Virus record (IMG/VR): IMGVR_UViG_3300037295_000263
Location: 152,705 to 216,704 of that record
DNA from: a virus
Taxonomy: Duplodnaviria > Caudoviricetes
Length of the DNA stretch: 64,000 nucleotides
Strand: one strand, 5' to 3'
Made by a program: the position numbers and the translations under genes
Shown: positions 1 to 64,000 of the stretch, piece by piece
Layout of the letters: every line of letters begins with the position of its first letter
How positions within the stretch are numbered: position 1 is the first letter of the stretch
The notes under the pieces: generated by a model
What the model saw: only the letters and a program-made list of their open reading frames with translations
What the model was told of the DNA's origin: nothing
Database searches by the model: none

Positions 1-22
1 TGGACTTGTGTGAAAAATTGTA

Positions 23-1435
23 ATGGATAAAATATTTTGGCTGCAACCCGCTGAAAGTAAAATTGGTCAGTGGCAAAACAGGATAAAAACTTTAAGTAAC
101 AGTGATACATTTTGTGTGTTGCCATGGATTCATTTTGCTACTAGGCCAAATGGAGATATGCGACTATGTTGCAACAGCAACTCTAGTGGTGCTGGTGGAG
201 ATCATGAAATTGGATTAGTTAAAAATGAAACAGGGCGTCCTGCTAATTTTGGAAAAGAAACTCCAATGAGCGCATGGAACAACGACTATATGAAATCAGT
301 CAGAACAACCATGCTAAGTGGAAATATTCCGGCAAGCTGCAAAAAATGTTTCGACGAAGAATCTAAAGGAGTAGCCAGCAAGCGTATATGGGAAACTGCA
401 ACGTGGGTTGAAGAAGGTATTAGCATTGAAGAGCTTGTTGCAGAAACACAACAAGACGGAACTGTTCCTGAAAAATTAGTCTACTTAGATCTCAGGCTGG
501 GACATACTTGCAACTTAAAATGTATTATGTGCAGTCCGCACGATAGTAGCAAATGGGTAGCGGATCATAAGAAAGTATTTCCGTTATTTCAAAATAGCGA
601 ATTAAAAAGGCAAATGCAATGGGACCAATCATCATTTAATAATAAATGGCACGAAAATCCAGATTTTTGGAAAGAAATGTATTCTCAAATTCCTAATCTT
701 CGTCAAGTATATTTTGCTGGTGGCGAACCGTTAATGATTAAAGAACATAAAACATTTCTAGAAGAAATTGTGCGACAAGGCTATGCTGACAAAATATTAA
801 TAAGGTATAATACAAACGGATTATTAATCGATGATGATATGATCGAGCTGTGGACTAAATTTAAAAAAGTAAAAGTAGGTGTGAGTATCGATGCAGTAGG
901 AGAACGTAATCACTATATTAGATATCCAACTGACTGGAAAACAATAGTATCAACTTTACATAAGCTAGATAATAGTCCTATCAATATTCAAACTAGTATT
1001 GCAACAGCTATCCAAATACTCAACATTAAACATTTACCCGAGTTGGCAAAATGGAAAATACAACAAGGATTTAAAAAGATAAATTTTGAAAATGTCACCG
1101 GCGGAATAGAAGCTGGCGGCGGTATATTCAATATGCATTTGTTGTATATACCTACTTACTTGAGTATACGATGTTTGCCCGAGCAAGATAAAATAGAAGT
1201 AAGAAAGAAGTTTGCAGAATTTGCAGATTGGTTATACAACAACTATAGAACTGACGAAGACTTTTGGAAAACTAACCCGTACGGATGGAAAAGGTGGCAG
1301 GCTATTTTAGATTTTATGAATAGTGAAGATCACACTCACTTACTTCCCGCCTTTCAAGAATATATCAACAAAATGGATTCTGTTAGAAAGATTAATTGTA
1401 GCTACATATTTCCAGAGATTTCACATTTAATATGA
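23..1435 (+). CDS. Radical SAM protein with N-terminal SPASM/twitch-like Cys cluster
   Basis: CNLKCIMC (CxxxCxxC), FAGGEP, RYNTNG, VSIDA; N-terminal CxxPW...CC...CxxC motif. Confidence 0.92.
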   Translation: MDKIFWLQPAESKIGQWQNRIKTLSNSDTFCVLPWIHFATRPNGDMRLCCNSNSSGAGGDHEIGLVKNETGRPANFGKETPMSAWNNDYMKSVRTTMLSGNIPASCKKCFDEESKGVASKRIWETATWVEEGISIEELVAETQQDGTVPEKLVYLDLRLGHTCNLKCIMCSPHDSSKWVADHKKVFPLFQNSELKRQMQWDQSSFNNKWHENPDFWKEMYSQIPNLRQVYFAGGEPLMIKEHKTFLEEIVRQGYADKILIRYNTNGLLIDDDMIELWTKFKKVKVGVSIDAVGERNHYIRYPTDWKTIVSTLHKLDNSPINIQTSIATAIQILNIKHLPELAKWKIQQGFKKINFENVTGGIEAGGGIFNMHLLYIPTYLSIRCLPEQDKIEVRKKFAEFADWLYNNYRTDEDFWKTNPYGWKRWQAILDFMNSEDHTHLLPAFQEYINKMDSVRKINCSYIFPEISHLI

Positions 1436-2424
1436 AAAAAATTATTAAAATAGACTCTAATACTCCTTCAAATTTTTTAAGAATAGAATTATTTTTAAGT
1501 AATCTTTGTAACTACAAATGTTGGTATTGTTTTCCAGGATGTAATGAAGGAACAGTAAATTGGCCGGAATTAGAATTGTTGAAAAAAAATCTCGGACACT
1601 TACTTAAATATTATAAAGACAAACAAAATAAAGAAGTAATACTTCTGCATATCATCGGGGGCGAGCCTACATTGTGGAGTAAATTGGGGGAATTTGTTAA
1701 GTATTTTAAAGAAATACATAATTGCTTAATTAGCATTTCAACGAACGGATCTAGGACTTATAGGTGGTGGGACGAATATGGACATTATATGGACCACATT
1801 ATGTTTAGTTGTCATCATGAAAATATGGATAACAATCATATTATAAAGGTAATGGACTTGCTATATTCCAAGGACGTTAATGTGTCTGCTATGGTATTAA
1901 TGGATGCTTATCAATGGGATAAATGTGTAAGCATTGTAGAAGATTTAAAAAATAGTCAGTATCGATGGTCAATTACAGCTATTAATTTAATCACTGACAA
2001 GTTCAAGTACACTGATGAGCAAAAAAAATATCTCGAACATGCTGATAAAAGAATGCCAGATCTTGAGTACTGGCACCGAACTAATAAACGACCACGCGAA
2101 GACTCTACTATTACGTTCGACGATGGCGAACGACTACAAGTTAACGACAATTGGGTGGCGTTAAACAATTTAAATTATTTTTATAATTGGGAATGTTCTT
2201 TGGGTATTGAAACCTTTTATATCGACACTGACGGATACATTCGAGGAGCATGCAACCAATACTTATATAATTTAGATTATCGTTATAATATTTTCGATTC
2301 TGATTTTACAAATTTATTTAAACCAAATATTGTTCCAGTAATATGCAAACGAGCCAATGCGTGTACTTGCCAACCAGAAATTAATGCATCAAAGAAAAAA
2401 ATTATTCCTATAATTGCTTCTTAG
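1432..2424 (+). CDS. Radical SAM protein with C-terminal SPASM/twitch-like domain
   Basis: CNYKCWYC, IIGGEPT, ISTNGS; C-terminal C..G...GAC...C..C.C. Confidence 0.92.
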   Translation: MKKIIKIDSNTPSNFLRIELFLSNLCNYKCWYCFPGCNEGTVNWPELELLKKNLGHLLKYYKDKQNKEVILLHIIGGEPTLWSKLGEFVKYFKEIHNCLISISTNGSRTYRWWDEYGHYMDHIMFSCHHENMDNNHIIKVMDLLYSKDVNVSAMVLMDAYQWDKCVSIVEDLKNSQYRWSITAINLITDKFKYTDEQKKYLEHADKRMPDLEYWHRTNKRPREDSTITFDDGERLQVNDNWVALNNLNYFYNWECSLGIETFYIDTDGYIRGACNQYLYNLDYRYNIFDSDFTNLFKPNIVPVICKRANACTCQPEINASKKKIIPIIAS

Positions 2425-3295
2425 TTATTGGAATATCTGCTGCACAAGTGCAATAATTCCTATCGCATATAACAGGCTCAATAGGTAAAATAAAACTACT
2501 TTGGTAAATATTTCCCAAGCTGCCTCCGACTCTGCAAGTAGCACGATGTACATCACCATCCCAATTTATCATAAGACTTTCTATACCCGCATTGCATGAC
2601 CAGCCTTTATACTTGTTTAAATGTAATTTAATTATATCGTTGGCATGGATAGTTTGTGTTCCATCAATTACACAATTACCCTGCACGGTTGCATCTTGTT
2701 CTTTAATCCATTTTAAGTCATCTGGATGGTATCGCATATCATCAAACAAGTCGTGATCACCTTCAGTCCAGCGTATACGGCGAACGGTGCTAGGAATTTC
2801 AGCTAGTAAACACCTAGCACGTAACTGCATTACAGCATCCATGTAATCGTGGTGTGCCATAATCTGTGCTATTACTTTTGTTTGAGTTAAATCTACTATA
2901 CTTTCTACAGTATTAAATACACGTTTCCAGTCGTACTCTAAATGAATACTAAACACTAGTTGATCAACTTTTAGACCAGCATAAAACTCATAAGGCAATG
3001 TGCCATTAGTTGTGACACTAATCCACTCAACACCTGCATGATTACAGTGGTGTATTAGTTCTTTAAATTTAGGGTGTACACAAGGTTCTCCACCTGTAAA
3101 ACTTAATCGCACAGGTTTTCCCAAAGTGATGAGTTTATCTACTGTGGATTTTAAGATTTCGATATCAGTGTGTGGACTTGTGCTATCGTGTATAGAACTA
3201 GGGCAGTAACTGCAATCGTAGTTGCAACGCTTGCCCAGGTTCCATTCAATCTTAATACTACCCTGATGTGGCCACCTGCTGGTTACACTATGCAT
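2408..3295 (-). CDS. Radical SAM protein with C-terminal SPASM/twitch-like domain
   Basis: CNYDCSYC, FTGGEP, VTTNGT; C-terminal CNAG...RATC...CDRNYCTC. Confidence 0.92.
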   Translation of the reverse strand: MHSVTSRWPHQGSIKIEWNLGKRCNYDCSYCPSSIHDSTSPHTDIEILKSTVDKLITLGKPVRLSFTGGEPCVHPKFKELIHHCNHAGVEWISVTTNGTLPYEFYAGLKVDQLVFSIHLEYDWKRVFNTVESIVDLTQTKVIAQIMAHHDYMDAVMQLRARCLLAEIPSTVRRIRWTEGDHDLFDDMRYHPDDLKWIKEQDATVQGNCVIDGTQTIHANDIIKLHLNKYKGWSCNAGIESLMINWDGDVHRATCRVGGSLGNIYQSSFILPIEPVICDRNYCTCAADIPITKKQL

Positions 3296-4604
3296 ACGGT
3301 TTAAACTCTGGTATTGTTTCTAATAAATTTTGATTCCTGGTAGCATCTAATTGGTAGTTAAATTCTAAAAAATCTGGCCACAGATTAAATTGGTCTCTGG
3401 ATTCGAGATAATTTATATTATCTCGAATTTGTTGTTGTGTTATGATTTCAAGCAACGGATATTTTGTAACAGCTTCCCAGGTGTTTACTTTTAAACTAAC
3501 TGCTTTTAATCTGTCTATTGCAATTATCTTTAAATCTGCAGGTAGCACTTGTGCCGATAGACAATTTGGATAACTCACTCTATGACTGTAAAATACAATG
3601 CCCATCTTGTTAATAAAATAATCAATGCATTCCGCAGCTTGCAATATATTTCCAGCTTGGGCGGTGAACGCACCTACTACTCTACTTACATTGGGGATTT
3701 TTTTTATTTCTTTAATGTTCTCTTCCACTTGAGAAAAGTCACCGTTGCCGCGAATGTAATTATAAACATCATGAATGCCGTCAATGCTGACATTAACTGC
3801 AACACTTTTGAAATGTGGCCAATAGTCATGGACGGTTCTTCCTTTACTAATGCCTAGAGTAGTTCCATTAGTAGCATATTTAATTTCGATATTTTTACCA
3901 TAGGGTTTCAACATGTCCAATATACGGTAATGTTGCGGATCCATTAATGGCTCGCCTCCTGCAAATTCTACCCTTCTAAAATAAGGTAATAATTTCTTAA
4001 AGCTATCCCACCAGTTATCACTATCGTCAAACGCTCCTATATATTGTCCAGGCGATTTAACAAGCTTTTCAATTGTAGGCACAAGGTAATTATTTTCTTT
4101 TTTATAAAAAGGAACTACTTTGTTCCAATCTTTCCAATTAGTGCTATCTAACGGATTGCACATTCGACATTTAAGATTGCACAAGTTGTTTAGTTTAATT
4201 TCCATTGTAGGAAATTCAAATGGCATCGAGTAGTCTTCTCGTAATGTATCTAAAGCATTGGGATACAAATTAATCCTAGCTTCGGGTATAATACCTTTTA
4301 TGTGACGTTGACGTAGACTTTCTACTCCTTGGTCTTCTAGATCAAAACACGGTTTGCATACATCTGCACGTTCTCCGCATAAGACTTTTTTTCGTACATC
4401 TTTAATAATGTCGTTATTCCAAATTTCTTCCAAAGTATTATCTTGAATGTTTCCAATTGGCGCACTTCGACAACAGACTTTAACAGCCCCGTCTTCCCTT
4501 GTTGCTAATCCAGTAAACGGATGCATACAAAATGTTTTACTTTGTTTGTTCAATTGCCCACTCTCTTTCTTTGCACCAAAAGCACTTTCCACATACTGGA
4601 ACAA
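3288..4604 (-). CDS. Radical SAM protein with N-terminal twitch-like cluster (likely TTG start at 4553)
   Basis: FCMHPF...VCC...CKPC; CNLKCRMC, FAGGEP, YATNGT, VSIDG. Confidence 0.92.
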   Translation of the reverse strand: MFQYVESAFGAKKESGQLNKQSKTFCMHPFTGLATREDGAVKVCCRSAPIGNIQDNTLEEIWNNDIIKDVRKKVLCGERADVCKPCFDLEDQGVESLRQRHIKGIIPEARINLYPNALDTLREDYSMPFEFPTMEIKLNNLCNLKCRMCNPLDSTNWKDWNKVVPFYKKENNYLVPTIEKLVKSPGQYIGAFDDSDNWWDSFKKLLPYFRRVEFAGGEPLMDPQHYRILDMLKPYGKNIEIKYATNGTTLGISKGRTVHDYWPHFKSVAVNVSIDGIHDVYNYIRGNGDFSQVEENIKEIKKIPNVSRVVGAFTAQAGNILQAAECIDYFINKMGIVFYSHRVSYPNCLSAQVLPADLKIIAIDRLKAVSLKVNTWEAVTKYPLLEIITQQQIRDNINYLESRDQFNLWPDFLEFNYQLDATRNQNLLETIPEFKPYA

Positions 4605-5349
4605 GCTGATGGTGTAGATAATTAGTATAATCTAATCCTTCAATTATGCCTTCGCAACTACGAGTAATTGACAATAAATCAGTGATTCCTAAACGGGAAT
4701 ATTGTTTTATAATCCAATCTTTAGTTGTAAATCTAAATGGATGACATGCAATTATACCTAAATGATTCATTATAGTCAAGTGAAAGTTTTCTTTACAAGG
4801 TTCTGCATCTCTAGTAGGCATTCCTCCCGAAACTACAGGTGGATTTTTTGTAACAGCATTAAAGTATGCAGGAATATCGTTAGTAGTGCATACATATTCA
4901 GTAAATGCTCTTAACTCTATGTTATCTCCACTAACTAGCTTTCCGTACTCATCTAGCATAGTCGGTCCGGTATCTCCCCATTCAAACTCCGGAGGTATAA
5001 AATTTTTATGTAAAAAAAATTTAATATTGGTAAATCTATCATTAAAATACGTAACAACTTCTGCTGCAATATGTTGTTGCCACGGTTTTGTCTTCCATTC
5101 TCGTATACTGTTAATGAAATGAACTTCTACTGACAAATCGAATTCTGTTATTATTTGACATATTAAAAATGCCAACATCGCACTGTCTGCGCCACCGCTT
5201 AACGCAATGCTTACTTTTTTCCAAGATTTGTCGAAAGGAATTATTTGTCCGTCTATTTCGTGCATAATTTTATTGTACGGACTATCATTATATAGTTGTT
5301 GTATCATGATAATATTTACACAGGATCGACAGTGCATAAATATTTTCAT
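4537..5349 (-). CDS. QueC-like PP-loop ATPase (7-cyano-7-deazaguanine synthase-like fold)
   Basis: ALSGGADS PP-loop; C-terminal TRSC...CGKCFWCKERE Zn motif as in QueC. Confidence 0.7.
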   Translation of the reverse strand: MKIFMHCRSCVNIIMIQQLYNDSPYNKIMHEIDGQIIPFDKSWKKVSIALSGGADSAMLAFLICQIITEFDLSVEVHFINSIREWKTKPWQQHIAAEVVTYFNDRFTNIKFFLHKNFIPPEFEWGDTGPTMLDEYGKLVSGDNIELRAFTEYVCTTNDIPAYFNAVTKNPPVVSGGMPTRDAEPCKENFHLTIMNHLGIIACHPFRFTTKDWIIKQYSRLGITDLLSITRSCEGIIEGLDYTNYLHHQLVPVCGKCFWCKEREWAIEQTK

Positions 5350-6016
5350 GTTATCTAAAACTATTCACACTGTGCCATTATCTATAATAGATAATGCTAT
5401 TGAAGAAATGCCTTTAGTAGATTTTAAAATGCCATTAAATGCGCCTTCTGGGAATTTCTTCTACGATCCCTGGCATATTCGCCCTGAATTTGTAGGATCT
5501 ATATGGGAAACTATTTTAAATACTTTACCTTTTGATTTAGGGGAAGCACGCATTATTAAATTAGAACCTGGAAATAGTTATCTAAGCCACGCTGACATAG
5601 ACGATAGATGGCACTTGTCATTGACTGGAAATAGATCATATTTAATTGATCTAGATAGCCATAAGGTTCACTTATTAAAAAAAGACGGGATATGGTACAA
5701 GATGAATGCTGGCAAGTTACACACTGCTTCTAACTTTGGCCAAATACCTCGATATCAGCTAGTAGTAAGAAAGCTATTAAAAAATAGCTGCTTAACTAAT
5801 GTAAAATTGGTAAAAATTGAACCTGCATACCCACAATTTGACTATCGATATACATTTGATAATACAATAAGCCCTTGGCTAAACTACGCAGCCAAACAAC
5901 ATTATCTTTTAAATTTTTCAGTAAATGAATCGACAGTTCAATTTCATTTATTAGAATCTCAAATTAGTAGTTTAAATGGTATTTTAACTAATAATTTTAA
6001 AGTAACTTATGAATAA
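5207..6016 (+). CDS. Asp/Asn beta-hydroxylase-like 2OG-Fe(II) oxygenase (likely start MLSKT at 5348)
   Basis: ARIIKLEPG..YLSHADID HxD motif; HTASN..RYQLVV distal His. Confidence 0.75.
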   Translation: MLTFFQDLSKGIICPSISCIILLYGLSLYSCCIMIIFTQDRQCINIFMLSKTIHTVPLSIIDNAIEEMPLVDFKMPLNAPSGNFFYDPWHIRPEFVGSIWETILNTLPFDLGEARIIKLEPGNSYLSHADIDDRWHLSLTGNRSYLIDLDSHKVHLLKKDGIWYKMNAGKLHTASNFGQIPRYQLVVRKLLKNSCLTNVKLVKIEPAYPQFDYRYTFDNTISPWLNYAAKQHYLLNFSVNESTVQFHLLESQISSLNGILTNNFKVTYE

Positions 6017-6500
6017 GGTATGCTGTATAACTGGACATACTACAGGGCTTGGAAAATTCTTATATGATTATTTTATAAATCAAGGGTGGACAGTAGTAGG
6101 ATTTAGCAGATCTTCGGGATTTAATATTGAACAAGATCCTGTCAAAGTGGCAAACCTGATACAGGGTTGCGAGTTGTTTATTAACAATGCGTATGCCCAC
6201 GGAGCTCAATTAGACTTAATTAATCTTACAGTAGGGCATGTTAAAAAAATGGTAGTATGCGGATCTGTTGCTGCAGACTATCCTGATCCTGCAATGGTTG
6301 AATATAGTCAACATAAAAAAATTATAGAAGATAGATGCAATGCTCTTTCTGATGTAAAAATAAATAACACTGACATATTGTTACTAAAGCTCACAAGCAG
6401 TTCTTACAAAGACTACCTTACAGTTTCTAGTACTATCAATTTTTGGTTAGATAACCCGTCTATTACCCAAATTAAATTTAATGTAAAGGAAATAATATGA
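6009..6500 (+). CDS. Short-chain dehydrogenase/reductase-like Rossmann protein
   Basis: ITGHTTGLGK; LFINNA; YSQHK (YxxxK). Confidence 0.8.
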   Translation: MNKVCCITGHTTGLGKFLYDYFINQGWTVVGFSRSSGFNIEQDPVKVANLIQGCELFINNAYAHGAQLDLINLTVGHVKKMVVCGSVAADYPDPAMVEYSQHKKIIEDRCNALSDVKINNTDILLLKLTSSSYKDYLTVSSTINFWLDNPSITQIKFNVKEII

Positions 6501-7111
6501 AATGTGTAATAACTGGCCATACGTCTGGTATAGGAAAAACTCTATACGAACACTACACAGCATTAGGGTGGACAGTAGTTGGATTGTCGAGATCTAACGG
6601 TTACAATATTAAAGAAAATTTTAAAAAAGTTGTAGATGCCGTACAAGGATGCGACTTGTTTATTAACAATGCTTACCGAGATCAACAACAACTAGAATTA
6701 CTAATAGCACTAAAACGTAGTGTTAAAAAAATAGTAGTGTGTGGCTCTGTTAGCAGATTGTATCCTGACCTTATTAAAACCGACTACGTAGAAGATAAAC
6801 TAGACTTATCGGAATATTGCAGGATGATGTCATTAAGTGATGATCCAACATTAGCAACGGTATTGCATTTAGATTTAAGTTTTATCGAAAGTACGCCTGT
6901 TGACTTGTCCGACCCTAATAGTTTTACTAGTGACTATTTTATTACCTATTCTCAAATAACATCAGCTATTGACTTTTGGCTATCTAATACATCAATACGA
7001 CAAATAGAATTTACTTGGAAATTAACGCCTTTTGTTTATGAACAACTTCAACGTGCAAATACAAATACAGCACCGTTAAATAAATTGCTTGAACAAGTTA
7101 AATCCATCTAG
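6497..7111 (+). CDS. SDR-like Rossmann protein, tandem paralogue of 6009-6500
   Basis: ITGHTSGIGK; LFINNAY; YVEDK; near-identical N-terminal half. Confidence 0.8.
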   Translation: MKCVITGHTSGIGKTLYEHYTALGWTVVGLSRSNGYNIKENFKKVVDAVQGCDLFINNAYRDQQQLELLIALKRSVKKIVVCGSVSRLYPDLIKTDYVEDKLDLSEYCRMMSLSDDPTLATVLHLDLSFIESTPVDLSDPNSFTSDYFITYSQITSAIDFWLSNTSIRQIEFTWKLTPFVYEQLQRANTNTAPLNKLLEQVKSI

Positions 7112-7709
7112 GATATTTGTTTAAACTTTCCTCAAAAGCATCAGCATCTAACTTCCATACTGTTTGTTCGAGGCCTCTGTATACTACGTTCTTTATTCTA
7201 GCAGCTATGCCTTTTTGTTCTAACCCTGGAAAGTAGTAATTATGCACAAGTCTTTGCGACCCCATTTTACTGTCGTTAGATGTAGCATATAAATTTTTTC
7301 TACCAGCCCAGTCTGCACAAATTGGAAAGAAAAACTGATCTGTTAAAGTTTGATGTTCCATTAGTTTTTTAAAAGTCAGCAGCTTTTTATCTTTCCTTGC
7401 TTCAGCAAAACTGCAAACCCTAGTTAGCACTCGATAACTACCTTCTCCCATAACATCGTCAAAGCTATGTGCAGCTACTGAACCCACCGGATCGTTATCT
7501 TGATAAAGTATCCATACTTGTTTTTGTTTTTCATTATTAAAACAATCTACCATTACTTTTTGACTAGAATTATTTTCAAATCCTCGCACAGCAGCTTTGG
7601 CATAAAATTCAGTCAAGTCTAAATCAACAGACCATTCTTTTAACTTATACATATAGCAGTTTTGCTTCTTCCATGAAATCGTCGGGGAAATTAGTTTTAA
7701 AACTTTCAA
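7098..7709 (-). CDS. Putative GNAT-fold acyltransferase (likely start MYKLK at 7652)
   Basis: VWILYQDNDPVGSVAAH...YRVLTRVC beta-strand pattern; weak. Confidence 0.35.
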   Translation of the reverse strand: MKVLKLISPTISWKKQNCYMYKLKEWSVDLDLTEFYAKAAVRGFENNSSQKVMVDCFNNEKQKQVWILYQDNDPVGSVAAHSFDDVMGEGSYRVLTRVCSFAEARKDKKLLTFKKLMEHQTLTDQFFFPICADWAGRKNLYATSNDSKMGSQRLVHNYYFPGLEQKGIAARIKNVVYRGLEQTVWKLDADAFEESLNKYPRWI

Positions 7710-8367
7710 ATGCTAATAATTGTATTTTTGAAAAAGCAACAGGCAACGCAGGATCGATTCCGAGAGCAGTCATTTTAGGAAATAGATCTTCTTGCCTATT
7801 TTCACTTATATGACTCATTACGCTATTCATTGAAATATTTTTATCGTCGTTTGTGTAACAAAAAAAGTAATTGATACTTTTAAGTTTTCCATCAACAATA
7901 AAATAACTACTAGGATGTAAACTGTATTTAAAAATACCTAGCGAATGATGTGCTTTAAATATGTCCATCATTTGTGTACGCCAATCAGGCAACACCAAAT
8001 CAAAAGGGCAGTTATTGTTGTCTATGCTACGTTGCCAAATGTCATCTCCGTCGATGCTTAAATAAATCTTTTTATTGTTTAAATCGATATCGATTATATC
8101 AGGTACCATGTTTGGATATTTTGCATTCATCACAGTTAAGAACGTTAGTTCTCTGTTCCATTTCTCGTCCATTAAGGAAGGATCAACTACTTGATTCTGT
8201 CCTCGGTGATAGTCAGTATCGTTATGATACCATTGGCAAAATACTTTCTTGTCGTTGCTAATAAGGCTAGTGTAAATCAGATTATTCCTGCAAAGTCCTT
8301 TTCCAGGCACATTATTATAATAATAATTAAAATTGTTTTCCATGAAATATTTAATTAATAAATACAT
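7645..8367 (-). CDS. Protein-kinase-like fold protein with degenerate catalytic motifs
   Basis: RELTFL (alphaC Glu), MVPDIID, SLHPSSYFI (HxDLHPxN-like), KSINYFF (DFG-like). Confidence 0.45.
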   Translation of the reverse strand: MYLLIKYFMENNFNYYYNNVPGKGLCRNNLIYTSLISNDKKVFCQWYHNDTDYHRGQNQVVDPSLMDEKWNRELTFLTVMNAKYPNMVPDIIDIDLNNKKIYLSIDGDDIWQRSIDNNNCPFDLVLPDWRTQMMDIFKAHHSLGIFKYSLHPSSYFIVDGKLKSINYFFCYTNDDKNISMNSVMSHISENRQEDLFPKMTALGIDPALPVAFSKIQLLAFESFKTNFPDDFMEEAKLLYV

Positions 8368-9184
8368 TATGATACGCGGAATTGGTAGCTTACCCTATAT
8401 TAATTTAGATCCCTACTTAGACATAGACGGATTCAAACTATTACACCCCGAGATTTGTAAAGGATTTGCGTTGGCTCGCGAATATGCTAAAGAAGGCACC
8501 TGGATGTCTCCGGGGTTTGATTGGAAAGATGCTAGTTATATTATTAACTGGAAGCCTATATACCAAGCGTTTAATGAGTATCAAAATCTTCCAGATAATG
8601 ATCCTATCAAATTAGCAGGTAACGATATCTTTCCTGCAGATTTTAAAGATTATAAACAACGAAATATTTTCACAAGATATCTTAAAACTACCATGAATGC
8701 AAATGATCCGTACACATATTATTTTTTGTGGAACGAAGGCGATTGGAATTCAAGAAATTCAGAAAAGCAAAAGACTAATGAAAGTAAATTCTTCCCGGGT
8801 GTAGTAACATGGGTAGAAAAATTAGTCACCGATGGCATTATTGATCAAATTGGACGTGTTTTGTTTTTTCATTGTGATCACAATGGAAAAGCATTTGAAC
8901 ACAGGGATCTAGATGCTAAAAATGGAATTTTAGAAAAAAATACATACACCACGCACAATAACGAATTTATTCATATACGGTATAGAACAAAAAGAGGATT
9001 TTATATTTGGGATCCTGAAACAGAAAATAAATTTTATATTAATGCAAATGCAGCATTTTGGAATGACCAAGATTGGCACGGTGGAGAAGAATCTAAAGAG
9101 ATAGAATACGGATTACGTATCGATTGCAAGTTTTCAAATTCATTCAAAAAAACTTTAAATATCGAGAATTTACAAGGATATTGA
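8333..9184 (+). CDS. Cupin/2OG-Fe(II) oxygenase-like protein (likely start MIRGIG)
   Basis: FEHRDLD HxD; NDQDWHGG...LRIDC distal His/Arg. Confidence 0.6.
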   Translation: MFSMKYLINKYIMIRGIGSLPYINLDPYLDIDGFKLLHPEICKGFALAREYAKEGTWMSPGFDWKDASYIINWKPIYQAFNEYQNLPDNDPIKLAGNDIFPADFKDYKQRNIFTRYLKTTMNANDPYTYYFLWNEGDWNSRNSEKQKTNESKFFPGVVTWVEKLVTDGIIDQIGRVLFFHCDHNGKAFEHRDLDAKNGILEKNTYTTHNNEFIHIRYRTKRGFYIWDPETENKFYINANAAFWNDQDWHGGEESKEIEYGLRIDCKFSNSFKKTLNIENLQGY

Positions 9185-9732
9185 TGTCACCGACATATTG
9201 TCCATTAGCTTGGACTTCAGTTAATTTTCACGACAACAGAGCGTCTCCGTGCTGTGGTTGGCTGGGAGAAGGAACCAAAGTAGCAAGTGTAGCAGATGCG
9301 TTAACTTCCCAGTTATTCATACAAACTAGATCAAATATGCTAACGGGAAAGGAAAGTCACGGATGCGCACAATGTTATCAAGAAGAAAGCTTAGGAATTT
9401 CATCAAGAAGAATGCATGCGTTAGCACAAGTTGGAGTAACTACTAACATTAAATTACGTTCTTTAGATATATCATTTGATAACATTTGCAATTTAAAATG
9501 CCGAGGATGTGTTAGTAGTAACAGTCATTTAATACGCAATGATGAAATAGAAATATATGGTGAATCTTTTTCTGAAACAAAATACTGGCAAAATAATATA
9601 CCAGTAGATGTATCCAATTTAGAAGAAATAAACATTGCAGGAAGAGAGCCATTTCTTTCAAAAAATTTTAAGAATTTTTCAAATGCACTACTGTTTCTAG
9701 TAAAAAGTTTTTTGCAATACAAAAAGAAATAA
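9183..9732 (+). pseudogene. Truncated radical SAM protein (twitch-first type)
   Basis: YCPLAW..PCC..CAQCYQEE, CNLKCRGC present, but GGEP reads GREP and the ORF stops about 30 aa later; TNG and SIDG barrel motifs are absent. Confidence 0.6.
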
Positions 9733-9736
9733 TAAA

Positions 9737-10231
9737 ATGATTTTTATAAAAAACTATAGCTCTTGGATTAGTGCAAAATGGATTAATACAATAATTAACA
9801 ATCCAGGCCAAGCACGTCCTAGAGATTGGCCTCCTGAATCTGCTGCAGAAAGTGCAGAATATTCTAAGTACAAAGAAGCAGGGTATGATCTCGATGATGT
9901 AAATTGGTGGGTATACGAACAAGTTGATCTCGGTGAAGAATTATACCCTCCATGGACTAGCGGAAAAGTACATTGGTGGTTTACTAAATTAAACCCTGGA
10001 CAATATATGCCAATGCACAAAGATCCTCATGTAGTTGGTAATAATTGTTTACGGTACTGGATGCCATTACAAGACTACGAATCCGGGCATGTTTTTATCT
10101 ATAATAATTATATGATTAACGATTATAAAAAGGGAGATGTTTTTCAATTTAGTAATTCGGAAGAAGTGCATGGAGCTGCTAATATAGGCCACACTCCCCG
10201 GATCATGTTGTTAATTACAGAATATTTATGA
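9737..10231 (+). CDS. 2OG-Fe(II) oxygenase (Asp/Asn beta-hydroxylase-like)
   Basis: MPMHKDPH HxD; VHGAANIGHTPRIMLLI. Confidence 0.8.
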   Translation: MIFIKNYSSWISAKWINTIINNPGQARPRDWPPESAAESAEYSKYKEAGYDLDDVNWWVYEQVDLGEELYPPWTSGKVHWWFTKLNPGQYMPMHKDPHVVGNNCLRYWMPLQDYESGHVFIYNNYMINDYKKGDVFQFSNSEEVHGAANIGHTPRIMLLITEYL

Positions 10232-10899
10232 AGATTGGATTTTACGGCGATAGCTTTTGTAATGAGGTGAACAATGCACATAATTTGTACTACAAGTATG
10301 AAACGTACATAAAAAAATTAAAAAAGCATTACAATGCTGACATTACGCATTTGGGCACAGGCGGAAGTTCTCATTGGGACGTTATTCTAAATCAATTTAA
10401 AATCGATAATAATTTACCAGATGTTTGTATTTTTTGTTGGACTGATTATGCTAGATTATATAATTCAAAAGTTCGAGACTTAACATATAATTCAGTACTA
10501 TCGGCCAAAGCTAAAGATTGGAAGCCCAACAGGTTATTAAATCCTTTTATACATACCGCAGCAAAACACTATTTTAACCATTTATACGATAATGATAAAT
10601 CTATGATTGAATATCTTTCAGCATTATATTATTTTGATAAAATGATTCTGTCTCAAATAAGCAGTAGTACTAAAATTATACATTTATGGAGTTTTAATAG
10701 CAACGGTCATCGTTGGACCACTGGGCTCACTGTAAAAACACCACTAGTATCAATAACTAATCTCAAAGACGAATTGCCTAATAGTAGTATTGGTCCAAAT
10801 CATTTCGGTGATGCAAATAAAAATCAGATAGCATTTGAATGGATAAAAGAAGCAATTGACAATTATCAGCTAGGGGACGAATTAGAGTTTAAGATTTAA
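10228..10899 (+). CDS. SGNH/GDSL hydrolase-like protein
   Basis: IGFYGDSF block I, GTGGSS block II, C-terminal PNHF. Confidence 0.65.
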   Translation: MKIGFYGDSFCNEVNNAHNLYYKYETYIKKLKKHYNADITHLGTGGSSHWDVILNQFKIDNNLPDVCIFCWTDYARLYNSKVRDLTYNSVLSAKAKDWKPNRLLNPFIHTAAKHYFNHLYDNDKSMIEYLSALYYFDKMILSQISSSTKIIHLWSFNSNGHRWTTGLTVKTPLVSITNLKDELPNSSIGPNHFGDANKNQIAFEWIKEAIDNYQLGDELEFKI

Positions 10900-12134
10900 T
10901 TCCATTCTTGGTTAAATCTCCAAGTTGGTTTTTTAAGTAAAGACAAAGGTATCGATTCAAACTCTCGAGCTCTTCCTTGACACGGCGCATCGATAAATCC
11001 AGCTGAAGCTCTTGAAGAAAATGTTATATACGATTCGGGGGAAATATCTTTAATAGCTTCGAGTAATTGATTCTCTTTATATAGTCGATAAGACATCGGA
11101 CTTAGTGCAATAGTTCCTTCGTAACAAAAGATATTAGACAAGCTAATCATTAATCTATTTTTATCTGTTGGTATTTGTCTGATTAAATTTAAAAAACTAG
11201 TTTGATCTGCTAATAAATCAGAATGTATATATTCGTATTTTATATTTTTTTTCTTAGGGGCATGCTTTTTCCAATAATCGATAGCATTTAGATTATAATC
11301 ATAAAATACTACTTTAGATTTAACTTTTGGATCTAGCCAATCGAACCATAATGTGCCACTTGCTGGAATTACAATAGCATCCAGAAGATTTTCTATTTTA
11401 AATGATTGTTCTGTATTACGAATATGAATCATTTCAAGAGCACAGTAGCGTTCTCTAAAATAAATCCACTGAGTAGATTTTAGAAAGTCTATATTCGATT
11501 CCGGGTAATAATGCTTCTTGCTATTCCTAAACTCTTCGTTGAAAATAATAATAGGGAAGTTTTTCTCAAATCCTGCTTTTAAAATATTCCACCCATGGCA
11601 TGCATGATTGTACAATTTCTTAGACTTTCCTTTAAAAACTTCTTTAGGGGTATAATCGTCGTGATGATTGGTCGTACTTCTTCCGGGTTTGGTCTGTTTA
11701 TGAGAAAATCCTAGTTGCTGATTTCCTACATCCGGTTGATTTATTTTTTTATACAATTCTAAATTTAAAATATAGCATTGTTGGTGTAATTCGTAATATG
11801 CATCTTTTCTGTCAAGAACATGGCCGCAGATAAAAAAATCTTGTTTTATTATTTTTTCTAAATTTTTAAAAAACGAATCGCCGTCTATAAATTCTGTTCC
11901 TGTACTGAATACAACCGCATGTTTATATCCTAACTGGGCTACATGACGAATTAACTGATCTTCGTCTAGTCCTTGATATAAATCGTATTTTTTGTGAAAT
12001 ATATTTGATATTACAAAATCAGATATATTTTTAATTATTTCTTTAGCCCATTCCGATTGTATCGACGCTGTTCTGTCAACAAGGCAAAATGCTACTGAAG
12101 ACTTTGTACTACTTTTAAATTCTATAATGTTCAT
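10896..12134 (-). CDS. Hypothetical protein, 412 aa (possible C-terminal Rossmann/methyltransferase-like part)
   Basis: Long ORF; VVFYDYNLNAIDYWKK..IHSDLL pattern only weakly suggestive. Confidence 0.6.
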   Translation of the reverse strand: MNIIEFKSSTKSSVAFCLVDRTASIQSEWAKEIIKNISDFVISNIFHKKYDLYQGLDEDQLIRHVAQLGYKHAVVFSTGTEFIDGDSFFKNLEKIIKQDFFICGHVLDRKDAYYELHQQCYILNLELYKKINQPDVGNQQLGFSHKQTKPGRSTTNHHDDYTPKEVFKGKSKKLYNHACHGWNILKAGFEKNFPIIIFNEEFRNSKKHYYPESNIDFLKSTQWIYFRERYCALEMIHIRNTEQSFKIENLLDAIVIPASGTLWFDWLDPKVKSKVVFYDYNLNAIDYWKKHAPKKKNIKYEYIHSDLLADQTSFLNLIRQIPTDKNRLMISLSNIFCYEGTIALSPMSYRLYKENQLLEAIKDISPESYITFSSRASAGFIDAPCQGRAREFESIPLSLLKKPTWRFNQEWN

Positions 12135-12867
12135 ATTGTTTTTTGTAGCTGTTAGCTATAAGAGTTGCGAATTGAGAAATCTGTGTACCGTATCCAAAGC
12201 TATGTCCAATAACGTGTACACGCGGAGTATTAGAGAAATTTAATACCGAATGAGTATGCCTAATATTTATTATAAACATCTTACCTTGTTTAAACGGAAC
12301 TATTCCTTTGCCCTCTAAAACCATAAAACATTCTGCTGGATGAATAACTGCAATATTAACAGGTACTCCGAATTGTAATGCATCGAAGTTGTCCTCCCCC
12401 GGAAGTCTACCAGGCATGTCGCTATGTGGATGAATTGCACTATCAGGCATTAATTCCATAAACCTTATTCGCCTATAGCTATCTGAAGGAAATTTACTTT
12501 GCCAAAAATCTTTAATTACAGGAGTAGTTACTGACAAGCTAGTCCAGTTATAGGGAACTTGCGATTCTTCTGTATAACCGTATCTATTCCACGAACCCGT
12601 TTTATCAATCGATATGCCATGTATACAACAACTATTCCACCCTTGATTATCTCGATGTTCCACAAAGTGCATTTTAGCATTGTTAGATTCCTGCTGCCAT
12701 TGTGGCAAATCTATAGGAATATCTAACTCAATCCATCCGAAGTCGGAGTAGTTTAGTAACCAATTAGCAATTTCTGTATCAGTAGTTAGATTAGAAGGTA
12801 TAGGGTCCAGAGTCCAGTTACAAGATTTATTTTTATTGAAAAAATCTAAAGCAGAGTTTGTTATCAT
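12115..12867 (-). CDS. Asp/Asn beta-hydroxylase-like 2OG-Fe(II) oxygenase
   Basis: RIRFMELMPDSAIHPHSD; HTHSVLNFSNTPRVHVIG. Confidence 0.8.
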   Translation of the reverse strand: MITNSALDFFNKNKSCNWTLDPIPSNLTTDTEIANWLLNYSDFGWIELDIPIDLPQWQQESNNAKMHFVEHRDNQGWNSCCIHGISIDKTGSWNRYGYTEESQVPYNWTSLSVTTPVIKDFWQSKFPSDSYRRIRFMELMPDSAIHPHSDMPGRLPGEDNFDALQFGVPVNIAVIHPAECFMVLEGKGIVPFKQGKMFIINIRHTHSVLNFSNTPRVHVIGHSFGYGTQISQFATLIANSYKKQYEHYRI

Positions 12868-14000
12868 GGCAAGGTGTAGTTTTTAATTGGTATTACATTA
12901 TTATAAGATTTTTTTACAGAAAAATCATTATTACTAGGGCACATATCACATTGAGGTACTGACTGGAATTTAGATCCAGAAAACGCAGTAACCTGCTCTG
13001 CTGTACAATTTTCTAAGTCTAGTGGATTGTACTGTAAGTACTGCTTCCAGGCTGTATCTTCTTTTGATTTATGTAGTTGTAAAAATTTCTCTAAAGTTCC
13101 TAGTGCTCCACATTTATACAATTTAGTTTCAAATAAAAAACTACAAAATGGACTACAGCATCCGTTCTCATAAGACATTTGTGGATCGCCACTGGCAAAC
13201 GGCTTAGGTTTTCCGTTTTGCAAATAGTAATGAGACTTAAACTCGTTTTGATCTTTAAACAATATTATGATAGTTCTATCGTTGTTAGTGTATGCAAAAT
13301 TACCCCCAAGGTCTTCTGTTGCTTTTCCGCTACGATTAAGGAATTCTTGCCAATCTGGATCTGCACTTTGGTTATATAGATCGAAATGCAGATCAGATAT
13401 TTCAAACATTGGTACTTGTTTTAAGTTAAGTTTTTTAACAATTTCCATGCAGTTATTAGATAATTGAGAAGATAATGTTTTATCTGCAAATGCAGAAAAA
13501 TGATTTGAAATAGAAAGGGTAATTTTATAATTTTCTATAATATCGAGCACAGAGCTTTGAAATTTATTAATTAGTGTTCCGTTGGACGGAAGGAAAATAT
13601 TGGTCGACGGAGCGATTGATCTAATATGTTCCAACAGGTTTTTAGTTTTGTCTAAGTATAACAAAGGTTCACCGCCCAACAATGAGTAGTTGTCTATTTT
13701 AAAATTTTCAGATGCTAATAATATCCCCAGTTTTGTTTTTTCTAAATCCGGGTCTAATTTCTTAGTTCGTATTTCATCGCTTCTGGTATCACATTGCTTA
13801 CAGGTAAGATTGCATTGGTTGCCAATAAAGACGTCGAGAATTTTTAAACTATTCATAAGTATAATTATGCAAAAACACATCTGATAAGTAGTATTATGGA
13901 TAGAGCATATACCGACTTCGTGTCTTTTTACATTACTAATGTCTGCGGACTTAGTTGCAAAGGATGTGCTAGTTTTAATAACTACGCAGTAAAGCACCAT
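12864..14000 (-). CDS. Radical SAM protein (likely start MNSLK at 13856)
   Basis: CNLTCKQC, LLGGEPL, PSNGT; C-terminal CCSPFC...YKC...CDMC. Confidence 0.88.
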   Translation of the reverse strand: MVLYCVVIKTSTSFATKSADISNVKRHEVGICSIHNTTYQMCFCIIILMNSLKILDVFIGNQCNLTCKQCDTRSDEIRTKKLDPDLEKTKLGILLASENFKIDNYSLLGGEPLLYLDKTKNLLEHIRSIAPSTNIFLPSNGTLINKFQSSVLDIIENYKITLSISNHFSAFADKTLSSQLSNNCMEIVKKLNLKQVPMFEISDLHFDLYNQSADPDWQEFLNRSGKATEDLGGNFAYTNNDRTIIILFKDQNEFKSHYYLQNGKPKPFASGDPQMSYENGCCSPFCSFLFETKLYKCGALGTLEKFLQLHKSKEDTAWKQYLQYNPLDLENCTAEQVTAFSGSKFQSVPQCDMCPSNNDFSVKKSYNNVIPIKNYTLP

Positions 14001-14771
14001 TATAAATGGGAAGTTGCTAGAGAAAAAACTTATAAATGGGGAACTCTATTATCAACCAGGCAAATTAGTATAATCGGCGGCGAGCCATTGCTAAATCCAG
14101 AAATTGATCTTTGGGTTGCTGGCATCAGAGATGCATTCCGACACGTTGACGATATACGAGTATACACAGGGCTTACCGGAAAGAGTTTACTAAGATACAA
14201 GGATCAAATTAGAAAATGGTTAAGTCAAAATGTTATAATACAAATTAGTGTACACGATCCTTCTTGGTGGGAAGAATCTATTGAAACTGCCTGTGAGATT
14301 TTAGAAGGCTTGGATTTTGAAATTCAAAAAACAATAGACCAGGGAACTTTCCCATTAAAAGCTGTCAATTTTATATCCCCCGAAGGAGTAGTACTTTTCT
14401 CTATGTTAGAACAATGGGCATTTTTCCCCAGCGCAATACAAAAAGTGCAAAATGGTACTATATATTTCCATAACAACGATCCTGAAAAATCTCATGCAGC
14501 GTGTCATTGTAAAGATTGCCATTATCTAGTAGATGGGGATATGTATAAGTGTGTCATTACTGGAACTGCAAAAATGGTACTGGATCAATTGCCCATAGAT
14601 CAAAGGTCATCGGAATTACTTAAACAGGTTAAAGGATTAGATCCATTTATCGACGGGTGGAACCCAAATATTAAAGAAGTAATTCCGCAGTGTTCGCTAT
14701 GTACTAGCGATACGCAAACACGGGTAATGGCATTTCCTATTCCTGTTAAAAAAGAAAAAATACCAAAATGA
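13896..14771 (+). CDS. Radical SAM protein, divergent paralogue of 12864-13856
   Basis: CGLSCKGC, IIGGEPL; CHCKDC...YKC...CSLC. Confidence 0.88.
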   Translation: MDRAYTDFVSFYITNVCGLSCKGCASFNNYAVKHHYKWEVAREKTYKWGTLLSTRQISIIGGEPLLNPEIDLWVAGIRDAFRHVDDIRVYTGLTGKSLLRYKDQIRKWLSQNVIIQISVHDPSWWEESIETACEILEGLDFEIQKTIDQGTFPLKAVNFISPEGVVLFSMLEQWAFFPSAIQKVQNGTIYFHNNDPEKSHAACHCKDCHYLVDGDMYKCVITGTAKMVLDQLPIDQRSSELLKQVKGLDPFIDGWNPNIKEVIPQCSLCTSDTQTRVMAFPIPVKKEKIPK

Positions 14772-15694
14772 CTATTAGATATCCTTACGATAAAAGGCAT
14801 TTGAATTTTGGAAATTCGTCTGCTATAAAAGATCCTGCAGTATTGTCGTTATTATCTAATTTAAATTTAAATTTAGTAGATATTTTACAAAACGAACGGA
14901 TTGTTAAAGAATTTATAAACGATTACAAAACGTGGATTGAATCTTCTAAATTAAATAAAATAAAAGGCCTTGCAGATTTTAACTATGCATGCTACTCTAA
15001 TGGAACTACTGAAGCATTTGATAAGTTTTATTTAAAAAATAACACTAGACGATTTAGATGCTTTCACGGCGAATATATGTATCATCAACTAATGTGGAGG
15101 AATTGTTATCCTTCTTGGGAATTTATTAGTGACTGCGATCTAGATATCAACGATGCAGTTGTAATTAGTTTGCCTTTTGCCGATACAGGAAATCAACATT
15201 CTGAATATAAAAAATTAATTGCTACTTGCGAAAAACTTAATGTTCCAGTTTTAGTCGACTGTGCATATTTAGGAATTTGCCAAGGTATTGAATTTGACTT
15301 TTCTAGTACTTGTATAACTGATGTGACTTTTAGCTTATCAAAAACTTTTCCTATATCGCATGCAAGGATAGGACTAAGGCTCACACGTAGCGACAATGAC
15401 GATTCTTTATTTGTTGTAAATAAGGGCGACTATGTTAATCGTCTAGGTGCATATATAGGCTCAACACTAATTAAGAATTTTTCTTCCGATTATATTGTTA
15501 CCGAATATCGAGACATTCAAACAAAATTTTGTAACCACCTTAAGGTAGTGCCAAGTAATACTGTGCTATTTGGCATTGGCAATTTATTGTGGAATGAATA
15601 TAATCGAGGTAGAGGATCGAATCGTTTAAGTTTCCATAACTACTATCATTTACAGTCTGATAAATTTTATGAAGAAAATTCTCCCCGTGCCTAA
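14768..15694 (+). CDS. PLP-dependent fold-type I enzyme (aminotransferase-like)
   Basis: SNGTTEAF, VLVDCAY, FSLSKTF (Schiff-base Lys), RIGLR. Confidence 0.8.
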   Translation: MTIRYPYDKRHLNFGNSSAIKDPAVLSLLSNLNLNLVDILQNERIVKEFINDYKTWIESSKLNKIKGLADFNYACYSNGTTEAFDKFYLKNNTRRFRCFHGEYMYHQLMWRNCYPSWEFISDCDLDINDAVVISLPFADTGNQHSEYKKLIATCEKLNVPVLVDCAYLGICQGIEFDFSSTCITDVTFSLSKTFPISHARIGLRLTRSDNDDSLFVVNKGDYVNRLGAYIGSTLIKNFSSDYIVTEYRDIQTKFCNHLKVVPSNTVLFGIGNLLWNEYNRGRGSNRLSFHNYYHLQSDKFYEENSPRA

Positions 15695-16865
15695 CGCTAA
15701 AATATTAAATTTTGAATTATTGTACTTAAATGAGAATAACTACTCAGATCAAAAAATTGCTGATGTTAATTTTAGATTAGTATCTGCTGATATTAAAAAT
15801 GCAGCAAAGGAAGGTTGCGATACAATATTTGGATTGTTATTGCTAGATGGATTTTTATATAAAAACAATACATTGTTTTTTGATTGGTTACGATCTATAG
15901 AAAAATTATGCTATCAAGAAAATATACATAATCTTATATTAGTTCCAGGGATGTGTGAAGATTTTAAAAATGTATTAGAACAACAGGAAATAACTGCCAA
16001 TATAGAATTTTTTGATTTTACACACAGAATGGTGTACAATAGTTATTGTAATAAACTTGATACATTGCCTCGCTGGAATAAAGATGCAACAGATTTTCTT
16101 TTTCTGGGCGGAATTCCTTCTAGGCCGAATAGGATCAGGTTACTATCAAAATTTTATCAAAAGACAGGATTAAAAAATTGCAAGTGGAGTTTTTTTAAAC
16201 CGGTGTCCGATGAAGATAAATCCATTTGTAGATTGCTAATGAAAGATTTTTCCAATGAAGAATATCGAGATTTCGTTGATAGTTGCGAAAACTCTGTCGA
16301 TGACTTATATATCGAAACGCAAGAGTATTCACGGCTGACCGGCCCTGATATTATAAAAACTAATATATACAGTAAACCTTGGCTTAAAGACCCGGTGTGG
16401 ATAGATACTTCAATATTTGAAAATACTAAATTCAGTATCGTGTCAGAGGGCAACGCTTATCCTCCTGCAACTAGTTATAAATTCCTTACAGAAAAAACAT
16501 GGAGAGCTGTTGCAAATCGGCATCCTTTTATCATAGCAGGTCATGCAGATCAAATATATTATGCACATCGGCGTGGCTTATGCACCTTTGAAAATTATAT
16601 GGACTCGGATTTTTATAATTCCCCTGAAGAAGAAAAGTTTGATGCAATTGTACGCAATGCAACGGAATGGCTCGATAATTTAAACTTCCATGAAGTCAAC
16701 AACGATGTAGAAAAGAATTATCAAAGATTTTTAGAAATTGCTCAAGAGCAAAATTATTGGCTACAAACGTTAAACGAAGAATATCAAGTACCACTTGTAG
16801 AAATTAATAAATGGTTTAACCAGCTAGGATTTTCTCATTTAATAAGAGTGCCCGATGGATTCTAA
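15669..16865 (+). CDS. Putative glycosyltransferase-like protein (GT10/GT47-like C-terminus)
   Basis: FSIVSE...FLTEKTWRAVANRHPFII...FENY; paralogue of 37503-38693. Confidence 0.5.
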   Translation: MKKILPVPNAKILNFELLYLNENNYSDQKIADVNFRLVSADIKNAAKEGCDTIFGLLLLDGFLYKNNTLFFDWLRSIEKLCYQENIHNLILVPGMCEDFKNVLEQQEITANIEFFDFTHRMVYNSYCNKLDTLPRWNKDATDFLFLGGIPSRPNRIRLLSKFYQKTGLKNCKWSFFKPVSDEDKSICRLLMKDFSNEEYRDFVDSCENSVDDLYIETQEYSRLTGPDIIKTNIYSKPWLKDPVWIDTSIFENTKFSIVSEGNAYPPATSYKFLTEKTWRAVANRHPFIIAGHADQIYYAHRRGLCTFENYMDSDFYNSPEEEKFDAIVRNATEWLDNLNFHEVNNDVEKNYQRFLEIAQEQNYWLQTLNEEYQVPLVEINKWFNQLGFSHLIRVPDGF

Positions 16866-17778
16866 ATGTGCAGCATTTTGGCATCATACTAATATTCGAA
16901 GCGACAATCGAATCTTTCCATGTTGCCGATTTAAAGAACCTGTTGCTACATTCCATGGGACTGTAGATAATATTTTGCTACTACCCGAGTACGTGCAGTT
17001 AAGGAAACAAAGCTCTGAAGGCGAATATATATCTAGTTGCCAAAAATGCTACAAAGAAGAATCGCAAGGCAAACAAAGCCTGCGTCAAGTGTTTAACAAA
17101 GAATACAATACAGATACTGTTAGTTTAGAATATTTAGAAATTGGATTTGATAATATATGCAATTTAACTTGCGATGGTTGTTGGGAGGAATTTAGTTCGG
17201 AATGGGGCAAAAAACTTATGGTAGTAAAATCAAAAATTGTTAAGTCTACTGCCGAATTTACACAAATTTCTGATACTATTTCCAAAGTACTATTCTTAGG
17301 TGGCGAGCCTTTAATGACTACTCGACACCAAAAGTTTTTAGAATCATTTAACGATTTATCAAAATTAACGGTAATATACAATACTAACGGAACATTTTTG
17401 CTAGATGACAAAACTATAAATATTCTTAATCAGTGTAAGTCTGCAGAATTTATTGTAAGTATAGACGGATATGCTGACCTTAATTCCCGAGTACGACCAG
17501 GTAGTAATTGGAAGGATATCTTATTGTTAATAGATCAAATTAAGTCTCTACAATTTAAATTATCAGTACATTCAGTAATACATTTAAATAACTGGAAAGG
17601 ATTAAAAGAGTTATCTAAATTTGTTAAATCGTTAGATGTAAACTGGACAGTGAATGTGCTTACGTATCCACATCGTCTTGATATTATTAATATAGAAAAT
17701 AAACAAGAATTTATTAGTTTAATCGAAAGTATAGATGTTCCAACTAAAGAGTATATTATTGCACATGTTAAAATTTAA
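16855..17778 (+). CDS. Radical SAM protein with N-terminal twitch-like cluster
   Basis: KCAAFW..PCC..CQKCYKEE..SLR; CNLTCDGC, FLGGEP, YNTNGT, VSIDG. Confidence 0.92.
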   Translation: MDSKCAAFWHHTNIRSDNRIFPCCRFKEPVATFHGTVDNILLLPEYVQLRKQSSEGEYISSCQKCYKEESQGKQSLRQVFNKEYNTDTVSLEYLEIGFDNICNLTCDGCWEEFSSEWGKKLMVVKSKIVKSTAEFTQISDTISKVLFLGGEPLMTTRHQKFLESFNDLSKLTVIYNTNGTFLLDDKTINILNQCKSAEFIVSIDGYADLNSRVRPGSNWKDILLLIDQIKSLQFKLSVHSVIHLNNWKGLKELSKFVKSLDVNWTVNVLTYPHRLDIINIENKQEFISLIESIDVPTKEYIIAHVKI

Positions 17779-18364
17779 AAACTACGTCGATCATCAAATT
17801 ATAAATGATGCATTGTTTACTATCAAAAGCAGCGTCAAGGCCTTCGATTGGCGAGAACTTGGAAACTTGTTAAGGTTGGAAGAAAAAGATTTTTCTTCAT
17901 TTTTATTTTCTTGGTTTTCTTTAAAAACCGATGACTCCGGATCATATTTCGAATCTAGCGGTAGCTTTCCTGAACTTGACCAAACTAACTGTTCGTTGCC
18001 TAGTTCTGAATTATTGTCGATAGATTTACAACTATTAGATGCTCCGCAATTTAAAGAATTAAAAGAACTAGTAAACAATATTAAAGGCGTAGATTACGCA
18101 GGATTTATGTTTATGAGTCCTGGATCACATATACCTGCACACAACGACGGAGAAGTTAACAGTATAATAATAACATTAAACATAGAAGAAAATAATGCAG
18201 ATGCGTTTCTTAGAATTAATAAAGATCATTATTATTTTAGTAAATCAGAAATTTTTACATTCGATGCATCTATTCCACACGAAGCTAAGAATCTTTCAAA
18301 AACTGACTGGATTATGTTCGTGTTAAGAATAGAAAAAGAATATTTCACAAAGGAAGAATATTGA
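17735..18364 (+). CDS. Asp/Asn beta-hydroxylase-like 2OG-Fe(II) oxygenase
   Basis: MSPGSHIPAHND; FDASIPHEAKN..W. Confidence 0.8.
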   Translation: MFQLKSILLHMLKFKNYVDHQIINDALFTIKSSVKAFDWRELGNLLRLEEKDFSSFLFSWFSLKTDDSGSYFESSGSFPELDQTNCSLPSSELLSIDLQLLDAPQFKELKELVNNIKGVDYAGFMFMSPGSHIPAHNDGEVNSIIITLNIEENNADAFLRINKDHYYFSKSEIFTFDASIPHEAKNLSKTDWIMFVLRIEKEYFTKEEY

Positions 18365-19416
18365 AAGTATTAACAAACAACCACTGGGACCCGTTACAAG
18401 AAATTATTGTAGGGATTGCTGACTATGCAAGAGTTCCTACAGTAGACAGAAGCACAATGAGCATGAGTTATACAAATCATCCTATAGACTTAATCAAACC
18501 ATTAGAGGGAGAGTATCCCAGATGGCTGATAGACGAAGCCAACGAAGACTTGCAAGGGTTAGTGGATGTGCTATCAAAAGCAGGAGTCATAGTGCATAGA
18601 CCTGCTGCTATAGACCATAGCGTAGAATTTAGTACTCCGGATTGGAAAACGACTGGATGGTATACATGGTGTCCGCGTGATTTATTATTACCTTTAAATA
18701 ATTTAGTAATAGAGACTCCGAGTGCATGTCGCGCAAGACACTACGAAACTCGAGCATATAAACATATCATGTTAGAAGCAATTAACGATGGAGTCGAATG
18801 GATTGCAGCACCTAAACCTACGTTACTAGACAATAGCTATCAATTTGAAGATATTGACGGTAAGCCTAGCTTACTAAATTTAGAGCCTATTTTTGATGCA
18901 CCTAACTGTGTAAGAATGGGTAAAGATATATTGTTTCAAATTTCTAATACAGGAAATCACTGGGGATTAAAATGGCTACAAAATACATTAACCCCCCGGG
19001 GATACAATATACATCCTGCTGAACACATTTACAGCTACGGGCATTTTGATAGTACTATAGTGCCTTTACGTCCAGGGTTAGTGTTGCTGAACAGCAGCAG
19101 AGTAACTAAGGAAAATTGTCCTAAGATTTTTGAAAAATGGGATAAAATATGGTTTGACGACTGCATTTCTCAAGGAAGTAAAATTCCAGGAGGAGTAGCA
19201 CCATGTAGTCCGTATATAGGTATGAATATATTAAGCATCGATCATAATACTGTTGTTGTAGATGATACACAGATTCCACTGATGCGAGAATTGGAAAAAT
19301 ATAATATCACTAGTGTTCCTATTAGATTTAGACACGCAATGACTCTAAGTGGTGGTATACATTGCACAACTTTGGATCTTCGTAGAAAAGGGTCGCTTGA
19401 AGATTATTTTTCATGA
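18361..19416 (+). CDS. Amidinotransferase (glycine/inosamine-phosphate amidinotransferase family)
   Basis: WDPLQEIIVG, CPRD, FDAPN, GHFDST, C-terminal GGIHCTTLDLRR with catalytic Cys; TTG start. Confidence 0.9.
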   Translation: MKVLTNNHWDPLQEIIVGIADYARVPTVDRSTMSMSYTNHPIDLIKPLEGEYPRWLIDEANEDLQGLVDVLSKAGVIVHRPAAIDHSVEFSTPDWKTTGWYTWCPRDLLLPLNNLVIETPSACRARHYETRAYKHIMLEAINDGVEWIAAPKPTLLDNSYQFEDIDGKPSLLNLEPIFDAPNCVRMGKDILFQISNTGNHWGLKWLQNTLTPRGYNIHPAEHIYSYGHFDSTIVPLRPGLVLLNSSRVTKENCPKIFEKWDKIWFDDCISQGSKIPGGVAPCSPYIGMNILSIDHNTVVVDDTQIPLMRELEKYNITSVPIRFRHAMTLSGGIHCTTLDLRRKGSLEDYFS

Positions 19417-19910
19417 TACGATTTTTCGGAACTATCGAAGATTTTTGGTCAGCCGATTTAAAAAGCTATCAATTTGTAAATAGATATTCTGCAGGACAAC
19501 GATCTTCTTTTCATAAAAACTATTCAAATACAAACAATGATCTACTGCAAGGATTTGATAGCGAGCTACCAGTAAAAGGAAGATTATTCCTCCAGCAACT
19601 AAAGTTAACAATTGGAACAGTATCCTGGACATGCATTGAACCAGGTCAATCTATTCCAGTGCATACTGATGCATTTTATAAATTTAGAATAGAAAACGAT
19701 ATCGACATCAGCCAGTGTATAAGATATTTAATATTTTTACAAGATTGGAGTTTTGGGCATGTAGTAGAATTTGAAGAGCTGTCACTTACTAAGTGGAAAT
19801 GTGGCGACGTCTGGGTGTTTGATCACAATTCTAAACATTTTGCATCAAATGCAAGCAATACCGATTTTATAACATGTCAAGTGAATACAATAGTAAATAC
19901 TGGTACTTAA
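19413..19910 (+). CDS. 2OG-Fe(II) oxygenase-like protein
   Basis: IEPGQSIPVHTD; KHFASNAS. Confidence 0.75.
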   Translation: MIRFFGTIEDFWSADLKSYQFVNRYSAGQRSSFHKNYSNTNNDLLQGFDSELPVKGRLFLQQLKLTIGTVSWTCIEPGQSIPVHTDAFYKFRIENDIDISQCIRYLIFLQDWSFGHVVEFEELSLTKWKCGDVWVFDHNSKHFASNASNTDFITCQVNTIVNTGT

Positions 19911-21043
19911 TAGGAATTATCATGTCATTAGACGCTCTTCAGATTCACTGGGACAATCAAACACTAAATTATGATTTGGAAAAATATAACTGGCCGGCAT
20001 GGGCACTATCGGTAATACAAGAAGTTGCACCGCAAGTAACAGAATTAGAAACATTGCATAATGTATTGACCCCTGTTGAAATTGTAAAAGTTAGTCAACA
20101 TGTACAGAATGCCTGTAGTAGACTTGACTTTATGAAAAAGTTTGATGACTTTGTGCAAGGATTCGTTCCTGAAAGAATACAAAATAAAAGATATTTAATT
20201 CAGCGTCAAGGAACATTAAGAGTTGTTATTCCTAATCAGTCTAGCGTTGGCAGACGATTAGCGTTTCATCAAGGCATTTTCGTCGGTAATGGGCGAGGCT
20301 GCAGAACTATATGGACTCCATTTACTCAAGCTAAAGGCACCAACACTATGTGGATGATGGACCTTGATATTTCAAGAGAAATATCCAAGCGTGTGCTATC
20401 AGAAAAATGGAGTTTAGAAAAGTTCGAAGATGAATGTTTAAAATATGCATGGCCAGTTACGCTACAGCCAGGGCAAAGTCATTTATTTTTTCAAGAACAT
20501 ATTCACGGCAATGTAGATAATAAAGAAAATTATACCCGAGTTAGTATGGATATGCGTATACTAATCGAAGGCGAAGAGTGGGGTAGAAGACTTCCTGGGG
20601 GATTTATGAGATTACCGGGAGATTATCAAGTTACAGAACAGTTAGACTACACCGGTAAAAAGTTTATTACATACGCAGGTTGGAATAGTCAGTTCAGTAA
20701 AGGAATCCCGCTGCCAATGCAACGTGCGATAATCGAACCTTATTGCCAGTCTAATAAAATTAATTATTCATCTTACGAGTTTGAAAATGAACACATGGAT
20801 TGGCAGCCTGGACTGGAACATTATATTAAAGAAAAACCTGACGGAATAGTATTGTGCAGCATGTACAGCTTAACTGACGACGCTGAAAGATGCTTAGAGT
20901 TGTTAAATCTCGCACTAGACAGTGGCGTTGAGCTACATTTTGCAAATGAGCTGTGTTCATTAAGAACAAAAGACGATTTAGAAAGAATTGTAACTTATAT
21001 AAACTTTGCGGTACCTAAAAAAGGTCCGCAAGTTTGGGAATAG
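19874..21043 (+). CDS. StrG/PhyH-like 2OG-Fe(II) oxygenase fused to a C-terminal domain (likely start MSLDA at 19921)
   Basis: LRVVIP..LAFHQG..TIWTPFT..IHGNVDN..TRVSMDMRI; separate C-terminal alpha/beta domain. Confidence 0.65.
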   Translation: MSSEYNSKYWYLIGIIMSLDALQIHWDNQTLNYDLEKYNWPAWALSVIQEVAPQVTELETLHNVLTPVEIVKVSQHVQNACSRLDFMKKFDDFVQGFVPERIQNKRYLIQRQGTLRVVIPNQSSVGRRLAFHQGIFVGNGRGCRTIWTPFTQAKGTNTMWMMDLDISREISKRVLSEKWSLEKFEDECLKYAWPVTLQPGQSHLFFQEHIHGNVDNKENYTRVSMDMRILIEGEEWGRRLPGGFMRLPGDYQVTEQLDYTGKKFITYAGWNSQFSKGIPLPMQRAIIEPYCQSNKINYSSYEFENEHMDWQPGLEHYIKEKPDGIVLCSMYSLTDDAERCLELLNLALDSGVELHFANELCSLRTKDDLERIVTYINFAVPKKGPQVWE

Positions 21044-21047
21044 TTAT

Positions 21048-22319
21048 TTAAGGATTGATTGCGTACAACGGCATTGCGTATAGAGTTGATCCTACTTTTA
21101 TTTTTACAAAAGCTGTAGGACCGCTGTTATTTACTTGTCCACTACCAGAACCAGCAACTACTAAATTTCGGTCATTAAGACTTATAATTTGATCTGATCC
21201 AATTATAAGACCTGTTCGCATAACGCCTGTTGGGTCGTTAGTGTTTATTTCGAATCTTCCAGGAGTTGTACTAGTTTGATTGTTGCCGTCTACTGCAACT
21301 TGTATATCCGCAAGCATTGAAAAATTACTGCTGTTATCATATCCGCCCCATACAAAATTAAATACCCGCTGATTTGCTACTAACGGTCCAGGATTTTCAA
21401 CAGTGTTAGATCCGGTAACAAATAATGATGAGTTAGCAATAGGAGTATTATTGGCGCTTTCTATGCTGAAAATATCATAGTCAACGTTAGGACTATTATT
21501 AACAATCTTTATTCCAGCACCGTTGCCCAAAGTGGACAATACTAAGCTGGTCGATTTAATAGTATTGTTATCGACGTCGGCAAAGACGATTCCCGATACT
21601 GCATCGACTAGAATAGTACTGGTTTGATCTAACACAGATCCAGTTAAGTCTCCGTATATTCCCCCTAGTGCAGTAATACTACTTTCACCAGAGTCTACTA
21701 TTCTATCTCCTGAGAAATCTAAAACATTTATATCGTAGCTTCCTCCAGGAATTACTCCACTTCCAGAATTAATAATTTCTCCACCGACTGTTGACCCAGT
21801 AGGCAAATTAATAGTAGAACCTGATGAATTAATTAATGCTGCATTAAGGTATATATTGTTACCTCGTAAATATAAATCTTTAAACCGATTGGTATTGTCG
21901 CCTAGATCGTAAGATGCATCCGAAAAAGGCACTATATTTGTACGAACGGTACCGTTTAATTGAAATGATTTTAATGTAGCATCGACTAGCAGATCATTGT
22001 CGTAGGCAAACAGTGATCCTTTAAATCCTCCGGTTGCTGAAATAGATCCTGAAAAATCTGTTAAATCTACCGAAGCACTAATAGTTTTCCCTACTTCATC
22101 ATACACAAAATCGATATTTGAATGAGTTCCTGTCTCGAACATCGAACCGCTAATATCCTTAACTGCGTCGTCGGATATGGAACCGGTAGTAATACCGCCG
22201 GGTGTTGAGTTATCTCCTATGTATAATAGGTTTTCTTCAGAATCGTATACTAGTTCTCCTGCAAGAGGAGTAATAGTTAGTCGTTCTGTAGTCGATCCTC
22301 GTCTGATTTGTAATGGCAT
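21048..22319 (-). CDS. Virion structural / tail-fibre-like protein
   Basis: MPLQIRRG...LAGELVYD...LYIGD N-terminus typical of phage fibres; Gly/Ser/Thr/Asn-rich; YDLG..TNRFKDLYL; upstream TAAATA. Confidence 0.7.
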   Translation of the reverse strand: MPLQIRRGSTTERLTITPLAGELVYDSEENLLYIGDNSTPGGITTGSISDDAVKDISGSMFETGTHSNIDFVYDEVGKTISASVDLTDFSGSISATGGFKGSLFAYDNDLLVDATLKSFQLNGTVRTNIVPFSDASYDLGDNTNRFKDLYLRGNNIYLNAALINSSGSTINLPTGSTVGGEIINSGSGVIPGGSYDINVLDFSGDRIVDSGESSITALGGIYGDLTGSVLDQTSTILVDAVSGIVFADVDNNTIKSTSLVLSTLGNGAGIKIVNNSPNVDYDIFSIESANNTPIANSSLFVTGSNTVENPGPLVANQRVFNFVWGGYDNSSNFSMLADIQVAVDGNNQTSTTPGRFEINTNDPTGVMRTGLIIGSDQIISLNDRNLVVAGSGSGQVNNSGPTAFVKIKVGSTLYAMPLYAINP

Positions 22320-22387
22320 ATATAAACTCCAGGAATTATAATAATATTATTTATGCCATTATTGACCAAAAATCTAAATAAAGATGA

Positions 22388-22999
22388 TTAATCGGCACAG
22401 TTGTTTAAATTTTTTGTGTTTTTAAACCCTGCAACGCCGCCTTGATCGATGATTTTTTGTACTACTTCCTCTAAGAGAATAGGAGCAAACCCAATATGTT
22501 CTACACATGCACACCAATATCTGGGATCAATTTCTGTCGAATACTGTATTTCTCCAGTAAGTGCGTCTATACCGGATGGCTTGCATACGCGATTAGAGTG
22601 AAGATGGCCATGTATGTTACAGCCGAATCTTCCAAGACTATCTTCGTGTACCGGAATATGACTTAAAATCATACCGTTTATAACATGGTATGCACGAAGT
22701 TCTCTAAAATATTTTCTGTAGTCAGTATCTTGAAAAATATCATGGTTTCCGCGAATTAGTACTTTGTCACCATTAAGTCTAGCTATAGTAGGCAAAGCTT
22801 TGCGGTTAATCACTACATCACCTAAGTGATAAACTTTATCGGAAGGTTTGACTCTCTGATTCCACAATTCTACCATGGCTTCATCCATCTCGTCAGCATT
22901 ATCCCAGGGACGGAGTTTAGTTATACCGTCATTCCTTGTAAATTGGCAAACGCCTGTATGTCCAAAGTGTGTATCGCTAACTAACCATACTGATGGCAT
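22388..22999 (-). CDS. Calcineurin-like metallophosphoesterase
   Basis: SDTHFGH, HLGDV, RGNHD, HGHLH. Confidence 0.9.
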   Translation of the reverse strand: MPSVWLVSDTHFGHTGVCQFTRNDGITKLRPWDNADEMDEAMVELWNQRVKPSDKVYHLGDVVINRKALPTIARLNGDKVLIRGNHDIFQDTDYRKYFRELRAYHVINGMILSHIPVHEDSLGRFGCNIHGHLHSNRVCKPSGIDALTGEIQYSTEIDPRYWCACVEHIGFAPILLEEVVQKIIDQGGVAGFKNTKNLNNCAD

Positions 23000-23066
23000 T
23001 TTTTCTCCGTAATTTTATTATATAAATTAATTATACACGAGTTTATGTAACTTGTAAAATACAGAG

Positions 23067-23264
23067 TCAATTGTATTTTAATAAAAAGAATGTTTCATCA
23101 TTAGCAGATTCGAATTTTAATTTCATCGTAAATGTGAGAGTTTTGCTATTAAAGTGATGTACTACTGTGTAATTTCCAGGAAAATTCTCTTGCATCGCGT
23201 TATGCGCTTTGCTTTCTAAACTTTCCGGAGTGGGCGTGTTACTGTCAAAGATTATCATGTTCAT
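23067..23264 (-). CDS. Small hypothetical protein (C-terminal FxL(K/R)W-type family)
   Basis: Ends NDETFFLLKYN; follows an early promoter pattern. Confidence 0.6.
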   Translation of the reverse strand: MNMIIFDSNTPTPESLESKAHNAMQENFPGNYTVVHHFNSKTLTFTMKLKFESANDETFFLLKYN

Positions 23265-23316
23265 TCCGTCTAAATATTATTGCCAACCTTTTGTTGGATT
23301 TGCTCTTAGAAACATC

Positions 23317-23517
23317 TTAACTCCACTTTAATAAAAATATAATACTGTGATTAGCGTCTTTAAAATAATAGTCTATCTTGTCAGAATGATATATTACAGA
23401 CCACTCTTTACCTCTATACCCTACTTTCTGAGTTAGCCACAATTCTCTGCTGTTATCGTTTACGGTATCTATCCTAGCTTTACCCGGCCACAGAGTGCGA
23501 TTTAGTTCTCGAGTCAT
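23317..23517 (-). CDS. Small hypothetical protein (FxL(K/R)W family)
   Basis: Ends YYFKDANHSIIFLLKWS. Confidence 0.65.
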   Translation of the reverse strand: MTRELNRTLWPGKARIDTVNDNSRELWLTQKVGYRGKEWSVIYHSDKIDYYFKDANHSIIFLLKWS

Positions 23518-23554
23518 TATGTTTACTTTAATAAAAATAGCACTTACGTGACAA

Positions 23555-23776
23555 TTACCAGTTTTCTGAGCCTGAAACTTCTACTTCAAAGTTCCCAATA
23601 ATCCCGTTGACTTCTGTTTGAAGTCGCATAATAACTGTTGATCCGATGCCGCTACTTGAATCTTGTATTAATTCTACTGAGGTACTTTCTGGAAATTGTT
23701 TTAATACTTTCATAATTTTTTCTATTTCATGTATATTTAATTTCACTTTATTCACCTGTTTGTTGTCTGCGTTCAC
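23555..23776 (-). CDS. Hypothetical protein
   Basis: 73-aa ORF in co-oriented gene run. Confidence 0.6.
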   Translation of the reverse strand: MNADNKQVNKVKLNIHEIEKIMKVLKQFPESTSVELIQDSSSGIGSTVIMRLQTEVNGIIGNFEVEVSGSENW

Positions 23777-24317
23777 GTCTGGCTGCTGCTAAAGCAAATA
23801 CTTTTTCATTGTTAGTTTCCCACTCTATTTGTTGAGCTGGTACAGTAACGCCACTAGCAGTTTCATACCCATTAAATGAATGTTGTTCTTGTTCATCATA
23901 CAACCATCCTAGTTCCTTCATCATCAGGTGTTTGACCATTAAATTGGGACTGCGAAATATGCCTGTGTCCTCAAAGCCCAACATAACTCCAACTTCGCAT
24001 ACAGCACCTGATCTACAAATACCTGCATGGCAATGGACAATGACGTTTTTACCATCACGTAGTGCATATTGTAAAACGGTGACTAAATTTTTAGCATCCT
24101 TTTCTTTGACTTTATCAGATTCCGGATTAGGATCTTTAACTTCAGCATCTAGGAATTTGAATTGATAAATTTGCTCAAATTGATGCGTGGGTATTGGGAA
24201 TTCAGTATCGGGATCAACAATTTGAATTAGTATTGAATTGACACCTGGATCAACGTGAGTTCCATTCTTTACTGCTGACAACGAAACGTTTTGTATAAAT
24301 GGCATATTATTCCTCAA
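23748..24317 (-). CDS. Dual-specificity/protein-tyrosine phosphatase-like protein (likely start MPFIQ at 24305)
   Basis: VHCHAGICRS (HCX5R) active-site loop. Confidence 0.85.
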   Translation of the reverse strand: MRNNMPFIQNVSLSAVKNGTHVDPGVNSILIQIVDPDTEFPIPTHQFEQIYQFKFLDAEVKDPNPESDKVKEKDAKNLVTVLQYALRDGKNVIVHCHAGICRSGAVCEVGVMLGFEDTGIFRSPNLMVKHLMMKELGWLYDEQEQHSFNGYETASGVTVPAQQIEWETNNEKVFALAAARRERRQQTGE

Positions 24318-24535
24318 TAATCACTTTCGTATTCTTCTGTGTAGCCTTCGCTCATGTCAATAATGTTACTGAGGTTATTAGCGCCACGACGAATGTAACT
24401 GTTGCCGCCATCTGTGAATATCTCTCCACATTTACAATGTACCATATCATGGCGATAGGTACTAGTAATAATGTCTTCACATAATTTACATTGGCAGCGA
24501 TTAAGTGTTACAACTACTCTAGTTCTTGTAGGCAT
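24314..24535 (-). CDS. Small Zn-ribbon phage protein
   Basis: CKLC...CKCG..FTDGG..YIRRG. Confidence 0.7.
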   Translation of the reverse strand: MPTRTRVVVTLNRCQCKLCEDIITSTYRHDMVHCKCGEIFTDGGNSYIRRGANNLSNIIDMSEGYTEEYESDY

Positions 24536-24792
24536 TAGTTTTCCTTTTTTAACAAATACATGGTTACCATAGCAGGATCTGCTTTAACTAAATCTTTTGC
24601 ATATTTATTGACATTGCTATTACCCCATTTTCTCTTACTATCGAGACTATTGATGGTCACCATCTTAGCTGTAAATTTAACTATTGTGCCTACATCGAGT
24701 CCTTTATTAAAACCAACAAATAGTACACAATCTTCAACTGCTAACAGTGTTCCAAATTTGTCATATTTCGAAGAAGGCAGTTTTTTAGCCAT
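24535..24792 (-). CDS. Hypothetical protein (SH3/KOW-like)
   Basis: DKFGTLLAVEDCVLF..GTIVKFTAKMVTI. Confidence 0.6.
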   Translation of the reverse strand: MAKKLPSSKYDKFGTLLAVEDCVLFVGFNKGLDVGTIVKFTAKMVTINSLDSKRKWGNSNVNKYAKDLVKADPAMVTMYLLKKEN

Positions 24793-24987
24793 TTATAAAA
24801 AGTCTTTTAAATTTGCCAGTTGCTGCTGACTTAAAATTATTTCAAATTGTGTTTGTGCAGATCCGTCACGTCTTGCGTGGTCCCACACCGTTGTAAATTT
24901 TAATAATTTATATCCCGGCGGATGCGCGGCTGGACTCACTTCGACAATATGTTTAAAGCCATCGTTATTATTTAATACCATTTCCAT
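24793..24987 (-). CDS. Hypothetical protein
   Basis: 64-aa ORF with AGGA RBS. Confidence 0.6.
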   Translation of the reverse strand: MEMVLNNNDGFKHIVEVSPAAHPPGYKLLKFTTVWDHARRDGSAQTQFEIILSQQQLANLKDFL

Positions 24988-24999
24988 GTTTGTTCCTAA

Positions 25000-25584
25000 T
25001 TATAGTATATTTTCTTGAGTTAATATAGATACAACTTCTTCACTTAGCGGAATCTCTGTTTTAACATTTAAATTTAATACTTCGTCGTTTAATTTTTGTT
25101 TTTGTTTTTTAAGATTTAGTATTTCAATTCTTGCTTGATCAATTTGACTTTGAGAAAGCACTCCTGTGATAATTCCTTCAGAATGTCCAAATATTGTTCG
25201 ACTTGTTTCTTTATAATTTTTCAATTTTTCAATTTGACCATGTATCATTTCAATAGGTTTCATCGGTGTAGCACCAGATAACGAATTTAGTTGAGAGATA
25301 CGCTTCTCCAAAAAAGCTGCCTTTGTTAATGCAATATCGATACCAGAGCTAGAGTTAGCAGTACCAACTAGCCCACGGATGTTATATACTGCTAATAGCA
25401 ATTTTTGTCTGCGCATATCTTTAGTAAAAACTAAATCATTAGCCGATTGCAGAGTTGAAGTAACATTTTCAAATTCACTAATATCAACAACTAAATTTAA
25501 TTCAATTTTTTCTAATAGTTCTACTATATTGTGCTGCAATGCATTTGCTTGCCTCAAAGATATATTCATTATCGAATTCTCCAA
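25000..25584 (-). CDS. Coiled-coil hypothetical protein
   Basis: 194-aa helical ORF. Confidence 0.65.
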   Translation of the reverse strand: MENSIMNISLRQANALQHNIVELLEKIELNLVVDISEFENVTSTLQSANDLVFTKDMRRQKLLLAVYNIRGLVGTANSSSGIDIALTKAAFLEKRISQLNSLSGATPMKPIEMIHGQIEKLKNYKETSRTIFGHSEGIITGVLSQSQIDQARIEILNLKKQKQKLNDEVLNLNVKTEIPLSEEVVSILTQENIL

Positions 25585-25802
25585 TTAGTGTTACGTGTGA
25601 CTTTGTCAGCTTTAAAGTTTTTTAAATAATCTTCCCAAGTGTACCTTCCTTCTTCGATATCTCGAATAGCAGATATTACAATTCCTTCTTTTCTTGGTAA
25701 GTCTTGTTTATCAAGCTGCCTTGCTCGTTGCACAGCAGCTAGTACTAATCTAAACTGACCGCCGACTTGCTTAGCAGCTTCTTGTGAAGTATAACGAGCC
25801 AT
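25569..25802 (-). CDS. rpoZ: RNA polymerase omega subunit homologue
   Basis: MARYTSQEAAKQVGGQFRLVLAAVQRARQL..AIRDIEEG matches the RpoZ pattern MARVT..D....V.NRF.LVL.AA.RARQL..AL.EI..G. Confidence 0.8.
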   Translation of the reverse strand: MARYTSQEAAKQVGGQFRLVLAAVQRARQLDKQDLPRKEGIVISAIRDIEEGRYTWEDYLKNFKADKVTRNTNWRIR

Positions 25803-25859
25803 TTAATTTCCTTAGGTTAACGAATTAGTAAAAGGTTGAGCGGTAAACTGTACAATATA

Positions 25860-26060
25860 CATGCAGCGTACTGCAAACAGCTGACATCTAACAACTTACA
25901 ATAAGGTATATTTCCGGTTAGCAAAATACAAAGTTTTAAACCGGATCATACTCAAGAAGGCAAATAAGCCAAGTTTCAAGAAAAATCTTGTTGTCTACTC
26001 TCTTTACCCTTTACTATTCGGACAGATATTACAGAATCTGTCAGTCTGATTAACTATAAT
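25860..26060 (-). ncRNA. Candidate structured leader/ncRNA upstream of rpoZ
   Basis: No ORF; helices 26021-26027/26036-26042, 25914-25919/25939-25944, 25862-25866/25871-25875; own promoter at 26068-26096. Confidence 0.4.
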
Positions 26061-26067
26061 ATAAACA

Positions 26068-26096
26068 ATTATACAAGTTTTTTAACATTAAGTCAA
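26068..26096 (-). promoter_or_regulatory. sigma70-type promoter
   Basis: TTGACT-17-TATAAT on minus strand. Confidence 0.75.
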
Positions 26097-26149
26097 CTGT
26101 TGTGTAATATTTTTTCATTATAGATATATACACGATAAGGAAATTTAAT

Positions 26150-27346
26150 ATGAAAATTGCAGTCACCGGTCTCGGTGTAGTATCGTGTCTTGGTAATTCG
26201 GTAGACGAATTATGGGATAATATTTGCCAAGGCAATACTGGCATACTGCCGTTTGAATTTGAGTCTGACGTTATTAAAACTAAAAAAGTTGGAAAGGTGA
26301 AAAATTTTATATTAAATCCAGAGTTCGATGCAAGATGGAAATCTAAAACTGACAAACATATACAATTTGCATTAAATGCTACTAAACAAGCAATTGATCA
26401 AAGTGGATTAAATTTCGAATCCGTTGATCCGGGCAGAGTGCATACTGTAATCGGAACAACTGCAGGCGGCTACGATTTTATTATCAATAACCAAAAAAGA
26501 ATCGATGCAGGAAAACCCTGCTTACCTAATTTTATTCCAGGACATATTAACAATATGATGAGTTCTTATATTAATATGCACTGGGGCATCGAAGGCAGCG
26601 GACTAGGAATCTCTGGAGCATGTGCTGCAGGAAGCCAGGCAATATCTGTTGCTGCCATGTTAATAGAAACTGGTCAAGCGGACGTTGTAGTATGCGGAGC
26701 CAGCGACAGTTGGCTATCCGAACTAACTATTAGCGGATTCGAAAGTTTAGGAGCACTTAGCTTTAATGAAGTTATGCCAAAACCGTTTGATCAATTTCGA
26801 GATGGATTTGCAATTAGTGAAGGGTCTGCCATTATAATTTTAGAAAGTATGGAACATGCGCAGTCCAGAAATGCAAATGTGTTAGCTGTGTTGTCTGGAT
26901 ATGGAATCAGTAACGATGCTTATCATCCTACTAGTCCTAATCCCGAAGGCCGGGCGTTTTTAAGAATGACTGACCAAGCAATGAATAGGGCAGGTATCTC
27001 ACACAACCAAGTTGATTATATAAATGCGCATGCTACTGCTACCAAAGTCGGAGATGCTGTAGAGTGTCAAAACTTATTTAAAATATTTAAAGATAATCCG
27101 TTTATAAGCAGCACTAAAAGTATGACAGGACATAGCATCGGAAGTACTAGTGCTATAGAAGCTGTTATATCTATTCTTTCAGTAAAAAACAATATTATTC
27201 CTGGAACTATTAATTTAACTAATATAGATCCACTCTGCCCAGGAAAACATGTTAAAGAAACTATTAGTCATTCTATAAATCATGCAGCTAGCACTAGCTT
27301 TGGTTTCGGAGGTACCAATGGAATTTTACTTTTTAGTAAAAATTAA
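26150..27346 (+). CDS. fabF: Beta-ketoacyl-ACP synthase II
   Basis: SGACAAG (Cys), DAYHPTSP, INAHATAT (His), KSMTGHSIG (His), SFGFGGTN. Confidence 0.93.
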   Translation: MKIAVTGLGVVSCLGNSVDELWDNICQGNTGILPFEFESDVIKTKKVGKVKNFILNPEFDARWKSKTDKHIQFALNATKQAIDQSGLNFESVDPGRVHTVIGTTAGGYDFIINNQKRIDAGKPCLPNFIPGHINNMMSSYINMHWGIEGSGLGISGACAAGSQAISVAAMLIETGQADVVVCGASDSWLSELTISGFESLGALSFNEVMPKPFDQFRDGFAISEGSAIIILESMEHAQSRNANVLAVLSGYGISNDAYHPTSPNPEGRAFLRMTDQAMNRAGISHNQVDYINAHATATKVGDAVECQNLFKIFKDNPFISSTKSMTGHSIGSTSAIEAVISILSVKNNIIPGTINLTNIDPLCPGKHVKETISHSINHAASTSFGFGGTNGILLFSKN

Positions 27347-27621
27347 TCTGCGTACTCTTGATAGGTATCAGTAGAATGATCCCAGTGTCTGCCATCGTAA
27401 AATTGAAAATGAAAGCAAAATCCCAACGCTCCGATCTCGAAATCCAATCCAGCATGACTTTGGCGTGTAGTAATATCTAGAGATAGAGATACAAGCCTGG
27501 AATCACGATATACTTCCAATTCAACGCATTTGTTTTTAAACGGAGTTGAAAAAGAAGTATGCCATAAATTACTGAACCTATCACTGTAGGGGTTTCTAAT
27601 ATTGAAACGAAACTGTATCAT
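27343..27621 (-). CDS. Hypothetical protein
   Basis: 92-aa ORF, ATGA overlap with upstream gene. Confidence 0.6.
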   Translation of the reverse strand: MIQFRFNIRNPYSDRFSNLWHTSFSTPFKNKCVELEVYRDSRLVSLSLDITTRQSHAGLDFEIGALGFCFHFQFYDGRHWDHSTDTYQEYAD

Positions 27622-27851
27622 TCAATAGTACCAAACGGTTCTGGAGCAGTGTACCTTGCTAACTCTCCACGCAGGTCGGCTACTTGTTCTTTTAATTCGC
27701 TAATCTGCTGTAACATTGCGTACAACACTAAGTATGTGTCTTTTGGATGTTGTTTAATCATTTGGTTAATTTCTTCTAACTCTGAATCGTAGTAATCGTT
27801 CATAATCTCTCCAAATTCTTCTACTTCTACTTCTAAATCATACCATTCCAT
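27618..27851 (-). CDS. Acidic coiled-coil hypothetical protein
   Basis: 77-aa ORF, AGGA RBS, upstream TTGACC-17-TACAAT. Confidence 0.6.
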   Translation of the reverse strand: MEWYDLEVEVEEFGEIMNDYYDSELEEINQMIKQHPKDTYLVLYAMLQQISELKEQVADLRGELARYTAPEPFGTIE

Positions 27852-27951
27852 AATATGTCCTTATTTTAACTTGTATTGTAACATGCACAGCAACATTGGT
27901 CAACTCCATTTTAACAAGAAGAATGTTCAGCCGCAGGGTGTGAAGTTAGTA

Positions 27952-27975
27952 ACGACACTGATATATCAGTGTCGT
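27952..27975. repeat. Perfect 24-bp palindrome
   Basis: ACGACACTGATA|TATCAGTGTCGT, no loop. Confidence 0.9.
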
Positions 27976-28000
27976 ACATGATATTCCTAGGAATTATTAA

Positions 28001-29083
28001 TTAAAACGCATCGAAGTAATTGCCGTACTGCGGTGCTTTTACTTTGTCTAACACCACAGTAAATCCTTCTTGATTTGTAAACACAAAATTTCCAGTCTGA
28101 CTGTCAATTTTAACTAAGTCTATAGAATGAAATCTAGCGGCTAACCATTCGCGATCACCATCTTCGTCAAGTGTTTTTCCATGATAGTCGATTCGAACAA
28201 CACCTTGCAACGGATTGCCACTCCAACGTTGTGAATCTAAATCATCGCCCGACATTTCTTCACCATGGTGAATTAATTTAACATTATAATGATTGCCATC
28301 ATCAAATTCTGCTTTAACGTTGAGCATGCGTAGTGCATCCTGCGGACCTTCGTTGTAGCGATTCATTTCTTCAACTACGGCTTTTAACATGTCAAAGTTA
28401 AACTGTTTAAATAAAGAAGCGATTTGACACAGCTTGTCAATATGAATTTTAAGTTGATCTTTCAAGTTGTCGTTACAGTATTCTGTGATAAACTCAGCGT
28501 CAAGACCTTTGTAATCCAGCATGTAAAACAGTCGTCCAGGGCGGTTACGCATGTGTTGGTTAACACGCCATTTGTCATTACATGTCAGCACAAACAGCTT
28601 CTGGCTAGAAAACACACCGTCTAATAGAGTTAGTGCTTTTTCTTGATCCTCGTCGTCGTACACTTTTTCAAATTCGTCAAACAGCACAACACATGGCTGT
28701 TCGATAGTCTGCATAAAAGTATTAAACTTGTCACCACACCACGGAGCATTGATTACAATGCAAGGAATACTGTGTCGATCAGCAGCCACAACTGCTAAAT
28801 TCTTAGCCAATAAACTTTTTCCAGAACCTTTCTCACCAGCTAACATAACGCCTGTGCTGTTGCTACGACTCAGGAACGTGGTGAGTATACGATCTGTATT
28901 TTTATCAAGATCGCCGTACCGCTTGCCTTTGATTTCAAACGAGTCAATATGTTCAAGATACAATGGGCCGTCCATGGGTCTTTCTTTAACAACATAGTTG
29001 CCTGCTGGCAAAAGGTCGTGGATATCAACTTCTTCGTTTGAAGCTACGCTATATGTGTTGCCTGATTTGATAAAATATGACAC
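28001..29083 (-). CDS. AAA+ ATPase
   Basis: GEKGSGKS Walker A, VLFDEFEK Walker B, RNRPGR. Confidence 0.9.
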   Translation of the reverse strand: MSYFIKSGNTYSVASNEEVDIHDLLPAGNYVVKERPMDGPLYLEHIDSFEIKGKRYGDLDKNTDRILTTFLSRSNSTGVMLAGEKGSGKSLLAKNLAVVAADRHSIPCIVINAPWCGDKFNTFMQTIEQPCVVLFDEFEKVYDDEDQEKALTLLDGVFSSQKLFVLTCNDKWRVNQHMRNRPGRLFYMLDYKGLDAEFITEYCNDNLKDQLKIHIDKLCQIASLFKQFNFDMLKAVVEEMNRYNEGPQDALRMLNVKAEFDDGNHYNVKLIHHGEEMSGDDLDSQRWSGNPLQGVVRIDYHGKTLDEDGDREWLAARFHSIDLVKIDSQTGNFVFTNQEGFTVVLDKVKAPQYGNYFDAF

Positions 29084-29112
29084 GTGTGTCCTTAGTGTGT
29101 GAGTATTAGTTA

Positions 29113-29141
29113 ATTATAACAAATTTGTTGATTACTGTCAA
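29113..29141 (-). promoter_or_regulatory. sigma70-type promoter
   Basis: TTGACA-17-TATAAT. Confidence 0.8.
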
Positions 29142-29773
29142 TCCTTTCGTTTAACATAATTAAGTCGAGACATGTTATTGGCTTGGTGTTTTTTAATTTT
29201 GCCAGTAATAACAACTTTTTCATCAGCTTGATATTTTTCTTTAGTAAAAAATGTTACATAGTGACTGTCCACCCATCCGCCTACAGCATATTTTCCGTAA
29301 AATTCAACCCATTCGGATTTAGTAACATTTAAGGTGCCACCTACTTTGTCTCCGCGGTCACCACTAATAGGACTAGTGTATAATAATTCACGGTTTAAAT
29401 TAATGCTAATGCGTTCTTCTCTAGCTATTTTAGGTAAACAGCTAACTATTGAAATTTCAGTAGTATCTGAACCAGTAAACTCGTTTATGTTGCACGTCTT
29501 AACAACCATTTTTTCAAACCCAGATAACGAACGTTTTAGCATAGTTAATAAATAACAATTAAAATGTTTCCTGTAATCTTGGCCTGCTTCTACTTCTTCT
29601 GGAGTAGCTTCTATATTTTCTATTAACCATTTTTTTAATAAAATCTTGTTGGCTATTTTGTCTTCTGTTTCGGTATGTATGGAGATTTTACAATACCCAT
29701 CATTAAGCGTATCGGCTCTAACAGCAAGCCCCCATACTTGATCAGCTGAATATGTCATTCTGTAGTGTCCCAT
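29138..29773 (-). CDS. Hypothetical protein with C-terminal OB-like part (likely start MTYSA at 29758)
   Basis: 211-aa ORF; KVVITGKIKKH..SRLNYVK. Confidence 0.65.
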   Translation of the reverse strand: MGHYRMTYSADQVWGLAVRADTLNDGYCKISIHTETEDKIANKILLKKWLIENIEATPEEVEAGQDYRKHFNCYLLTMLKRSLSGFEKMVVKTCNINEFTGSDTTEISIVSCLPKIAREERISINLNRELLYTSPISGDRGDKVGGTLNVTKSEWVEFYGKYAVGGWVDSHYVTFFTKEKYQADEKVVITGKIKKHQANNMSRLNYVKRKD

Positions 29774-29922
29774 ACAAGTTTAGCAGCAACGCAAGCCATC
29801 AAAAACAATCCAAGTATACAAATGAAAAGACTAGGAAATATATCGGCTCCGTTATCCAGAGCTCCTACACCTCCATACACCATTAATAGCCCGACAATAA
29901 AACAAAATGTAGATAAATTCAT
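29755..29922 (-). CDS. Small two-TM membrane protein (55 aa, not in ORF track)
   Basis: MNLSTFCFIVGLLMVYGGVGALDNGADIFPSLFICILGLFLMACVAAKLVWDTTE; AGGAG RBS. Confidence 0.6.
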   Translation of the reverse strand: MNLSTFCFIVGLLMVYGGVGALDNGADIFPSLFICILGLFLMACVAAKLVWDTTE

Positions 29923-29992
29923 TTCTGCTCCTAGTGTGTATAGTTTTAGTAGTTGTCATTGTAGCGCAGATATTTTCAAGTGTCAAACGTTT

Positions 29993-30181
29993 TTAAATAT
30001 TATTATCGAGAGTACTGTCTGCCCGTTTAAGCCCTGATAAACTGCAGGCTCCTCAGTAGCTGTGCGGCCCACCACAGGCCATCTCCAAATTGAAGACATA
30101 GGTACAAGGATCGTATTCGCTTTAGACAGTTAAGCTGTTGGTTAAACACTTTACTCCCGGACTCTCGATAATAATATTTAA
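29993..30181. ncRNA. Candidate ~190-nt structured RNA closed by a 21-bp perfect stem
   Basis: 29993-30013 is the exact reverse complement of 30161-30181; inner helix ACTGTCT 30014-30020 / AGACAGT 30124-30130. Confidence 0.5.
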
Positions 30182-30213
30182 CACTGTTTACTTAGATTCT
30201 AAGTAAACAGTGT
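30181..30213. repeat. Perfect 33-bp palindrome (16-bp arms, 1-nt centre)
   Basis: ACACTGTTTACTTAGA-T-TCTAAGTAAACAGTGT. Confidence 0.9.
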
Positions 30214-30335
30214 CTGCACTAACGTTACGACGTCGGCAATATTTCTCGAACTTGATATCCATATTTTTTAATAACGTGGTTAGGTTGTTGTGACGCTTTC
30301 ATTATAATATTATCGTTAGTTAATGTTATGCTGTA

Positions 30336-30364
30336 ATTATACACAAGATACTACACAGTGTCAA
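30336..30364 (-). promoter_or_regulatory. sigma70-type promoter
   Basis: TTGACA-17-TATAAT with extended TG. Confidence 0.8.
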
Positions 30365-30379
30365 CTGTTTAAAAATCGG

Positions 30380-30467
30380 CGGAAGGCTAGAGAGTCGAAC
30401 TCTAAAGGCGCTATTAACACTCGGCTGTTTTCAAGACAGATCCCATCACCAGTTGGGTTGGCCTTCC
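30380..30467 (-). tRNA. tRNA-Ser(TGA)
   Basis: GGAAGGC acceptor, loop CTTGAAA, long variable arm, GTTCGAC T-loop; no encoded CCA. Confidence 0.88.
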
Positions 30468-30474
30468 TTTACTT

Positions 30475-30550
30475 TGGAGTACATGACAGGAATCGAACCT
30501 GCATACACAGGATTTGCAATCCTGTCCCTAGCCTTTCGGGTCACATGTAC
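30475..30550 (-). tRNA. tRNA-Cys(GCA)
   Basis: GTACATG/CATGTAC acceptor, loop TTGCAAA, CCA end. Confidence 0.9.
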
Positions 30551-30557
30551 ATTGTTT

Positions 30558-30633
30558 TGGCATCCCCGGAAGGCCTCGAACCTTCAACCTCTGGTTTTGG
30601 AGACCAGCACTCTGCCAATTGAGCTACGGAGAT
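30558..30633 (-). tRNA. tRNA-Trp(CCA)
   Basis: AGCTCAATTGGCAGAGT D-arm, loop CTCCAAA, CCA end. Confidence 0.92.
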
Positions 30634-30639
30634 ATTGAT

Positions 30640-30700
30640 TGGTACAGCGTACGGAATTCGAACTCTCAAATACACCTTGGCAAGGTGTCAGGCGTGATAA
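30640..30700 (-). pseudogene. Broken tRNA-Gly(GCC)-like remnant
   Basis: Anticodon arm ACACC-TTGCCAA-GGTGT, TTCGAAT and CCA present; T-stem unpaired and 5' acceptor/D-arm missing. Confidence 0.6.
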
Positions 30701-30742
30701 CGATTGTGGGTTTAGTATAGCTGTTCATGATATTTCCTGTAG

Positions 30743-30843
30743 GTTATATTAAAGCACACAGTGTTTTGAGGTATTTAAACTATGCCATTGGGGTTACCAA
30801 ATTCACGAGATTCCCGTCTCGATCCTATGTGCTTTAATATAAC
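30743..30843. repeat. 16-bp inverted-repeat cassette between tRNAs
   Basis: GTTATATTAAAGCACA 30743-30758 / TGTGCTTTAATATAAC 30828-30843. Confidence 0.85.
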
Positions 30844-30884
30844 AATAATTGTACTAGGTTAACGTTGACTTGTCAACTATGTTG

Positions 30885-30960
30885 TGGTATCTCCAACCGG
30901 ATTTGAACCGGTGTGGTTCCCGTGAAAGGGGAAAATCCTAGGCCGCTAGATGATGGAGAT
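30885..30960 (-). tRNA. tRNA-Glu(TTC)
   Basis: ATCTCCA/TGGAGAT acceptor, loop CTTTCAC, GTTCAAATCC, CCA. Confidence 0.9.
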
Positions 30961-31058
30961 AATTGTTGGCTCCAAATATTAGCTTGGAACCTAGTAGACA
31001 TAAATTATGAAAATTAAAACAACTAGTTAATGAGTACGATAAGAAATAATACACTCTG

Positions 31059-31139
31059 CTCCGCCTCGAGGATTCGAACCTCGCCCTTTCGGATCTCCGG
31101 TTAACAGCCGGGTGCCTTCGCCTAGCCAGCCCAAGCGGA
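31059..31139 (-). tRNA. tRNA-Asn(GTT) with an unusually long variable arm
   Basis: TCCGCTT/AGGCGGA acceptor, loop CTGTTAA, variable region GATCCGAAAGGG, no CCA. Confidence 0.8.
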
Positions 31140-31530
31140 GCACAGTATACTGCATCGAAATAAACTTTACTTCTATTAATTATCTTGTTAAACAAGATAA
31201 AACTAATTCTTACGGTTTTACACAAGACAGGATAACCGAAAACTTGTCATATTTCCTTACGGACTTGTTTCTATTTAATTCCATTAATTATGTTGTTTCG
31301 TTATGGAACAGGCCCAACCCCGTTCATTTGCTTTTAACAAACTATGCTTACATACAGGATGATCAATCCAATCTCGTCATAGTTTAACTCGTGTACCTTG
31401 ATAGTCGACATCCAGTACAGTGAGAGTGCATTATGATATACGCCCAATTTTCCAAAACAACATAATTAATGCAATTTATCTTTAGATGAATTAAAAAATA
31501 AAATTAAAATCTGGAATCAAAAGTACATCG

Positions 31531-31603
31531 AGCGGCGTATCGGGCTTGAACCGATGACCTCTAACTTGGAAGGATAGCGTTCTACCAACTGAACTAACGC
31601 CGC
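31531..31603 (-). tRNA. tRNA-Gly(TCC)
   Basis: GCGGCGT/ACGCCGC acceptor, GTTCAGTTGGTAGAAC, loop CTTCCAA; no CCA. Confidence 0.88.
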
Positions 31604-31657
31604 TCGATGTACTCTGTTACCATTAAACTAATCCCGCATATTAATTACTATACACTA

Positions 31658-31686
31658 ATTATAAACTACTTGTTACTGTTTGTCAA
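31658..31686 (-). promoter_or_regulatory. sigma70-type promoter
   Basis: TTGACA-17-TATAAT. Confidence 0.8.
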
Positions 31687-31870
31687 CCTATTTACTACAT
31701 AAAGATTATTTAAAATGGTATCTTGTTCCCGTCCTTCGGGCCAATGTGTTGGGCTTTATTGCTCTCTACCTATTCAGCCATTCCCACCGTCGAGAGTCAG
31801 TGGGAAACATCTTAACACACCATCTGATAAAATACTAGCACTTGTAAACAAGCTCTTATCAGCAGTCAGT

Positions 31871-31959
31871 TACCATAGTAAAACATATTGTGTGCTTGCG
31901 CCCTTACTTCCAGTTCTCTGAGTTGAGTTCTTTACGTCACAATATGTTTTACTATGGTA
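31871..31959. repeat. 22-bp inverted-repeat cassette
   Basis: TACCATAGTAAAACATATTGTG 31871-31892 / CACAATATGTTTTACTATGGTA 31938-31959. Confidence 0.9.
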
Positions 31960-31961
31960 TA

Positions 31962-32057
31962 TAAGTAGTGTGGGATTCGAACCCACGGACATAATAAACA
32001 TGTATCAGCGAATTGACATTGTCAAAAGGCCGTCTTAATCCACTCGACCAACTACTC
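31962..32057 (-). tRNA. Aberrant class-II (Ser/Leu-like body) tRNA-like gene without a canonical anticodon loop
   Basis: GAGTAGT/ACTACTT acceptor, GTCGAGTGGATTAAGAC D-arm, GTGGG-TTCGAAT-CCCAC T-arm; anticodon arm expanded around TTGAC-AAT-GTCAA. Confidence 0.6.
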
Positions 32058-32062
32058 ATGTA

Positions 32063-32138
32063 CCATATTGAAACACACTACTTACGTCTTCGTGTAGAAC
32101 CAAATAACACGATATTTGGCTAATGTGTTCTAATATGG
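32063..32138. repeat. Near-perfect 15-bp inverted-repeat cassette
   Basis: CCATATTGAAACACA / TGTGTTCTAATATGG. Confidence 0.75.
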
Positions 32139-32154
32139 CGTGTACCATATACTA

Positions 32155-32183
32155 ATTATAAACTACTTTTTATATCTTGTCAA
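32155..32183 (-). promoter_or_regulatory. sigma70-type promoter
   Basis: TTGACA-17-TATAAT. Confidence 0.8.
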
Positions 32184-32200
32184 CTATAATTTAATGCATT

Positions 32201-32292
32201 TGGCGGAACGGGTGAGATTCGAACTCACGGTACGTAATAAAACGTACGACAGGTTAGCAACCTGCTGCCTTAGGCCACTCAGCCACCGTTCC
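32201..32292 (-). tRNA. tRNA-Ser(GCT)
   Basis: GGAACGG acceptor, GCTGAGTGGCCTAAGGC, loop TTGCTAA, long variable arm, CCA. Confidence 0.93.
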
Positions 32293-32503
32293 GTAAAATA
32301 TAATTATACTGTATATTTTATACAATGTCAAATTTTATAATTGACACATGCTTATTTCCGTACAAAGCTTTTGCATGTTTGATAGCTTCTTTACGATCTG
32401 CCACATGTACAATTCTACGATCTAATGCTTGTCCCATAGGAGAAATTACGTATTTGTAAAGTTGCTTTGATTCGTTCATAGTGTTTCCTTGTAAAATAGA
32501 ATT

Positions 32504-32532
32504 ATTATAAACTATTTGTTGCCGTTTGTCAA
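32504..32532 (-). promoter_or_regulatory. sigma70-type promoter
   Basis: TTGACA-17-TATAAT. Confidence 0.8.
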
Positions 32533-32537
32533 ATTGT

Positions 32538-32610
32538 TTTTAATATAGCAGTCGCTACTGGGCATTGTAACTCCGCCCATATTACAGTTAGTTGGACTGC
32601 TATATTAAAA
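32538..32610. repeat. 16-bp inverted-repeat cassette
   Basis: TTTTAATATAGCAGTC 32538-32553 / GACTGCTATATTAAAA 32595-32610. Confidence 0.85.
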
Positions 32611-32616
32611 CAAACT

Positions 32617-32692
32617 TGGTGCCGCCACGAGGATTCGAACCCCGGACATCTTCATTACAAGTGAAACACTCTACCAACTGAGCTATGGCGGC
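32617..32692 (-). tRNA. tRNA-Thr(TGT)
   Basis: GCCGCCA acceptor, AGCTCAGTTGGTAGAG, loop CTTGTAA, CCA. Confidence 0.95.
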
Positions 32693-32758
32693 AATACTGT
32701 ACAATTTTTACTACACTGTTATTGTAACACTAAAAACTTTACGTGTCAACTACTTGTT

Positions 32759-32832
32759 TGGTGGAGAATAAGAGAATCGAACTCTTAATTTCGGCATGCA
32801 AAGCCAACGTTATCCCATTTAACTAATTCCCC
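32759..32832 (-). tRNA. tRNA-Ala(TGC)
   Basis: GGGGAAT acceptor with G3:U70, loop TTTGCAT, CCA. Confidence 0.92.
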
Positions 32833-32837
32833 ATAAC

Positions 32838-32917
32838 TGGTCTCTTGTGTAGGATTCCAACCTACGTTATTCTTGGTCCCAAACCAAGTGCCATTGAGCA
32901 GACTAGGCGAACAAGAG
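32838..32917 (-). tRNA. tRNA-Pro(TGG), with non-consensus D- and T-loop bases
   Basis: CTCTTGT/ACAAGAG acceptor, loop TTTGGGA, T-loop TTGGAAT, CCA. Confidence 0.8.
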
Positions 32918-32923
32918 TAAAAC

Positions 32924-32998
32924 TGGCGACTCGTGCCGGAATCGAACCGGCGTAATAGGATAGACAATCCCACGTAATAACCTCTATACGAACGAGCC
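32924..32998 (-). tRNA. tRNA-Asp(GTC)
   Basis: GGCTCGT acceptor, loop TTGTCTA, GTTCGATTCC, CCA. Confidence 0.9.
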
Positions 32999-33007
32999 TT
33001 AAATTGT

Positions 33008-33090
33008 TGGTGGAGTATACTGGAATTGAACCAGTCGTGCCTAAGGCAGCGGAAGGCCTTCCACTGCATCACCATTGATGCTTCTACTCC
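33008..33090 (-). tRNA. tRNA-Tyr-like body with anticodon loop replaced by a 6-nt palindrome (AGGCCT)
   Basis: GGAGTAG/ATACTCC-A-CCA, GCATCAATGGTGATGC D-arm, long variable arm; anticodon arm GTGGA-AGGCCT-TCCGC. Confidence 0.7.
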
Positions 33091-33143
33091 GTAATTTTAA
33101 CACACTCTTTAGAATGTGTGTACTAAAGCAGACTAAAATGAGT

Positions 33144-33593
33144 TTATTTTAAAGGAAAGTAATCTTGGTTTGAAAATTTACTAACTAAGCTAGTTTGTCG
33201 ATTTTGTCGAGCAGGTTGTCCAGTTCCACTCTCGTCGTGGGTAAAAACACCATAAAGTCTAATTATATGCGGATTGTTACCTGATATAGAATAAAATATA
33301 CTAATATCGACAGTAAGTTTCGAATGCCGTATATTAGACCATATATTTTTGTTTTTAAACCCTTCGTCTTTTCCGTAAGGACTAGTTGGATTTTGTGATT
33401 TAAATATTAGAAATTGTTCCAAGTTATTTTTAACTTGTACATTATCTCTTTTGTCTAACAATGATTTCTTGTACAGTTCACTAATTTCGAATACAACTTC
33501 AGGTGCTGGATTAGCTACAGGCAAAGGAATCGATGGTGTTTTCTTCTTTGACGCTTCGTTAATGATATCGATATATTTACGCAAAATGCTCAT
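33144..33593 (-). CDS. Putative RelE/YafQ-like endoribonuclease toxin
   Basis: IRHSKLTVDISIFYSI..IIRLYGVFTHDE resembles the YafQ H..L..D...IY.......L...G.H core. Confidence 0.5.
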   Translation of the reverse strand: MSILRKYIDIINEASKKKTPSIPLPVANPAPEVVFEISELYKKSLLDKRDNVQVKNNLEQFLIFKSQNPTSPYGKDEGFKNKNIWSNIRHSKLTVDISIFYSISGNNPHIIRLYGVFTHDESGTGQPARQNRQTSLVSKFSNQDYFPLK

Positions 33594-33769
33594 TTTAATA
33601 AAGATTCGTTTAATGATAGAAGCTGCGATAGAGATAAGATTTCTGTCTTGGCATTGCGCGATTCTAAAATAATATTGCTCAGATCTTCCGTTGAAAAATT
33701 TGTATTATTTTCCAAGTTAGTTTGTTCACAAATTATTTTGATTTCTTTAGGTAACAAGTTAGTAGTCAT
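33590..33769 (-). CDS. Small acidic protein, putative antitoxin (MTTNLL start)
   Basis: 59 aa, upstream of and overlapping (ATGA) the toxin-like gene; own promoter. Confidence 0.4.
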   Translation of the reverse strand: MTTNLLPKEIKIICEQTNLENNTNFSTEDLSNIILESRNAKTEILSLSQLLSLNESLLK

Positions 33770-33806
33770 AATATTATTTATCCTGTAAGTTGCTATATTA
33801 GTCAAC

Positions 33807-33835
33807 ATTATAACAAACTTTATCAAGTATGTCAA
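33807..33835 (-). promoter_or_regulatory. sigma70-type promoter
   Basis: TTGACA-17-TATAAT. Confidence 0.8.
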
Positions 33836-33971
33836 GTAGCAATAATCTGCTTTAATACGCTGTAGTTTTTCACACCACAAAAGGTGTTTTCATCGTACAG
33901 GCCGCCCATTTAAAACTTTTATAGTGGTTTAAGGATCTCGTTTCCTATATCACTTTAGTGCTGCGCTAATG

Positions 33972-34000
33972 AAAAACTCCAGGGTTTTTATTCCTGGAGT
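33972..34000 (-). terminator. Rho-independent terminator
   Basis: ACTCCAGG-loop-CCTGGAGT followed by TTTT on minus strand. Confidence 0.75.
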
Positions 34001-34027
34001 CTTTTAAAGTTACAGTATTTTGTATTT

Positions 34028-34177
34028 CTACACAACACCTACCTCTCCAGACTCCGTCTTAATCCCCTCTGGTGTACAATCATTACTATTAAATTCGCAT
34101 ACCTGCCAAGGGGTGGACATTGTGCCCGCCGGATTAGCGTTAACATGCGATTGATAACTGTAATTCTGTACTAACAT
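34028..34177 (-). CDS. 49-aa peptide with own promoter and terminator (not in ORF track)
   Basis: MLVQNYSYQSHVNANPAGTMSTPWQVCEFNSNDCTPEGIKTESGEVGVV; AAGGA RBS; TTGACA-17-TAAAAT at 34204-34232. Confidence 0.55.
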   Translation of the reverse strand: MLVQNYSYQSHVNANPAGTMSTPWQVCEFNSNDCTPEGIKTESGEVGVV

Positions 34178-34203
34178 AAGTTTTTCCTTTTATTCTATAA
34201 CTA

Positions 34204-34232
34204 ATTTTACTATCTTTTATTTATGCTGTCAA
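34204..34232 (-). promoter_or_regulatory. sigma70-type promoter (overlapping CATAAATA)
   Basis: TTGACA-17-TAAAAT. Confidence 0.65.
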
Positions 34233-34276
34233 TCATTTTATTACTTTAATAGAGAATTCGTTCCACTGTCCGTACA

Positions 34277-34342
34277 TTAGTGGTTCGATTTTGATTTTGA
34301 CCATTCCCAACCGGATGTGTGCTGAGTTGTTTCTGATTTCAT
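34277..34342 (-). CDS. 21-aa candidate RiPP precursor (darobactin-like WEWSKSK); overlaps an alternative 42-aa ORF at 34233-34361
   Basis: MKSETTQHTSGWEWSKSKSNH, AAGGA 5 nt before ATG, 26 nt downstream of the radical SAM stop. Confidence 0.3.
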   Translation of the reverse strand: MKSETTQHTSGWEWSKSKSNH

Positions 34343-34368
34343 ACCAGTCCTTTTTATGCATTATAATA

Positions 34369-35724
34369 TCATAATACTACACTGGAACAATGTTTTTGAA
34401 TTAATTCTTTGACATCTCTTAATGTTGTACGCCAGTTAGTGCCTCGGCGAATGTCGAGGATGTCCATAACTCTAACAAATTCTTGGATTGCTGCTTGATT
34501 TTCAAAATCAATATAAGAATTTAACAAATTGATCTGAGACCGTATCCATCGTTCTCTTGTAGGTGTATTTTCAATCTTTTGCAATCTGTCTATTATTTCT
34601 AATTTTGCAGATTTAGGCAAGTTTCTAATATCGTAACATACTGGACCTTCTATATATCTTATGTTTAAATCTACTTCTAATTCTTCAGATAACGGTAACA
34701 GTCTTTCAAGGGTATAAGGAGTAGCAATGCCGATACAACTTGAAATATAAGTAATTTCTATTCCATTGTTTTTAATTATTTTTAAGTTTTCGATTATTCT
34801 TTCATACTTTCCAGGAAATCGAATTAAGTTATACCTGTCTTCGGTTTCGTCAAGACTTATACACAAAAATACTTTTTTAAAATGTTTCCATCTGTTTATT
34901 ATTTTGTTGTTGATTACACTTAAATTTGTATCGTATCTAAGATATATGTTTTTAGCTGAACCATTTGCTATTAATCTATCCAAACACTCAGCCATTGCCG
35001 GTACGATCAACGGTTCTCCACCAGTAAAATAAATATGTCTCAACTGCGAAGAAATATGTTCAAATTTACTCCACCATACATTAGTTTCCCACCACGGCAC
35101 AGTAACATTGCCAGTATTTGATTTCAAGTAAAAAGATTTGTAATTTTCTTTTTTAAAATTACTAGTCATTATATTATTTCTCATAGGCAATCTTCCTACT
35201 GCCTCCCAATCATCATACCATTGATTACTGTGTTCTGGGCTACACATGATACATTTTTGATTGCATAAATTTCCAAATCTAATATCTAAATTTATAACTT
35301 TTGGATTAGTTATCGATCCGTCGGCGTTCATTACACTTTTAGCAGTGTCTACTGTGATGTATTCAGGTATATTTTTTACAGTTACGTTTAAAACTCGTTG
35401 GCGCTTGCTTATTCCTGTTTTTGCATTTTTGCCCCATGAAATTATTCCCCGAGTACTATCCTCCGAGTCGTAACAACTCCTGCATCGTTTTACTTTAATA
35501 TTTTGTGCAAGTTCTAATCTATGACTTTTATGAGTTTCGCTATTAATAGCTTCTTCAAACGAATGCGTCATGATGTTCATAGTTTTTCCATTACTATCAA
35601 CAGCCATCCCAAAGTCTTTATCAAAATTGGCAAGGCAGCAAATTTTAAAATCTCCACTAGGGCTTATTTCCAACTGACTCCATGGTTCCGGGCAAAAGCT
35701 CTCGATGTTAAAATTTGTTGTCAT
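34369..35724 (-). CDS. Radical SAM protein with N-terminal twitch-like cluster
   Basis: FCPEPW..KICC..CRSCYDSE..SKR; CNQKCIMC, FTGGEP, YDTNL, ISLDE. Confidence 0.92.
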   Translation of the reverse strand: MTTNFNIESFCPEPWSQLEISPSGDFKICCLANFDKDFGMAVDSNGKTMNIMTHSFEEAINSETHKSHRLELAQNIKVKRCRSCYDSEDSTRGIISWGKNAKTGISKRQRVLNVTVKNIPEYITVDTAKSVMNADGSITNPKVINLDIRFGNLCNQKCIMCSPEHSNQWYDDWEAVGRLPMRNNIMTSNFKKENYKSFYLKSNTGNVTVPWWETNVWWSKFEHISSQLRHIYFTGGEPLIVPAMAECLDRLIANGSAKNIYLRYDTNLSVINNKIINRWKHFKKVFLCISLDETEDRYNLIRFPGKYERIIENLKIIKNNGIEITYISSCIGIATPYTLERLLPLSEELEVDLNIRYIEGPVCYDIRNLPKSAKLEIIDRLQKIENTPTRERWIRSQINLLNSYIDFENQAAIQEFVRVMDILDIRRGTNWRTTLRDVKELIQKHCSSVVL

Positions 35725-35735
35725 TTTTAAGTTCC

Positions 35736-36869
35736 TTATCTGTAATAAAAGTTGTAATCTGTATCGATAGCCAATACTTTTTTGTTCAAGTACAGTTTGG
35801 CATTTTTAGGCGTACTAACTTCCTTGTTCTTGTATTTAAAGTAATCTAAGTCATTGTTGAATTCATAAATGTATTTTTTGTAAATATACTTCTGAATGTT
35901 CCCTCGGCTCATTAATTCTTGTCCGAGTAAGCTTACTGCCCAATTTTGAAATTCTTGTCCGTTATACCAAAAAAAACAATTTTGTTCTATAAACTTCTTT
36001 GAATTAATAGTGTCATCGAGCTGTTGGTAATTCCACAACATAGATACAATGTCGATATCGTGCCCCCAATTAAAATTTACCCACCATAAAAATTCATAAA
36101 CAGTGCGTAAATCAATCTTGGCAGACTGAGCAGTTTCAATTATTTCATTGTATGTAAAAACAGCAGAGTTAATATTTGTATTTTCAGTAAAATATTTTAA
36201 AATCTCGTTCACGTGATTTTTCCAAGGACGAGTGTGTATACCCGGATATCGTTCATTAAAGTTTTCAAAGCTGTCAAATGATATTAACGGGCCACCGATT
36301 TCTCCCGAAGTGTATAAGTTGTTGTGAGAGAACTGTATGTTACTATCAAAAAACTCATCTGTAGATATAGTAGCTAATTTTCCTTCTATGTAATTTGTGT
36401 ACATATCAGGATATTCTGCAATGCTATGCTTGTTTAAAACTACTACAATCTTCGAAAGATTTTTAAAATTTCTAAGAACAGAACATAGCACTAACGTGGA
36501 ATCTATTCCGCCACTCCAAAATATATACACTTTATCATAGTCTTCCGCAGAAGCTTGCAACTGTAAAGATCTAAGATCAAACAAGGAAGTACTATCCAAT
36601 GCAGTTTCATGATTTGGAATAAAATGAATGGATGGATTACGCTTTACAGTATGACTTATTCTATCTAGATTAAATCTAGGATATACCAGAGTTTCATTAG
36701 TAGCTATATGTATCATAAATCTTGCACGATCTATGCTATCTATATTTTTTAAAAATTCATATTTATTTTTAGTAGTATAAATTATTCCGTTAACATTAAT
36801 GTAGATTAATTCTTTTTCTTTTAATGGCAGTGATTTAGTTGTTTGCTGTAAATGAATATATGTTGACAT
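35736..36869 (-). CDS. PP-loop (asparagine-synthase/QueC-like) ATPase
   Basis: IFWSGGIDSTLVL; YTSGEIG; C-terminal KYIYKKYIY. Confidence 0.7.
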   Translation of the reverse strand: MSTYIHLQQTTKSLPLKEKELIYINVNGIIYTTKNKYEFLKNIDSIDRARFMIHIATNETLVYPRFNLDRISHTVKRNPSIHFIPNHETALDSTSLFDLRSLQLQASAEDYDKVYIFWSGGIDSTLVLCSVLRNFKNLSKIVVVLNKHSIAEYPDMYTNYIEGKLATISTDEFFDSNIQFSHNNLYTSGEIGGPLISFDSFENFNERYPGIHTRPWKNHVNEILKYFTENTNINSAVFTYNEIIETAQSAKIDLRTVYEFLWWVNFNWGHDIDIVSMLWNYQQLDDTINSKKFIEQNCFFWYNGQEFQNWAVSLLGQELMSRGNIQKYIYKKYIYEFNNDLDYFKYKNKEVSTPKNAKLYLNKKVLAIDTDYNFYYR

Positions 36870-36871
36870 TG

Positions 36872-37510
36872 TTAAAATTCAAATCCGTAGTCTTGAATAT
36901 CGGTTTTATATATTTCAGCAATTATTTTTTTAGTCTCGTCGGTATAGTACAGCTGATGTTCATTTGATTGTGGACTGATCCCACTAGGTAATTCTACCGG
37001 CATGTTGGTACAGAAAAAATTCTGAATCTGCGTAAAGTCGTCGACGAAGTATTCTTTTCTAATAGTAAATGTAGGCTTTTGTAATATGCCGTTGTCATCT
37101 GTATAAGTAATCCATGCAGTTCCGGTGGTCGCCGGAGTGAACCATACTTGCGGAATATGTCGATGATGCGGTAGTTGTTTAATAAAATTTTCAAATGACG
37201 ATAAATCGAAATTAAAAAGAACGTGCATAGGATGCGATGTTCCTTGCGATTCTAACATTGTTAACTTTTTAAATGCATTAAAATTTTTAATCCATGGATT
37301 TGAAATAATTGCAACAGTTTCAACTCCAGGATATACTGATCGAATCATTTTTAAATTCGGAACTTGTTCATCAATTACATTATCGATAATATGCCTATAT
37401 CTAAACTGCGGCACTTTAAAAGACCAATCATAATAGTAATTGGGCCACATAAAATCTCCTGCAGTTAAGGTTATAAAAAAATTGTCGTTTTCTTTATAAT
37501 TGTTAATCAC
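36872..37510 (-). CDS. Sulfotransferase family 2-like protein (degenerate 5'PSB)
   Basis: IISNPW, IRKEYFVDDF, YTDETKKIIAEIYKTDI..YGFEF; C-terminus parallels 63176-63784. Confidence 0.6.
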   Translation of the reverse strand: MINNYKENDNFFITLTAGDFMWPNYYYDWSFKVPQFRYRHIIDNVIDEQVPNLKMIRSVYPGVETVAIISNPWIKNFNAFKKLTMLESQGTSHPMHVLFNFDLSSFENFIKQLPHHRHIPQVWFTPATTGTAWITYTDDNGILQKPTFTIRKEYFVDDFTQIQNFFCTNMPVELPSGISPQSNEHQLYYTDETKKIIAEIYKTDIQDYGFEF

Positions 37511-38693
37511 TCAAATCCTTTATAATATTGTTAAACTGATATTTTGCTCTGTTCTTGTAAAATATATACATTTCAGATTTGGCGAAATTTATATTCTTTT
37601 CGAACCTTGCACGGTTGTTGGACCATAATTCTTTAGTACGTTGATTGTCAGTCAACAACACAATGTTATTCTTAATGGCACTATACATTCGTTCGATCGG
37701 GTCGTCTATTTGATCATACGTGTGGTCAACTATATCATCGAATGTGTCCATGCCCATGTTTCTTAAGAAATCAACAGTGCCTTTACTACTTAATAATATA
37801 GGAAAACTACAGCCGTATATGCTATTTAATGTTTTTTCAGTTAGCAAGAAACATTTTTCAAAATACGAAGTTTCGCTTACTAGTTCAACAAATGTATTTC
37901 GGTAATGAATAGCTAATTTATTTTTAAAATTACTAACATTATCATTTCCTTGCGTTGGGTATATATCTGGACTTTCTGTTAGCAATATCGATGAGTTTTT
38001 AAAATTGTAGTAACCGGTAGCTACTAGATTATATATCAAATTTTGTTCTGAAGAAAATAACTGTTTACCTTCCAATACTTCAGCTTCATGAAACTCGTCT
38101 TTAAACATTGCCGAAACTAGCCCGTGCTCTGCTGTCTTTAATCCGTGTTGTAGAAATACAGACAATGCTCGGTGTAACCTCATTCCTCTATTTAGACTAA
38201 GATAAGTCGATGTACTGTCCAGATTTTTTTCCAGAACAGGAGACATTGCCTTGTACTCTAGTTCTTGGTTAGTAATATCCCCTCCCCACGGAACTATAAA
38301 CAGGTTATCTCGTTTTATACATTGTTCTAGATTTTCCAGCGATGTTAATATTATAAATTTTTTATCAGGATATAAATCAAACAGCATACTTAAATTATCA
38401 ATAGAAGAATTCACACACTGTTTTTCAAAGTTATATTTCCCGTATGTTAAATGATCCTTGATCCCTATAATAATCAAATCTTGTTTAATATTATCTAAAA
38501 TTGAATTTCGAAAATCTAATTCAAATTTGTTAATGTTTTCATTTGTTAAATGTACTATTTCTGAATATGTTGGTTCGAATATAATAGACCAAATATAAAA
38601 ACTATCATTCGCGATAGGCACATTGTTGGTCAACTCATAAAATAATCGAAATGCAAAAGCATCGCCGGGCGGTCTTTTTATTATTGTTTTCAT
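37503..38693 (-). CDS. Putative glycosyltransferase-like protein (paralogue of 15669-16865)
   Basis: YLSLNRG.RLHR; VELVSET..LLTEKT..PILL..GMDTFDDIVDHTYD. Confidence 0.5.
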   Translation of the reverse strand: MKTIIKRPPGDAFAFRLFYELTNNVPIANDSFYIWSIIFEPTYSEIVHLTNENINKFELDFRNSILDNIKQDLIIIGIKDHLTYGKYNFEKQCVNSSIDNLSMLFDLYPDKKFIILTSLENLEQCIKRDNLFIVPWGGDITNQELEYKAMSPVLEKNLDSTSTYLSLNRGMRLHRALSVFLQHGLKTAEHGLVSAMFKDEFHEAEVLEGKQLFSSEQNLIYNLVATGYYNFKNSSILLTESPDIYPTQGNDNVSNFKNKLAIHYRNTFVELVSETSYFEKCFLLTEKTLNSIYGCSFPILLSSKGTVDFLRNMGMDTFDDIVDHTYDQIDDPIERMYSAIKNNIVLLTDNQRTKELWSNNRARFEKNINFAKSEMYIFYKNRAKYQFNNIIKDLSD

Positions 38694-39580
38694 TTAGATA
38701 ATATCGACTTCATCTTACCATATTCGTTTTGTAAAAAATTCGAATCAACTGATACAGGAGTTTGGATTCCTACTTGCGATGTCAATTCATCTCTTAAATC
38801 ATTATTGTTAAGACGTTTAGACAATTCAGTTAATACAGCAGGATCCGATGAAGAGTTAGCCACTACAGAATGCCATCTGTAATATTCTTTATCATCAACT
38901 CCTAATTCGCCAAGAGTTGGTATATTCGGATATTCAGAAAGTCGATGGTTGGACAATACAGCAATAGGGATTAAGTCTCCTGATGAAATAAACCCGGACA
39001 ATGTTGCATTGGATTCCAATAGCCATTGAACATCGTTGGCAAGTAAGCCCAAAATAGCAGCACTACCTCCTTGGTATGGCACATGTATCAAATTTTTATT
39101 GTTATTGGCAATTATATTTGCAGATATATGACTATTAGTTCCTATTCCTGCTGAGCCGTAAAATAGAGTTTTTTCTTTGAAAGTTTTTTGAAATTCTTGA
39201 AAAGATTTAATTCCACTTGATTTGTTAACTACTAAAATAGTAGGTTCTATTCCTACATAATCTATTAGCACAAAGTCTTTTTCTATTTGGTATTTAACTG
39301 ATGAAGGATTTAGTATAGGCGCAGTCACTACTGCTCCGCCTGACAACATCACCATATTAGAAGTTTTATCACTGGCCAAATAGTTAGCAGCAACTATTCC
39401 TCCTGCTCCTGTTTTGTATTCTAATATAATTTTAAAATCGGGAGTAGATATATGTTTTGCTATAATTCTAGAAATTTTATCAGCACTGCCACCAGGTGAA
39501 TACGGTACTAGCCATCTTATTTCTGTTGAATAAGCATTTAGTGACAAGAAAGTTGTTAATATTAAAATAATTGTTTTCAT
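38690..39580 (-). CDS. tctC: Tripartite tricarboxylate transporter substrate-binding protein (Bug/TctC)
   Basis: Signal peptide; VPYSPGGSAD, GAGGIVA, GSAGIGT..H, VPYQGG. Confidence 0.88.
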   Translation of the reverse strand: MKTIILILTTFLSLNAYSTEIRWLVPYSPGGSADKISRIIAKHISTPDFKIILEYKTGAGGIVAANYLASDKTSNMVMLSGGAVVTAPILNPSSVKYQIEKDFVLIDYVGIEPTILVVNKSSGIKSFQEFQKTFKEKTLFYGSAGIGTNSHISANIIANNNKNLIHVPYQGGSAAILGLLANDVQWLLESNATLSGFISSGDLIPIAVLSNHRLSEYPNIPTLGELGVDDKEYYRWHSVVANSSSDPAVLTELSKRLNNNDLRDELTSQVGIQTPVSVDSNFLQNEYGKMKSILSK

Positions 39581-40704
39581 AATTTGTAAAATTTTGTATT
39601 TGTTGAACTGAGGCCATTTTTTATATCTTGCTGAATTCCTGAATCTTTTGAAATATTTTCTTCTAGATATTTTATAACATCTAAGTAATTATGTTTAACT
39701 TCATCCGATGCTGTATTCCAAAACCATAGGTCTTGATCTCTGATTATTTTACTATCGGGTTTTTCTGTTTGAAATACAGGTTCGGGCAAACCAGGATATA
39801 TTATAGGGTGCATAACTTTTCTAAATTCTCCTATATGAACATTGAGAGAAGTAGACCATAAATGTTTTTTATTTGGGTCTATCTCGCATTGCGCTTTAAT
39901 TTCTTGTGCTTGTTTAATAACAATCTCGGGCATTTCAGGAGTCCAATAAAAGAACTCGGTTATATAGTGCTTATGATAAATTTCTTCTTTGTTTAATGTA
40001 ACCGGAGCAGCATGCATTGCCGACGAGTCTGTGAAGTAAGCGTAATAGTTGACTCCGTCAAAATATACCAGCGGCTTATCCACACCTAGTAATTGACAAC
40101 AACGTTTTCCATTATCGATTAATTTTAGTATGTGATTTTCGTATAACGAAGTTGCTTGTCTTCCTATCACTCCTAAACATATATTTGTTCCTGGGGTGTT
40201 AGTTTCAAACCAATTGTCGTGCCTTAATAACTCAATTAGGCTTTTAGAAAAATCCTGGAATCTTAATTTAGTATTAGGGTGTATTTTATGTTTAATACTA
40301 TTTAAATATGGAACAGCAACGAAGTCTATTTCTCCGTAAATATTGCGATTGCTCATATCGGTATTATTAAAATTCTTTCTATCAGGTTCGGGCAACTGCA
40401 TTACTATTTCGTCTATAAACAATCCATTATCTAAAAAAGATAACAGTATGTTATTGCTGTCTGCTCCGCCGGTGTAGTATAGTGCGATATAATCATATTG
40501 CTCTCTAAGTTGTTTAGCACGAGCAGCATATAATTGAGGCAGAGATTTGGCAATAGGAACAGACCAGTCAACTGCACTATATACATCATCGTTAAATACC
40601 CACTTAACTGCGTATTTTGTCTTTTTTGATTCTATCAAAGCAAGTGTTTTATTTACAAACTTGTTAAAACCTACAAGGTAGTATCCCAATCTGTTAGAGT
40701 GCAT
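39577..40704 (-). CDS. PP-loop ATPase family protein (paralogue of 57942-59054)
   Basis: LYYTGGADSNNIL..F; GVDKP; EFFYWTPEMPEIVIKQA. Confidence 0.7.
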   Translation of the reverse strand: MHSNRLGYYLVGFNKFVNKTLALIESKKTKYAVKWVFNDDVYSAVDWSVPIAKSLPQLYAARAKQLREQYDYIALYYTGGADSNNILLSFLDNGLFIDEIVMQLPEPDRKNFNNTDMSNRNIYGEIDFVAVPYLNSIKHKIHPNTKLRFQDFSKSLIELLRHDNWFETNTPGTNICLGVIGRQATSLYENHILKLIDNGKRCCQLLGVDKPLVYFDGVNYYAYFTDSSAMHAAPVTLNKEEIYHKHYITEFFYWTPEMPEIVIKQAQEIKAQCEIDPNKKHLWSTSLNVHIGEFRKVMHPIIYPGLPEPVFQTEKPDSKIIRDQDLWFWNTASDEVKHNYLDVIKYLEENISKDSGIQQDIKNGLSSTNTKFYKL

Positions 40705-41275
40705 ACAACTCTTCTACTCGTTTTTTTATATTGTTAAAATTTAATGGCATAGTAGTAGGGACATTATTTACAGCAGATTCTATATAACCTAATTCCTCGT
40801 ATGTATATGTTGAATTAAAATTTATAGAAAGTGAATCTAAAAGTAAGTTATTATTATTGATTGTGTTTATGCACTCAGTCAGGACTACGTCGTCGATGTC
40901 TATTTCATACTGTTTTATATTTTCGGCAGGCCGTTGAAACCACACGTTTCTTTTTTTGGCAATATAGTAACTAACTATTTGATCGATTATATCTAATCTT
41001 GTGAGTTTTATCTTAAAACAGTCACTAAGCAATAGCTCTCTGTACTCTTTTAAATCAGTAATTTGATTAACAATAATCTTAATGGCATACTTTTTATTAT
41101 TGCTATAATATTGATTTAAAAATAAAGACGGATCGTGTAATCCCGATGTTGGTTCAATAAATGCCAATTCACCTAGTTTAAATTGTTCCCTTATAGCATT
41201 TATAAAAGGAGATGATGCTGTCCTGTAATTAGCAACTACAATTACTGGCCATTGGCATATTTCAATTTTTGTCAA
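40694..41275 (-). CDS. Stf0-like sulfotransferase
   Basis: VVANYRTASS P-loop-like, EP, LTRLDIIDQIVSYYIA...W, YEEL. Confidence 0.6.
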   Translation of the reverse strand: MTKIEICQWPVIVVANYRTASSPFINAIREQFKLGELAFIEPTSGLHDPSLFLNQYYSNNKKYAIKIIVNQITDLKEYRELLLSDCFKIKLTRLDIIDQIVSYYIAKKRNVWFQRPAENIKQYEIDIDDVVLTECINTINNNNLLLDSLSINFNSTYTYEELGYIESAVNNVPTTMPLNFNNIKKRVEELYAL

Positions 41276-42078
41276 ACTAACCCCATGTCCTTTCGAATTT
41301 GAGTTCCAGATATCTGTGTAATAGATTCGTCAAAAGTTTCTTCTCCTGCTGTATATCCTACTCCGCGTCCCCATCCGATATGAACAATATTAGGAACAAT
41401 TTGTATATGGTATTGGCCCTGATAAAGAGGATCTAGATCTCTGCGAATACGATTTTTAACCTCTTCTAATCCAAACGGATTGCTACCTTGCCAACCTTGC
41501 ACATCACGGATTTGTATAATTACTTGACCAGTGCGTGTCAACAATCGTTCAAACAAAGCACGATGTCCTCGATGCCACGGCTGCCATCGTCCTAATTGTT
41601 GCACTGTTTCTTTACGCCAATCGAATACCGGTCTTCGTTTATTTGCTAATATATGCTCTGCAATAAAACTTGTCCACTTTTCAGCATCTTGTTCATTAAC
41701 ACGAAAATCGTATACTGTTGGTGCAATAAAAGCCTTGTTAGTATCTGCAAAGCGACTTTGATCGATAGTGTCTAACCAAATAGTCCAGTCAGCATTAAAA
41801 TTATTACGCATTTCTGGTAATGGTGCAACAAAGTCACATAGGACATAATCTGCTGTAGATTTCTCTGCTAATTCTTTCATTCTTAAACTTTGGCGTATTC
41901 TTCCATCCTCACTAAAATCCCAGTCATTGTAATGTTTTCTAACAACATCAGCATTGAACCATTCTGCAGTAACTAACCTGCTACCTTGAAACTGTGTCGA
42001 AATATAATGTTGTAGTACTGTTGCTAGCGTAGTTTTTCCGGAACCTGGCAAGCCCATAATTAAAATTTTTATTGACAT
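41272..42078 (-). CDS. cysC: Adenylyl-sulfate kinase fused to a cytidylyltransferase-like domain
   Basis: MGLPGSGKTT, NADVVR, R..Q..R, DFVAP; C-terminal GRWQPWHRGH (HxGH). Confidence 0.8.
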   Translation of the reverse strand: MSIKILIMGLPGSGKTTLATVLQHYISTQFQGSRLVTAEWFNADVVRKHYNDWDFSEDGRIRQSLRMKELAEKSTADYVLCDFVAPLPEMRNNFNADWTIWLDTIDQSRFADTNKAFIAPTVYDFRVNEQDAEKWTSFIAEHILANKRRPVFDWRKETVQQLGRWQPWHRGHRALFERLLTRTGQVIIQIRDVQGWQGSNPFGLEEVKNRIRRDLDPLYQGQYHIQIVPNIVHIGWGRGVGYTAGEETFDESITQISGTQIRKDMGLV

Positions 42079-42120
42079 TCTATTACCTATCTGTTTGTGT
42101 TAATTATCTACGAAGCTTGA

Positions 42121-43203
42121 TTAGTATTTAAAATGTGGCACAATTTCTTTAAACGTCTGTGTCCAATCTAATTTTCTAATTGGATCCCATTTGTTTATAT
42201 GAGATAACATATCTTTATAATCCAGTACTGGTATTTCTTTCATAACTTTACTAATAGGATGAGAATCGTCCAGCTTTTTCCAAATCTCTTCACGTAAACT
42301 CATTGGAGTACACCCTATGTCTAATGTACCTTCGCCCCGAATAAAATTATAACTAACTCGAGATCCGTCTGGATTAGTACTAAAATTCTCATCAAGCCAG
42401 TTTCCTAAAATATCTACGTAATAAACATTTAATGGAATAATACAGCAGTTGATGTGAAAACTAGTATTCCGTGTGGTGTTATTTTTAAATAACTCCAGAT
42501 TTCTAGTAGCTTTATCCCACTTTAACGGCCATCGTATGTAATGGAATTGGTCTCCTACTCCGTCGATGCTAAGTCCTATCTTTACTTGTTTAAACTTTTC
42601 CCATAATTTCAATACAGAGTCGTTGGGAAAGATACTGCAATTAGTAGTATAGTTAATTTGCACATCTGCTGGATTTTCTATTTCGTATAAAAACTTTAAA
42701 TGAGTATCAGTTAGTAACGGCTCGCCGCCCCAGAAATGGAAAATTTTTACTTTGTTTAAATCGATGCTCTCTTTTAAAGTTTTTATTTTACGGTCAATTT
42801 CAGGTTCGGGCTGTATATGGATTATTTTTTTATCCTGTGCTAGCTCTTTCCTCCAAAGTGAACTCTGCGAGTCTCCGCATTGAATACATGCAGCATTACA
42901 GGTAGTATCTAAAACTATTTCTAATTTGTAAATAGAATCTCCTGCATCGTCTGGAATTTCATTATTACTAACCATACGCAAACTATTGCCATGTGTTTTT
43001 TCTTTTAGTTCGCATTTGCTGCATCCTGGCAAGAAAGTTTTTGCATTTATAAAGCGATCACGTTCTCTTTTGAAAAACGTAGGATGAAAAGGCAAATAGT
43101 CGTTGTAAAGACAACACGGGTTGAATGTTAATGCGTCACTGTCTCCGGGTACTCTGAAACTAACAGCATTACTCAACGCTTTACAGAAAGTATTTTGCTT
43201 CAT
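42121..43203 (-). CDS. Radical SAM protein with N-terminal twitch-like cluster
   Basis: FCKAL..PCC..CSKCELKE..SLR; CNAACIQC, FWGGEP, YTTNCS, LSIDG. Confidence 0.9.
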   Translation of the reverse strand: MKQNTFCKALSNAVSFRVPGDSDALTFNPCCLYNDYLPFHPTFFKRERDRFINAKTFLPGCSKCELKEKTHGNSLRMVSNNEIPDDAGDSIYKLEIVLDTTCNAACIQCGDSQSSLWRKELAQDKKIIHIQPEPEIDRKIKTLKESIDLNKVKIFHFWGGEPLLTDTHLKFLYEIENPADVQINYTTNCSIFPNDSVLKLWEKFKQVKIGLSIDGVGDQFHYIRWPLKWDKATRNLELFKNNTTRNTSFHINCCIIPLNVYYVDILGNWLDENFSTNPDGSRVSYNFIRGEGTLDIGCTPMSLREEIWKKLDDSHPISKVMKEIPVLDYKDMLSHINKWDPIRKLDWTQTFKEIVPHFKY

Positions 43204-43430
43204 TCTTCAGAACTAATGAGTAAATATTTTCCAATTTCGAACAATCCAACTCCGCCCGGAATATCTATTACACAAATGTGTATTTGAGTTTCATTATTTT
43301 TGTCAATAGATGCTGCTACAAATTCTGTTATTTCATCATTTTCGATTGCAGCTTTTAAATGATTAATAACTTCCAGCAGCTCTTGTTTATGCTGATTTTC
43401 TTGCCGTTCGTTAATGCTGACAATTTTCAT
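43200..43430 (-). CDS. Hypothetical protein
   Basis: 76-aa ORF, ATGA overlap. Confidence 0.65.
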   Translation of the reverse strand: MKIVSINERQENQHKQELLEVINHLKAAIENDEITEFVAASIDKNNETQIHICVIDIPGGVGLFEIGKYLLISSEE

Positions 43431-43499
43431 TTTTGTTAACCTTTTATATTCATACTTATCTTAACTGTGAAGTTGTTTGTAAATTTTTTAAGTACAATC

Positions 43500-43724
43500 T
43501 TATGCCCAACATAATGCAAAAATTGCAGCATCTTGCTTGTTTTCAAAATGCCAAGCTACTATAGAAAATTCTTTAATATCTCTAAATTTTCCTTGGCAAT
43601 TTTCTAAACACCAAGATAACTTTTTATCATAATCAAAGTCATTGGGCAACGTAATAGCATACCATTTTCCTAATAACTTAATTAATTCACGATGCGGTAT
43701 TATGATATTTTTAGATTTTGTCAT
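43500..43724 (-). CDS. Small hypothetical protein (FxL(K/R)W family)
   Basis: WCLENC..WHFENKQDAAIFALCWA. Confidence 0.65.
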   Translation of the reverse strand: MTKSKNIIIPHRELIKLLGKWYAITLPNDFDYDKKLSWCLENCQGKFRDIKEFSIVAWHFENKQDAAIFALCWA

Positions 43725-43852
43725 CTACAAATTGCCATTCGTCTAACTCTTTAAAATAATCCCAACGGTTGCCACCTAATAGCTCTTGTAATTTCCATTT
43801 ATTTTCAATATCTTTACAACGTTGCGGTTGTTTTTCAGATTCTATAATTACT

Positions 43853-44770
43853 TTACACTCCAAAATAATTCCGAATCCAAATTAATCGTTCTTGTTCAGT
43901 CATAGCAGTGTATAATTCAATGTTGGCACGAATGTGGTCAACAAGATTGTGGTACTCTTCGTCAATATTGTGCTTAATATCTCGCTTGACATCAACTAAC
44001 TTGTCGGTCTTAGGATTACGTGCTACCCACTTTGATGTCAAGTAGTAGGGACTTTTAATTTTAGCACTTACGTTATCTTCTGTATAAAATACGTATCCTT
44101 CATGACGGCATTCTTTAGCCATTTGTTTTAATTCACCAATAGTAGTAAAGTAGTACTTTGGTGAATAACAATTTAATTCAGCTACTGCAAAGTCGTGCCA
44201 CAATTGTGCAGTCAACGCACCGTATCCATACACAGTACCTTCCCACGTATTACTACGCCATCCTAAGAAATACATTCCTTCCTTTTCAGGAATAATGTGC
44301 GGATCGTTTTTATGTACACACTCAAACATAAAAGTCATGCCAGTATTGCTCTCGTTGCTCAATACCTGTAACCATTCGTCGAGCGGCATGTGTGTAGCCA
44401 TTGTTTCTTTTGCCATGGCAACATATTCACTGTCTGTGGTACCAGTAGTAGACACCAACAGCTCGCCGCGGTATACAGTGACCGCAACCATAAAGCCGTT
44501 TACTTTACGATAAGCAGTAACAGGCGTAGCATCGTCCAGTACAGGGGCTTCTGATTCAATTCCGAAATTATAGATTTTTGTAAACGGTCTCGACACTGGC
44601 TCGTAGTTGTCGTTAACTATTGTGCCTCGACATTCTGCTACATATTCATTCCATAAGTTATCATAAAATACTTTATTTTTGTATTTTAGAATGTATAGGC
44701 CTTCTCCAGCTGACTTCATTGTAACTAATCCGCTGGTGTTTACATACTCTCGTAATTTGTCTTTAAACAT
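43853..44770 (-). CDS. T4 Rnl1-like RNA ligase
   Basis: LKYKNKVF, ECRG, PFTKIYN, KVNGFM (motif I Lys), FEC, EGYV, KIKS..Y. Confidence 0.85.
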   Translation of the reverse strand: MFKDKLREYVNTSGLVTMKSAGEGLYILKYKNKVFYDNLWNEYVAECRGTIVNDNYEPVSRPFTKIYNFGIESEAPVLDDATPVTAYRKVNGFMVAVTVYRGELLVSTTGTTDSEYVAMAKETMATHMPLDEWLQVLSNESNTGMTFMFECVHKNDPHIIPEKEGMYFLGWRSNTWEGTVYGYGALTAQLWHDFAVAELNCYSPKYYFTTIGELKQMAKECRHEGYVFYTEDNVSAKIKSPYYLTSKWVARNPKTDKLVDVKRDIKHNIDEEYHNLVDHIRANIELYTAMTEQERLIWIRNYFGV

Positions 44771-44794
44771 AGTTGTTCCAAAATATGGGTTAAG

Positions 44795-45376
44795 CTATTG
44801 GAGTTTTAAACATGATTCATGCTTGCTAATCTTTTTATATTGCTTTTTAAGTTTCTTCCGATATTTTGGGTCGTCATCGCATTTGTCTAACACTACAGTT
44901 ATAGCATGTTCTATATATTGGTTAAATGTTATATCTGCTTTGTGTGCCAATTTCATTAATACAAACAGTTCGTCGTCTGATAGATCTAACGGAACCACTA
45001 TACTAGTATCGTACTCTTCGCCTGCCACAATAGCCAACGCCTTTTGAATAAAATCATCGTCAGTTTCTAAGTCAATGTAGTTGACATTATCCCATGCTTG
45101 GTTTGGATTGCAATCGCGTTTTTTAGCTTCTTTGCGATATTTCTTGACATAATCAGTATTAATTATACGATAAGCACGGTCATTTCTGTAGTCGCATATT
45201 GACACTTCGAACACAGTTTGATCCAGTTTGGAATAAACAATGCTCATTTCATAATTGTCCATGTCACGCCAGCTGCTCATGCTGATAACATCAGAACCGT
45301 AGCAGTGCCACAGGTAATCGCTGCTGTCAGTAATTCGGTGTCCTGCTAGTTCCAACCAATCTATTAGTGTAATCAT
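44795..45376 (-). CDS. Hypothetical protein
   Basis: 193-aa ORF; C-terminal AHKADITFNQYIE ribbon-helix-helix-like segment. Confidence 0.7.
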   Translation of the reverse strand: MITLIDWLELAGHRITDSSDYLWHCYGSDVISMSSWRDMDNYEMSIVYSKLDQTVFEVSICDYRNDRAYRIINTDYVKKYRKEAKKRDCNPNQAWDNVNYIDLETDDDFIQKALAIVAGEEYDTSIVVPLDLSDDELFVLMKLAHKADITFNQYIEHAITVVLDKCDDDPKYRKKLKKQYKKISKHESCLKLQ

Positions 45377-45416
45377 TTTATTTGCCTTGTGTGAGTTTAT
45401 TTTTTAGTTTCAAATT

Positions 45417-45821
45417 TCAAATTTCAAATTTTAATTGGTCTATATGATACTTACGATCTTTTTCAGCACCATCTGGTCTTACCCAACAATATTCTTGATC
45501 GGGCTGTATATACTCAATTACTCCATGTACATCTCGATAAAATCCTTCTGAATTTTTTTCTACTGAACGAATTCGAGATCCAACCTTTAACTTAGGAATG
45601 GGAATGCCGAAATGATTTTTAATAGCATCTGCTGCTCTGCAAGATTCTTTGTGATCTTCATCATACCCCTTGACAGAGTTAACCACATCAATACATTCAC
45701 CTATAATTATACTGGCAAATTGGTTATTGAATTCGGCATTTTCATACTTAAACTTGTAATTAGAAGGGTCTATGAATTCTCTAGCTGTCTGTGCTATTTT
45801 AGCAACTCGTTCTGAATTCAT
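45417..45821 (-). CDS. Hypothetical protein (MNxR...FA..I..EC..IKxHFG family) with SH3-like C-terminus
   Basis: Shares QFA..I..EC and IK.HFG with 46494-46748. Confidence 0.65.
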   Translation of the reverse strand: MNSERVAKIAQTAREFIDPSNYKFKYENAEFNNQFASIIIGECIDVVNSVKGYDEDHKESCRAADAIKNHFGIPIPKLKVGSRIRSVEKNSEGFYRDVHGVIEYIQPDQEYCWVRPDGAEKDRKYHIDQLKFEI

Positions 45822-46009
45822 TGTTTATATTCCCTTTTACAGTGTTCAACTGTTTTATTATACGACAATTCTTGATTCTTGTCAATACATTTTTTATAAA
45901 ATTCTTCTCTTGTATCTTTTTCGCCAGCATTGTACGAACCCATTGCTACTCCGAAAATAACAATAACAAATCCAAAAAACAAAGCAGCTATTCCTTTATT
46001 ATCATCCAT
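45818..46009 (-). CDS. Small membrane protein
   Basis: N-terminal TM helix. Confidence 0.6.
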   Translation of the reverse strand: MDDNKGIAALFFGFVIVIFGVAMGSYNAGEKDTREEFYKKCIDKNQELSYNKTVEHCKREYKQ

Positions 46010-46012
46010 TTA

Positions 46013-46243
46013 CTAGTTTTCCTTTCCACCAAACTGTAATAAAAACCAAGCTTGATATTTTTCTTCTGAAATTTCTAGATATCCTGATAATGCCCAAGGA
46101 CAATTGTCAATACTAGGAATAATTTTACAATGATATACCGATTCAAAAATATTTTCAAATTCTTTAGCACTAGTCGTATTATGAGTAGCTTTAACTTTTT
46201 TTATAGCTTGATCTACTCTCGGATCTGTTAGATCAATTATCAT
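46013..46243 (-). CDS. Small hypothetical protein
   Basis: Ends KYQAWFLLQFGG. Confidence 0.6.
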   Translation of the reverse strand: MIIDLTDPRVDQAIKKVKATHNTTSAKEFENIFESVYHCKIIPSIDNCPWALSGYLEISEEKYQAWFLLQFGGKEN

Positions 46244-46494
46244 TCTGTTTCTCCATTCGGTCCGGTTATATCATAACGTCCGCCACATTTTTGACAATAC
46301 ATCCAACTCCACCCAAATCCATTGTCATGGTATGCTCCGCCAAAGTGCCCTTCTTCTGAAGCTGCACATTCTTCTACTAGAGCATTTTTGGCAGGATAAT
46401 AAACCGTAGCATCATATTCTATCATGAGCTCTCGCATTTTTGTTGTGCGATCTCGATCAAGCTTCCATCGTTGTTCGATAATAGATGAGCTCAT
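46240..46494 (-). CDS. Small Zn-finger-like hypothetical protein
   Basis: C..S..GH...CQKCG. Confidence 0.6.
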   Translation of the reverse strand: MSSSIIEQRWKLDRDRTTKMRELMIEYDATVYYPAKNALVEECAASEEGHFGGAYHDNGFGWSWMYCQKCGGRYDITGPNGETE

Positions 46495-46748
46495 TATTCA
46501 ACTCCAAAGTGTTCTTTAATAATTTCACGTAAGTTTTCCATGACTAACGCAAATAGGTCTTCATTCATATCGTAGAACCGGTTCTCTTCATCCTTAGTCA
46601 ATTGCATACATTCTTGTACAATCGATTCAGCAAACTGTTCTAATTGTGCAGGAGTACCAGTAAATTGCCAATTATCGCCGTTACCGGTACTCAAGTTATG
46701 ATATTCCATGCCTGCCTGTTCGGCTAGTAATTTAATTCGGTTGTTCAT
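46494..46748 (-). CDS. Hypothetical protein (MNNRIKLLAEQAG family)
   Basis: LEQFAESIVQEC..IKEHFGVE. Confidence 0.65.
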   Translation of the reverse strand: MNNRIKLLAEQAGMEYHNLSTGNGDNWQFTGTPAQLEQFAESIVQECMQLTKDEENRFYDMNEDLFALVMENLREIIKEHFGVE

Positions 46749-46790
46749 TTTTATTCTACTCCAAAAATATTATTCCATCTAGTCCCAATA

Positions 46791-46991
46791 CTATGACCAC
46801 CTTAATAAAAATAACGTAGCATCTTTATTGTCAGCAAATCTGATGCCGGATCGGTCATTGTAACTATATCCTATAGTCCAGCGTTGTGGTTCCGACAAAG
46901 GAGGATTGGGCATTTTTACATCTAACCAAATACCTATATCATCGATGGCATCTCTGTGTCGTTTAAAAAATTCTATATCAATCATGCCCAC
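46791..46991 (-). CDS. Small hypothetical protein (FxL(K/R)W family)
   Basis: IRFADNKDATLFLLRWS. Confidence 0.65.
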   Translation of the reverse strand: MGMIDIEFFKRHRDAIDDIGIWLDVKMPNPPLSEPQRWTIGYSYNDRSGIRFADNKDATLFLLRWS

Positions 46992-47392
46992 CTCAATAAA
47001 AATAACAAATAATCACGCTGATCTTGAAATGCTATAAAAATTCTATTCTCACCAGTTATACTGTTTTGTTCATATTTGTTATTGTAACAGGTTACACTTA
47101 AAAAGTCAACTCGTCTTTTGTTCTGGCAATTTTCTGCAATCCATGTACGAATATTGTCAAGTCCATAGAAGCATCCACCTGGACTCCAGTCAAATGTTAT
47201 GCGATACGCATAGTGATCTGTATTGTTGAAACAATGAAAGTATGGATACCCATGATAGTAATCACGAATGGAGTATCCTTTGGGATTATATTCAGGGTCA
47301 TACTTATGGTCGTACTCCTCCCTGGTGTCACAACTGTGTTGCTTTAGGAATCTTCTTTCACGCCAGTCCTTCCATACTTGTATTACATCCAT
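46982..47392 (-). CDS. Hypothetical protein (FxL(K/R)W family)
   Basis: WIAENC..IAFQDQRDYLLFLLRWA. Confidence 0.7.
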   Translation of the reverse strand: MDVIQVWKDWRERRFLKQHSCDTREEYDHKYDPEYNPKGYSIRDYYHGYPYFHCFNNTDHYAYRITFDWSPGGCFYGLDNIRTWIAENCQNKRRVDFLSVTCYNNKYEQNSITGENRIFIAFQDQRDYLLFLLRWA

Positions 47393-47460
47393 TATTCACC
47401 TATTTGTGCTCTACACTAACAGTCATGTACTACTAATTGCCCAATGCGTTTGTTCATGCA

Positions 47461-47712
47461 TCAACTCCATTTTAATGCATAAAACATTACATAATGTTCT
47501 TTAAAAAAAATAAAATTTGCATGGTCATTAATATGCGGCGTTGTGGAATCATGTGTATAAATCTTGTGATGAATTTCAAATTTAAAATCTTTGTGAATCT
47601 CGAGACCGTCTACTATTAACTGACGTACCATTTTCATTATCGAGTTGATATCTCCGTCAACGCGAATTTTAAAAATGTCACTCTCCGGTTTGATGATGAG
47701 ATTTAATTTCAT
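47461..47712 (-). CDS. Small hypothetical protein (FxL(K/R)W family)
   Basis: FIFFKEHYVMFYALKWS. Confidence 0.6.
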   Translation of the reverse strand: MKLNLIIKPESDIFKIRVDGDINSIMKMVRQLIVDGLEIHKDFKFEIHHKIYTHDSTTPHINDHANFIFFKEHYVMFYALKWS

Positions 47713-48235
47713 TATCGATAACCGACGAGATAGCTTCTTCTATTGTAAGAGCAATAACTTTTATAGCATCTATACCCATATCGCGGCAACGATATTTTTC
47801 TTGTCCAGTAGTACCGCCATGCAAGTGCCCGTGAAAGTGTAATGAACCGCGATGCATTTGATCCCACTCTAAAAAAGGATAGTGACACATAACAATTTTA
47901 CTACCTGCATAGTTAATATTTAATAACTGGTGGATCTCTTTAAAACATCTACGGTATGCTGGGTCTTTTAACGCTTTGCGATCGTGATTGCCTTCAATTA
48001 ATATCTTTTCACCATTTAATCGTTTCATAATTTCAATAGCTTTAAGAGTAGGCAAAAACGCAACATCGCCTAGGATGTAAACTAGATCCTTAGTATCGAT
48101 TAAATCATTCCATTCTTCAATCATTTGTTCGTTCATAACGTTGACATCATCCGAAAATCTTGCGCGTGATTCGGAGCAAAACTTTTTAATGTTTGCGTGC
48201 CCAAAATGAAGATCTGATGTAATATATGTTTTCAT
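47678..48235 (-). CDS. Calcineurin-like metallophosphoesterase (paralogue of 22388-22999)
   Basis: TSDLHFGH, ILGDV, EGNHD, HGHLH. Confidence 0.9.
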   Translation of the reverse strand: MKTYITSDLHFGHANIKKFCSESRARFSDDVNVMNEQMIEEWNDLIDTKDLVYILGDVAFLPTLKAIEIMKRLNGEKILIEGNHDRKALKDPAYRRCFKEIHQLLNINYAGSKIVMCHYPFLEWDQMHRGSLHFHGHLHGGTTGQEKYRCRDMGIDAIKVIALTIEEAISSVIDNEIKSHHQTGE

Positions 48236-48265
48236 AATAATATTATATAGTAAAAATGTTAAATG

Positions 48266-48730
48266 TCAACTTGCCTTCCAGATTGCAGTAAACCCTTCTT
48301 CTTTCGTGGGCATAGCAAATCCTGTGATCATACTGTCTACTACTTCCCATGGTATTGACTTACCGGGACGACTAGCCAGTCTGCGTTCTAGTTCAATAGG
48401 TTCTGGAATATCAAATACCACAGCGATATGTTCATAGTCGGGCAACATATTAAATTTACGCTTACGACTTTTTACTGTAGTACTAGTTTGATCCCATATG
48501 ATGTCATTACCGTCTTCGCGGGCCTGCCTAACATCTGTACACATTCTAGAAACTGCTTCAGTCATTACATCGGAAAAAACATCGTTGTAAGTTTTACCGG
48601 AACGTGCTGCAATCATTTCTACATAAGAATCTGTGCTGACTAAAACGCATTTGTTTGCCCATCCTTGGGAATTGGCCCAAGTGCTTTTACCCGAACCAGG
48701 AATCCCAATTAATTGATAACATCGTGGCAT
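48266..48730 (-). CDS. Polynucleotide-kinase-like P-loop kinase (AAA_33)
   Basis: IGIPGSGKSTW, STD, IIWDQT..T...R, R...R. Confidence 0.85.
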   Translation of the reverse strand: MPRCYQLIGIPGSGKSTWANSQGWANKCVLVSTDSYVEMIAARSGKTYNDVFSDVMTEAVSRMCTDVRQAREDGNDIIWDQTSTTVKSRKRKFNMLPDYEHIAVVFDIPEPIELERRLASRPGKSIPWEVVDSMITGFAMPTKEEGFTAIWKAS

Positions 48731-48744
48731 AATATATCGTTCCT

Positions 48745-48987
48745 TTATAGTTTTAATAAAACATATACAGCAGTCTTTTCATTTTTGAATCCAACAAAGT
48801 ATGGACGCTTACTCCACTTGTCTCGAGCACTCGTATGAGTGTGATTCCATAGAAAGTAGGGTTCTGCTTCTCTAACCATTATAGCAACCTTGGTTGTATT
48901 AGCATTATATACGCTAGGAAATCTAAAAGCCCACTGATAACCTTTTTTGTACAGGCAATGTCTACCATCTAACTTAATAAATTTCAT
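48745..48987 (-). CDS. Small hypothetical protein
   Basis: YFVGFKNEKTAVYVLLKL. Confidence 0.6.
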   Translation of the reverse strand: MKFIKLDGRHCLYKKGYQWAFRFPSVYNANTTKVAIMVREAEPYFLWNHTHTSARDKWSKRPYFVGFKNEKTAVYVLLKL

Positions 48988-49029
48988 TTTTATACCTGTA
49001 TAAGATAAGTTATCAGTGAACTTTAAGTT

Positions 49030-49227
49030 TTACTTGCTAACTGTTGTTTTAAACAAAAATGCTGCTAAAACATTAATACCCCACGCCTGTAACCAAGTTA
49101 CTGGTTGTACACTAGTAACAGCATCAACTAAACATCCATTCCATAACCAATATACAGGCAGACTTAATACCAAACTAGTTAATAACAGGATTCCAATCAA
49201 TACTAAAATTTCAATTACTTTTTCCAC
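49030..49227 (-). CDS. Small two-TM membrane protein
   Basis: Hydrophobic; WLWN..V..WLQAWGI..L. Confidence 0.65.
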   Translation of the reverse strand: MEKVIEILVLIGILLLTSLVLSLPVYWLWNGCLVDAVTSVQPVTWLQAWGINVLAAFLFKTTVSK

Positions 49228-49257
49228 GATACATCCTTTGTAAGTTAATGAGGTTAT

Positions 49258-49286
49258 ATTATATACTAGTTCTTTAAAGTTGTCAA
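49258..49286 (-). promoter_or_regulatory. sigma70-type promoter
   Basis: TTGACA-17-TATAAT. Confidence 0.8.
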
Positions 49287-49294
49287 TCTGTATC

Positions 49295-49519
49295 TCATAG
49301 CCACTTCAAAATAAACAAAGTTGCATCTCTATCATCACTAAATTCCCAAGATTTGGGATTATAACTATAATTTTTATACAAGTAAATACAGTTGAGCATA
49401 CACCAATCGTTAATTTCTTTACGATCAATTTCTAGATTCGTTAATTTTACTTTGTGTGGAAATTCTCTCGATCGTGTACTGAGTATTTCTCGGAGTGAAG
49501 GTATTTCTTTTATAGTCAT
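49295..49519 (-). CDS. Small hypothetical protein (FxL(K/R)W family)
   Basis: WCMLNC..WEFSDDRDATLFILKWL. Confidence 0.65.
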   Translation of the reverse strand: MTIKEIPSLREILSTRSREFPHKVKLTNLEIDRKEINDWCMLNCIYLYKNYSYNPKSWEFSDDRDATLFILKWL

Positions 49520-49525
49520 ATGCAG

Positions 49526-50332
49526 TTAATTTATTTCAATTATCTTGTCAGGATCCCATCCTGTTTCTTCACCCCACCCTCGGTCGCTATGATAGCCACG
49601 CGGGTTACATACAATTCTAGTGTCACTGATCGTGTAATCAAACGCAGTATGTGAATGACCGTGTGTCCACAATTTAATTTGGGGATTGTCTAACATGATG
49701 TCTGTAAGATCGCTGTGATAAGCACCGTTCATTAAAAAATCACGTAAAAACTCTTCCGGGCAACTTTTATAGCTAGGTGAGTGATGACCTACTACTACAC
49801 ATGTTTGTTCTTTATGTTCAGACAACACTAGTTTAATGTATTCCACAGTTCTGTTGTGTCGTTGTACAGTGTCGTGAGGCTTGATAGGAATATAGTTGTT
49901 CTGATCATTCCTTATGGCACGATAATCGTTCATCATGTCTCTGACAGCATGCATGGTTATAGGATCGTTTTTGTTCATGTTGGTCCACAATGTTCCGCCC
50001 ACAAACACTATGTCATTTATTATTTTAGTATTTTGTTCTAACAAATACAAATTGGTGTACTGGTCGCAATGCTCACGCAGTTGATCTACACCTTTGAAAA
50101 AACTTCCGCTATCATAAAATTCATGATTACCCATGACATAAATTACATGAGGGAATTCATCGCTGACTCTTTTTAAAAAGTCACGATATCTAATACCGTA
50201 TTCGCTGTTTGGTTTGATTAATTTTGAAACAATTAATATATCGCCGCCCAAAATTAATACGTCAGCACCATTATTTTTAATGGTGATGTCGCTAAATTCT
50301 AAATGCAGGTCGCTTACCAGTTGTATTTTCAT
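49526..50332 (-). CDS. Metallophosphoesterase
   Basis: SDLHLEF, LGGD, GNHEFY, GHHSP, HGHSH, CNPRGY. Confidence 0.9.
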   Translation of the reverse strand: MKIQLVSDLHLEFSDITIKNNGADVLILGGDILIVSKLIKPNSEYGIRYRDFLKRVSDEFPHVIYVMGNHEFYDSGSFFKGVDQLREHCDQYTNLYLLEQNTKIINDIVFVGGTLWTNMNKNDPITMHAVRDMMNDYRAIRNDQNNYIPIKPHDTVQRHNRTVEYIKLVLSEHKEQTCVVVGHHSPSYKSCPEEFLRDFLMNGAYHSDLTDIMLDNPQIKLWTHGHSHTAFDYTISDTRIVCNPRGYHSDRGWGEETGWDPDKIIEIN

Positions 50333-50391
50333 GATGAATTTTCTATTAAAATTAATTGTACCACATAATACTCAGTACGTCAACTGTAGAT

Positions 50392-51078
50392 TTATTTAAT
50401 TTCAGGAAATAAACATTCTTGTATAAATTGTTGTACATCCGATTCGTTTAACCCTAAGCTAGTCATTACTTTTGGAGTATGCGGATTTTGTTTTTGATTT
50501 TGTGCATAATAATTTTGCCGCTCACTAGTGTTATATACGGTGTTGTTAGTTCTGCTAATAGTATCTACGTAATGACTTACTAATGTACATGCTAGAGATG
50601 AGATTTGAGATAGTTCTGTCTCGTCACTGACGTTACCTGCTGCTACCATGTTTTCGCTAAAAATACGCTGCGCCCATTCTGGCAACGCTCTTGGTTTATT
50701 CCATTCGTAACGAGAAACTTCCTCAGCAAAATAGTTACTCATTGCATGAGGTCGATTGTCGGTCGGACTATAATCTATAAAACATCCTGTTATTTTATTC
50801 TTTCCAGCAACAACATCAAATCCGAAAATAGGAGCAGGATTATGAGTATGCGGGAATACGCAGCAATGCATCATCCAAAGTCCTTTGGTATTCCTAGCAT
50901 CGACTACATCGATATGCGCTCTTCGATAAGAATTTGAGGCCCATACTTTATTAATCCAGCCTGGCTGATTGAATTTTTCCATACCCGGTTCGTTAACTAA
51001 CGTTCCTGTTTGATCAAATTTCTTTTCAAAAAATTGCTGTATGTTAATTAGTATAGGCCAAATTTTACTCTCCGTCAT
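50392..51078 (-). CDS. pcyX: Ferredoxin-dependent bilin reductase (PcyX/PcyA family)
   Basis: YRRAHIDVVD..LWMMHCC.FP....PIFGFDVVAG..KITGCFIDYSP; RALPEWAQRIFS; QKQNPHT. Confidence 0.8.
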   Translation of the reverse strand: MTESKIWPILINIQQFFEKKFDQTGTLVNEPGMEKFNQPGWINKVWASNSYRRAHIDVVDARNTKGLWMMHCCVFPHTHNPAPIFGFDVVAGKNKITGCFIDYSPTDNRPHAMSNYFAEEVSRYEWNKPRALPEWAQRIFSENMVAAGNVSDETELSQISSLACTLVSHYVDTISRTNNTVYNTSERQNYYAQNQKQNPHTPKVMTSLGLNESDVQQFIQECLFPEIK

Positions 51079-51610
51079 GTAATTCCTTCATTATTTTGAT
51101 TGCATATTCAAATGCTACTCTGGCTTCTGATCCTAAACTATCATCTAACTCTTCTCTGATTTTACTTTTAAGTATTTCGGAATTTTCAAAATTATAAAAA
51201 TTATGACTAGTAAACGGTACTTGTTTTTTAATAACTTGCCCGCCAAATAAATCTCCCATGTGTCTTACATACATATGAGCTTTTATTAATCTACTACGCT
51301 TCTTATCATTGCCTAAATTTAACAAGTAGATATGATATTCTAACGTGGAGGGTAAAAGAACGTAATGATATTCCGGATCTTCAATTTCAAGAAAATCTTT
51401 GTAAATTTCTTTATTTCTAGCTAACCCTGGCAATCTATTAAAAATGCCTTGCCTTGTGCAGAAAAATTCTAAAGGATCGTAAATAGCTAACATTTGATAA
51501 AGGTAGTTAGCATATTGTTCTTTAGTAATGTTTCCACTGAGAAGTGTCTTAGCAAACTTAGTAGTTTCTGCTTCGTGGTGCAGGTCTTTTGTTATATCTT
51601 TTAGACTCAT
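51065..51610 (-). CDS. hemO: Heme oxygenase
   Basis: TKDLHHEAE (proximal His), AHMYVRHMGDLFGGQ. Confidence 0.9.
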   Translation of the reverse strand: MSLKDITKDLHHEAETTKFAKTLLSGNITKEQYANYLYQMLAIYDPLEFFCTRQGIFNRLPGLARNKEIYKDFLEIEDPEYHYVLLPSTLEYHIYLLNLGNDKKRSRLIKAHMYVRHMGDLFGGQVIKKQVPFTSHNFYNFENSEILKSKIREELDDSLGSEARVAFEYAIKIMKELHDGE

Positions 51611-51912
51611 ATTGTCTCTTGTTCGATTGTAATTTTTAAAGGAAAACCATTAGCCCTTGCAGTCTTTGTTGCTTCAAGACCTTTCTGCTCTGCAATTTCA
51701 TGTATGTAGGTTCCAGCAACTGCTGCACCTTCATTGTGAATTTCCAATGTTATGTTGTTAGCAGCATCTTCCGAATGCTTAAAAATTTTAGTTAACAATT
51801 CAATTACAAAATCCATAGGGGTAAAGTCATCGTTGAGAAAGACAACTTTCCATAGTGTTGGAGGGCTTAATTTTACTATAGTTTTATCGTCAATTTTAGT
51901 TTCTACTGACAT
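51607..51912 (-). CDS. clpS: ATP-dependent Clp protease adaptor
   Basis: KVVFLNDDFTPMDFVIELL..LEIHNEG..Y..EIAEQK..GFPL. Confidence 0.93.
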   Translation of the reverse strand: MSVETKIDDKTIVKLSPPTLWKVVFLNDDFTPMDFVIELLTKIFKHSEDAANNITLEIHNEGAAVAGTYIHEIAEQKGLEATKTARANGFPLKITIEQETI

Positions 51913-51942
51913 GTTATCTCCAATGTGTTATATAACTAGTTT

Positions 51943-52509
51943 TTATTTATCTGTGCGTATAAAAGGGGTGATATTGCGTGTGCGTAATTCACGGCACACG
52001 TTTTGTACACCTACTGCTTGATTCCAAGCATCTTCTAATGCATGATGTTTTGTAACAGGCGGTCTATTAGGATTAATTCCTAAGTCAAATATTGTTCTCG
52101 AATCTCTAGCTTGCCAAAATTTCCACGGAACTGCACGTCCTACTTTAGCAAATACATTTTCTAATATGACAATATCAAATCCTGATCCATGACTCCAAAT
52201 ATGAGTTGCGCCCCAGCAAAATTTATAAAAATTTTGCATAGCATCTTCTATTGAAACGCGATCTGTTTCATCAAATGCTGCAGCCTGTGCTTCGACACTT
52301 TGCTGACTCCACCACAGGATGGTACTATCATCTACAGTAAGATTATATTTGTCACAACTATCTAAATCAATTTTAGTATAAAACGAATCCATTTCAGGCC
52401 TAACTAGCTCTTCACCTAAAGGATCGAATTTAACAGCACCAATGGTTAAAATTGAAGCAGTAGGTTTAACATCGAGTGTTTCAAGATCTATCATAATATG
52501 TGTTTTCAT
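51943..52509 (-). CDS. DEDDh 3'-5' exo(ribo)nuclease
   Basis: MIDLETL, WSHGSGFD, RDSRT, HHALEDA. Confidence 0.85.
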   Translation of the reverse strand: MKTHIMIDLETLDVKPTASILTIGAVKFDPLGEELVRPEMDSFYTKIDLDSCDKYNLTVDDSTILWWSQQSVEAQAAAFDETDRVSIEDAMQNFYKFCWGATHIWSHGSGFDIVILENVFAKVGRAVPWKFWQARDSRTIFDLGINPNRPPVTKHHALEDAWNQAVGVQNVCRELRTRNITPFIRTDK

Positions 52510-52515
52510 AACACT

Positions 52516-52544
52516 ATTATAAACAATCTAATTTAAAAAGTCAA
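52516..52544 (-). promoter_or_regulatory. sigma70-type promoter
   Basis: TTGACT-17-TATAAT. Confidence 0.75.
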
Positions 52545-52784
52545 TTAATATAATTTAACAGGCAATTGTTCACTTTTTATTTTTTTCTTCCAGCGCGACT
52601 TAGCTGCTGCTTTGGCTTTCTTTCTAACAGTTGTTGGTTTAACGTAGCAATCACGTTCTTTAACTTCTTCTAAAACATTACTTTCTTCAACCTTACGCTT
52701 AAATCTTCGCAATGCTTGATTGATATTTTCATACTCTTTAAGTGTAACTGCTCTGCCTTTTACTGTATTTTTAAAATGTGTCAT
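52545..52784 (-). CDS. rpsU: Ribosomal protein bS21 homologue
   Basis: ENINQALRRFKRKVEES..L.E.KER..YVKPT..RKKAKAAA..R. Confidence 0.9.
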   Translation of the reverse strand: MTHFKNTVKGRAVTLKEYENINQALRRFKRKVEESNVLEEVKERDCYVKPTTVRKKAKAAAKSRWKKKIKSEQLPVKLY

Positions 52785-53160
52785 GTTTAATTATTATATT
52801 TTCCAAAAGTTTTTCACAATCTTCTTGTGCGTATAGTTGCAAATTATTAACGCCCGTTAATAACTTTAATTTTCCAAAATAGTAACTTAATTTTTGTGCT
52901 GCCAAGTACCCTACTAATAAATCATTGTTGCTATCGGAATTAAAAATGATCAAGTTGCATTTAGATTTTTTATCTATTAGCCAATCGATACCGTTATTAG
53001 AACTCCAACTATAAAGTATAATCCTAGAGGGTAAAGATAGATTCAACAAGCTAGCAGATACAATTGTATTTTGTGCATCTGTAAGGTCTACTAATAGGAT
53101 TCTGCACCCGTCTAATAGAGTATCATCTGGCTCAGTAGCTATAATAACTTGATTATTCAT
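52771..53160 (-). CDS. Hypothetical protein
   Basis: 129-aa ORF in co-oriented run. Confidence 0.65.
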   Translation of the reverse strand: MNNQVIIATEPDDTLLDGCRILLVDLTDAQNTIVSASLLNLSLPSRIILYSWSSNNGIDWLIDKKSKCNLIIFNSDSNNDLLVGYLAAQKLSYYFGKLKLLTGVNNLQLYAQEDCEKLLENIIIKHDTF

Positions 53161-53227
53161 ATGTTCTAACTTTTAAGTTTTTTCCAAATAGTATTGATAC
53201 TTTGCTGTTCAGCATTTTGTATATACG

Positions 53228-61922: not shown

Positions 61923-63056
61923 TCAGAATGAATGGCGCAAGCCAACTCCGACTGCTGTGCTTTTTACATCATTAATCATCAAGTAGTTGTTGGAATAACT
62001 AGCATAAGCATACGCGGCAGTACGCTTGCTGAACGCATACTCATAACCAACTGAGTAAATGCTCTGTGTGCCACTTGAATCCACAATTGCTGATCCAGTG
62101 GGAGTTGCCAACTGTACACTGCCAAACACTTTTTGGTTGCTGGCAACTGGAGCACTTAAACCGATCAAGTAGCTGTTGGCACCGTAACCGTTTTGATACA
62201 ATGCGCCACCGCCTGCCCAGTTGGAATCAACACCACTAACTGCTGATGGCAATGTTCCAACGATGGCACCACCACGTGTCTGACCGTATGCCAAGCTGGC
62301 TTTGACCACTTTAAAGTCATACGCACCGCCAATTAGCCACGACTTGGGTGTGCTGTTATTGCCTGTGCCCACGTTGGTAGCTGGCATAACTTGGTCGTAT
62401 GTTGCAGTAACTTGTACAGGACCATTTAGATAATTAACACCCAATGTCAATGCACGGGGATTGTTCATAGTGCCATAATTGGTTGTTGGACCAACAGCTA
62501 CACCACTGTCAACATAACCACTTGCTAGCCCTGAGTTGAAGCTGTAACCAGCACCTGCAGACAGTCCGTTCCATTCACCTGTTTGATACATCAACATGTT
62601 GCTGTAACGCAAGTTGCCTGTTGTACCAAATGTAGATCCTGAACCTGCTTGACCGTAGAACGTTGAGAATGGGTCAATAGATTGAAAGTATTTGGATGCC
62701 ATGTTGGTTTGACGACCTAAATCAACTTGACCGTAACGAGTATTTTTGATACCTAATGTAGCTTGTTGACCGAAGAAACTGTCTGTGCTAGTTTGACCAT
62801 TTGCCGCACTGAACTCACTGGCCAAGTTAAACACAACTGAGTTGCCATCACCCAGTGACTCACCACCTCGGATACCAAACACTGTGGGACGGCTGACACC
62901 ACTGGTCATGTCTAAGTTGCTGCCAACACCTTCGATGCCGCTGATGTTGTTGTATCCAACACCTACATCTACTGTGCCGTACAGTGTTACTTCTGCTTGT
63001 GCCACGGTTGCTGCTAATGCCGCAACTGTTGCCAAAGTTAGTTTACTAAATTTCAT
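61923..63056 (-). CDS. Gram-negative trimeric porin (Burkholderiales type)
   Basis: Signal peptide then VTLYGTVDVG, FGIRG.E.LG.G, GQVDLGRQ, YAFSKRT, C-terminal GLRHSF beta-signal. Confidence 0.92.
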   Translation of the reverse strand: MKFSKLTLATVAALAATVAQAEVTLYGTVDVGVGYNNISGIEGVGSNLDMTSGVSRPTVFGIRGGESLGDGNSVVFNLASEFSAANGQTSTDSFFGQQATLGIKNTRYGQVDLGRQTNMASKYFQSIDPFSTFYGQAGSGSTFGTTGNLRYSNMLMYQTGEWNGLSAGAGYSFNSGLASGYVDSGVAVGPTTNYGTMNNPRALTLGVNYLNGPVQVTATYDQVMPATNVGTGNNSTPKSWLIGGAYDFKVVKASLAYGQTRGGAIVGTLPSAVSGVDSNWAGGGALYQNGYGANSYLIGLSAPVASNQKVFGSVQLATPTGSAIVDSSGTQSIYSVGYEYAFSKRTAAYAYASYSNNYLMINDVKSTAVGVGLRHSF

Positions 63057-63175
63057 TTACTTCTCCTATAGGTTTTAAAACGTGTACTATTTAAACATAG
63101 TTGTTGATAAAAGTCAAGTTTCTGACAGCCATTCTCATGTGTGTATGAAATATTTCTAATTTTATATATATTCTT

Positions 63176-63784
63176 TTAAAAACTATATCCTAGGTAGTCG
63201 AGCTCGTCTTGATACATTCTTGCTATCATTTCTTTAGTTGTATTAGCATAGTATTGTTTATACCCGGGTTCCTTAGATTTTCTTTTATGATTCAATGTTA
63301 AATTTGGTAATCCTATGTCTTTACAAATTTTATCGAAATCTAATTGTAAATTTTCAAACCTAATTACATTATTGACAATTATCTTTCCATTTAACTTTAG
63401 ATAATCTAGTTGAGGCTTAGGCATACTAAAATTTTGTAATGGTATTGGTACAGTAGTTACTCCATTAACAAAACTAGTTTGCGATATTGCTCGATCAAAC
63501 GGATTTCTTACTACTGTAAATAGATAAAACGAAAATATATCGGAGCCCATCTGATTATATAGATCTTCTATGGATGCATGCATATATAAATCGGGATTCT
63601 CAAAATTCCTATAAACACTATTATGTATAGTAAAACCCTGGCGGCCATCTTCATTTAAAATATTGTACGGCGAAGTTGTAAACGTTATTTTATCTTCAGT
63701 AAAATCTTGTAGTGCATGAGTGACCGAAGTTCCGCCAGTTTTGGGAATATGTATGAAAATAAATTTGTGTTTAAATGATATCAT
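63176..63784 (-). CDS. Sulfotransferase family 2 protein
   Basis: FIHIPKTGGTS (5'PSB), VVRNPFDRAIS (3'PB), IRFENL..DF. Confidence 0.88.
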   Translation of the reverse strand: MISFKHKFIFIHIPKTGGTSVTHALQDFTEDKITFTTSPYNILNEDGRQGFTIHNSVYRNFENPDLYMHASIEDLYNQMGSDIFSFYLFTVVRNPFDRAISQTSFVNGVTTVPIPLQNFSMPKPQLDYLKLNGKIIVNNVIRFENLQLDFDKICKDIGLPNLTLNHKRKSKEPGYKQYYANTTKEMIARMYQDELDYLGYSF

Positions 63785-64000
63785 ACGTTATATATGCTAA
63801 CAGTGTGATTCGTGTATTATTTAGTAGGTTAGGGGATTTCTCCCCTAACTGTTTACTAGACTTTACCAAATGGTTAAAATTCTTGTTTAACGCCTTGTTC
63901 ACGATCTTGTGTTGCTTGAGCATGGCCTTTACGATATTTCCTGGCTTGTTTTTCTGATAGGCTGTCTAAATGAGCATTATCAAAGTTGCCATGATATCCA
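63771..64000 (-). CDS. Possible 3' end of an ORF running off the window
   Basis: One open frame (GYHGNFDNAHLDSLSENKPG...) from the window end; true stop uncertain. Confidence 0.3.

Follow-up and report, generated by a model that had tools for sequence, protein, structure and literature searches.

Introduction

Phages have been known to carry islands of tailoring enzymes since 2010, and the product is known for none of them. Analogous modules were described in that year in the Campylobacter phages CP220 and CPt10 by Timms et al., who described the clusters as interchangeable and probably not essential (PMC2853527). An equivalent module followed in 2025 in the Synechococcus phage S-SCSM2R (PMC12801897), and aquatic myophages have such modules in their hypervariable "host recognition cluster" (PMC7029224). 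A preliminary description of the locus treated here had implied that it was without precedent, a view that these systems overturn.

The locus belongs to an uncultured freshwater jumbo T4-like phage, of which we analyzed a stretch of 64,000 nucleotides (the window; positions 152,705 to 216,704 of IMG/VR record IMGVR_UViG_3300037295_000263) in its genomic surroundings. With confidence a little better than even, we interpret the island as a hyperplastic region for sugar tailoring, in which a host sugar nucleotide would be converted to an unusual amino- or guanidino-sugar and attached by phage glycosyltransferases. The broad idea of a viral cluster for a modified sugar, peptide, or base stands and can be narrowed, on the evidence below, to a product of the sugar type.

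Extent and organization of the island

The island had been described as one undivided 21-kb unit with its left boundary at position 23. Its true left end lies 7.3 kb before the window, at window position -7303 (genome position 145401), and it spans 28 kb and 35 ORFs with nearly no intergenic DNA. The tight packing and strand switches noted earlier are confirmed, with gaps of -143 to +4 nt between neighboring ORFs. This block of about 35 ORFs encoding soluble tailoring enzymes is real and is made up of two modules that probably behaved as cassettes when they were taken up and rearranged. Module A (window -7.3 to 8.3 kb) holds six radical SAM enzymes, a methyltransferase, a PP-loop enzyme, and cupins, and module B (8.3 to 21 kb) holds an amidinotransferase, a PLP enzyme, a GT-A/methyltransferase, a GT-B-like protein, and oxygenases. 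No fold could be assigned for eight ORFs of the island.

All eight radical SAM ORFs proposed between 23 and 21043 (23-1435, 1432-2424, 2408-3295 and 3288-4604 on the minus strand, 9124-9732, 12864-14000 on the minus strand, 13896-14771, and 16855-17778) carry CxxxCxxC and match Radical_SAM or Fer4_12. The earlier count of about seven Fe/2OG oxygenases was slightly high; five are supported in this range (9737-10231, 12115-12867, 17735-18364, 19413-19910, and 19874-21043), four by Asp_Arg_Hydrox matches and HHalign and the last as TIGR04324-like, with ORF 5207-6016 only a weak cupin candidate. Four further oxygenases sit immediately upstream of the window. The GNAT-like, kinase-like, and SGNH genes proposed earlier find no match in Pfam, NCBIfam, PHROGs, or PDB.

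Module A

The module A genes that reach into the window are as follows; percentages of relatives refer to loci around orthologs of 23-1435.

-989 to 30 (1..30 in the window), plus strand: radical SAM enzyme with C-terminal SPASM, 3' end in the window (Pfam Radical_SAM 7e-9, SPASM 3e-5)
23..1435, plus strand: N-terminal-twitch radical SAM enzyme, module A core (NF033640 402.7 bits versus cut-off 170)
1432..2424, plus strand: short radical SAM enzyme with viperin/MoaA-like core (Pfam Radical_SAM 6.7e-12; CNYKCWYC; 56% of relatives)
2408..3295, minus strand: short radical SAM enzyme, module A core (Pfam 7.8e-12; CNYDCSYC; 100% of relatives)
3288..4604, minus strand: N-terminal-twitch radical SAM enzyme, module A core (NF033640 314 bits; 100% of relatives, median identity 75%)
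4537..5349, minus strand: PP-loop ATPase of the adenylating amidotransferase type (SGGADS at residue 51; ATP_bind_3 0.006; TilS N-domain 3e-4)
5207..6016, plus strand: unassigned protein, weak cupin candidate (HHalign 68% to a small-cupin family; 76% of relatives)
6009..7111, plus strand: two tandem paralogous short Rossmann/SDR-like proteins, 6009-6500 and 6497-7111 (mutual identity 42%; weak N-terminal adh_short/Epimerase matches)
7098..8367, minus strand: two proteins without assigned family, 7098-7709 and 7645-8367 (60% and 52% of relatives)

The radical SAM enzyme at 23-1435 has CNLKCIMC at residue 163 and N-terminal cysteines at positions 31, 49, 50, 106, and 109; it has 3,938 homologs, with 75 to 86% identity in the best 120 of the 3,938. 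The PP-loop motif bears out one half of the earlier "QueC-like PP-loop ATPase"; the QueC half fails, with no QueC match and a TilS-like sequence instead. ORF 5207-6016, whose relatives have 220 to 228 aa, probably starts near 5340. The proteins at 7098-7709 and 7645-8367 gave no match in Pfam, NCBIfam, PHROGs, or PDB profile searches. The two SDRs of the preliminary description, at 6009-7111, show weak family matches only. Upstream in the island lies an extended SDR (window -4934..-3981; Epimerase 6e-39, GDP_Man_Dehyd 1e-38), whose PDB matches are GalE, RmlB, and GDP-6-deoxy-mannose reductase.

Module B

The genes of module B are the following.

8333..9184, plus strand: 283-aa protein, first gene of the module (74% identical orthologs at the same position in relatives L053 and L063)
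9124..9732, plus strand: truncated N-terminal-twitch radical SAM remnant, 202 aa (NF033640 105 bits, model positions 1-192 of 398)
9737..10231, plus strand: small cupin-type Fe/2OG oxygenase, Asp_Arg_Hydrox-like (Pfam 2.5e-4; HKD at residue 94)
10228..10899, plus strand: orphan ORF, 223 aa, no family match
10896..12134, minus strand: predicted GT-A glycosyltransferase fold (residues 10-225) and class I SAM methyltransferase fold (220-390) (AlphaFold2 pLDDT 87)
12115..12867, minus strand: Asp/Asn-beta-hydroxylase-type Fe/2OG oxygenase (PF05118 1.7e-9; 50% of relatives around the anchor gene)
12864..14000, minus strand: radical SAM enzyme (Fer4_12 1.2e-8, Radical_SAM 4.5e-7)
13896..14771, plus strand: radical SAM enzyme (Fer4_12 1.6e-5; CGLSCKGC at residue 17)
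14768..15694, plus strand: short fold-type-I PLP enzyme, aminotransferase-like (weak sequence support; invariant SxSK motif)
15669..16865, plus strand: phage-specific GT-B-like glycosyltransferase candidate (Atlas structure TM 0.51-0.55 to GT4 families)
16855..17778, plus strand: short N-terminal-twitch radical SAM enzyme (NF033640 188.8 bits versus cut-off 170)
17735..18364, plus strand: Asp/Asn-beta-hydroxylase-type Fe/2OG oxygenase (PF05118 1.5e-10; HND at residue 136)
18361..19416, plus strand: L-arginine:X amidinotransferase, nearest to streptomycin StrB1 (phmmer versus 1bwd E 1.1e-92, full length)
19413..19910, plus strand: small cupin-type Fe/2OG oxygenase (PF05118 1.3e-3; HHalign)
19922..21043 (ORF 19874-21043), plus strand: anchor, PhyH/StrG-like Fe/2OG domain fused to a LIC12192-family alpha/beta domain (TIGR04324 1.6e-17, TIGR04323 1.5e-11)

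ORF 8333-9184, for which family searches gave no match, probably starts at the ATG near 8368, and by gene call the radical SAM enzyme 12864-14000 probably starts at 13856 (330 aa). Full-length relatives of the remnant at 9124-9732 have 384 to 387 aa. The cupin at 9737-10231 matches 19413-19910 and three upstream paralogs at 100% in HHalign. The glycosyltransferase-like genes of the preliminary description are backed by structure comparison. A predicted GT-A domain in 10896-12134 is supported by VIA-align Z scores of about 10 (A64R, the capsid glycosyltransferase of PBCV-1, 10.5; LH3 glycosyltransferase domain, 10.1) and by Foldseek matches to LH3, COLGALT1, and mimivirus R699; the same two-domain protein gives Z 9.8 to EgtD. 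The GT-B candidate at 15669-16865, assigned at a TM of about 0.55, is one of four paralogs in the genome, and its family is fused to Epimerase/GDP_Man_Dehyd or methyltransferase domains in other phages. The PLP enzyme proposed earlier is real: its invariant D164, Y167, S191, K192, and R200 align with the D..Y..SxSK..R of aspartate aminotransferase 2gb3. It is not of the DegT/StsC type.

The amidinotransferase, also named in the preliminary description, is strongly supported and intact, with H228, D230, and GGIHC335 invariant. The anchor is modeled at pLDDT 94.8 (AlphaFold2), with Z 14.4 to PtlH and, for the C-terminal domain, Z 12.7 to the resolvase fold. Its iron site is of the halogenase-type HxG form (H116-Q-G118), and the Asp-to-Gly change occurs in 16 of 36 family representatives, mainly in a phage-like clade. 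The only curated families that it matches are "sporadic carbohydrate cluster" families (TIGR04324, TIGR04323).

These two enzymes also raise the unlikely reading of a free aminoglycoside or aminocyclitol (pseudo-sugar), a guanidinylated, oxidized, and methylated cyclitol glycoside that would act on the host or competitors and need no scaffold or acceptor. The amidinotransferase is far nearer to streptidine StrB1 than to AGAT (5e-58), and among Swiss-Prot structures the anchor matches StrG, from the streptomycin cluster, best (E 1e-10). Twitch radical SAM enzymes, Fe/2OG dioxygenases, SDRs, a PLP aminotransferase, and GT-B are all present, with phosphatases close by at 22388-22999 and 23748-24317, and such a set is the usual aminoglycoside toolbox of the BtrN, AprD4, KanJ, and StrB1 pathways. 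In close relatives (anchor 82 to 83% identical) the same block also encodes a nucleotidyltransferase, an SDR, an APH-family kinase, and an EEVS-type sedoheptulose-7-P cyclase (PDB 4p53, ValA, E 3e-78; true DHQS reaches 6e-42 at best). However, we found no sugar-phosphate cyclase or inositol-phosphate-synthase-like gene in the 217-kb contig (about 59% of the genome), and the aminotransferase is not of the type expected. Glycosyltransferase paralogs and the cellular neighbors Wzx, PMT_2, and GT2 point to glycoconjugates, and a lytic phage is not known to profit from an antibiotic.

Flanking genes and alternative products

One gene beyond the island is listed here.

21048..22319, minus strand: tail-fiber-like gene with Mtd N-terminal domain (PF18454, residues 4-36)

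This gene encodes no enzyme of the island, and its earlier assignment as tail-fiber-like holds at 27.6 bits (cut-off 26.3). Divergent homologs occupy the same position in three relatives (L016, L053, and L063); we found no DGR-type repeat near it. A fiber-like gene abutting the island in four genomes is consistent with peptide or protein modification, in which residues of a virion protein (the adjacent fiber, for instance) or of a small ribosomal peptide would be cross-linked, epimerized, or hydroxylated and then O-glycosylated. We regard this as very unlikely. The SPASM and twitch domains, weak NCBIfam likeness to RiPP maturases, four PF05118 oxygenases, and the resemblance of the GT-A domain to collagen hydroxylysine glycosyltransferases and the PBCV-1 capsid enzyme speak for it, as does a 21-codon ORF (34277-34342) with a darobactin-like WEWSKSK core 3' of a paralogous twitch radical SAM gene. 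Peptide modification is the classical role of SPASM/twitch radical SAM enzymes and Asp/Asn hydroxylases, and we counted this against the sugar reading. The S-SCSM2R virion proteome also includes an amidinotransferase and a prolyl-hydroxylase-like protein (PMC12801897). Yet we saw no precursor peptide in the island, where gaps of at most 4 nt leave no space for one, and the WxWSKS motif was not seen in the other loci compared, although these were collected around other genes. The RiPP-maturase scores fall far under the cut-offs, and known RiPP chemistry has no use for an amidinotransferase, NDP-sugar SDRs, or a UDP-glucose dehydrogenase. Fiber O-glycosylation does not compete with sugar tailoring but is compatible with it.

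FolE and QueD are absent from the window, as described earlier, but both are encoded in the genome, with QueD 6 kb upstream of the island at the same spacing as in CP220. Together with ThyA, which adjoins the island, they suggest hypermodification of DNA or a nucleotide precursor, for example an amino, guanidino, or sugar group on 7-deazaguanine or another base that evades host restriction. We judge this quite unlikely. FolE, a QueE-like radical SAM gene, and a DNA-replication block lie right next to module B and the anchor in relatives L003/L168 and L074, together with a phosphoribosyltransferase and a HIT protein; module B between FolE and a DpdA-region gene in some relatives fits nucleotide chemistry, and we counted it against the sugar reading. 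PP-loop and radical SAM enzymes are also the QueC and QueE enzyme classes, and the T4 DNA glucosyltransferases are GT-B enzymes. However, S-SCSM2R carries an amidinotransferase, a small cupin, a radical SAM enzyme, and glycosyltransferases together, as in module B, without FolE and QueD, so the module is independent of deazaguanine synthesis. The PP-loop protein does not match QueC, we found no TGT-family match, and the oxygenases are cupin and PhyH types rather than TET/JBP. Neither a 5-hmdU kinase nor a hydroxymethylase was identified, the ThyA score of 353 bits is that of a normal thymidylate synthase, and the variable anchor position is as expected of insertion hot spots.

Conservation in uncultured relatives

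Around orthologs of 23-1435 (n = 25), the radical SAM genes at 2408 and 3288 occur in 100% of relatives, the radical SAM gene at -989 in 96%, the methyltransferase in 84%, and the PP-loop gene in 72%, with order kept; the NDP-sugar SDR of module A occurs in only 12%. Around the anchor (n = 20), the amidinotransferase is found in 70%, an NDP-sugar SDR in 65%, and the PLP enzyme in 40%. Free shuffling, named earlier as a sign against a shared pathway, is not what we see, since both modules are conserved in many uncultured relatives. Several core genes, the anchor among them, keep 70 to 87% identity over hundreds of contigs, a sign of strong purifying selection.

These data bear on the least probable alternative, that a recombination hot spot has gathered unrelated auxiliary genes and paralogs, some decaying, without a common product; we think this highly unlikely. 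The truncated radical SAM gene and the orphan ORF 10228-10899, essentially without homolog among 160 related loci, are consistent with it, as are the paralogous islands at genome 72-85 kb and 187-196 kb. The anchor's position and neighbors also differ by genome, being beside FolE, beside the fiber gene, or alone among small phage genes (L046/L049), and the CP220/CPt10 clusters were called interchangeable (PMC2853527). The 72 to 100% co-occurrence of core genes, their sequence identity, and the recurrence of the enzyme combination in distant lineages argue against it.

Proposed sugar-nucleotide tailoring

We return to the sugar reading. The NDP-sugar SDRs, UDP-glucose dehydrogenase, GT-A and GT-B-like transferases, "sporadic carbohydrate cluster" families, and cellular polysaccharide loci point to a sugar-type product. 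The phage's NDP-sugar 4,6-dehydratase/epimerase-type SDRs and a UDP-glucose/GDP-mannose dehydrogenase, encoded with a second SDR in a sister island, suggest a host nucleotide sugar as the start; this is most simply the missing scaffold, so that no scaffold synthase would be needed. From the families, conservation, and synteny of the enzymes we infer the following order and chemistry. In module B, a sugar carbon would be oxidized by an SDR or radical SAM enzyme and aminated by the PLP enzyme; the StrB1-like amidinotransferase would turn the amine into a guanidine, arginine being the donor; hydroxylation, or possibly halogenation, would fall to the cupin and PhyH-type Fe/2OG enzymes; and the GT-A/methyltransferase and GT-B-like protein would methylate and transfer the product. 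In module A, six radical SAM enzymes, two of which have an N-terminal twitch cluster, would carry out radical C-H chemistry, with methylation and, by the PP-loop enzyme, ATP-dependent amidation as further steps, on the same unit or a second one. The core of module A has no glycosyltransferase and its SDR is infrequent in relatives, so its sugar link rests on cellular neighborhoods. As acceptor, we slightly favor the virion fiber or host envelope over DNA or a free small molecule.

We found no nucleotidyltransferase, sugar-phosphate cyclase, priming transferase, flippase, or polymerase in the 217-kb contig, which covers about 59% of the genome. This was also counted against the sugar reading, as were the TM and Z values behind GT-B and GT-A, and the eight ORFs without assignable fold.

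Comparison with known systems

CP220 and S-SCSM2R both carry homologs of the amidinotransferase 18361-19416. In CP220, five radical SAM enzymes, the amidinotransferase, and two GT-A proteins occur together. In S-SCSM2R, the small-cupin family of 19413-19910 lies directly upstream of the amidinotransferase, and ORF306 is a weak homolog of the radical SAM enzyme 12864-14000. In cells, a distant full-length anchor homolog sits among CMP-sugar synthetase, Wzx-like, DegT, UDP-GlcNAc 2-epimerase, PseB-like, and GT1 genes. Bdellovibrionales hold arrays of seven to eight N-twitch radical SAM genes beside AsnB, GT2, UDP-glucose dehydrogenase, and PMT_2, and their homologs of the PLP enzyme adjoin twitch radical SAM genes. 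The same enzyme combination is found in three phage lineages that are distant from one another, as well as in Bdellovibrionales.

Extent and genomic setting of the island

The window (contig 152705-216704) is the final 64 kb of a 216,704-bp IMG/VR virus record (CheckV completeness, 59%); it has a GC content of 34% and 10 tRNA genes. The preliminary description set the left boundary of the island of tailoring enzymes at position 23, which is too far to the right: the island begins at window position −7303, with ten more genes of a similar kind upstream and a thymidylate synthase gene immediately to the left. The parts of the island named below are as follows.

−7.3 to 8.3 kb: module A
−7303 onward: the genes upstream of position 23, comprising two radical SAM genes, a methyltransferase fold, an NDP-sugar dehydratase/epimerase, three tandem small cupins, a 2OG-FeII_Oxy_3 protein, and two unknowns
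8.3 to 21 kb: module B
14768-15694: pyridoxal phosphate (PLP) enzyme
18361-19416: amidinotransferase
19922-21043: oxygenase fusion used as the anchor for locus comparisons
21048-22319: Mtd_N tail-fibre-like gene flanking the island

Tight packing and frequent strand switches, both described from the sequence, were borne out by ORF calling, which gave a nearly gapless gene run with seven strand switches and junctions of −143 to +4 nt. The island does abut a tail-fibre-like gene, as claimed, the adjoining gene being of the Mtd_N fibre-like type. A diversity-generating retroelement near this gene was considered and dropped, as there are no DGR-type repeats there. At the left border, a minus-strand stretch (L001:12240-12275, window about −7460..−7430) resembles the 3' half of a tRNA (GGTAGGACTCGAACCTAC); ARAGORN called no tRNA at this border, and the sequence may be a remnant marking a recombination site. 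The T4 late-promoter octamer TATAAATA occurs once in the window, against 13 ± 3.4 expected, and only three times across all 217 kb of the contig. Sigma-70-like sites are fewer than chance would give (74, versus 96 ± 10 in shuffles).

Paralogous islands lie at contig 72 to 86 kb and contig 187 to 196 kb. The third island (window 34369-43203) contains two twitch radical SAM genes, a GT-B-like paralogue (37503-38693), an APS-kinase-like P-loop protein, and unknowns. Elsewhere in the window are unusual auxiliary genes for a beta-ketoacyl synthase (26150-27346), a TctC-like receptor (38690-39580), a TctA transporter subunit (59953-61311), and a Gram-negative porin (61923-63056), which point to a betaproteobacterial-type host.

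Two conserved modules within a mosaic region

We fetched 80 related loci around the anchor and 80 around the radical SAM gene 23-1435 and mapped each island gene in them. Percentages for module A refer to the 25 loci around 23-1435 with at least 8 kb on either side, and those for the anchor refer to 20 loci. Around 23-1435, the radical SAM genes starting at 2408 and 3288 were both found in 100% of loci, those at −989 and −7303 in 96% and 80%, the methyltransferase in 84%, ORF 5207 in 76%, and the PP-loop gene in 72%, with gene order largely kept among the 25 loci. Around the anchor, the amidinotransferase was present in 70%, an NDP-sugar SDR in 65%, Asp_Arg_Hydrox in 50%, the PLP enzyme in 40%, and the GT-A/methyltransferase and GT-B-like genes in 35% each.

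Module B is reproduced almost entirely in four of the compared loci (L016, L023, L053, and L063), and directly after it L016, L053, and L063 carry a divergent Mtd-like fibre gene. Both anchors (19922-21043 and 23-1435) are about 20 kb apart in three contigs, as they are here. The site of module B varies: L003/L168 and L074 have it next to FolE, within the replication/deazaguanine region. L046/L049 carry the anchor alone. Free shuffling of gene content among relatives had been named in advance as evidence against a biosynthetic cluster. The region is indeed mosaic, but the mosaic is built from conserved cassettes, and the shuffling is not free. The island is composed of two conserved tailoring modules and is larger than first described. 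A megablast search of the whole island against cultured phages returned no match.

Radical SAM enzymes

All eight radical SAM ORFs reported within 23-21043 carry CxxxCxxC, and six of them score above 29.5 bits for PF04055. The ORF at 13896-14771 passes Fer4_12 alone (25.6 versus 22), and that at 9124-9732 falls below the PF04055 cut-off and is truncated, at 202 aa versus about 385 aa in relatives, which is evidence of gene decay within the island. Half of the eight belong to the NF033640 family, with an unusual N-terminal twitch (auxiliary cluster) domain. We tested membership by a whole-protein score of at least 170 bits together with an N-terminal Cys-rich twitch domain ahead of the radical SAM core. 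Scores of 402.7 (23-1435), 314.2 (3288-4604), and 188.8 (16855-17778) bits exceed this value, and 9124-9732 reaches just 105 bits because it is truncated. The N-terminal C..CC..CxxC pattern is present. The 23-1435 enzyme has 3,938 homologues, of which the best 120 are 75 to 86% identical to it.

Putative sugar-directed enzymes and other enzymes

Several functional assignments were revised. About seven oxygenases had been counted, and five Fe/2OG enzymes are supported in the same range (four Asp_Arg_Hydrox/cupin proteins and one PhyH protein). The supposed QueC-like ATPase is a PP-loop protein with SGGADS, but its QueC identity was rejected for lack of any QueC match. The amidinotransferase was correctly recognized: 18361-19416 is intact and matches StrB1 over its full length (1bwd, E 1.1e-92, residues 4-349), with glycine amidinotransferase well behind at E 5e-58. 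Its H228, D230, and C335 (GGIHC) are at least 95% conserved among 38 phage homologues, which places it in the AGAT/StrB1 family; by position, we take these residues to be StrB1 His227, Asp229, and Cys332. The PLP enzyme also stands, as 14768-15694 has the D..Y..SxSK..R signature of fold-type-I PLP enzymes; a PDB profile search with its family gave only a marginal aminotransferase match. The GNAT-, kinase-, and SGNH-like assignments drew no matches from Pfam, NCBIfam, PHROGs, or the PDB.

In the protein encoded at 10896-12134, a GT-A fold precedes a class I methyltransferase fold (AlphaFold2 pLDDT 87); the structures closest to it are A64R, the PBCV-1 capsid glycosyltransferase (Z 10.5), the GT domain of lysyl hydroxylase LH3 (Z 10.1), and EgtD (Z 9.8). 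The family of 15669-16865 is restricted to phages, has a predicted GT-B-like fold and four paralogues in this genome, and occurs in other phages as fusions to Epimerase/GDP_Man_Dehyd domains. Sequence and profile searches of the PDB found no match for 10896-12134, 15669-16865, or the 7098-7709 family, and NCBIfam and PHROGs scans found none for the unassigned ORFs. Two extended SDRs of the NDP-hexose dehydratase/epimerase/reductase type are also present in the phage, as is a UDP-glucose/GDP-mannose 6-dehydrogenase.

A conserved oxygenase fusion with an HxG iron site

The anchor (pLDDT 94.8) joins two parts, an oxygenase domain of the PhyH type (Z 14.4 to PtlH) and a small alpha/beta domain from the LIC12192 family. 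Its fold matches are hydroxylases and epimerases (PtlH, GriE, and SnoN), and among Swiss-Prot structures it matches StrG, from the streptomycin cluster, best (E 1e-10). Among curated families, it resembles only the "sporadic carbohydrate cluster" proteins TIGR04324 (63.9 bits, cut-off 150) and TIGR04323 (44.3 bits, cut-off 55). With both scores below the cut-offs, the anchor is, judged by sequence, homologous to these families yet outside them. Its own family is fused, 370 aa long, and has 326 representatives at 50% clustering.

The predicted iron site is H116-Q-G118 with distal H195 and R206, the carboxylate of HxD/E being replaced by Gly. In an alignment of 36 diverse family members, 16 have Gly at this position, mostly within a phage-like clade, and residues around the iron site covary with it (WYGH to F/W-V-G-N). 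HxD is kept by most distant homologues, including P0195, which has a bacterial polysaccharide-locus context. H-Q-G is a 2-His site of the Fe/2OG halogenase type (SyrB2, WelO5, BesD, and AdaV), in which Gly or Ala takes the place of the carboxylate in the HxD/E...H facial triad, and the anchor may be a halogenase. It is 70 to 87% identical across hundreds of contigs, and a tblastn search found no match to it in any cultured-phage record. This strongly conserved HxG oxygenase fusion is the most distinctive single element of the island.

Proposed substrate and product of the island

The most likely reading, which we hold to be somewhat more probable than not, is that the island is a sugar-tailoring and transfer system that acts on a host nucleotide sugar and makes an amino- or guanidino-sugar decoration. 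On the simplest reading, the substrate would be a nucleotide sugar of the host, so that no scaffold synthase would be needed. The bacterial locus of a distant anchor homologue contains genes for a CMP-sugar synthetase, Wzx-like, DegT, UDP-GlcNAc 2-epimerase, PseB-like, and GT1 proteins.

The closeness of QueD and ThyA to the island would suit a role in DNA modification, as would relatives where module B is squeezed in next to FolE along with genes for a phosphoribosyltransferase and a HIT protein. In L168, a relative of L003, the latter two genes (L168:9108-10008) lie between the amidinotransferase and the anchor, immediately upstream of FolE, an arrangement that hints at nucleotide-level chemistry. 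The reported lack of FolE and QueD, two members of the FolE, QueD, QueE, QueC, and DpdA set of phage 7-deazaguanine DNA modification, applies to the window but not to the genome, which has FolE at contig 93.3 kb and QueD at contig 138.7 kb. Against a role in DNA modification, the Synechococcus phage S-SCSM2R carries the module but neither FolE nor QueD, and genes of the QueC, TGT, or TET type take no part here; Pfam matches to QueC and TGT were nil.

The enzyme classes would also suit modification of a peptide, a suggestion to which a very short darobactin-like ORF, next to a paralogue and 13 kb from the island, lends some weight. Gaps of at most 4 nt within 23-21043 leave no space for a RiPP precursor beside the maturases, the sole candidate ORF being the one 13 kb outside, and a peptide product would leave the sugar enzymes unexplained. 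The candidate, a 21-codon ORF at window 34277-34342 on the minus strand (MKSETTQHTSGWEWSKSKSNH), has an AAGGA ribosome-binding site and follows the paralogous twitch radical SAM gene 34369-35724. Its WxWSKS motif was absent from the other loci retrieved, which were gathered around other genes.

The most interesting alternative to a host-sugar decoration is a free aminoglycoside-like compound, which would agree with the absence of a scaffold and an acceptor, with the resemblance to StrB1 and StrG, and with the cyclase cassette in relatives. On a bolder reading, which we regard as improbable, the island, together with a cyclase/kinase/nucleotidyltransferase cassette of its closest relatives, would form an aminoglycoside- or aminocyclitol-like pathway, and the product would be a guanidinylated, radical-SAM-tailored (pseudo)sugar that is also halogenated by the HxG enzyme. 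In L008 (1864-6872), and also in L006, L026, and L028, a nucleotidyltransferase, a RuBisCO-like protein, an APH-family kinase, an EEVS-type cyclase, and an SDR form a cassette inside the same island, which suggests a phage-encoded C7-cyclitol (carbasugar) pathway. The sedoheptulose-7-phosphate cyclase matches ValA (4p53) at E 3e-78, and since this cassette occurs in close relatives, some family members probably work on carbasugars. Alternatively, the kinase and RuBisCO-like protein could salvage 5-deoxyribose from the many radical SAM enzymes. The cassette (cyclase, APH kinase, nucleotidyltransferase, SDR, and RuBisCO-like protein) is absent from this contig, and a search for a cyclitol-forming enzyme, either an inositol-phosphate synthase or a DHQS-like sugar-phosphate cyclase, found no PF01761 match in the 217 kb of this incomplete genome. 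If the aminoglycoside-like pathway were real, the anchor would be, to our knowledge, the first 2OG halogenase directed at a sugar or cyclitol and also the first from a phage.

The value of the example lies in this class of island rather than in one genome. Aquatic and gut T4-like phages spend 10 to 20% of very large genomes on such islands, and some island genes are as conserved as structural genes. The present example resolves an island into two modules that can be tested and whose core genes are defined, links island families to cellular polysaccharide loci, accounts for the missing scaffold by a host nucleotide sugar, and picks out two tractable enzymes, the StrB1-like amidinotransferase and the conserved HxG Fe/2OG enzyme. 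A product that decorates fibres or the host envelope would bear on host range and superinfection exclusion; were it instead a free compound resembling an aminoglycoside, or a modification of DNA, the chemistry would be new for phages.

Comparison with known systems

In pelagimyophages and cyanomyophages, the hypervariable host recognition cluster, or hyperplastic island, combines genes for tail fibres with glycosyltransferases, LPS-type sugar genes (UDP-glucose 6-dehydrogenase among them), and cassettes of radical SAM genes; its authors proposed that it modifies the O-chain of the host, and they did not resolve the modules (Zaragoza-Solas et al. 2020, PMC7029224). Like that cluster, the island is large and nonsyntenic, belongs to an aquatic T4-like phage, gains and loses cassettes, and includes Asp/Asn beta-hydroxylases. 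Unlike it, the island has nucleotide metabolism genes (ThyA and QueD) on its left flank and a single abutting fibre-like gene. The host recognition cluster is defined by its position between VrlC and the neck gene gp14, with tail fibres; near the island are the one abutting Mtd_N fibre-like gene and a 2,187-aa protein 14 kb upstream, and neither VrlC nor gp14 was identified on the contig, which ends 43 kb downstream.

Among cellular genomes, Bdellovibrionales have tandem arrays of five to eight NF033640 paralogues that score above the family cut-off, alongside homologues of the PLP-like protein and of radical SAM genes −7303 and 2408. Their neighbours are AsnB (a PP-loop-type amidotransferase), GT2, UDP-Glc dehydrogenase, and a PMT_2 transferase. 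These arrays differ from the island in lying on cellular chromosomes, at 25 to 34% identity, and the Bdellovibrionales stretches retrieved showed neither an amidinotransferase nor a homologue of the anchor. A single-sequence search of genome contigs with 3288-4604 gave no match, and an alignment query was required to find the arrays. At L175/L197 (chromosome OZ220490, 784 to 805 kb), eight radical SAM genes stand in tandem, and at least seven encode N-terminal-twitch homologues; similar arrays occur in other Bdellovibrionales MAGs.

The island's amidinotransferase matches only a few cultured phages. CP220 and CPt10 (NC_027997 gp080-gp089) are T4-like virulent Campylobacter phages with a hypervariable cluster in which five or more radical SAM genes are joined by a single amidinotransferase of the AGAT/StrB1 family and by adjacent GT-A-type genes. 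Their clusters were described as nonhomologous but functionally equivalent "interchangeable modules" of five radical SAM genes and an amidinotransferase (Timms et al. 2010, PMC2853527). The whole island fits this type, with 10 radical SAM genes, one amidinotransferase, and a neighbourhood that differs among relatives. The CP220 amidinotransferase, whose surroundings include five radical SAM and two GT-A genes, is 30% identical to that of the island (E 4e-38), and QueD is about 6 kb upstream in both phages. Host and habitat differ, and recognizable homology is limited to the amidinotransferase and the generic radical SAM/SPASM core: the CP220 stretch examined had no match to the N-terminal-twitch array, the PhyH/HxG anchor, Asp_Arg_Hydrox, or the PLP proteins.

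The T4-like cyanophage S-SCSM2R (PQ898602) has, in ORF301-310, a small 2OG oxygenase followed by an amidinotransferase (35% identical), a radical SAM gene, an aminotransferase, and five glycosyltransferases in one codirectional block, which its authors named "antibiotic synthesis genes" and left unexplained (PMC12801897). Its small cupin and radical SAM protein are detectably homologous to those of the island. The block has one radical SAM gene, compared with eight in 23-21043, and a DegT/AHBA-synthase aminotransferase in place of the short class-I-like PLP enzyme, and S-SCSM2R, unlike this genome, has no FolE or QueD. Separately, the sister island (L084:1423-9707, contig 71.4 to 79.7 kb) is colinear over about nine genes, at 33 to 46% identity, with a block of entirely hypothetical genes in RsoM2USA (L198, 208 to 227 kb), a jumbo phage of Ralstonia solanacearum that is in culture and might serve as a laboratory model.

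The streptidine branch of Streptomyces griseus (StrB1, StrG, and StsC) offers a likeness in enzyme classes rather than a syntenic cluster, no function having been assigned to StrG itself. This contig differs from it in lacking a cyclitol-forming enzyme, a DegT-type aminotransferase, and dTDP-dihydrostreptose genes. In common with it, the StrB1-like amidinotransferase lies two genes from a StrG-like oxygenase fold, and relatives have a ValA-like cyclase, a kinase, and a nucleotidyltransferase. As in aminocyclitol pathways (ValA EEVS and BtrN), the island has twitch-type radical SAM enzymes, a PLP enzyme, a GT, and phosphatases nearby. The island is a further case of a known, biochemically unsolved kind of phage island.

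Follow-up and report, generated by a model that had tools for sequence, protein, structure and literature searches.

An RNA polymerase omega homologue encoded by an uncultured T4-like phage, in an operon with a structured leader RNA and a conserved helical protein

A gene at 25569..25802 on the minus strand of the window (the whole 64-kb stretch of phage DNA that was analysed) encodes a genuine homologue of the RNA polymerase omega subunit, one that is made by the phage and kept under selection. The gene belongs to an operon whose order is promoter, leader RNA of about 260 nt, omega as the first gene, and then a gene for a 189-residue protein. We lean, with some reserve, toward a reading in which the phage fits its own omega into host RNA polymerase and the C-terminal helix of this omega changes what the omega face of the enzyme binds.

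The phage genome and its reliance on host polymerase

The IMG/VR virus record that holds the gene is linear, 216,704 bases long, 36% G+C and about 59% complete by CheckV, and the window is its last 64 kb. It derives from a giant T4-like phage, uncultured and aquatic. It encodes a T4-type major capsid protein gp23 (PF07068, 271.8 bits), a T4 RnlA-like protein and further phage genes, an array of 10 tRNAs lies in the window, and phage genes flank omega on both sides. No gene for beta, beta' or a T7-type enzyme was found in the 216.7 kb of the record, although a phage polymerase could still be encoded elsewhere because the record is only about 59% complete. A genome search with Sigma70_r2 gave no match, with a model that would probably miss a gp55-type late sigma. 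Near-consensus sigma-70 promoters with no more than one mismatch number 43, of which 11 are perfect, as compared with 12-21 in first-order Markov simulations, an approximately threefold enrichment. The lack of polymerase genes in this incomplete record, together with the enrichment of sigma-70 promoters, suggests that the phage depends on host RNA polymerase. The preliminary description of this DNA had claimed both a genome rich in consensus sigma70 promoters and a dependence on the host enzyme, and the counts agree with it on each point.

Several neighbouring features were recorded. A cluster of promoters surrounds the tRNA array (29113-31686, minus strand). Three of them, with ends at 31658, 30336 and 29113, match TTGACA-17-TATAAT perfectly, and two have one mismatch. 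A full-length FabF-like beta-ketoacyl synthase gene (26150-27346, plus strand; PF00109 144.7 bits, PF02801 104 bits), which is unusual cargo for a phage, is divergent from the omega operon, and between it and the tRNA array lies a gene for an AAA ATPase (28001-29083, minus strand; phrog_2376, 298 bits) with weaker clamp-loader similarity. Downstream of the operon, at 23748-24535 on the minus strand, are genes for a Cys-rich DUF7695 protein of 73 aa (70.5 bits) and a dual-specificity phosphatase-like protein (PF00782, 35.7 bits, HCxxGxxRS). Loci L007 and L008 have a DSPc gene near the operon too.

The omega gene and the fold of its product

The omega (rpoZ-like) open reading frame, P0001, runs from an ATG at 25802-25800 to a TAA stop at 25571-25569 and encodes 77 amino acids, beginning MARYTSQ. 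A Shine-Dalgarno sequence, AAGGA (25813-25809, minus strand), is located 6 nt 5' of the ATG. The RpoZ family threshold had been proposed as a check on the assignment, and the two available models divide on it: the protein scores above the cut-off of the NCBIfam rpoZ equivalog TIGR00690 (34.2 bits against 23.6, E 2e-8, model positions 1-57/60) but falls narrowly below the gathering threshold of Pfam PF01192, RNA_pol_Rpb6 (24.6 bits against 26, 1.4 short; E 2.5e-5, model positions 4-51/53). In a six-frame genome search TIGR00690 again placed the gene above its cut-off, at 30.9 bits. A precomputed table assigns PF01192 to 17/17 close relatives, and the JGI pipeline annotates relatives as omega. 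Searching PDB chains by phmmer aligned residues 1-53 with residues 1-58 of E. coli omega (E 6.5e-6), and every significant PDB sequence match (E < 0.001) was an omega chain; identity to E. coli omega is 44% by tblastn. Three small deletions make the loop between helix 2 and helix 3 about 5 residues shorter than that of E. coli.

The AF2 model, for which 32 phage omegas were used, has a pLDDT of 77 and shows helices at residues 6-13, 16-32 and 41-50 and a short fourth helix at 56-62. The first three match the three-alpha-helix fold described for the omega N-terminus (PMC9973325). All of the best 50 Foldseek PDB matches listed are chains from entries for RNA polymerase or omega complexes, and the best ones were omega chains of the E. 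coli, Vibrio, Francisella, Pseudomonas and Mycobacterium polymerases, led by 7chw_E (TM 0.64/0.65, rmsd 2.8 A, 37% identity). With so small a protein their E-values are weak, at 6e-3 and above. Twelve positions (A9, G14, V20, L21, A23, R26, A27, R28, A45, I49, E50 and G52) vary little or not at all among the 32 phage omegas, and each has the residue found at the aligned position of E. coli omega. The C-terminus, RYTWEDYLKNFK followed by a basic tail, is unlike that of bacterial omegas and is conserved among the phage relatives. The score against TIGR00690, the alignment to E. coli omega and the omega-like fold thus bear out the earlier recognition of an RpoZ N-terminal signature in a 77-aa protein; the C-terminus that was then called divergent does differ from bacterial omegas, though it is conserved among its phage relatives.

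Relatives, a phage-only clade and selection

A word-index search returned 17 relatives of 80-81 residues and 61-70% identity, all of them metagenomic. Across the 18 close relatives M1, A2, R3, T5, S6 and Q7 are invariant, and the core motifs and a C-terminal block, E-E-G-R-Y-T-W-D-D-Y-x-x-N-F-K-P, followed by a basic tail, vary little or not at all. When 1.84 billion representatives were searched with a profile, 147 clusters were recovered at E<=0.001; the nearest all carry E-I-E-E-G-x-Y-T-x-E-D-Y, and obviously bacterial sequences appear only from about E 1e-8. Within the 32 phage omegas Y54 is nearly invariant and T55 invariant. The family motifs, A-[LI]-x-[ED]-I-E-x-G-x-Y among them, were scanned twice against 185,579 species genomes of bacteria and archaea, and no omega with this Y-T motif after helix 3 was found. 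Pairwise dN/dS among the phage omegas is 0.03-0.14 (9 measurable pairs), and the gene family is under strong purifying selection. With 17 relatives at 61-70% identity, 147 clusters and dN/dS in this range, the omega match is far beyond chance.

In a quick maximum-likelihood tree, 123 phage-type rows stand apart from 47 gamma-/alpha-proteobacterial-like rows (SH-aLRT 91), and the family of the window's omega is nested among the omegas with the Y-T motif. The tree was made by a quick search over 81 alignment columns, and its bacterial groups are labelled by N-terminal motifs alone; it contains no named bacterial omegas because the cellular motif scans gave no relative.

Among GenBank phages, tblastn with two omegas found no member of the phage clade, only host-type rpoZ in bacterial or suspect records; tblastn with a downstream-type omega (described below) gave no match, nor did megablast with 6 kb around the omega gene, and no PHROGs family matched omega. 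The rpoZ copies in MG065691.1 and MG065686.1 (Campylobacter phages A11a and A18a), OR845831.1 and OR851528.1 score exactly like Salmonella copies, with 43.9% and 50% identity to the two omega queries, and are probably host or contaminant DNA, not phage omegas. We found no paper describing a phage-encoded omega, in a search that could miss papers using only the symbol since the Greek letter is unsearchable.

These data also dispose of the idea that the gene is host DNA that a chimeric contig brought in, or a passenger in decay. The omega-like matches in GenBank 'phage' records are indeed all of host type and in bacterial or contaminated-looking records. Against it, this contig carries gp23, the 10-tRNA array and phage genes on both sides of omega, the gene recurs in the same operon on many phage contigs, and the dN/dS values are not those of a non-functional gene. 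A non-phage or non-functional origin is effectively refuted.

Operon promoter and leader RNA

A sigma-70-type promoter, TTGACT-17-TATAAT (26068..26096, minus strand), matches the consensus at 11/12 positions and lies about 266 nt 5' of the omega start; in related loci this operon likewise begins with a homologous promoter. No T4 late box was found in the 348 nt upstream of omega. The operon thus appears to be of early type and would be read by host sigma-70 polymerase.

Between promoter and gene is an ORF-free leader RNA of about 260 nt (25803..26062, minus strand), structured and conserved, that ends at the AAGGA Shine-Dalgarno sequence. Its minimum free energy is -66.7 kcal/mol, with a z of -4.07 against shuffles. 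Homologous leaders occur at 62 non-identical loci, both where omega comes first and where the operon opens with the partner gene. Of the 42 pairs predicted by RNAalifold, 25 show compensatory changes. At pair 91/401, for example, 37 sequences have G-C and 21 have A-U, and at pair 194/298 A-U occurs in 31 sequences and G-C in 26. Long-range closing helices pair AAAGGT...ATAGAC with GTCTAT...ACCTTT. Rfam 15 had no match at E<=1 on either strand of 25700-26200. Two variants of the leader region were seen: in L075:1990-2292 the leader has an internal tandem duplication of about 65 nt that spans the conserved TGTCATTTGTTAATCGGAAATAT block, and in L027:2201-2503 and L091:2201-2503 a second TTGAC...TATAAT promoter-like insert lies between the leader and the partner start codon.

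The 189-residue partner protein and its linkage to omega

The second gene, P0165 (25000..25569, minus strand), encodes an all-helical protein of 189 aa, here called the partner. Its ATG (25569-25567) overlaps the omega TAA as TAATG, an overlap by which the partner is predicted to be translationally coupled to omega. Relatives of the partner fall into >1000 clusters, nearly all viral. An AF2 model (pLDDT 84, pTM 0.71) is a helical bundle. Family searches found nothing in Pfam or PHROGs at E<=0.01 and nothing in NCBIfam at E<=1, and a family search over 35 partner relatives gave only weak coiled-coil noise; a DIP1984-like label was not borne out by NCBIfam at this cut-off. Foldseek PDB and wide VIA-align matches were to generic helical bundles; the best Z, 9.6, is too low to be informative for a helical protein, and these matches were set aside. 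The BFVD matches are only to uncharacterised phage proteins, e.g. Caulobacter phage CcrColossus K4K6G4, and tblastn of the partner against GenBank phages gave no match. Across Foldseek PDB, BFVD, VIA-align and HMM searches, no recognisable fold or family tied the partner to transcription. A complex prediction for omega plus partner scored 0.00, a value that carries no weight for or against binding.

Linkage was assessed in 90 loci that carry the partner, with ORFs scored by omega profiles. Omega is adjacent to the partner in 63 of these, 47 times upstream and 16 times downstream. The upstream omegas are immediately 5' of the partner, with gaps of -47 to +1 nt and nearly always overlapping it. 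Fifteen of the downstream omegas lie 94-653 nt beyond the partner on the same strand, and one overlaps the partner end. Of the remaining loci, 24 have no omega within 2.5 kb of the partner and 3 have too little upstream room to judge. The upstream omegas are of the Y-T type; those downstream form a separate clade (SH-aLRT 99) whose members are extended at the N-terminus by M-K-L-T-D-S-R-G-P and end in I-G-R-E-Y-L. The genes on either side vary from locus to locus, so it is the omega-partner pair and not the neighbourhood that is kept together. The partner, for its part, does not need a phage omega, since the 24 loci lack one within 2.5 kb and five partner-only contigs of 84-169 kb have none that we could find along their sequence. 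Most simply read, the constant unit consists of promoter, leader and partner, and omega is an insert in it that is optional but has been retained repeatedly.

The ppGpp contacts

Omega Ala2 and Arg3 contact the ppGpp 5' diphosphate at site 1 (PMC13192712). Both residues are present in this phage omega and invariant in its 18 close relatives, and Arg47, which aligns to E. coli Arg52, is kept as well; at positions 4 and 6, where E. coli has V, this omega has Y and S respectively. With Ala2, Arg3 and Arg47 retained, site 1 appears to have been kept rather than lost in this omega. The N-termini of sister omegas vary: 10 or 11 of 33 upstream-type sisters lack MAR, and 16/16 downstream-type omegas have an N-terminal extension. 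In L071, an apparent exception, MAR is present behind a GTG start. Because of this variation, whatever function the phage omegas have in common would be independent of the ppGpp contacts, and some lineages may have shed them.

The preliminary description had proposed that subunit swapping could make RNA polymerase insensitive to ppGpp. In such an escape phage omega would displace host omega and destroy site 1, leaving a polymerase that ignores the stringent response. The part that omega plays in site 1 through Ala2 and Arg3, the altered N-termini of sister omegas in the same operon and the changes at positions 4 and 6 all lend this some appeal. The invariance of M1, A2, R3, T5, S6 and Q7 in the close family and the retention of Arg47 speak against it, and for this phage we judge such an escape very improbable.

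Comparison with known systems

Proteobacterial RpoZ (E. coli omega 7chw_E, 4jk1_J) resembles the phage protein in its N-terminal MAR, three-helix fold and length of <100 residues, and the two share the motifs G-x-x-F-x-L-V-L-x-A-x-x-R-A-R-Q and the helix A-I/L-R-D/E-I-E-E-G. The phage omega differs in that its gene sits in a T4-like phage and not beside cellular genes, in an operon with a structured leader and a helical protein; it has a conserved R-Y-T-W-D-D-Y-x-x-N-F-K helix and basic tail where RpoZ has an acidic, variable C-terminus, a shorter helix 2-3 loop (by about 5 residues), and a place in a separate phage-type clade.

Omega has a precedent as a docking site in the Rhodobacter gene transfer agent, where GafA activates gene-transfer-agent genes by binding omega, so that a virus-like element redirects the polymerase to its own genes (PMC9638019). 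In that system omega is the host's and the element supplies the binding factor, whereas here the phage supplies omega and binding by the partner is only proposed. We saw no similarity between GafA and the 189-residue partner.

T4-type phages appropriate host RNA polymerase with gp55, gp33, AsiA/MotA and Alt/Mod. Sigma, alpha and the beta flap are the parts that these factors replace or modify. The present phage is likewise T4-like, has no detected polymerase, would have to reprogram the host enzyme, and has small proteins of apparently early type. The difference is that the protein described here is a phage copy of a core subunit; to our knowledge no T4 factor is such a copy. The Foldseek PDB matches of omega included 7d7d, an entry that belongs to T4-type appropriation.

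Discussion

In the reading that we favour, host sigma-70 polymerase would transcribe phage omega from the early-type promoter, and phage omega would bind host beta' at the usual seat of host omega, giving the infected cell a polymerase with a phage part. The proposed binding to beta' draws on the conserved core positions of phage omegas, at which aligned E. coli omega has the same residues. Phage omega would have retained the three-helix core and the Ala2-Arg3 of proteobacterial omegas, with the variable bacterial C-terminus apparently swapped for a short, conserved, phage-specific helix, G-x-Y-T-x-x-D-Y. This helix would alter the contacts of the omega face, most plausibly for a phage factor, and the first candidate ligand is the co-translated 189-residue protein. 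Incorporation into host polymerase, as well as any effect on promoter choice, is what we infer from the sequences. Omega is dispensable in many bacteria, and therefore the effect of a phage omega may be subtle.

A simpler proposal is that phage omega is a plain spare part, one that keeps beta' folded and the polymerase assembled after host expression stops and leaves regulation unchanged. The best-established role of omega is to act as a chaperone in the folding and assembly of beta' (PMC5811629), and this, together with the retained core residues, favours the proposal. It leaves unexplained why a C-terminal motif absent from cellular omegas is conserved like the core (Y54, T55), and also the conserved coupling to a partner gene and a leader RNA; we regard it as unlikely, if still credible. 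Those same core residues bear on the contrary idea, that the protein is a decoy or poison, an omega mimic that titrates an omega-reading host factor or binds beta' unproductively and so aids host shut-off. The rebuilt C-terminus, the helix 2-3 loop some 5 residues shorter than that of E. coli and the predicted early expression would suit such an agent. However, all of the core that faces beta' is conserved as it is in functional omegas, and a T4-like phage, which this one is by its gp23, relies on host polymerase all through infection, so that poisoning appears improbable. At the other extreme, omega on beta', a Y-T helix that recruits the partner and a leader that senses the proteins or the polymerase to set the dose could together form a three-part takeover device. 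We hold this to be distinctly unlikely; if true, the two omega clades that flank the same partner gene would represent repeated selection for the pairing.

New here are the architecture of the operon, the linkage counts, the placing of omegas from two clades at two different positions next to one gene, the phage-specific Y-T motif absent from the scanned cellular genomes, and the intact ppGpp contacts of this omega. The preliminary description mentioned neither the operon setting, with its leader RNA and coupled partner gene, nor the C-terminal motif that phage omegas conserve. Phage strategies known so far act on sigma factors, by addition, replacement or modification, or else modify alpha and beta. 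A core-subunit copy supplied by the phage would be a different route to host RNA polymerase, and one that, with a protein of just 77 residues, is easy to test in vitro. On the practical side, rpoZ has been used as a bacterial marker in metagenome work (PMC10134851), and studies of this kind may be counting phage copies. The phage omega family is widespread in uncultured aquatic T4-like phages, and the operon would give an uncharacterised leader RNA and a very common 189-residue protein their first functional context. For omega itself, whose role is still debated, a clear selected function would follow.

What the first reader, a model, noticed from the sequence alone, without database searches (positions are those of the whole stretch)
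30743..32610. Series of long-stem hairpin cassettes with variable loops interleaved with tRNA genes
Seen: inverted repeats of 16 bp (30743/30828), 22 bp (31871/31938), about 15 bp (32063/32124) and 16 bp (32538/32595) enclose unrelated 40-70-nt inserts. Three stems share a similar arm (ATATTAAAGCACA, ATAGTAAAACATA, ATATTGAAACACA). Each occupies a tRNA-sized slot in the same minus-strand transcript. Inference: a repeated processing scaffold that releases small variable RNAs, i.e. an uncharacterised small-RNA array hidden in a tRNA cluster.
Basis: partly seen in the sequence, partly recalled or inferred. Interest (0 to 1): 0.75.

Follow-up and report, generated by a model that had tools for sequence, protein, structure and literature searches.

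The report
Conserved hairpin RNAs in phage tRNA-array
Three of the four long hairpins between the tRNA genes of this large T4-like phage belong to a widespread, so far undescribed family of tRNA-sized RNA hairpins with a fixed 19-base-pair stem and a changeable top, found only in the tRNA gene arrays of uncultured aquatic phages; what they do is not yet known.

Summary
The four inverted repeats are real and far beyond chance: every perfect inverted repeat of 16 bp or more with a 20-110-nt loop in the 216.7-kb record lies in this 2-kb stretch. Hairpins B (31872-31958), C (32062-32139) and, more distantly, A (30743-30843) match a covariance model built only from other viral contigs (49, 51 and 28 bits). 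D (32530-32618) does not; it forms a stem-loop-plus-promoter unit behind tRNA-Thr.

The family has at least 230 distinct copies in about 120 viral contigs. It is absent from Rfam 15, from 50,697 GenBank phage records and from true bacterial genomes. Its 19-bp helix (ACCAUAUAAAAACACAUU / AGUGUGUUUCUAUAUGGU) usually carries an A.C mismatch at position 9. Covariation and a 10:1 excess of G.U on the tRNA-sense strand indicate selection on the RNA. It usually starts on the ACCA tail of a tRNA (80% of tRNA-Lys(UUU)) and often ends inside the next tRNA. The 30-60-nt top differs between lineages.

Best reading: a constant handle carrying variable cargo, cut out by tRNA-processing enzymes. No RNA data exist, so release and function are inferred.

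This scan already noted the same family on other DNA (e1-5337218).

The parts
30743..30843 (-). Hairpin A: a diverged family member. The 19-bp stem (GUUAUAUUAAAGCACAUAG...) keeps the family's U17.G wobble. Cargo is 63 nt. It lies directly behind promoter 30876-30848.
   Evidence: R1 with filters off scores 27.6 bits on the minus strand (E 3e-6) against 22.1 on the plus strand. Arm relatives occur in other loci. Promoter.
31872..31958 (-). Hairpin B: a family member with a perfect 21-22-bp stem (ACCAUAGUAAAACAUAUUGUG...) and 45-nt cargo. It follows the tRNA-like RNA 31962-32057 by 3 nt.
   Evidence: R1 scores 49.1 bits, E 1e-10. Five stem positions differ from the family consensus, and all five are paired in B (sequence).
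32062..32139 (-). Hairpin C: a family member with the A.C mismatch at position 9 and G.U pairs that exist only on the minus strand. Cargo is 40 nt and contains an 8-bp inner hairpin. It lies behind promoter 32183-32155 and 4 nt ahead of the tRNA-like RNA.
   Evidence: R1 scores 51.1 bits on the minus strand against 36.9 on the plus strand. Folds. Promoter.
32530..32618 (-). Hairpin D: not a family member. A 16-24-bp stem with a 41-nt loop that can form a pseudoknot (UGUAA/UUACA interleaved with GGGC/GCCC). It starts on the CA of the tRNA-Thr CCA end, and its 3' arm runs into the -35 box of promoter 32532-32504.
   Evidence: No R1 match even with filters off. No arm or loop relatives in 1.19 Mb of related loci. 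A strain-level recombination joint lies at 32537/32538.
31962..32057 (-). Non-canonical class-II tRNA-like RNA flanked by C and B. The 3' arm of C and the 5' arm of B can alternatively pair across it (25 nt, 84%).
   Evidence: Rfam tRNA model 38 bits. Repeat I3. The minimum-free-energy fold keeps three separate domains.
31522..31613 (-). tRNA-Gly(UCC) enclosed in a perfect 17-bp leader-trailer stem (acceptor stem plus 10 bp).
31646..31687 (-). Copy of the 42-nt promoter repeat (TTGACA-17-TATAAT). Further copies lie at 32143-32184, 32492-32533 and 30324-30365. The repeats bound an 850-bp cassette (31687-32537) that holds B, C, the tRNA-like RNA, tRNA-Ser and a 53-aa ORF.
   Evidence: Direct-repeat family D1. 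Promoters. Contigs of three other runs join 31686/7 to 32537/8.

Best explanation
A, B and C are copies of a phage-specific family of tRNA-sized (about 85 nt) non-coding RNAs. They are made on the tRNA-sense (minus) strand of the tRNA array of a T4-like jumbo phage.

Each copy has two parts. One is a constant handle: a 19-bp AU-rich helix of conserved sequence, usually with an A.C mismatch at position 9 and a U.G pair at position 17. The other is a lineage-specific cargo of 30-60 nt, up to about 85 nt, which in some copies is a tRNA-like multi-branch fold.

In most family members the handle begins on the ACCA tail of the upstream tRNA and ends at or inside the 5' end of the next tRNA. The enzymes that mature the neighbouring tRNAs would therefore cut the hairpin out as a stable small RNA. 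On the 3' side this would be RNase P. On the 5' side it would be an RNase Z/BN-like or RNase III-like cut followed by trimming.

In this window the arrangement is a variant. A and C form the 5' ends of short promoter-driven transcripts that continue into non-canonical tRNA-like RNAs, and B closes one of them.

Shown: family membership, RNA-level selection on the helix, restriction to viral tRNA arrays, boundary coincidence with tRNA ends, and a constrained cargo size.
Inferred: release of the hairpin, its stability, and the idea that the handle is a recognition or stability element for a conserved factor while the cargo is the working part.
For: In 596 Gb of prokaryote genomes it hit only 17 places. 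Five of those are true copies, all in tRNA-array contigs of MAGs; the other 12 are chance hits.

Stem conservation: stem positions not fixed by the search pattern are conserved and 96-100% paired, and positions 8 and 19 covary. On alignment A1, 94.5% of cells pair, 8 pairs change on both sides, and 0 of 500 shuffles reach that.

Membership: model R1, built without the window, scores C at 51.1, B at 49.1 and A at 27.6 bits.

Strand: excluding position 9, there are 298 G.U pairs on the tRNA-sense strand against 29 A.C. In all, 177 elements favour the sense strand and 3 the antisense. C scores 51 bits on the minus strand and 37 on the plus.

Boundaries: 126 of about 225 copies start at -4, sharing ACCA with the upstream tRNA, and 49 end 3 nt inside the next tRNA. 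An example was read base by base.

Cargo: it is unimodal at 30-60 nt, with one empty hairpin in 1.2 Mb. Its GC content is 49% against 35% for the genome. Eleven of 231 cargoes carry a T-arm, on the sense strand only. One cargo class shows conserved hairpins with compensatory changes.

Distribution within genomes: copies are confined to one region in two complete 365-kb genomes and in G000.

Transcription: promoters lie directly upstream of A and C.
Against: - No RNA data exist for this or any related phage, so no discrete RNA has been seen.
- The cargoes of A and B fold no better than shuffles (z +1.1 and +1.0), and across the family the folding signal of the cargo is weak (mean z -0.45).
- The cargoes of A-D have no relatives in 1.19 Mb of related loci, which also fits weak constraint.
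- No partner protein was found. The array-adjacent ORFs are not conserved, and complete genomes carry neither RNase III nor Ro60.
- The sense-strand G.U excess is partly built into how copies were collected, and transcription-linked C-to-T bias could inflate it.
- Most tRNAs in these arrays are separated by 1-10 nt with no hairpin, so the element is not needed for tRNA maturation in general.
Confidence: 0.45

Rival explanations
1. Pure processing, insulating or stabilising hairpins. The 19-bp helix is a double-strand nuclease site (host RNase III type) or an end-protecting clamp that separates and stabilises neighbouring stable RNAs. The loop is filler with no function of its own.
For: Only the stem is conserved between distant phages, and cargoes are mostly unrelated: 83 clusters from 116 loops. 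The element always sits between stable-RNA genes, including behind GOLLD. A and C lie at predicted transcript 5' ends, where a terminal hairpin protects RNA (the protective effect is established knowledge for E. coli). The helix length of about 19-22 bp suits RNase III (own knowledge). An earlier agent of this scan reached the same reading on other DNA (e1-5337218).
Against: Filler should shrink and drift toward the genome's AT content. Instead the loops hold at 30-60 nt with 49% GC, and almost no short-loop copies exist. Some cargoes are conserved folds. The stem is conserved in sequence far beyond what RNase III needs. Most tRNA junctions do without the hairpin.
Confidence: 0.3
2. Trans-acting antisense or decoy RNAs. 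The loop is displayed single-stranded to pair with host or rival-phage RNAs, or to soak up a tRNA-directed defence nuclease.
For: The cargoes of A and B are open and purine-rich. Cargo diversity looks like an arms race. The hairpins follow Lys(UUU), Glu(UUC) and Gln(UUG), the tRNAs that anticodon nucleases attack (the nuclease targets are own knowledge).
Against: No complementarity beyond chance was found within the phage genome. No anticodon-loop mimicry was found in the cargoes. Among close strains the loops change no faster than the flanks. The host is unknown, so host targets could not be tested.
Confidence: 0.1
3. DNA-level elements. The palindromes act as recombination or cruciform sites that shuffle tRNA-array modules, in the manner of PeSL cassettes.
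For: Related strains differ by an 850-bp cassette holding B and C. Copy number and order of the hairpins vary between related arrays. These are T4-like phages, the group in which PeSL shuffling is described (PMC2839356, PMC4122927).
Against: The strain-level joints lie at the 42-nt promoter repeats, not at the hairpin arms. G.U pairs are tolerated and A.C pairs avoided on one strand only. Copies within one genome have diverged through compensatory changes rather than being homogenised (B against C against A).
Confidence: 0.07
4. Decayed tRNA genes. The arms are former leader-trailer stems, like the one around tRNA-Gly, and the loops are tRNA remnants.
For: tRNA-Gly and the tRNA-like RNA are themselves enclosed by long leader-trailer pairing. 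Five per cent of cargoes keep a T-arm. tRNA fragments occur in this array.
Against: Most cargoes are 30-60 nt with no tRNA features. The arm sequence is conserved across hundreds of copies in which no tRNA is enclosed. Rfam's tRNA model does not score them.
Confidence: 0.05

Closest known systems
Phage T4 stable RNAs species 1 and 2 (rnaC, rnaD) in the T4 tRNA cluster
   Same: Both are small stable RNAs of unknown function, encoded on the tRNA strand directly behind a tRNA in a T4-type phage; in T4, rnaD starts 1 nt after tRNA-Arg. rnaC carries a perfect T-arm, as do some cargoes here. G000 has a T4-type gp23.
   Different: No sequence or model similarity: R1 finds nothing in the T4 region. 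The T4 RNAs are 119-139 nt, have no long conserved closing helix, and are single genes rather than a multi-copy scaffold with swappable inserts.
RNase III processing hairpins of T7/T3 early transcripts and the leader-trailer stems of rRNA operons
   Same: Both are roughly 20-bp helices with a conserved imperfection, placed between units of a polycistronic stable transcript. They could be cut to release the flanking RNAs (own knowledge).
   Different: The stem sequence here is conserved across very distant phages, the loop is large and constrained in size, the helix takes in the tRNA's CCA tail, and no RNase III cut has been mapped. The phages carry no RNase III gene.
tRNA-linked small RNAs released by tRNA-processing enzymes
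   Same: A hairpin or small RNA abuts a tRNA, so that RNase Z or RNase P cuts define its ends. Examples, from own knowledge: the tRNA-pre-miRNA units (TMERs) of murine gammaherpesvirus 68, plant tRNA-snoRNA genes, 3'ETS-leuZ of E. coli, and engineered tRNA-gRNA arrays.
   Different: Those are not a sequence-conserved scaffold with variable tops. No Dicer-like pathway exists in bacteria. Release is not shown here.
PeSL promoter/stem-loop cassettes of T4-like phages (PMC2839356, PMC4122927)
   Same: Near-consensus sigma-70 promoters are repeated through a plastic region. A stem-loop sits directly upstream of a promoter (hairpin D plus promoter 32532-32504). A strain-level indel is bounded by the repeats.
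   Different: PeSL stem-loops are short terminator-like hairpins flanking ORFs (PMC4122927). The A/B/C family has 19-bp conserved stems with 30-60-nt loops, lies between RNA genes, carries no promoter inside it, and is selected as RNA.
Bacterial Y RNAs / YrlA (PMC4201824)
   Same: Modular design: a long stem formed by the two ends, plus a variable module that is often tRNA-like with a T-arm. YrlA RNAs also occur in phages.
   Different: There is no GGUCCGA-like Ro-binding motif, no Rfam YrlA or Y_RNA match, and no Ro60/TROVE gene in G000 or in two complete relatives.
GOLLD and other large ornate RNAs next to phage tRNAs (Rfam RF02032)
   Same: Both are structured RNAs of unknown function in the same tRNA arrays. 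The hairpin follows GOLLD by 3 nt in L065 and L093.
   Different: Size and fold are unrelated, and the window itself has no GOLLD match.

Membership tests
   C scores 51.1 bits and B 49.1 bits. A scores 27.6 bits, E 3e-6, with filters off. For D the feature is not met: no match at E up to 10.
   All copies lie on the minus strand within array 30381-33090. B's ACCA lies 3 nt behind the tRNA-like RNA. A and C follow promoters rather than tRNAs, a minority arrangement in the family: 85 of about 225 copies have no tRNA within 10 nt upstream.
   C has A9.C and U17.G. A has U17.G. B has both positions converted to Watson-Crick pairs, as do 41+46 and 70 of 231 family copies respectively.
Any Rfam 15 family | Score at or above the gathering threshold, or any E up to 5 | tested here: not met
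   No match over A-D in the window, and none over family members in other loci at E up to 1.
PeSL cassettes of T4-like phages | Composite of a short stem-loop and a sigma-70-type early promoter, repeated, bounding indels between related strains | tested here: inconclusive
   Promoter repeats bound an 850-bp indel, and D plus promoter 32532-32504 has the composite layout. A, B and C themselves are not the recombining sequence, and they are much longer than described PeSL stem-loops (PMC4122927).
Y RNA / YrlA | Ro60 (TROVE) gene in the genome and a GGUCCGA-like Ro-binding motif in the stem | tested here: not met
   No TROVE match in G000, G004, G005, G006 or G001. The stem consensus lacks the motif. 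There is no Rfam match.
RNase III processing site | Cleavage by RNase III within a helix of about 20 bp | not testable with these tools
   The helix length fits. No RNase III gene is present in the phages, so a host enzyme would be needed. No cleavage data exist.
tRNA or tRNA pseudogene | Cloverleaf with D, anticodon and T arms | tested here: not met
   ARAGORN and the Rfam tRNA model do not call A-D. Only 11 of 231 family cargoes contain a T-arm.
T4 rnaC/rnaD | Sequence or structure homology to the T4 stable RNAs | tested here: not met
   R1 finds nothing in T4 69.5-74.5 kb. The folds differ.

The most novel reading that the evidence does not exclude
The family is a natural RNA display scaffold of T4-like jumbo phages. 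A sequence-specific 19-bp handle captures the CCA tail of tRNA-Lys(UUU), tRNA-Glu(UUC) or tRNA-Gln(UUG) and is released by tRNA-processing enzymes. It presents fast-evolving cargo RNAs, including tRNA mimics, that bind or distract host factors such as tRNA-directed defence nucleases: anticodon nucleases acting on these three tRNAs, or CCA-tail cutters such as Cas12a3 (PMC12851939). That would make it a new class of RNA-based counter-defence built into tRNA arrays.
Probability: 0.15. Interest if true: 0.85.

Novelty: new variant of a known kind. Interest (0 to 1): 0.62.

Why it matters
Phage tRNA arrays are usually read only as codon supply or as spare parts against tRNA-cutting defences. This family shows that the arrays of a large group of uncultured T4-like jumbo phages also carry a second, unannotated class of genes: several tRNA-sized hairpin RNAs per genome, each with one conserved handle and many different tops.

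If the RNAs are released as inferred, there are three consequences:
- They offer a natural counterpart of the tRNA-flanked expression cassettes used in synthetic biology.
- They provide a possible handle for finding the protein or nuclease that reads the helix.
- They supply a set of lineage-specific small RNAs whose targets may bear on phage-host conflict.

The tie to Lys(UUU), Glu(UUC) and Gln(UUG) tRNAs gives a concrete hypothesis to test.

The work also gives annotators a covariance model for a motif that gene callers and Rfam currently leave blank.

Tried and rejected
- RNA evidence: the look-up of sequencing runs listed no RNA holder, so expression could not be examined.
- Syntenic relatives through flanking proteins: the 149-aa and 211-aa neighbours gave nothing. 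Radical-SAM relatives L004-L006 have no tRNAs nearby, but the full record of L004 led to a related array.
- Isolate phages: no family copy in 50,697 GenBank phage records.
- Antisense targets: the cargoes of A-D match nothing in G000 beyond 12-15 nt, which is chance level.
- Cargo homologues: none for A-D in 1.19 Mb of related loci.
- Anticodon-loop mimicry in cargoes: not enriched.
- Conserved partner proteins next to the arrays: tblastn of seven window ORFs against all loci found none.
- Phage-encoded RNase III and Ro60: absent.
- Homology to T4 rnaC/rnaD: none.
- Integron attC, CRISPR repeat, retron ncRNA and type III antitoxin repeats were considered and set aside from the anatomy: inverted rather than direct repeats, and no integrase, cas or RT gene seen nearby. 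None of these was searched formally.
- A pseudoknot between the A-rich 5' part and the second hairpin loop of cargo class 1 looked possible by eye, but it conflicted with the helix register and was not pursued.
- Literature: four full-text searches found no description of the family.
Full report
SETTING. The window is the last 64 kb of a 216.7-kb IMG/VR virus record (G000), which CheckV rates 59% complete. G000 carries a T4-type major capsid gene, as do two complete relatives of 364 and 367 kb. It is therefore a T4-like jumbo phage. DNA runs holding it are labelled salt-lake, aquatic and ice metagenomes.

On the minus strand, window 30381-33090 is a tRNA array. ARAGORN tRNAs. Rfam adds 30381-30467 and the odd class-II tRNA-like 31962-32057, plus a weak match at 33012-33090. 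Eight consensus or near-consensus sigma-70-type promoters (TTGACA-17-TATAAT) lie on the same strand within 3.4 kb.

OBSERVATION. The four inverted repeats exist as described. As minus-strand RNA they fold into long hairpins with z-scores of -4.4 to -6.7. In the whole 216.7-kb record, only four perfect inverted repeats of 16 bp or more enclose 20-110 nt, and all four lie in these 2 kb. One of them is a 17-bp leader-trailer stem around tRNA-Gly. This is not chance.

WHAT THEY ARE. A related record, G001, was reached through a radical-SAM neighbour. Its tRNA array holds two hairpins with nearly the same arms (ACCAUAUAUAAAC..., ACCAUAUAGAAAC...), each starting on the ACCA of a tRNA.

I then scanned IMG/VR with the two-arm pattern ACCATAKNNRAAC-N40-70-GTTYNNMTATGGT. 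The same pattern over 596 Gb of prokaryote genomes returned 17 places. Only five of those are true copies, all on MAG contigs packed with 9-21 tRNAs. The other 12 have no tRNAs and poor pairing, and they give the chance rate. No copy was found in 50,697 GenBank phage records, and no Rfam 15 family matches. Four literature searches found no description.

The consensus is ACCAUAUAAAAACACAUU-cargo-AGUGUGUUUCUAUAUGGU. Positions outside the search pattern (14-18) are conserved and 96-100% paired, and positions 8 and 19 covary through all four Watson-Crick pairs. On the 70-sequence alignment A1, 94.5% of cells pair, eight pairs show changes on both sides, and no shuffle of 500 reaches this. Sliding the partner strand drops pairing to 30-60%.

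Model R1 was built from A1, which contains no sequence from this window. It scores hairpin C at 51.1 bits and B at 49.1 bits. With filters off, A scores 27.6 bits (E 3e-6), and D does not score at all. Arms of the A type (xxAUAUURAAGCAC) recur in other loci; arms of the D type do not. So three of the four cassettes belong to one family and D is a look-alike.

In G000 and in two complete genomes, the copies (2-4 per genome) are confined to the tRNA region.

RNA OR DNA, AND WHICH STRAND. Leaving out position 9, the 231 distinct copies carry 298 G.U pairs on the tRNA-sense strand against 29 A.C pairs, which would be G.U on the other strand. In all, 177 copies favour the sense strand and 3 the antisense.

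In the window, C scores 14 bits better on the minus strand. The one DNA mismatch in the stem of A is a U.G pair on the minus strand at the family's usual position 17. B differs from the consensus at five stem positions, and all five are paired in B.

Copies within this genome have therefore diverged while keeping their helices. That argues for selection on an RNA helix and against homogenised DNA repeats. One caveat: my relaxed collection counted G.U as paired on the sense strand, and U17.G is part of the consensus used. Without position 17 the ratio is still about 5:1.

PLACE IN THE ARRAY. A relaxed scan found 247 copies in 122 loci, 1-6 per locus. Of about 225 copies with an upstream neighbour, 126 start at -4, so their first four bases are the tRNA's ACCA. 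Forty-nine end 3 nt inside the next tRNA, mostly tRNA-Met, whose first bases are GGU. Others end 0-10 nt before the next tRNA. Tandem runs also occur, with hairpins 1-3 nt apart. The Lys-hairpin-Met junction was read base by base in L053.

The choice of upstream tRNA is not explained by the ACCA end alone:
- 74 of 92 Lys(UUU), 19 of 95 Glu(UUC), 8 of 65 Leu(UAG) and 7 of 76 Gln(UUG) tRNAs are followed by a hairpin. Only 11 of the Gln(UUG) tRNAs end in ACCA.
- Pro, Phe, Ile, Ala, Val, Thr(UGU), Met and Lys(CUU) tRNAs, nearly all of which also end in ACCA, almost never are.
Shared ancestry of the Lys-hairpin-Met block inflates these counts, so the association is a lead and not a statistic.

The hairpin also follows GOLLD RNA by 3 nt in two loci, and hairpin-like arms lie inside a permuted tmRNA match.

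CARGO. The cargo measures 30-60 nt in most copies and up to about 100 nt in a few. Only one hairpin in 1.2 Mb has a short (4-nt) loop. GC content is 49% against about 35% for the phage.

Sequence is very diverse: 116 loops fall into 83 clusters. The folding signal is weak overall (mean z -0.45 on the sense strand, -0.31 on the antisense). There is a modest sense-strand excess of 5-bp hairpins with 3- and 7-nt loops.

Eleven cargoes carry a canonical T-arm, on the sense strand only. The larger ones are multi-branch, tRNA-like folds closed by the family helix.

One cargo class was followed up with its own scan. All seven AT-context matches sit inside the scaffold behind a tRNA. The eight variants share a hairpin with a palindromic loop (GCCCGGG or GGCCGGC) and a second hairpin with loop UUUACGA, with compensatory changes.

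The window's own cargoes have no relatives in the other loci and no complementarity elsewhere in the phage beyond chance. A and B fold no better than shuffles, while C has an 8-bp inner hairpin.

THE WINDOW'S ARRANGEMENT. Promoter 32183-32155 is followed by C, then the non-canonical tRNA-like RNA (31962-32057), then B. These fold as three separate domains, although the 3' arm of C can also pair with the 5' arm of B across the tRNA-like RNA.

Promoter 30876-30848 would start transcription within the first bases of A. A is followed by a degenerate tRNA-like stretch (30640-30735) and then by tRNA-Trp and tRNA-Cys.

D starts on the CCA of tRNA-Thr and runs into the -35 box of promoter 32532-32504. 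That stem-loop-plus-promoter layout resembles the PeSL cassettes of T4-like phages (PMC4122927).

Contigs from three other metagenome runs join 31686/7 directly to 32537/8. They therefore lack 850 bp that hold tRNA-Ser, a 53-aa ORF, C, the tRNA-like RNA, B and a further structured stretch. Another joint links 32144 to 31645. These joints fall at the edges of a 42-nt promoter repeat. Module gain and loss thus runs through the promoters, not through the hairpin arms. Across the same strains, the loop of hairpin A changes no faster than its flanks.

MECHANISM. Four things are shown:
- a conserved RNA helix on the tRNA strand;
- ends that coincide with tRNA maturation sites;
- a cargo that is kept at a set size;
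- restriction to viral tRNA arrays.

My inference is that the hairpins are cut out of the precursors by the enzymes that mature the neighbouring tRNAs. RNase P would act on the 3' side, and an RNase Z/BN-type or RNase III-type cut with trimming on the 5' side. The product would persist as a tRNa-sized RNA in which the helix serves as handle and the cargo as the working part (confidence 0.45).

The near-absence of empty hairpins and the conserved folds of some cargoes favour this over a pure processing or insulator role (0.30). That rival remains strong, because only the stem is conserved over long distances and many cargoes look unstructured.

Antisense or decoy action (0.10), DNA-level recombination sites (0.07) and decayed tRNAs (0.05) are less likely, for the reasons listed under the rival explanations.

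No partner protein was found. The phages lack RNase III and Ro60, and the array-adjacent ORFs are not conserved.

COMPARISON WITH WHAT IS KNOWN. By context, the nearest thing is the pair of T4 stable RNAs, species 1 and 2, which sit right behind tRNA-Arg. T4 rnaC even has a T-arm. There is no homology, however, and the T4 RNAs are not a repeated scaffold.

RNase III sites of T7, tRNA-linked small RNAs cut out by RNase Z or RNase P, Y RNAs/YrlA and PeSL cassettes each share one feature and fail on others (see the membership table).

I file the family as a new variant of a known kind: structured small RNAs embedded in phage tRNA clusters.

The same family was noted earlier by this scan on another genome (e1-5337218). 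I reached it independently and tested its main claims here. I add the following:
- the strand test;
- the cargo-size constraint;
- the tRNA-like and conserved cargo classes;
- the tRNA preference;
- the viral restriction, with an empirical chance rate;
- the strain-level cassette in this window.

Noticed in passing
window 31687-32537: An 850-bp accessory cassette (tRNA-Ser, a 53-aa ORF, hairpin C, a tRNA-like RNA, hairpin B and a structured stretch) is missing in contigs of three other metagenome runs. The joints lie at the edges of a 42-nt promoter repeat (31646-31687, 32143-32184, 32492-32533). This is PeSL-like module shuffling.
   Followed up: partly
window 31522-31640: tRNA-Gly is enclosed in a perfect 17-bp leader-trailer stem. 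It is preceded by what looks like the 5' half of another tRNA (GCGGGAUUAGUUUAAUGGUAACAGAG, about 31606-31632 on the minus strand), which matches the 5' parts of tRNAs in many related loci.
   Followed up: partly
window 30640-30735: A degenerate tRNA-like stretch lies directly behind hairpin A. It has a T-arm-like GGAAUUCGAAC and ends in ...GUACCAA. Neither ARAGORN nor Rfam calls it, even at E up to 5.
   Followed up: no
window 33008-33090: The tRNA-Tyr-like gene with an odd anticodon arm has homologues of 80-85% identity over its full length in at least six other viral loci (L070, L082, L018, L128, L039, L073). It is therefore conserved and not a local accident.
   Followed up: partly
L065 2633-3191 and L093 1768-2326: A GOLLD RNA (RF02032, about 200 bits) with an internal tRNA-Asn is followed 3 nt later by a family hairpin. 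The same spacing (tRNA-Asn, about 330 nt, then a hairpin) recurs in L020, L027 and L049.
   Followed up: partly
L065 812-1112: A permuted (two-piece) tmRNA match overlaps a hairpin whose arms resemble the family (867-974). That hairpin starts on UCCACCA and holds a T-arm. The family helix may therefore also close the excised segment of a permuted tmRNA precursor.
   Followed up: no
L137 (sense coordinates 1076-1195) and L065 71-189: A 120-nt element has four inner hairpins, including a T-arm, closed by the family helix. It is conserved between the two contigs with compensatory changes and is not matched by any Rfam family.
   Followed up: no
family-wide (loci L018-L137): The hairpins follow Lys(UUU) (80%), Glu(UUC) (20%) and Gln(UUG), the three tRNAs that carry xm5s2U34 and are classic anticodon-nuclease targets. 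They almost never follow other tRNAs that end in ACCA.
   Followed up: partly
L159, L161, L164, L048, L157, L167, L073, L019 (alignment A2): One cargo class has a hairpin whose 7-nt loop stays palindromic while its sequence changes (GCCCGGG against GGCCGGC). This hints at loop-loop dimerisation.
   Followed up: partly
L155 (T4 70908-71046): T4 species 1 RNA (rnaC) ends in a perfect tRNA T-arm (CCGGGUUCGAAUCCCGG) and folds with z = -4.6. Species 2 (rnaD) shows no such signal (z = -0.8).
   Followed up: no
window 34369-43203: There are two radical SAM genes, one of them with a SPASM domain (34369-35724). The window also holds a ketoacyl synthase (26150-27346) and a TctA transporter gene (59953-61311), which are unusual auxiliary genes for a phage.
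   Followed up: no

Follow-up and report, generated by a model that had tools for sequence, protein, structure and literature searches.

The window analyzed here, a stretch of 64,000 nucleotides from the phage record IMGVR_UViG_3300037295_000263, carries on its minus strand (33008-33090) an 83-nt tRNA-shaped gene of the long-armed kind, which we consider, with a probability of roughly 0.55, to be a one-off, decoding-dead allele of a tRNA-Tyr(GUA) gene that is widespread among phages. Judged from alignment and predicted fold, the element has the body of a full member of this gene family and lies where such members usually do, immediately before a tRNA-Asp gene. By the same comparison the replacement is confined to the anticodon loop, which has been exchanged en bloc for six self-complementary nucleotides; there is one further private change (C44 to U). 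The element almost certainly cannot read codons.

Structure of the element

The assignment of the element to tRNA-Tyr is based on its sequence and fold, its identity to an annotated phage tRNA-Tyr and a family alignment. Its acceptor strands (33084-33090 with 33012-33018) form six pairs and a G7/A66 mismatch, and are followed by A73 (33011) and an encoded CCA (33008-33010). The D arm (33066-33081) has a stem of four pairs and carries G18-G19, and the T arm (33019-33035) is canonical, with a T-psi-C-type loop (TTCAATT). The variable arm counts 13 nt and contains a 3-bp hairpin; the remainder of this long arm (33036-33047), a mark of class II tRNAs, was recognized from sequence, fold and the family alignment. 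The cloverleaf is also the minimum-energy fold of the element (-32.3 kcal/mol, z = -3.1; RNAfold), a value equalled by 1 of 200 shuffled sequences.

The deviation is found in the anticodon arm. A stem of five pairs (GUGGA/UCCGC) encloses six nucleotides, AGGCCU, instead of a 7-nt loop, and alignment places this hexamer (33054-33059) where the family has its invariant seven. In the minimum-energy fold the arm (33048-33065) is sealed: seven pairs are predicted (A26-U44, G-C, U-G, G-C, G-C, A-U and A-U; RNAfold), capped by GGCC, and a 12-base palindrome (33051-33062) lies within. The original prediction had described an A-CCA acceptor, a D-arm, a long variable arm, a T-arm and an anticodon arm built around AGGCCT, and both sequence and fold confirm that description. 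Its reading of the gene as non-decoding is upheld as well, as the element lacks U33, the G34-U35-A36 anticodon and the 7-nt loop, and a purine at position 37 is missing too.

ARAGORN in default mode gave no call for the element, and neither did Rfam at its gathering threshold (29 bits for RF00005). At permissive settings the best match was the tRNA-Sec model RF01852 (21.9 bits) and ARAGORN reported 'tRNA-???'. The missing call can be attributed to the loop only in part, since relatives with a normal loop are also missed or score low: default ARAGORN overlooks 108 of the 121 family copies, and the Rfam scores of normal-loop members range from 33 to 38 bits.

A phage-only family of tRNA-Tyr(GUA) genes

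The closest annotated relative of the element is the tRNA-Tyr of Limnohabitans phage DC31 (PQ492658.1, 12705-12790), with 79% identity over all 83 nt; it was the sole full-length match in a sensitive blastn search against annotated phages. The whole 5' half is identical between the two, including A8, A9, C14, G21 and the first half of the G7/A66 mismatch, which both genes share. An exact 23-nt family motif (33060-33082), comprising position 9, the D arm, position 26 and the 5' anticodon stem, was recovered in at least 120 IMG/VR contigs, which vary in size from 4 kb to 525 kb and are mostly of freshwater origin; a scan of 185,579 species genomes of bacteria and archaea gave no match. The full-length match and the motif together bear out the tRNA-Tyr type that had been proposed from the letters alone.

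The family set used below consists of the 116 complete copies among the matches listed, 60 of them unique; counted as loci the set numbers 121 (L020:4001-4086 and L021-L140 included). The anticodon loop is CTGTAAA in 102 of the complete copies and TTGTAAA in the other 14, so that all 116 have a YTGTAAA loop with a GUA anticodon, which the element lacks; positions 33-38 never vary. The ACCA end is present in 115 of 116 copies, the acceptor pairs 3:70, 4:69, 5:68 and 6:67 covary with pairing kept, and the G7/A66 mismatch is retained in 57 of the 60 unique sequences. By sequence comparison, the family is a phage-only lineage of working tRNA-Tyr(GUA) genes whose core is unusual. The element shares the family's class II variable arm, G1-C72, A73, encoded CCA and G7/A66 mismatch, and its odd core (A8, C14, G21, G7/A66) is, on the same comparison, a family trait and not a sign of decay. 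The anomaly that the original prediction had pointed out is real as far as the loop is concerned; the odd D arm and core form no part of it and derive from an ordinary tRNA-Tyr family that decodes.

Around nine of the family loci also carry a tRNA-Tyr outside the family that ARAGORN does call, in two cases directly upstream of the family member. The existence of a phage-only tRNA-Tyr lineage that is spread over many freshwater phages, and that a standard finder misses about nine times out of ten, is perhaps the more useful result of this analysis.

Orthologous loci

Five loci (L118, L129, L101, L070 and L037) reproduce the local gene order of the window, with a family tRNA-Tyr gene followed after 8-9 nt by a tRNA-Asp that is homologous to the one in the window, and in all five the loop is normal. 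More generally, the family tRNA-Tyr lies directly before tRNA-Asp in 14 of 121 loci, Asp being its commonest close downstream neighbor. A pattern derived from the tRNA-Asp recovered 79 loci; wherever a tRNA-Tyr precedes Asp among them its loop is CTGTAAA, also in sister lineages whose D arms are different. The comparison with orthologous loci for which the original prediction had called, with a normal loop in close relatives named as the outcome that would speak for an artefact or a one-off mutation, has therefore gone against it: the loop is normal in all 116 complete family copies and in the positional orthologs.

The exact variant arm was absent from metagenome contigs, and a family member with a loop of 3-6 nt was found in neither the viral nor the metagenome contig collections. 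Three matches to a 17-nt arm pattern were dismissed as chance hits in GC-rich coding DNA, and exact DNA patterns taken from the D arm, the T arm and the acceptor gave no match in viral contigs. This uniqueness was judged against collections in which the nearest protein relatives are 42-59% identical to the proteins of this phage. Relatives among the jumbo phages, found via an AAA protein (28001-29083), have big tRNA arrays that start with a tRNA-Tyr, which belongs to another lineage and for that reason leaves the orthology unsettled; when ten jumbo-phage records were searched for the DNA of the 83-nt element, no match was obtained. Considering that all relatives are normal and that a short-loop member was not encountered, the altered loop is best regarded as a one-off state of this record and not as a conserved design. 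A conserved non-decoding mimic should recur, and in the viral and metagenome collections, where the relatives are distant, the derived state was not seen a second time.

The tRNA array and its neighboring genes

The source record describes a lake phage, is 216.7 kb in size and is estimated to be 59% complete. The element heads, as its most upstream gene, a minus-strand array (30378-33090) that contains ten ARAGORN-called tRNAs and a few odd ones. The tRNA-Asp(GTC) gene called by ARAGORN at 32924-32998 (minus strand) starts 9 nt downstream of it, and the Tyr-Asp pair is conserved in other phages. Just upstream, a leader with a hairpin (33092-33136, minus strand) is 91% identical to the leaders of L033 and L061 (blastn). 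Within the 216.7-kb record, at its estimated 59% completeness, we found no TyrRS, RtcB or CCA-adding enzyme, and no other tRNA-Tyr.

Further upstream on the same strand, a sigma-70-type promoter at 33807-33835 matches the consensus perfectly (12 of 12 positions, with a TG extension), and on the basis of this consensus match it likely drives two small ORFs together with the tRNA array. Three other phages (L129:430-482, L101 and L070) have a promoter of consensus type (TTGACA, 17 nt, TACAAT) around 8 nt before the family tRNA-Tyr, an arrangement that fits strong, direct transcription at the head of the array. The two small ORFs overlap in a toxin-antitoxin-like layout, a 96-aa ORF (33590-33880, minus strand) being overlapped by the gene of a 149-aa protein (33144-33593, minus strand), which lies between the promoter and the element. 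For the latter, AlphaFold2 predicts with a pLDDT of 92.5 a RelE/YafQ/YoeB-like fold with an extra N-terminal helix and a linker; Foldseek matches it to the RelE/YafQ/YoeB fold and to the RelE-like part of Cami1, and weak sequence matches include YafQ, YoeB and HP0892. The protein family counts 265 representatives, and the relatives are at most 42% identical and reside on short contigs. The gene was absent from about 140 other loci (L002-L144). Given this absence, and given that the promoter of L129, L101 and L070 directly precedes the tRNA-Tyr, the ORF pair is an insertion specific to this phage. A functional link between the RelE/YafQ-like gene and the altered tRNA was considered and set aside, as no relation emerged and the other loci lack the gene.

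Several other members of the array are of unusual shape. The gene at 30378-30467 (minus strand) scores 47.2 bits with the Rfam tRNA-Sec model (threshold 47 bits) and is a class II tRNA-Ser(TGA) according to relaxed ARAGORN, which at default settings gives no call. Two further tRNAs exceed the usual length of their type: the tRNA-Pro at 32838-32917 (minus strand; 80 nt, anticodon at position 37) and the tRNA-Asn at 31058-31139 (minus strand; 82 nt), the variable region of which is enlarged. Elsewhere in the window, the protein encoded at 21048-22319 (minus strand) contains an Mtd_N domain (E = 2.7e-6), known from the N-terminus of the major tropism determinant; this is a hint at a target of a diversity-generating retroelement in this phage.

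Other tRNA look-alikes with a closed or odd loop

The array holds a second tRNA-shaped element (31962-32057, minus strand) with an enlarged, self-paired anticodon arm and without a CCA end; a search for it elsewhere returned matches to its T arm only. When around 2 Mb of related arrays were analyzed with relaxed ARAGORN, 64 of the 3679 calls had an odd loop, and some of these are well-formed, end in CCA and recur in more than one contig. The CCA-ended look-alikes with anticodon loops of 6 or 8 nt, each found in two contigs, stem from related freshwater phage arrays and comprise the pairs L166:4181-4266 and L218:3851-3936 (minus strand), L205:3639-3714 and L209:5673-5748, and L046:361-452 (minus strand) and L105:4895-4986 (minus strand). 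The L205/L209 look-alike is located directly before tRNA-Asp, in the slot that tRNA-Tyr occupies in other phages. The recurrence of such odd-loop look-alikes indicates that maintained non-decoding tRNA shapes do exist in this phage community.

Nature and origin of the loop change

Compared with the 60 unique family sequences, the element has private states at six of the seven loop columns and at one of the 80 other columns (Fisher p about 1e-7), a concentration that fits a block event rather than gradual decay. The other differences, namely the T5:A68 pair, A57, T60 and some bases of the variable loop, also occur in working family members. The one private state outside the loop is found at position 44 (33048), where the alignment has C in 60 of 60 unique sequences and T in the element. 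Positions 26 and 44, A and C throughout those 60 sequences, are A and T here and form a Watson-Crick pair at the bottom of the anticodon helix. Together with an A-U pair between the first and last bases of the loop, the change from C44 to U results in the 7-bp helix with its GGCC cap, and the energy of the arm is -7.0 kcal/mol, compared to -4.7 kcal/mol for the family arm. The palindromic arm is also predicted to allow pairing between two copies of the element, the gain being 20 kcal/mol versus 9 kcal/mol for a normal member (RNAcofold).

As to where the new loop came from, the 12-base palindrome has no second copy within one mismatch in the 216.7-kb record, and AGGCCT is not over-represented in the window (7 occurrences, 6.7 expected). 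In the T arm of the tRNA-Trp of the same array, a stretch of 10 nt (30567-30576, minus strand) repeats exactly the new hexamer and the four bases that follow it in the element. Arrays simulated under a first-order Markov null contained a match of such length covering the hexamer in 0.5% of cases (P about 0.005, for a comparison chosen post hoc), and the 5' junction of the putative copied patch has no microhomology. These data hint at a short patch copied from the tRNA-Trp T arm as the source of the new loop. Three other explanations were rejected. Template switching within the hairpin would, by reasoning alone, have turned the Tyr loop into CTGCAG or TTTAAA and not into AGGCCT. Mutagenesis by a diversity-generating retroelement is ruled out by the fact that non-A positions were changed too. 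Restriction-site avoidance does not agree with the expected frequency of AGGCCT, nor with that of GGCC (around 200 sites, roughly 220 expected from base composition).

Loss of decoding or a maintained tRNA shape

In the reading that we prefer, one or a few mutational events would have produced the block change, possibly by way of the patch from tRNA-Trp. The RNA would still be transcribed with the array and, its acceptor, T arm and CCA being intact, would probably still be excised by RNase P and the 3' trimming enzymes; established tRNA biology argues that these, and the enzymes that modify the T loop, should accept such an RNA. With a 7-bp arm and a GGCC cap in place of U33, GUA and A37, Tyr codons would go unread. 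The main determinants for recognition by bacterial TyrRS are A73, G1-C72 and U35 (PMC9976931), and considering that the element keeps the former two and has lost U35, it is predicted to be at best a poor TyrRS substrate. Since the altered state is conserved nowhere else, a recent loss of decoding function is the simplest explanation. Some observations do not sit easily with this reading. As no other tRNA-Tyr is present, a loss would be unbuffered within the 59% of the genome covered by the record. Every stem of the element is intact and its body shows no decay, a state compatible with a recent event as well as with ongoing selection for the shape. Moreover, the sole private change outside the loop is precisely one that extends the sealed helix, a second look-alike with a closed arm is present in the array, and odd-loop look-alikes recur in related arrays.

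The intact body, the specific remodeling of the loop, the change that extends the helix and the look-alikes are what lends some weight to a selected, non-decoding tRNA-Tyr mimic, whose body would serve as bait while the sealed anticodon keeps it out of translation. The roles named in the original prediction, a nuclease decoy or an aminoacyl donor, found no support here; the loop is normal in all relatives, and a nuclease that acts on the anticodon loop is a poor fit because the element has lost just that target. A different kind of nuclease can be envisaged: the nucleases for tRNA-Tyr characterized so far, those of Septu and the PtuAB of retron-Eco7, cut in the variable arm (PMC13096335), and phage tRNA-Tyr has been proposed as a decoy or a supplement (PMC13096335, PMC11555353). 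With tRNA-Tyr a proven target that is cut in the variable arm, a decoy that consists of the body only is conceivable, and a family that is phage-only and present in many phage types is what one would expect of a counter-defense tRNA. Against this stand the uniqueness of the state among more than 116 family copies and its absence from the viral and metagenome collections, and the possibility that the change is a templated accident. In addition, a working tRNA-Tyr can be supplement and decoy at the same time, so that there is no obvious gain from giving up decoding. We therefore regard a mimic selected as bait, for instance for a PtuAB-type nuclease, as possible but rather unlikely. Its most explicit version is more doubtful again; it is a model in which a dedicated, translation-inert tRNA-Tyr mimic would bait a nuclease or another tRNA-Tyr-binding factor, with an arm that blocks use by the ribosome and may homodimerize, and in which the element and its companion at 31962-32057 would form a deliberate 'sealed tRNA' strategy. 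If the element is maintained, it would be a decoy in the shape of tRNA-Tyr, in a field that has only recently come to recognize tRNA-Tyr as a target of Septu and retron defenses.

The remaining explanations carry far less weight. A state seen in a single metagenome-assembled record and nowhere else may be suspected of having arisen as an error of sequencing or assembly, or from a minority variant that entered the consensus of a population with a normal Tyr loop. This is nevertheless improbable in view of the clean replacement of seven nucleotides by six between family-like flanks on both sides, with no indel, chimeric junction or long inverted duplication, and in view of the second private substitution that adjoins the loop change. 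Less probable still is that the palindrome acts as DNA, as a protein-binding or recombination site inside a tRNA gene, with the RNA being incidental. The palindrome is perfect over 12 bp, unique in the record and adjoins the unique gene insertion (33144-33880), but most of its symmetry is already provided by the anticodon stem, it has no near copy in the record, and neither a recombinase nor a repeat partner was found. Unusual decoding, finally, would consist of the reading of a doublet by the 6-nt loop or of the four bases GGCC by an 8-nt loop. tRNAs with 6- or 8-membered loops can indeed shift the reading frame in laboratory systems. The loop of the element is, however, predicted to close to a tetraloop and has neither U33 nor a purine at position 37, and reading GGCC as four bases would not fuse two open frames of 100 codons or longer at any of the 200 sites of the record, which leaves this explanation with hardly any credibility. 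Should the loop change be an accident, as we think more likely, nature would here offer a clean case of a phage tRNA gene killed by block replacement of its anticodon loop, and odd-loop look-alikes in single metagenomic contigs would then require evidence of conservation before being labeled decoys.

Comparison with known systems

Relative to the family of the DC31 tRNA-Tyr, the element has kept the acceptor design with its mismatch, A8-A9, the D arm, the anticodon stem, the class II arm, the T arm and A73-CCA, and differs in having AGGCCT for CTGTAAA/TTGTAAA and U for C44. It resembles tRNA pseudogenes in being derived from a tRNA, in having lost a feature essential for decoding and in the lack of conservation of the derived state, but unlike these it has a fully intact, CCA-tailed body, and the loss took the form of a compact block replacement that resulted in a more stable hairpin. 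Other RNAs that are tRNA-shaped, reside in phage tRNA clusters and have neither a usable anticodon nor a known role are species 1 and 2 of T4 (rnaC/rnaD) and the stable RNAs of T5. The likeness is one of general description; conservation within the respective phage group sets those RNAs apart from the allele described here, which is unique.

A last comparison concerns the phage tRNAs that evade host defense, such as the tRNA-Tyr of T5 (against retron-Eco7), the tRNA-Tyr of T6 (against Septu) and the anticodon-loop variants of mycobacteriophages (PMC11555353, PMC13096335, PMC10264068). With these the element has in common that it belongs to a phage tRNA-Tyr lineage distinct from the cellular one. 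However, the T5 and T6 tRNAs and the mycobacteriophage variants keep a working anticodon in a 7-nt loop, and with it their decoding, and the element has lost both. In the defense-evading type the anticodon is kept and the positions in the loop that are relevant to the nuclease are changed (PMC10264068); the element, in which the anticodon itself is gone, is not of that type.
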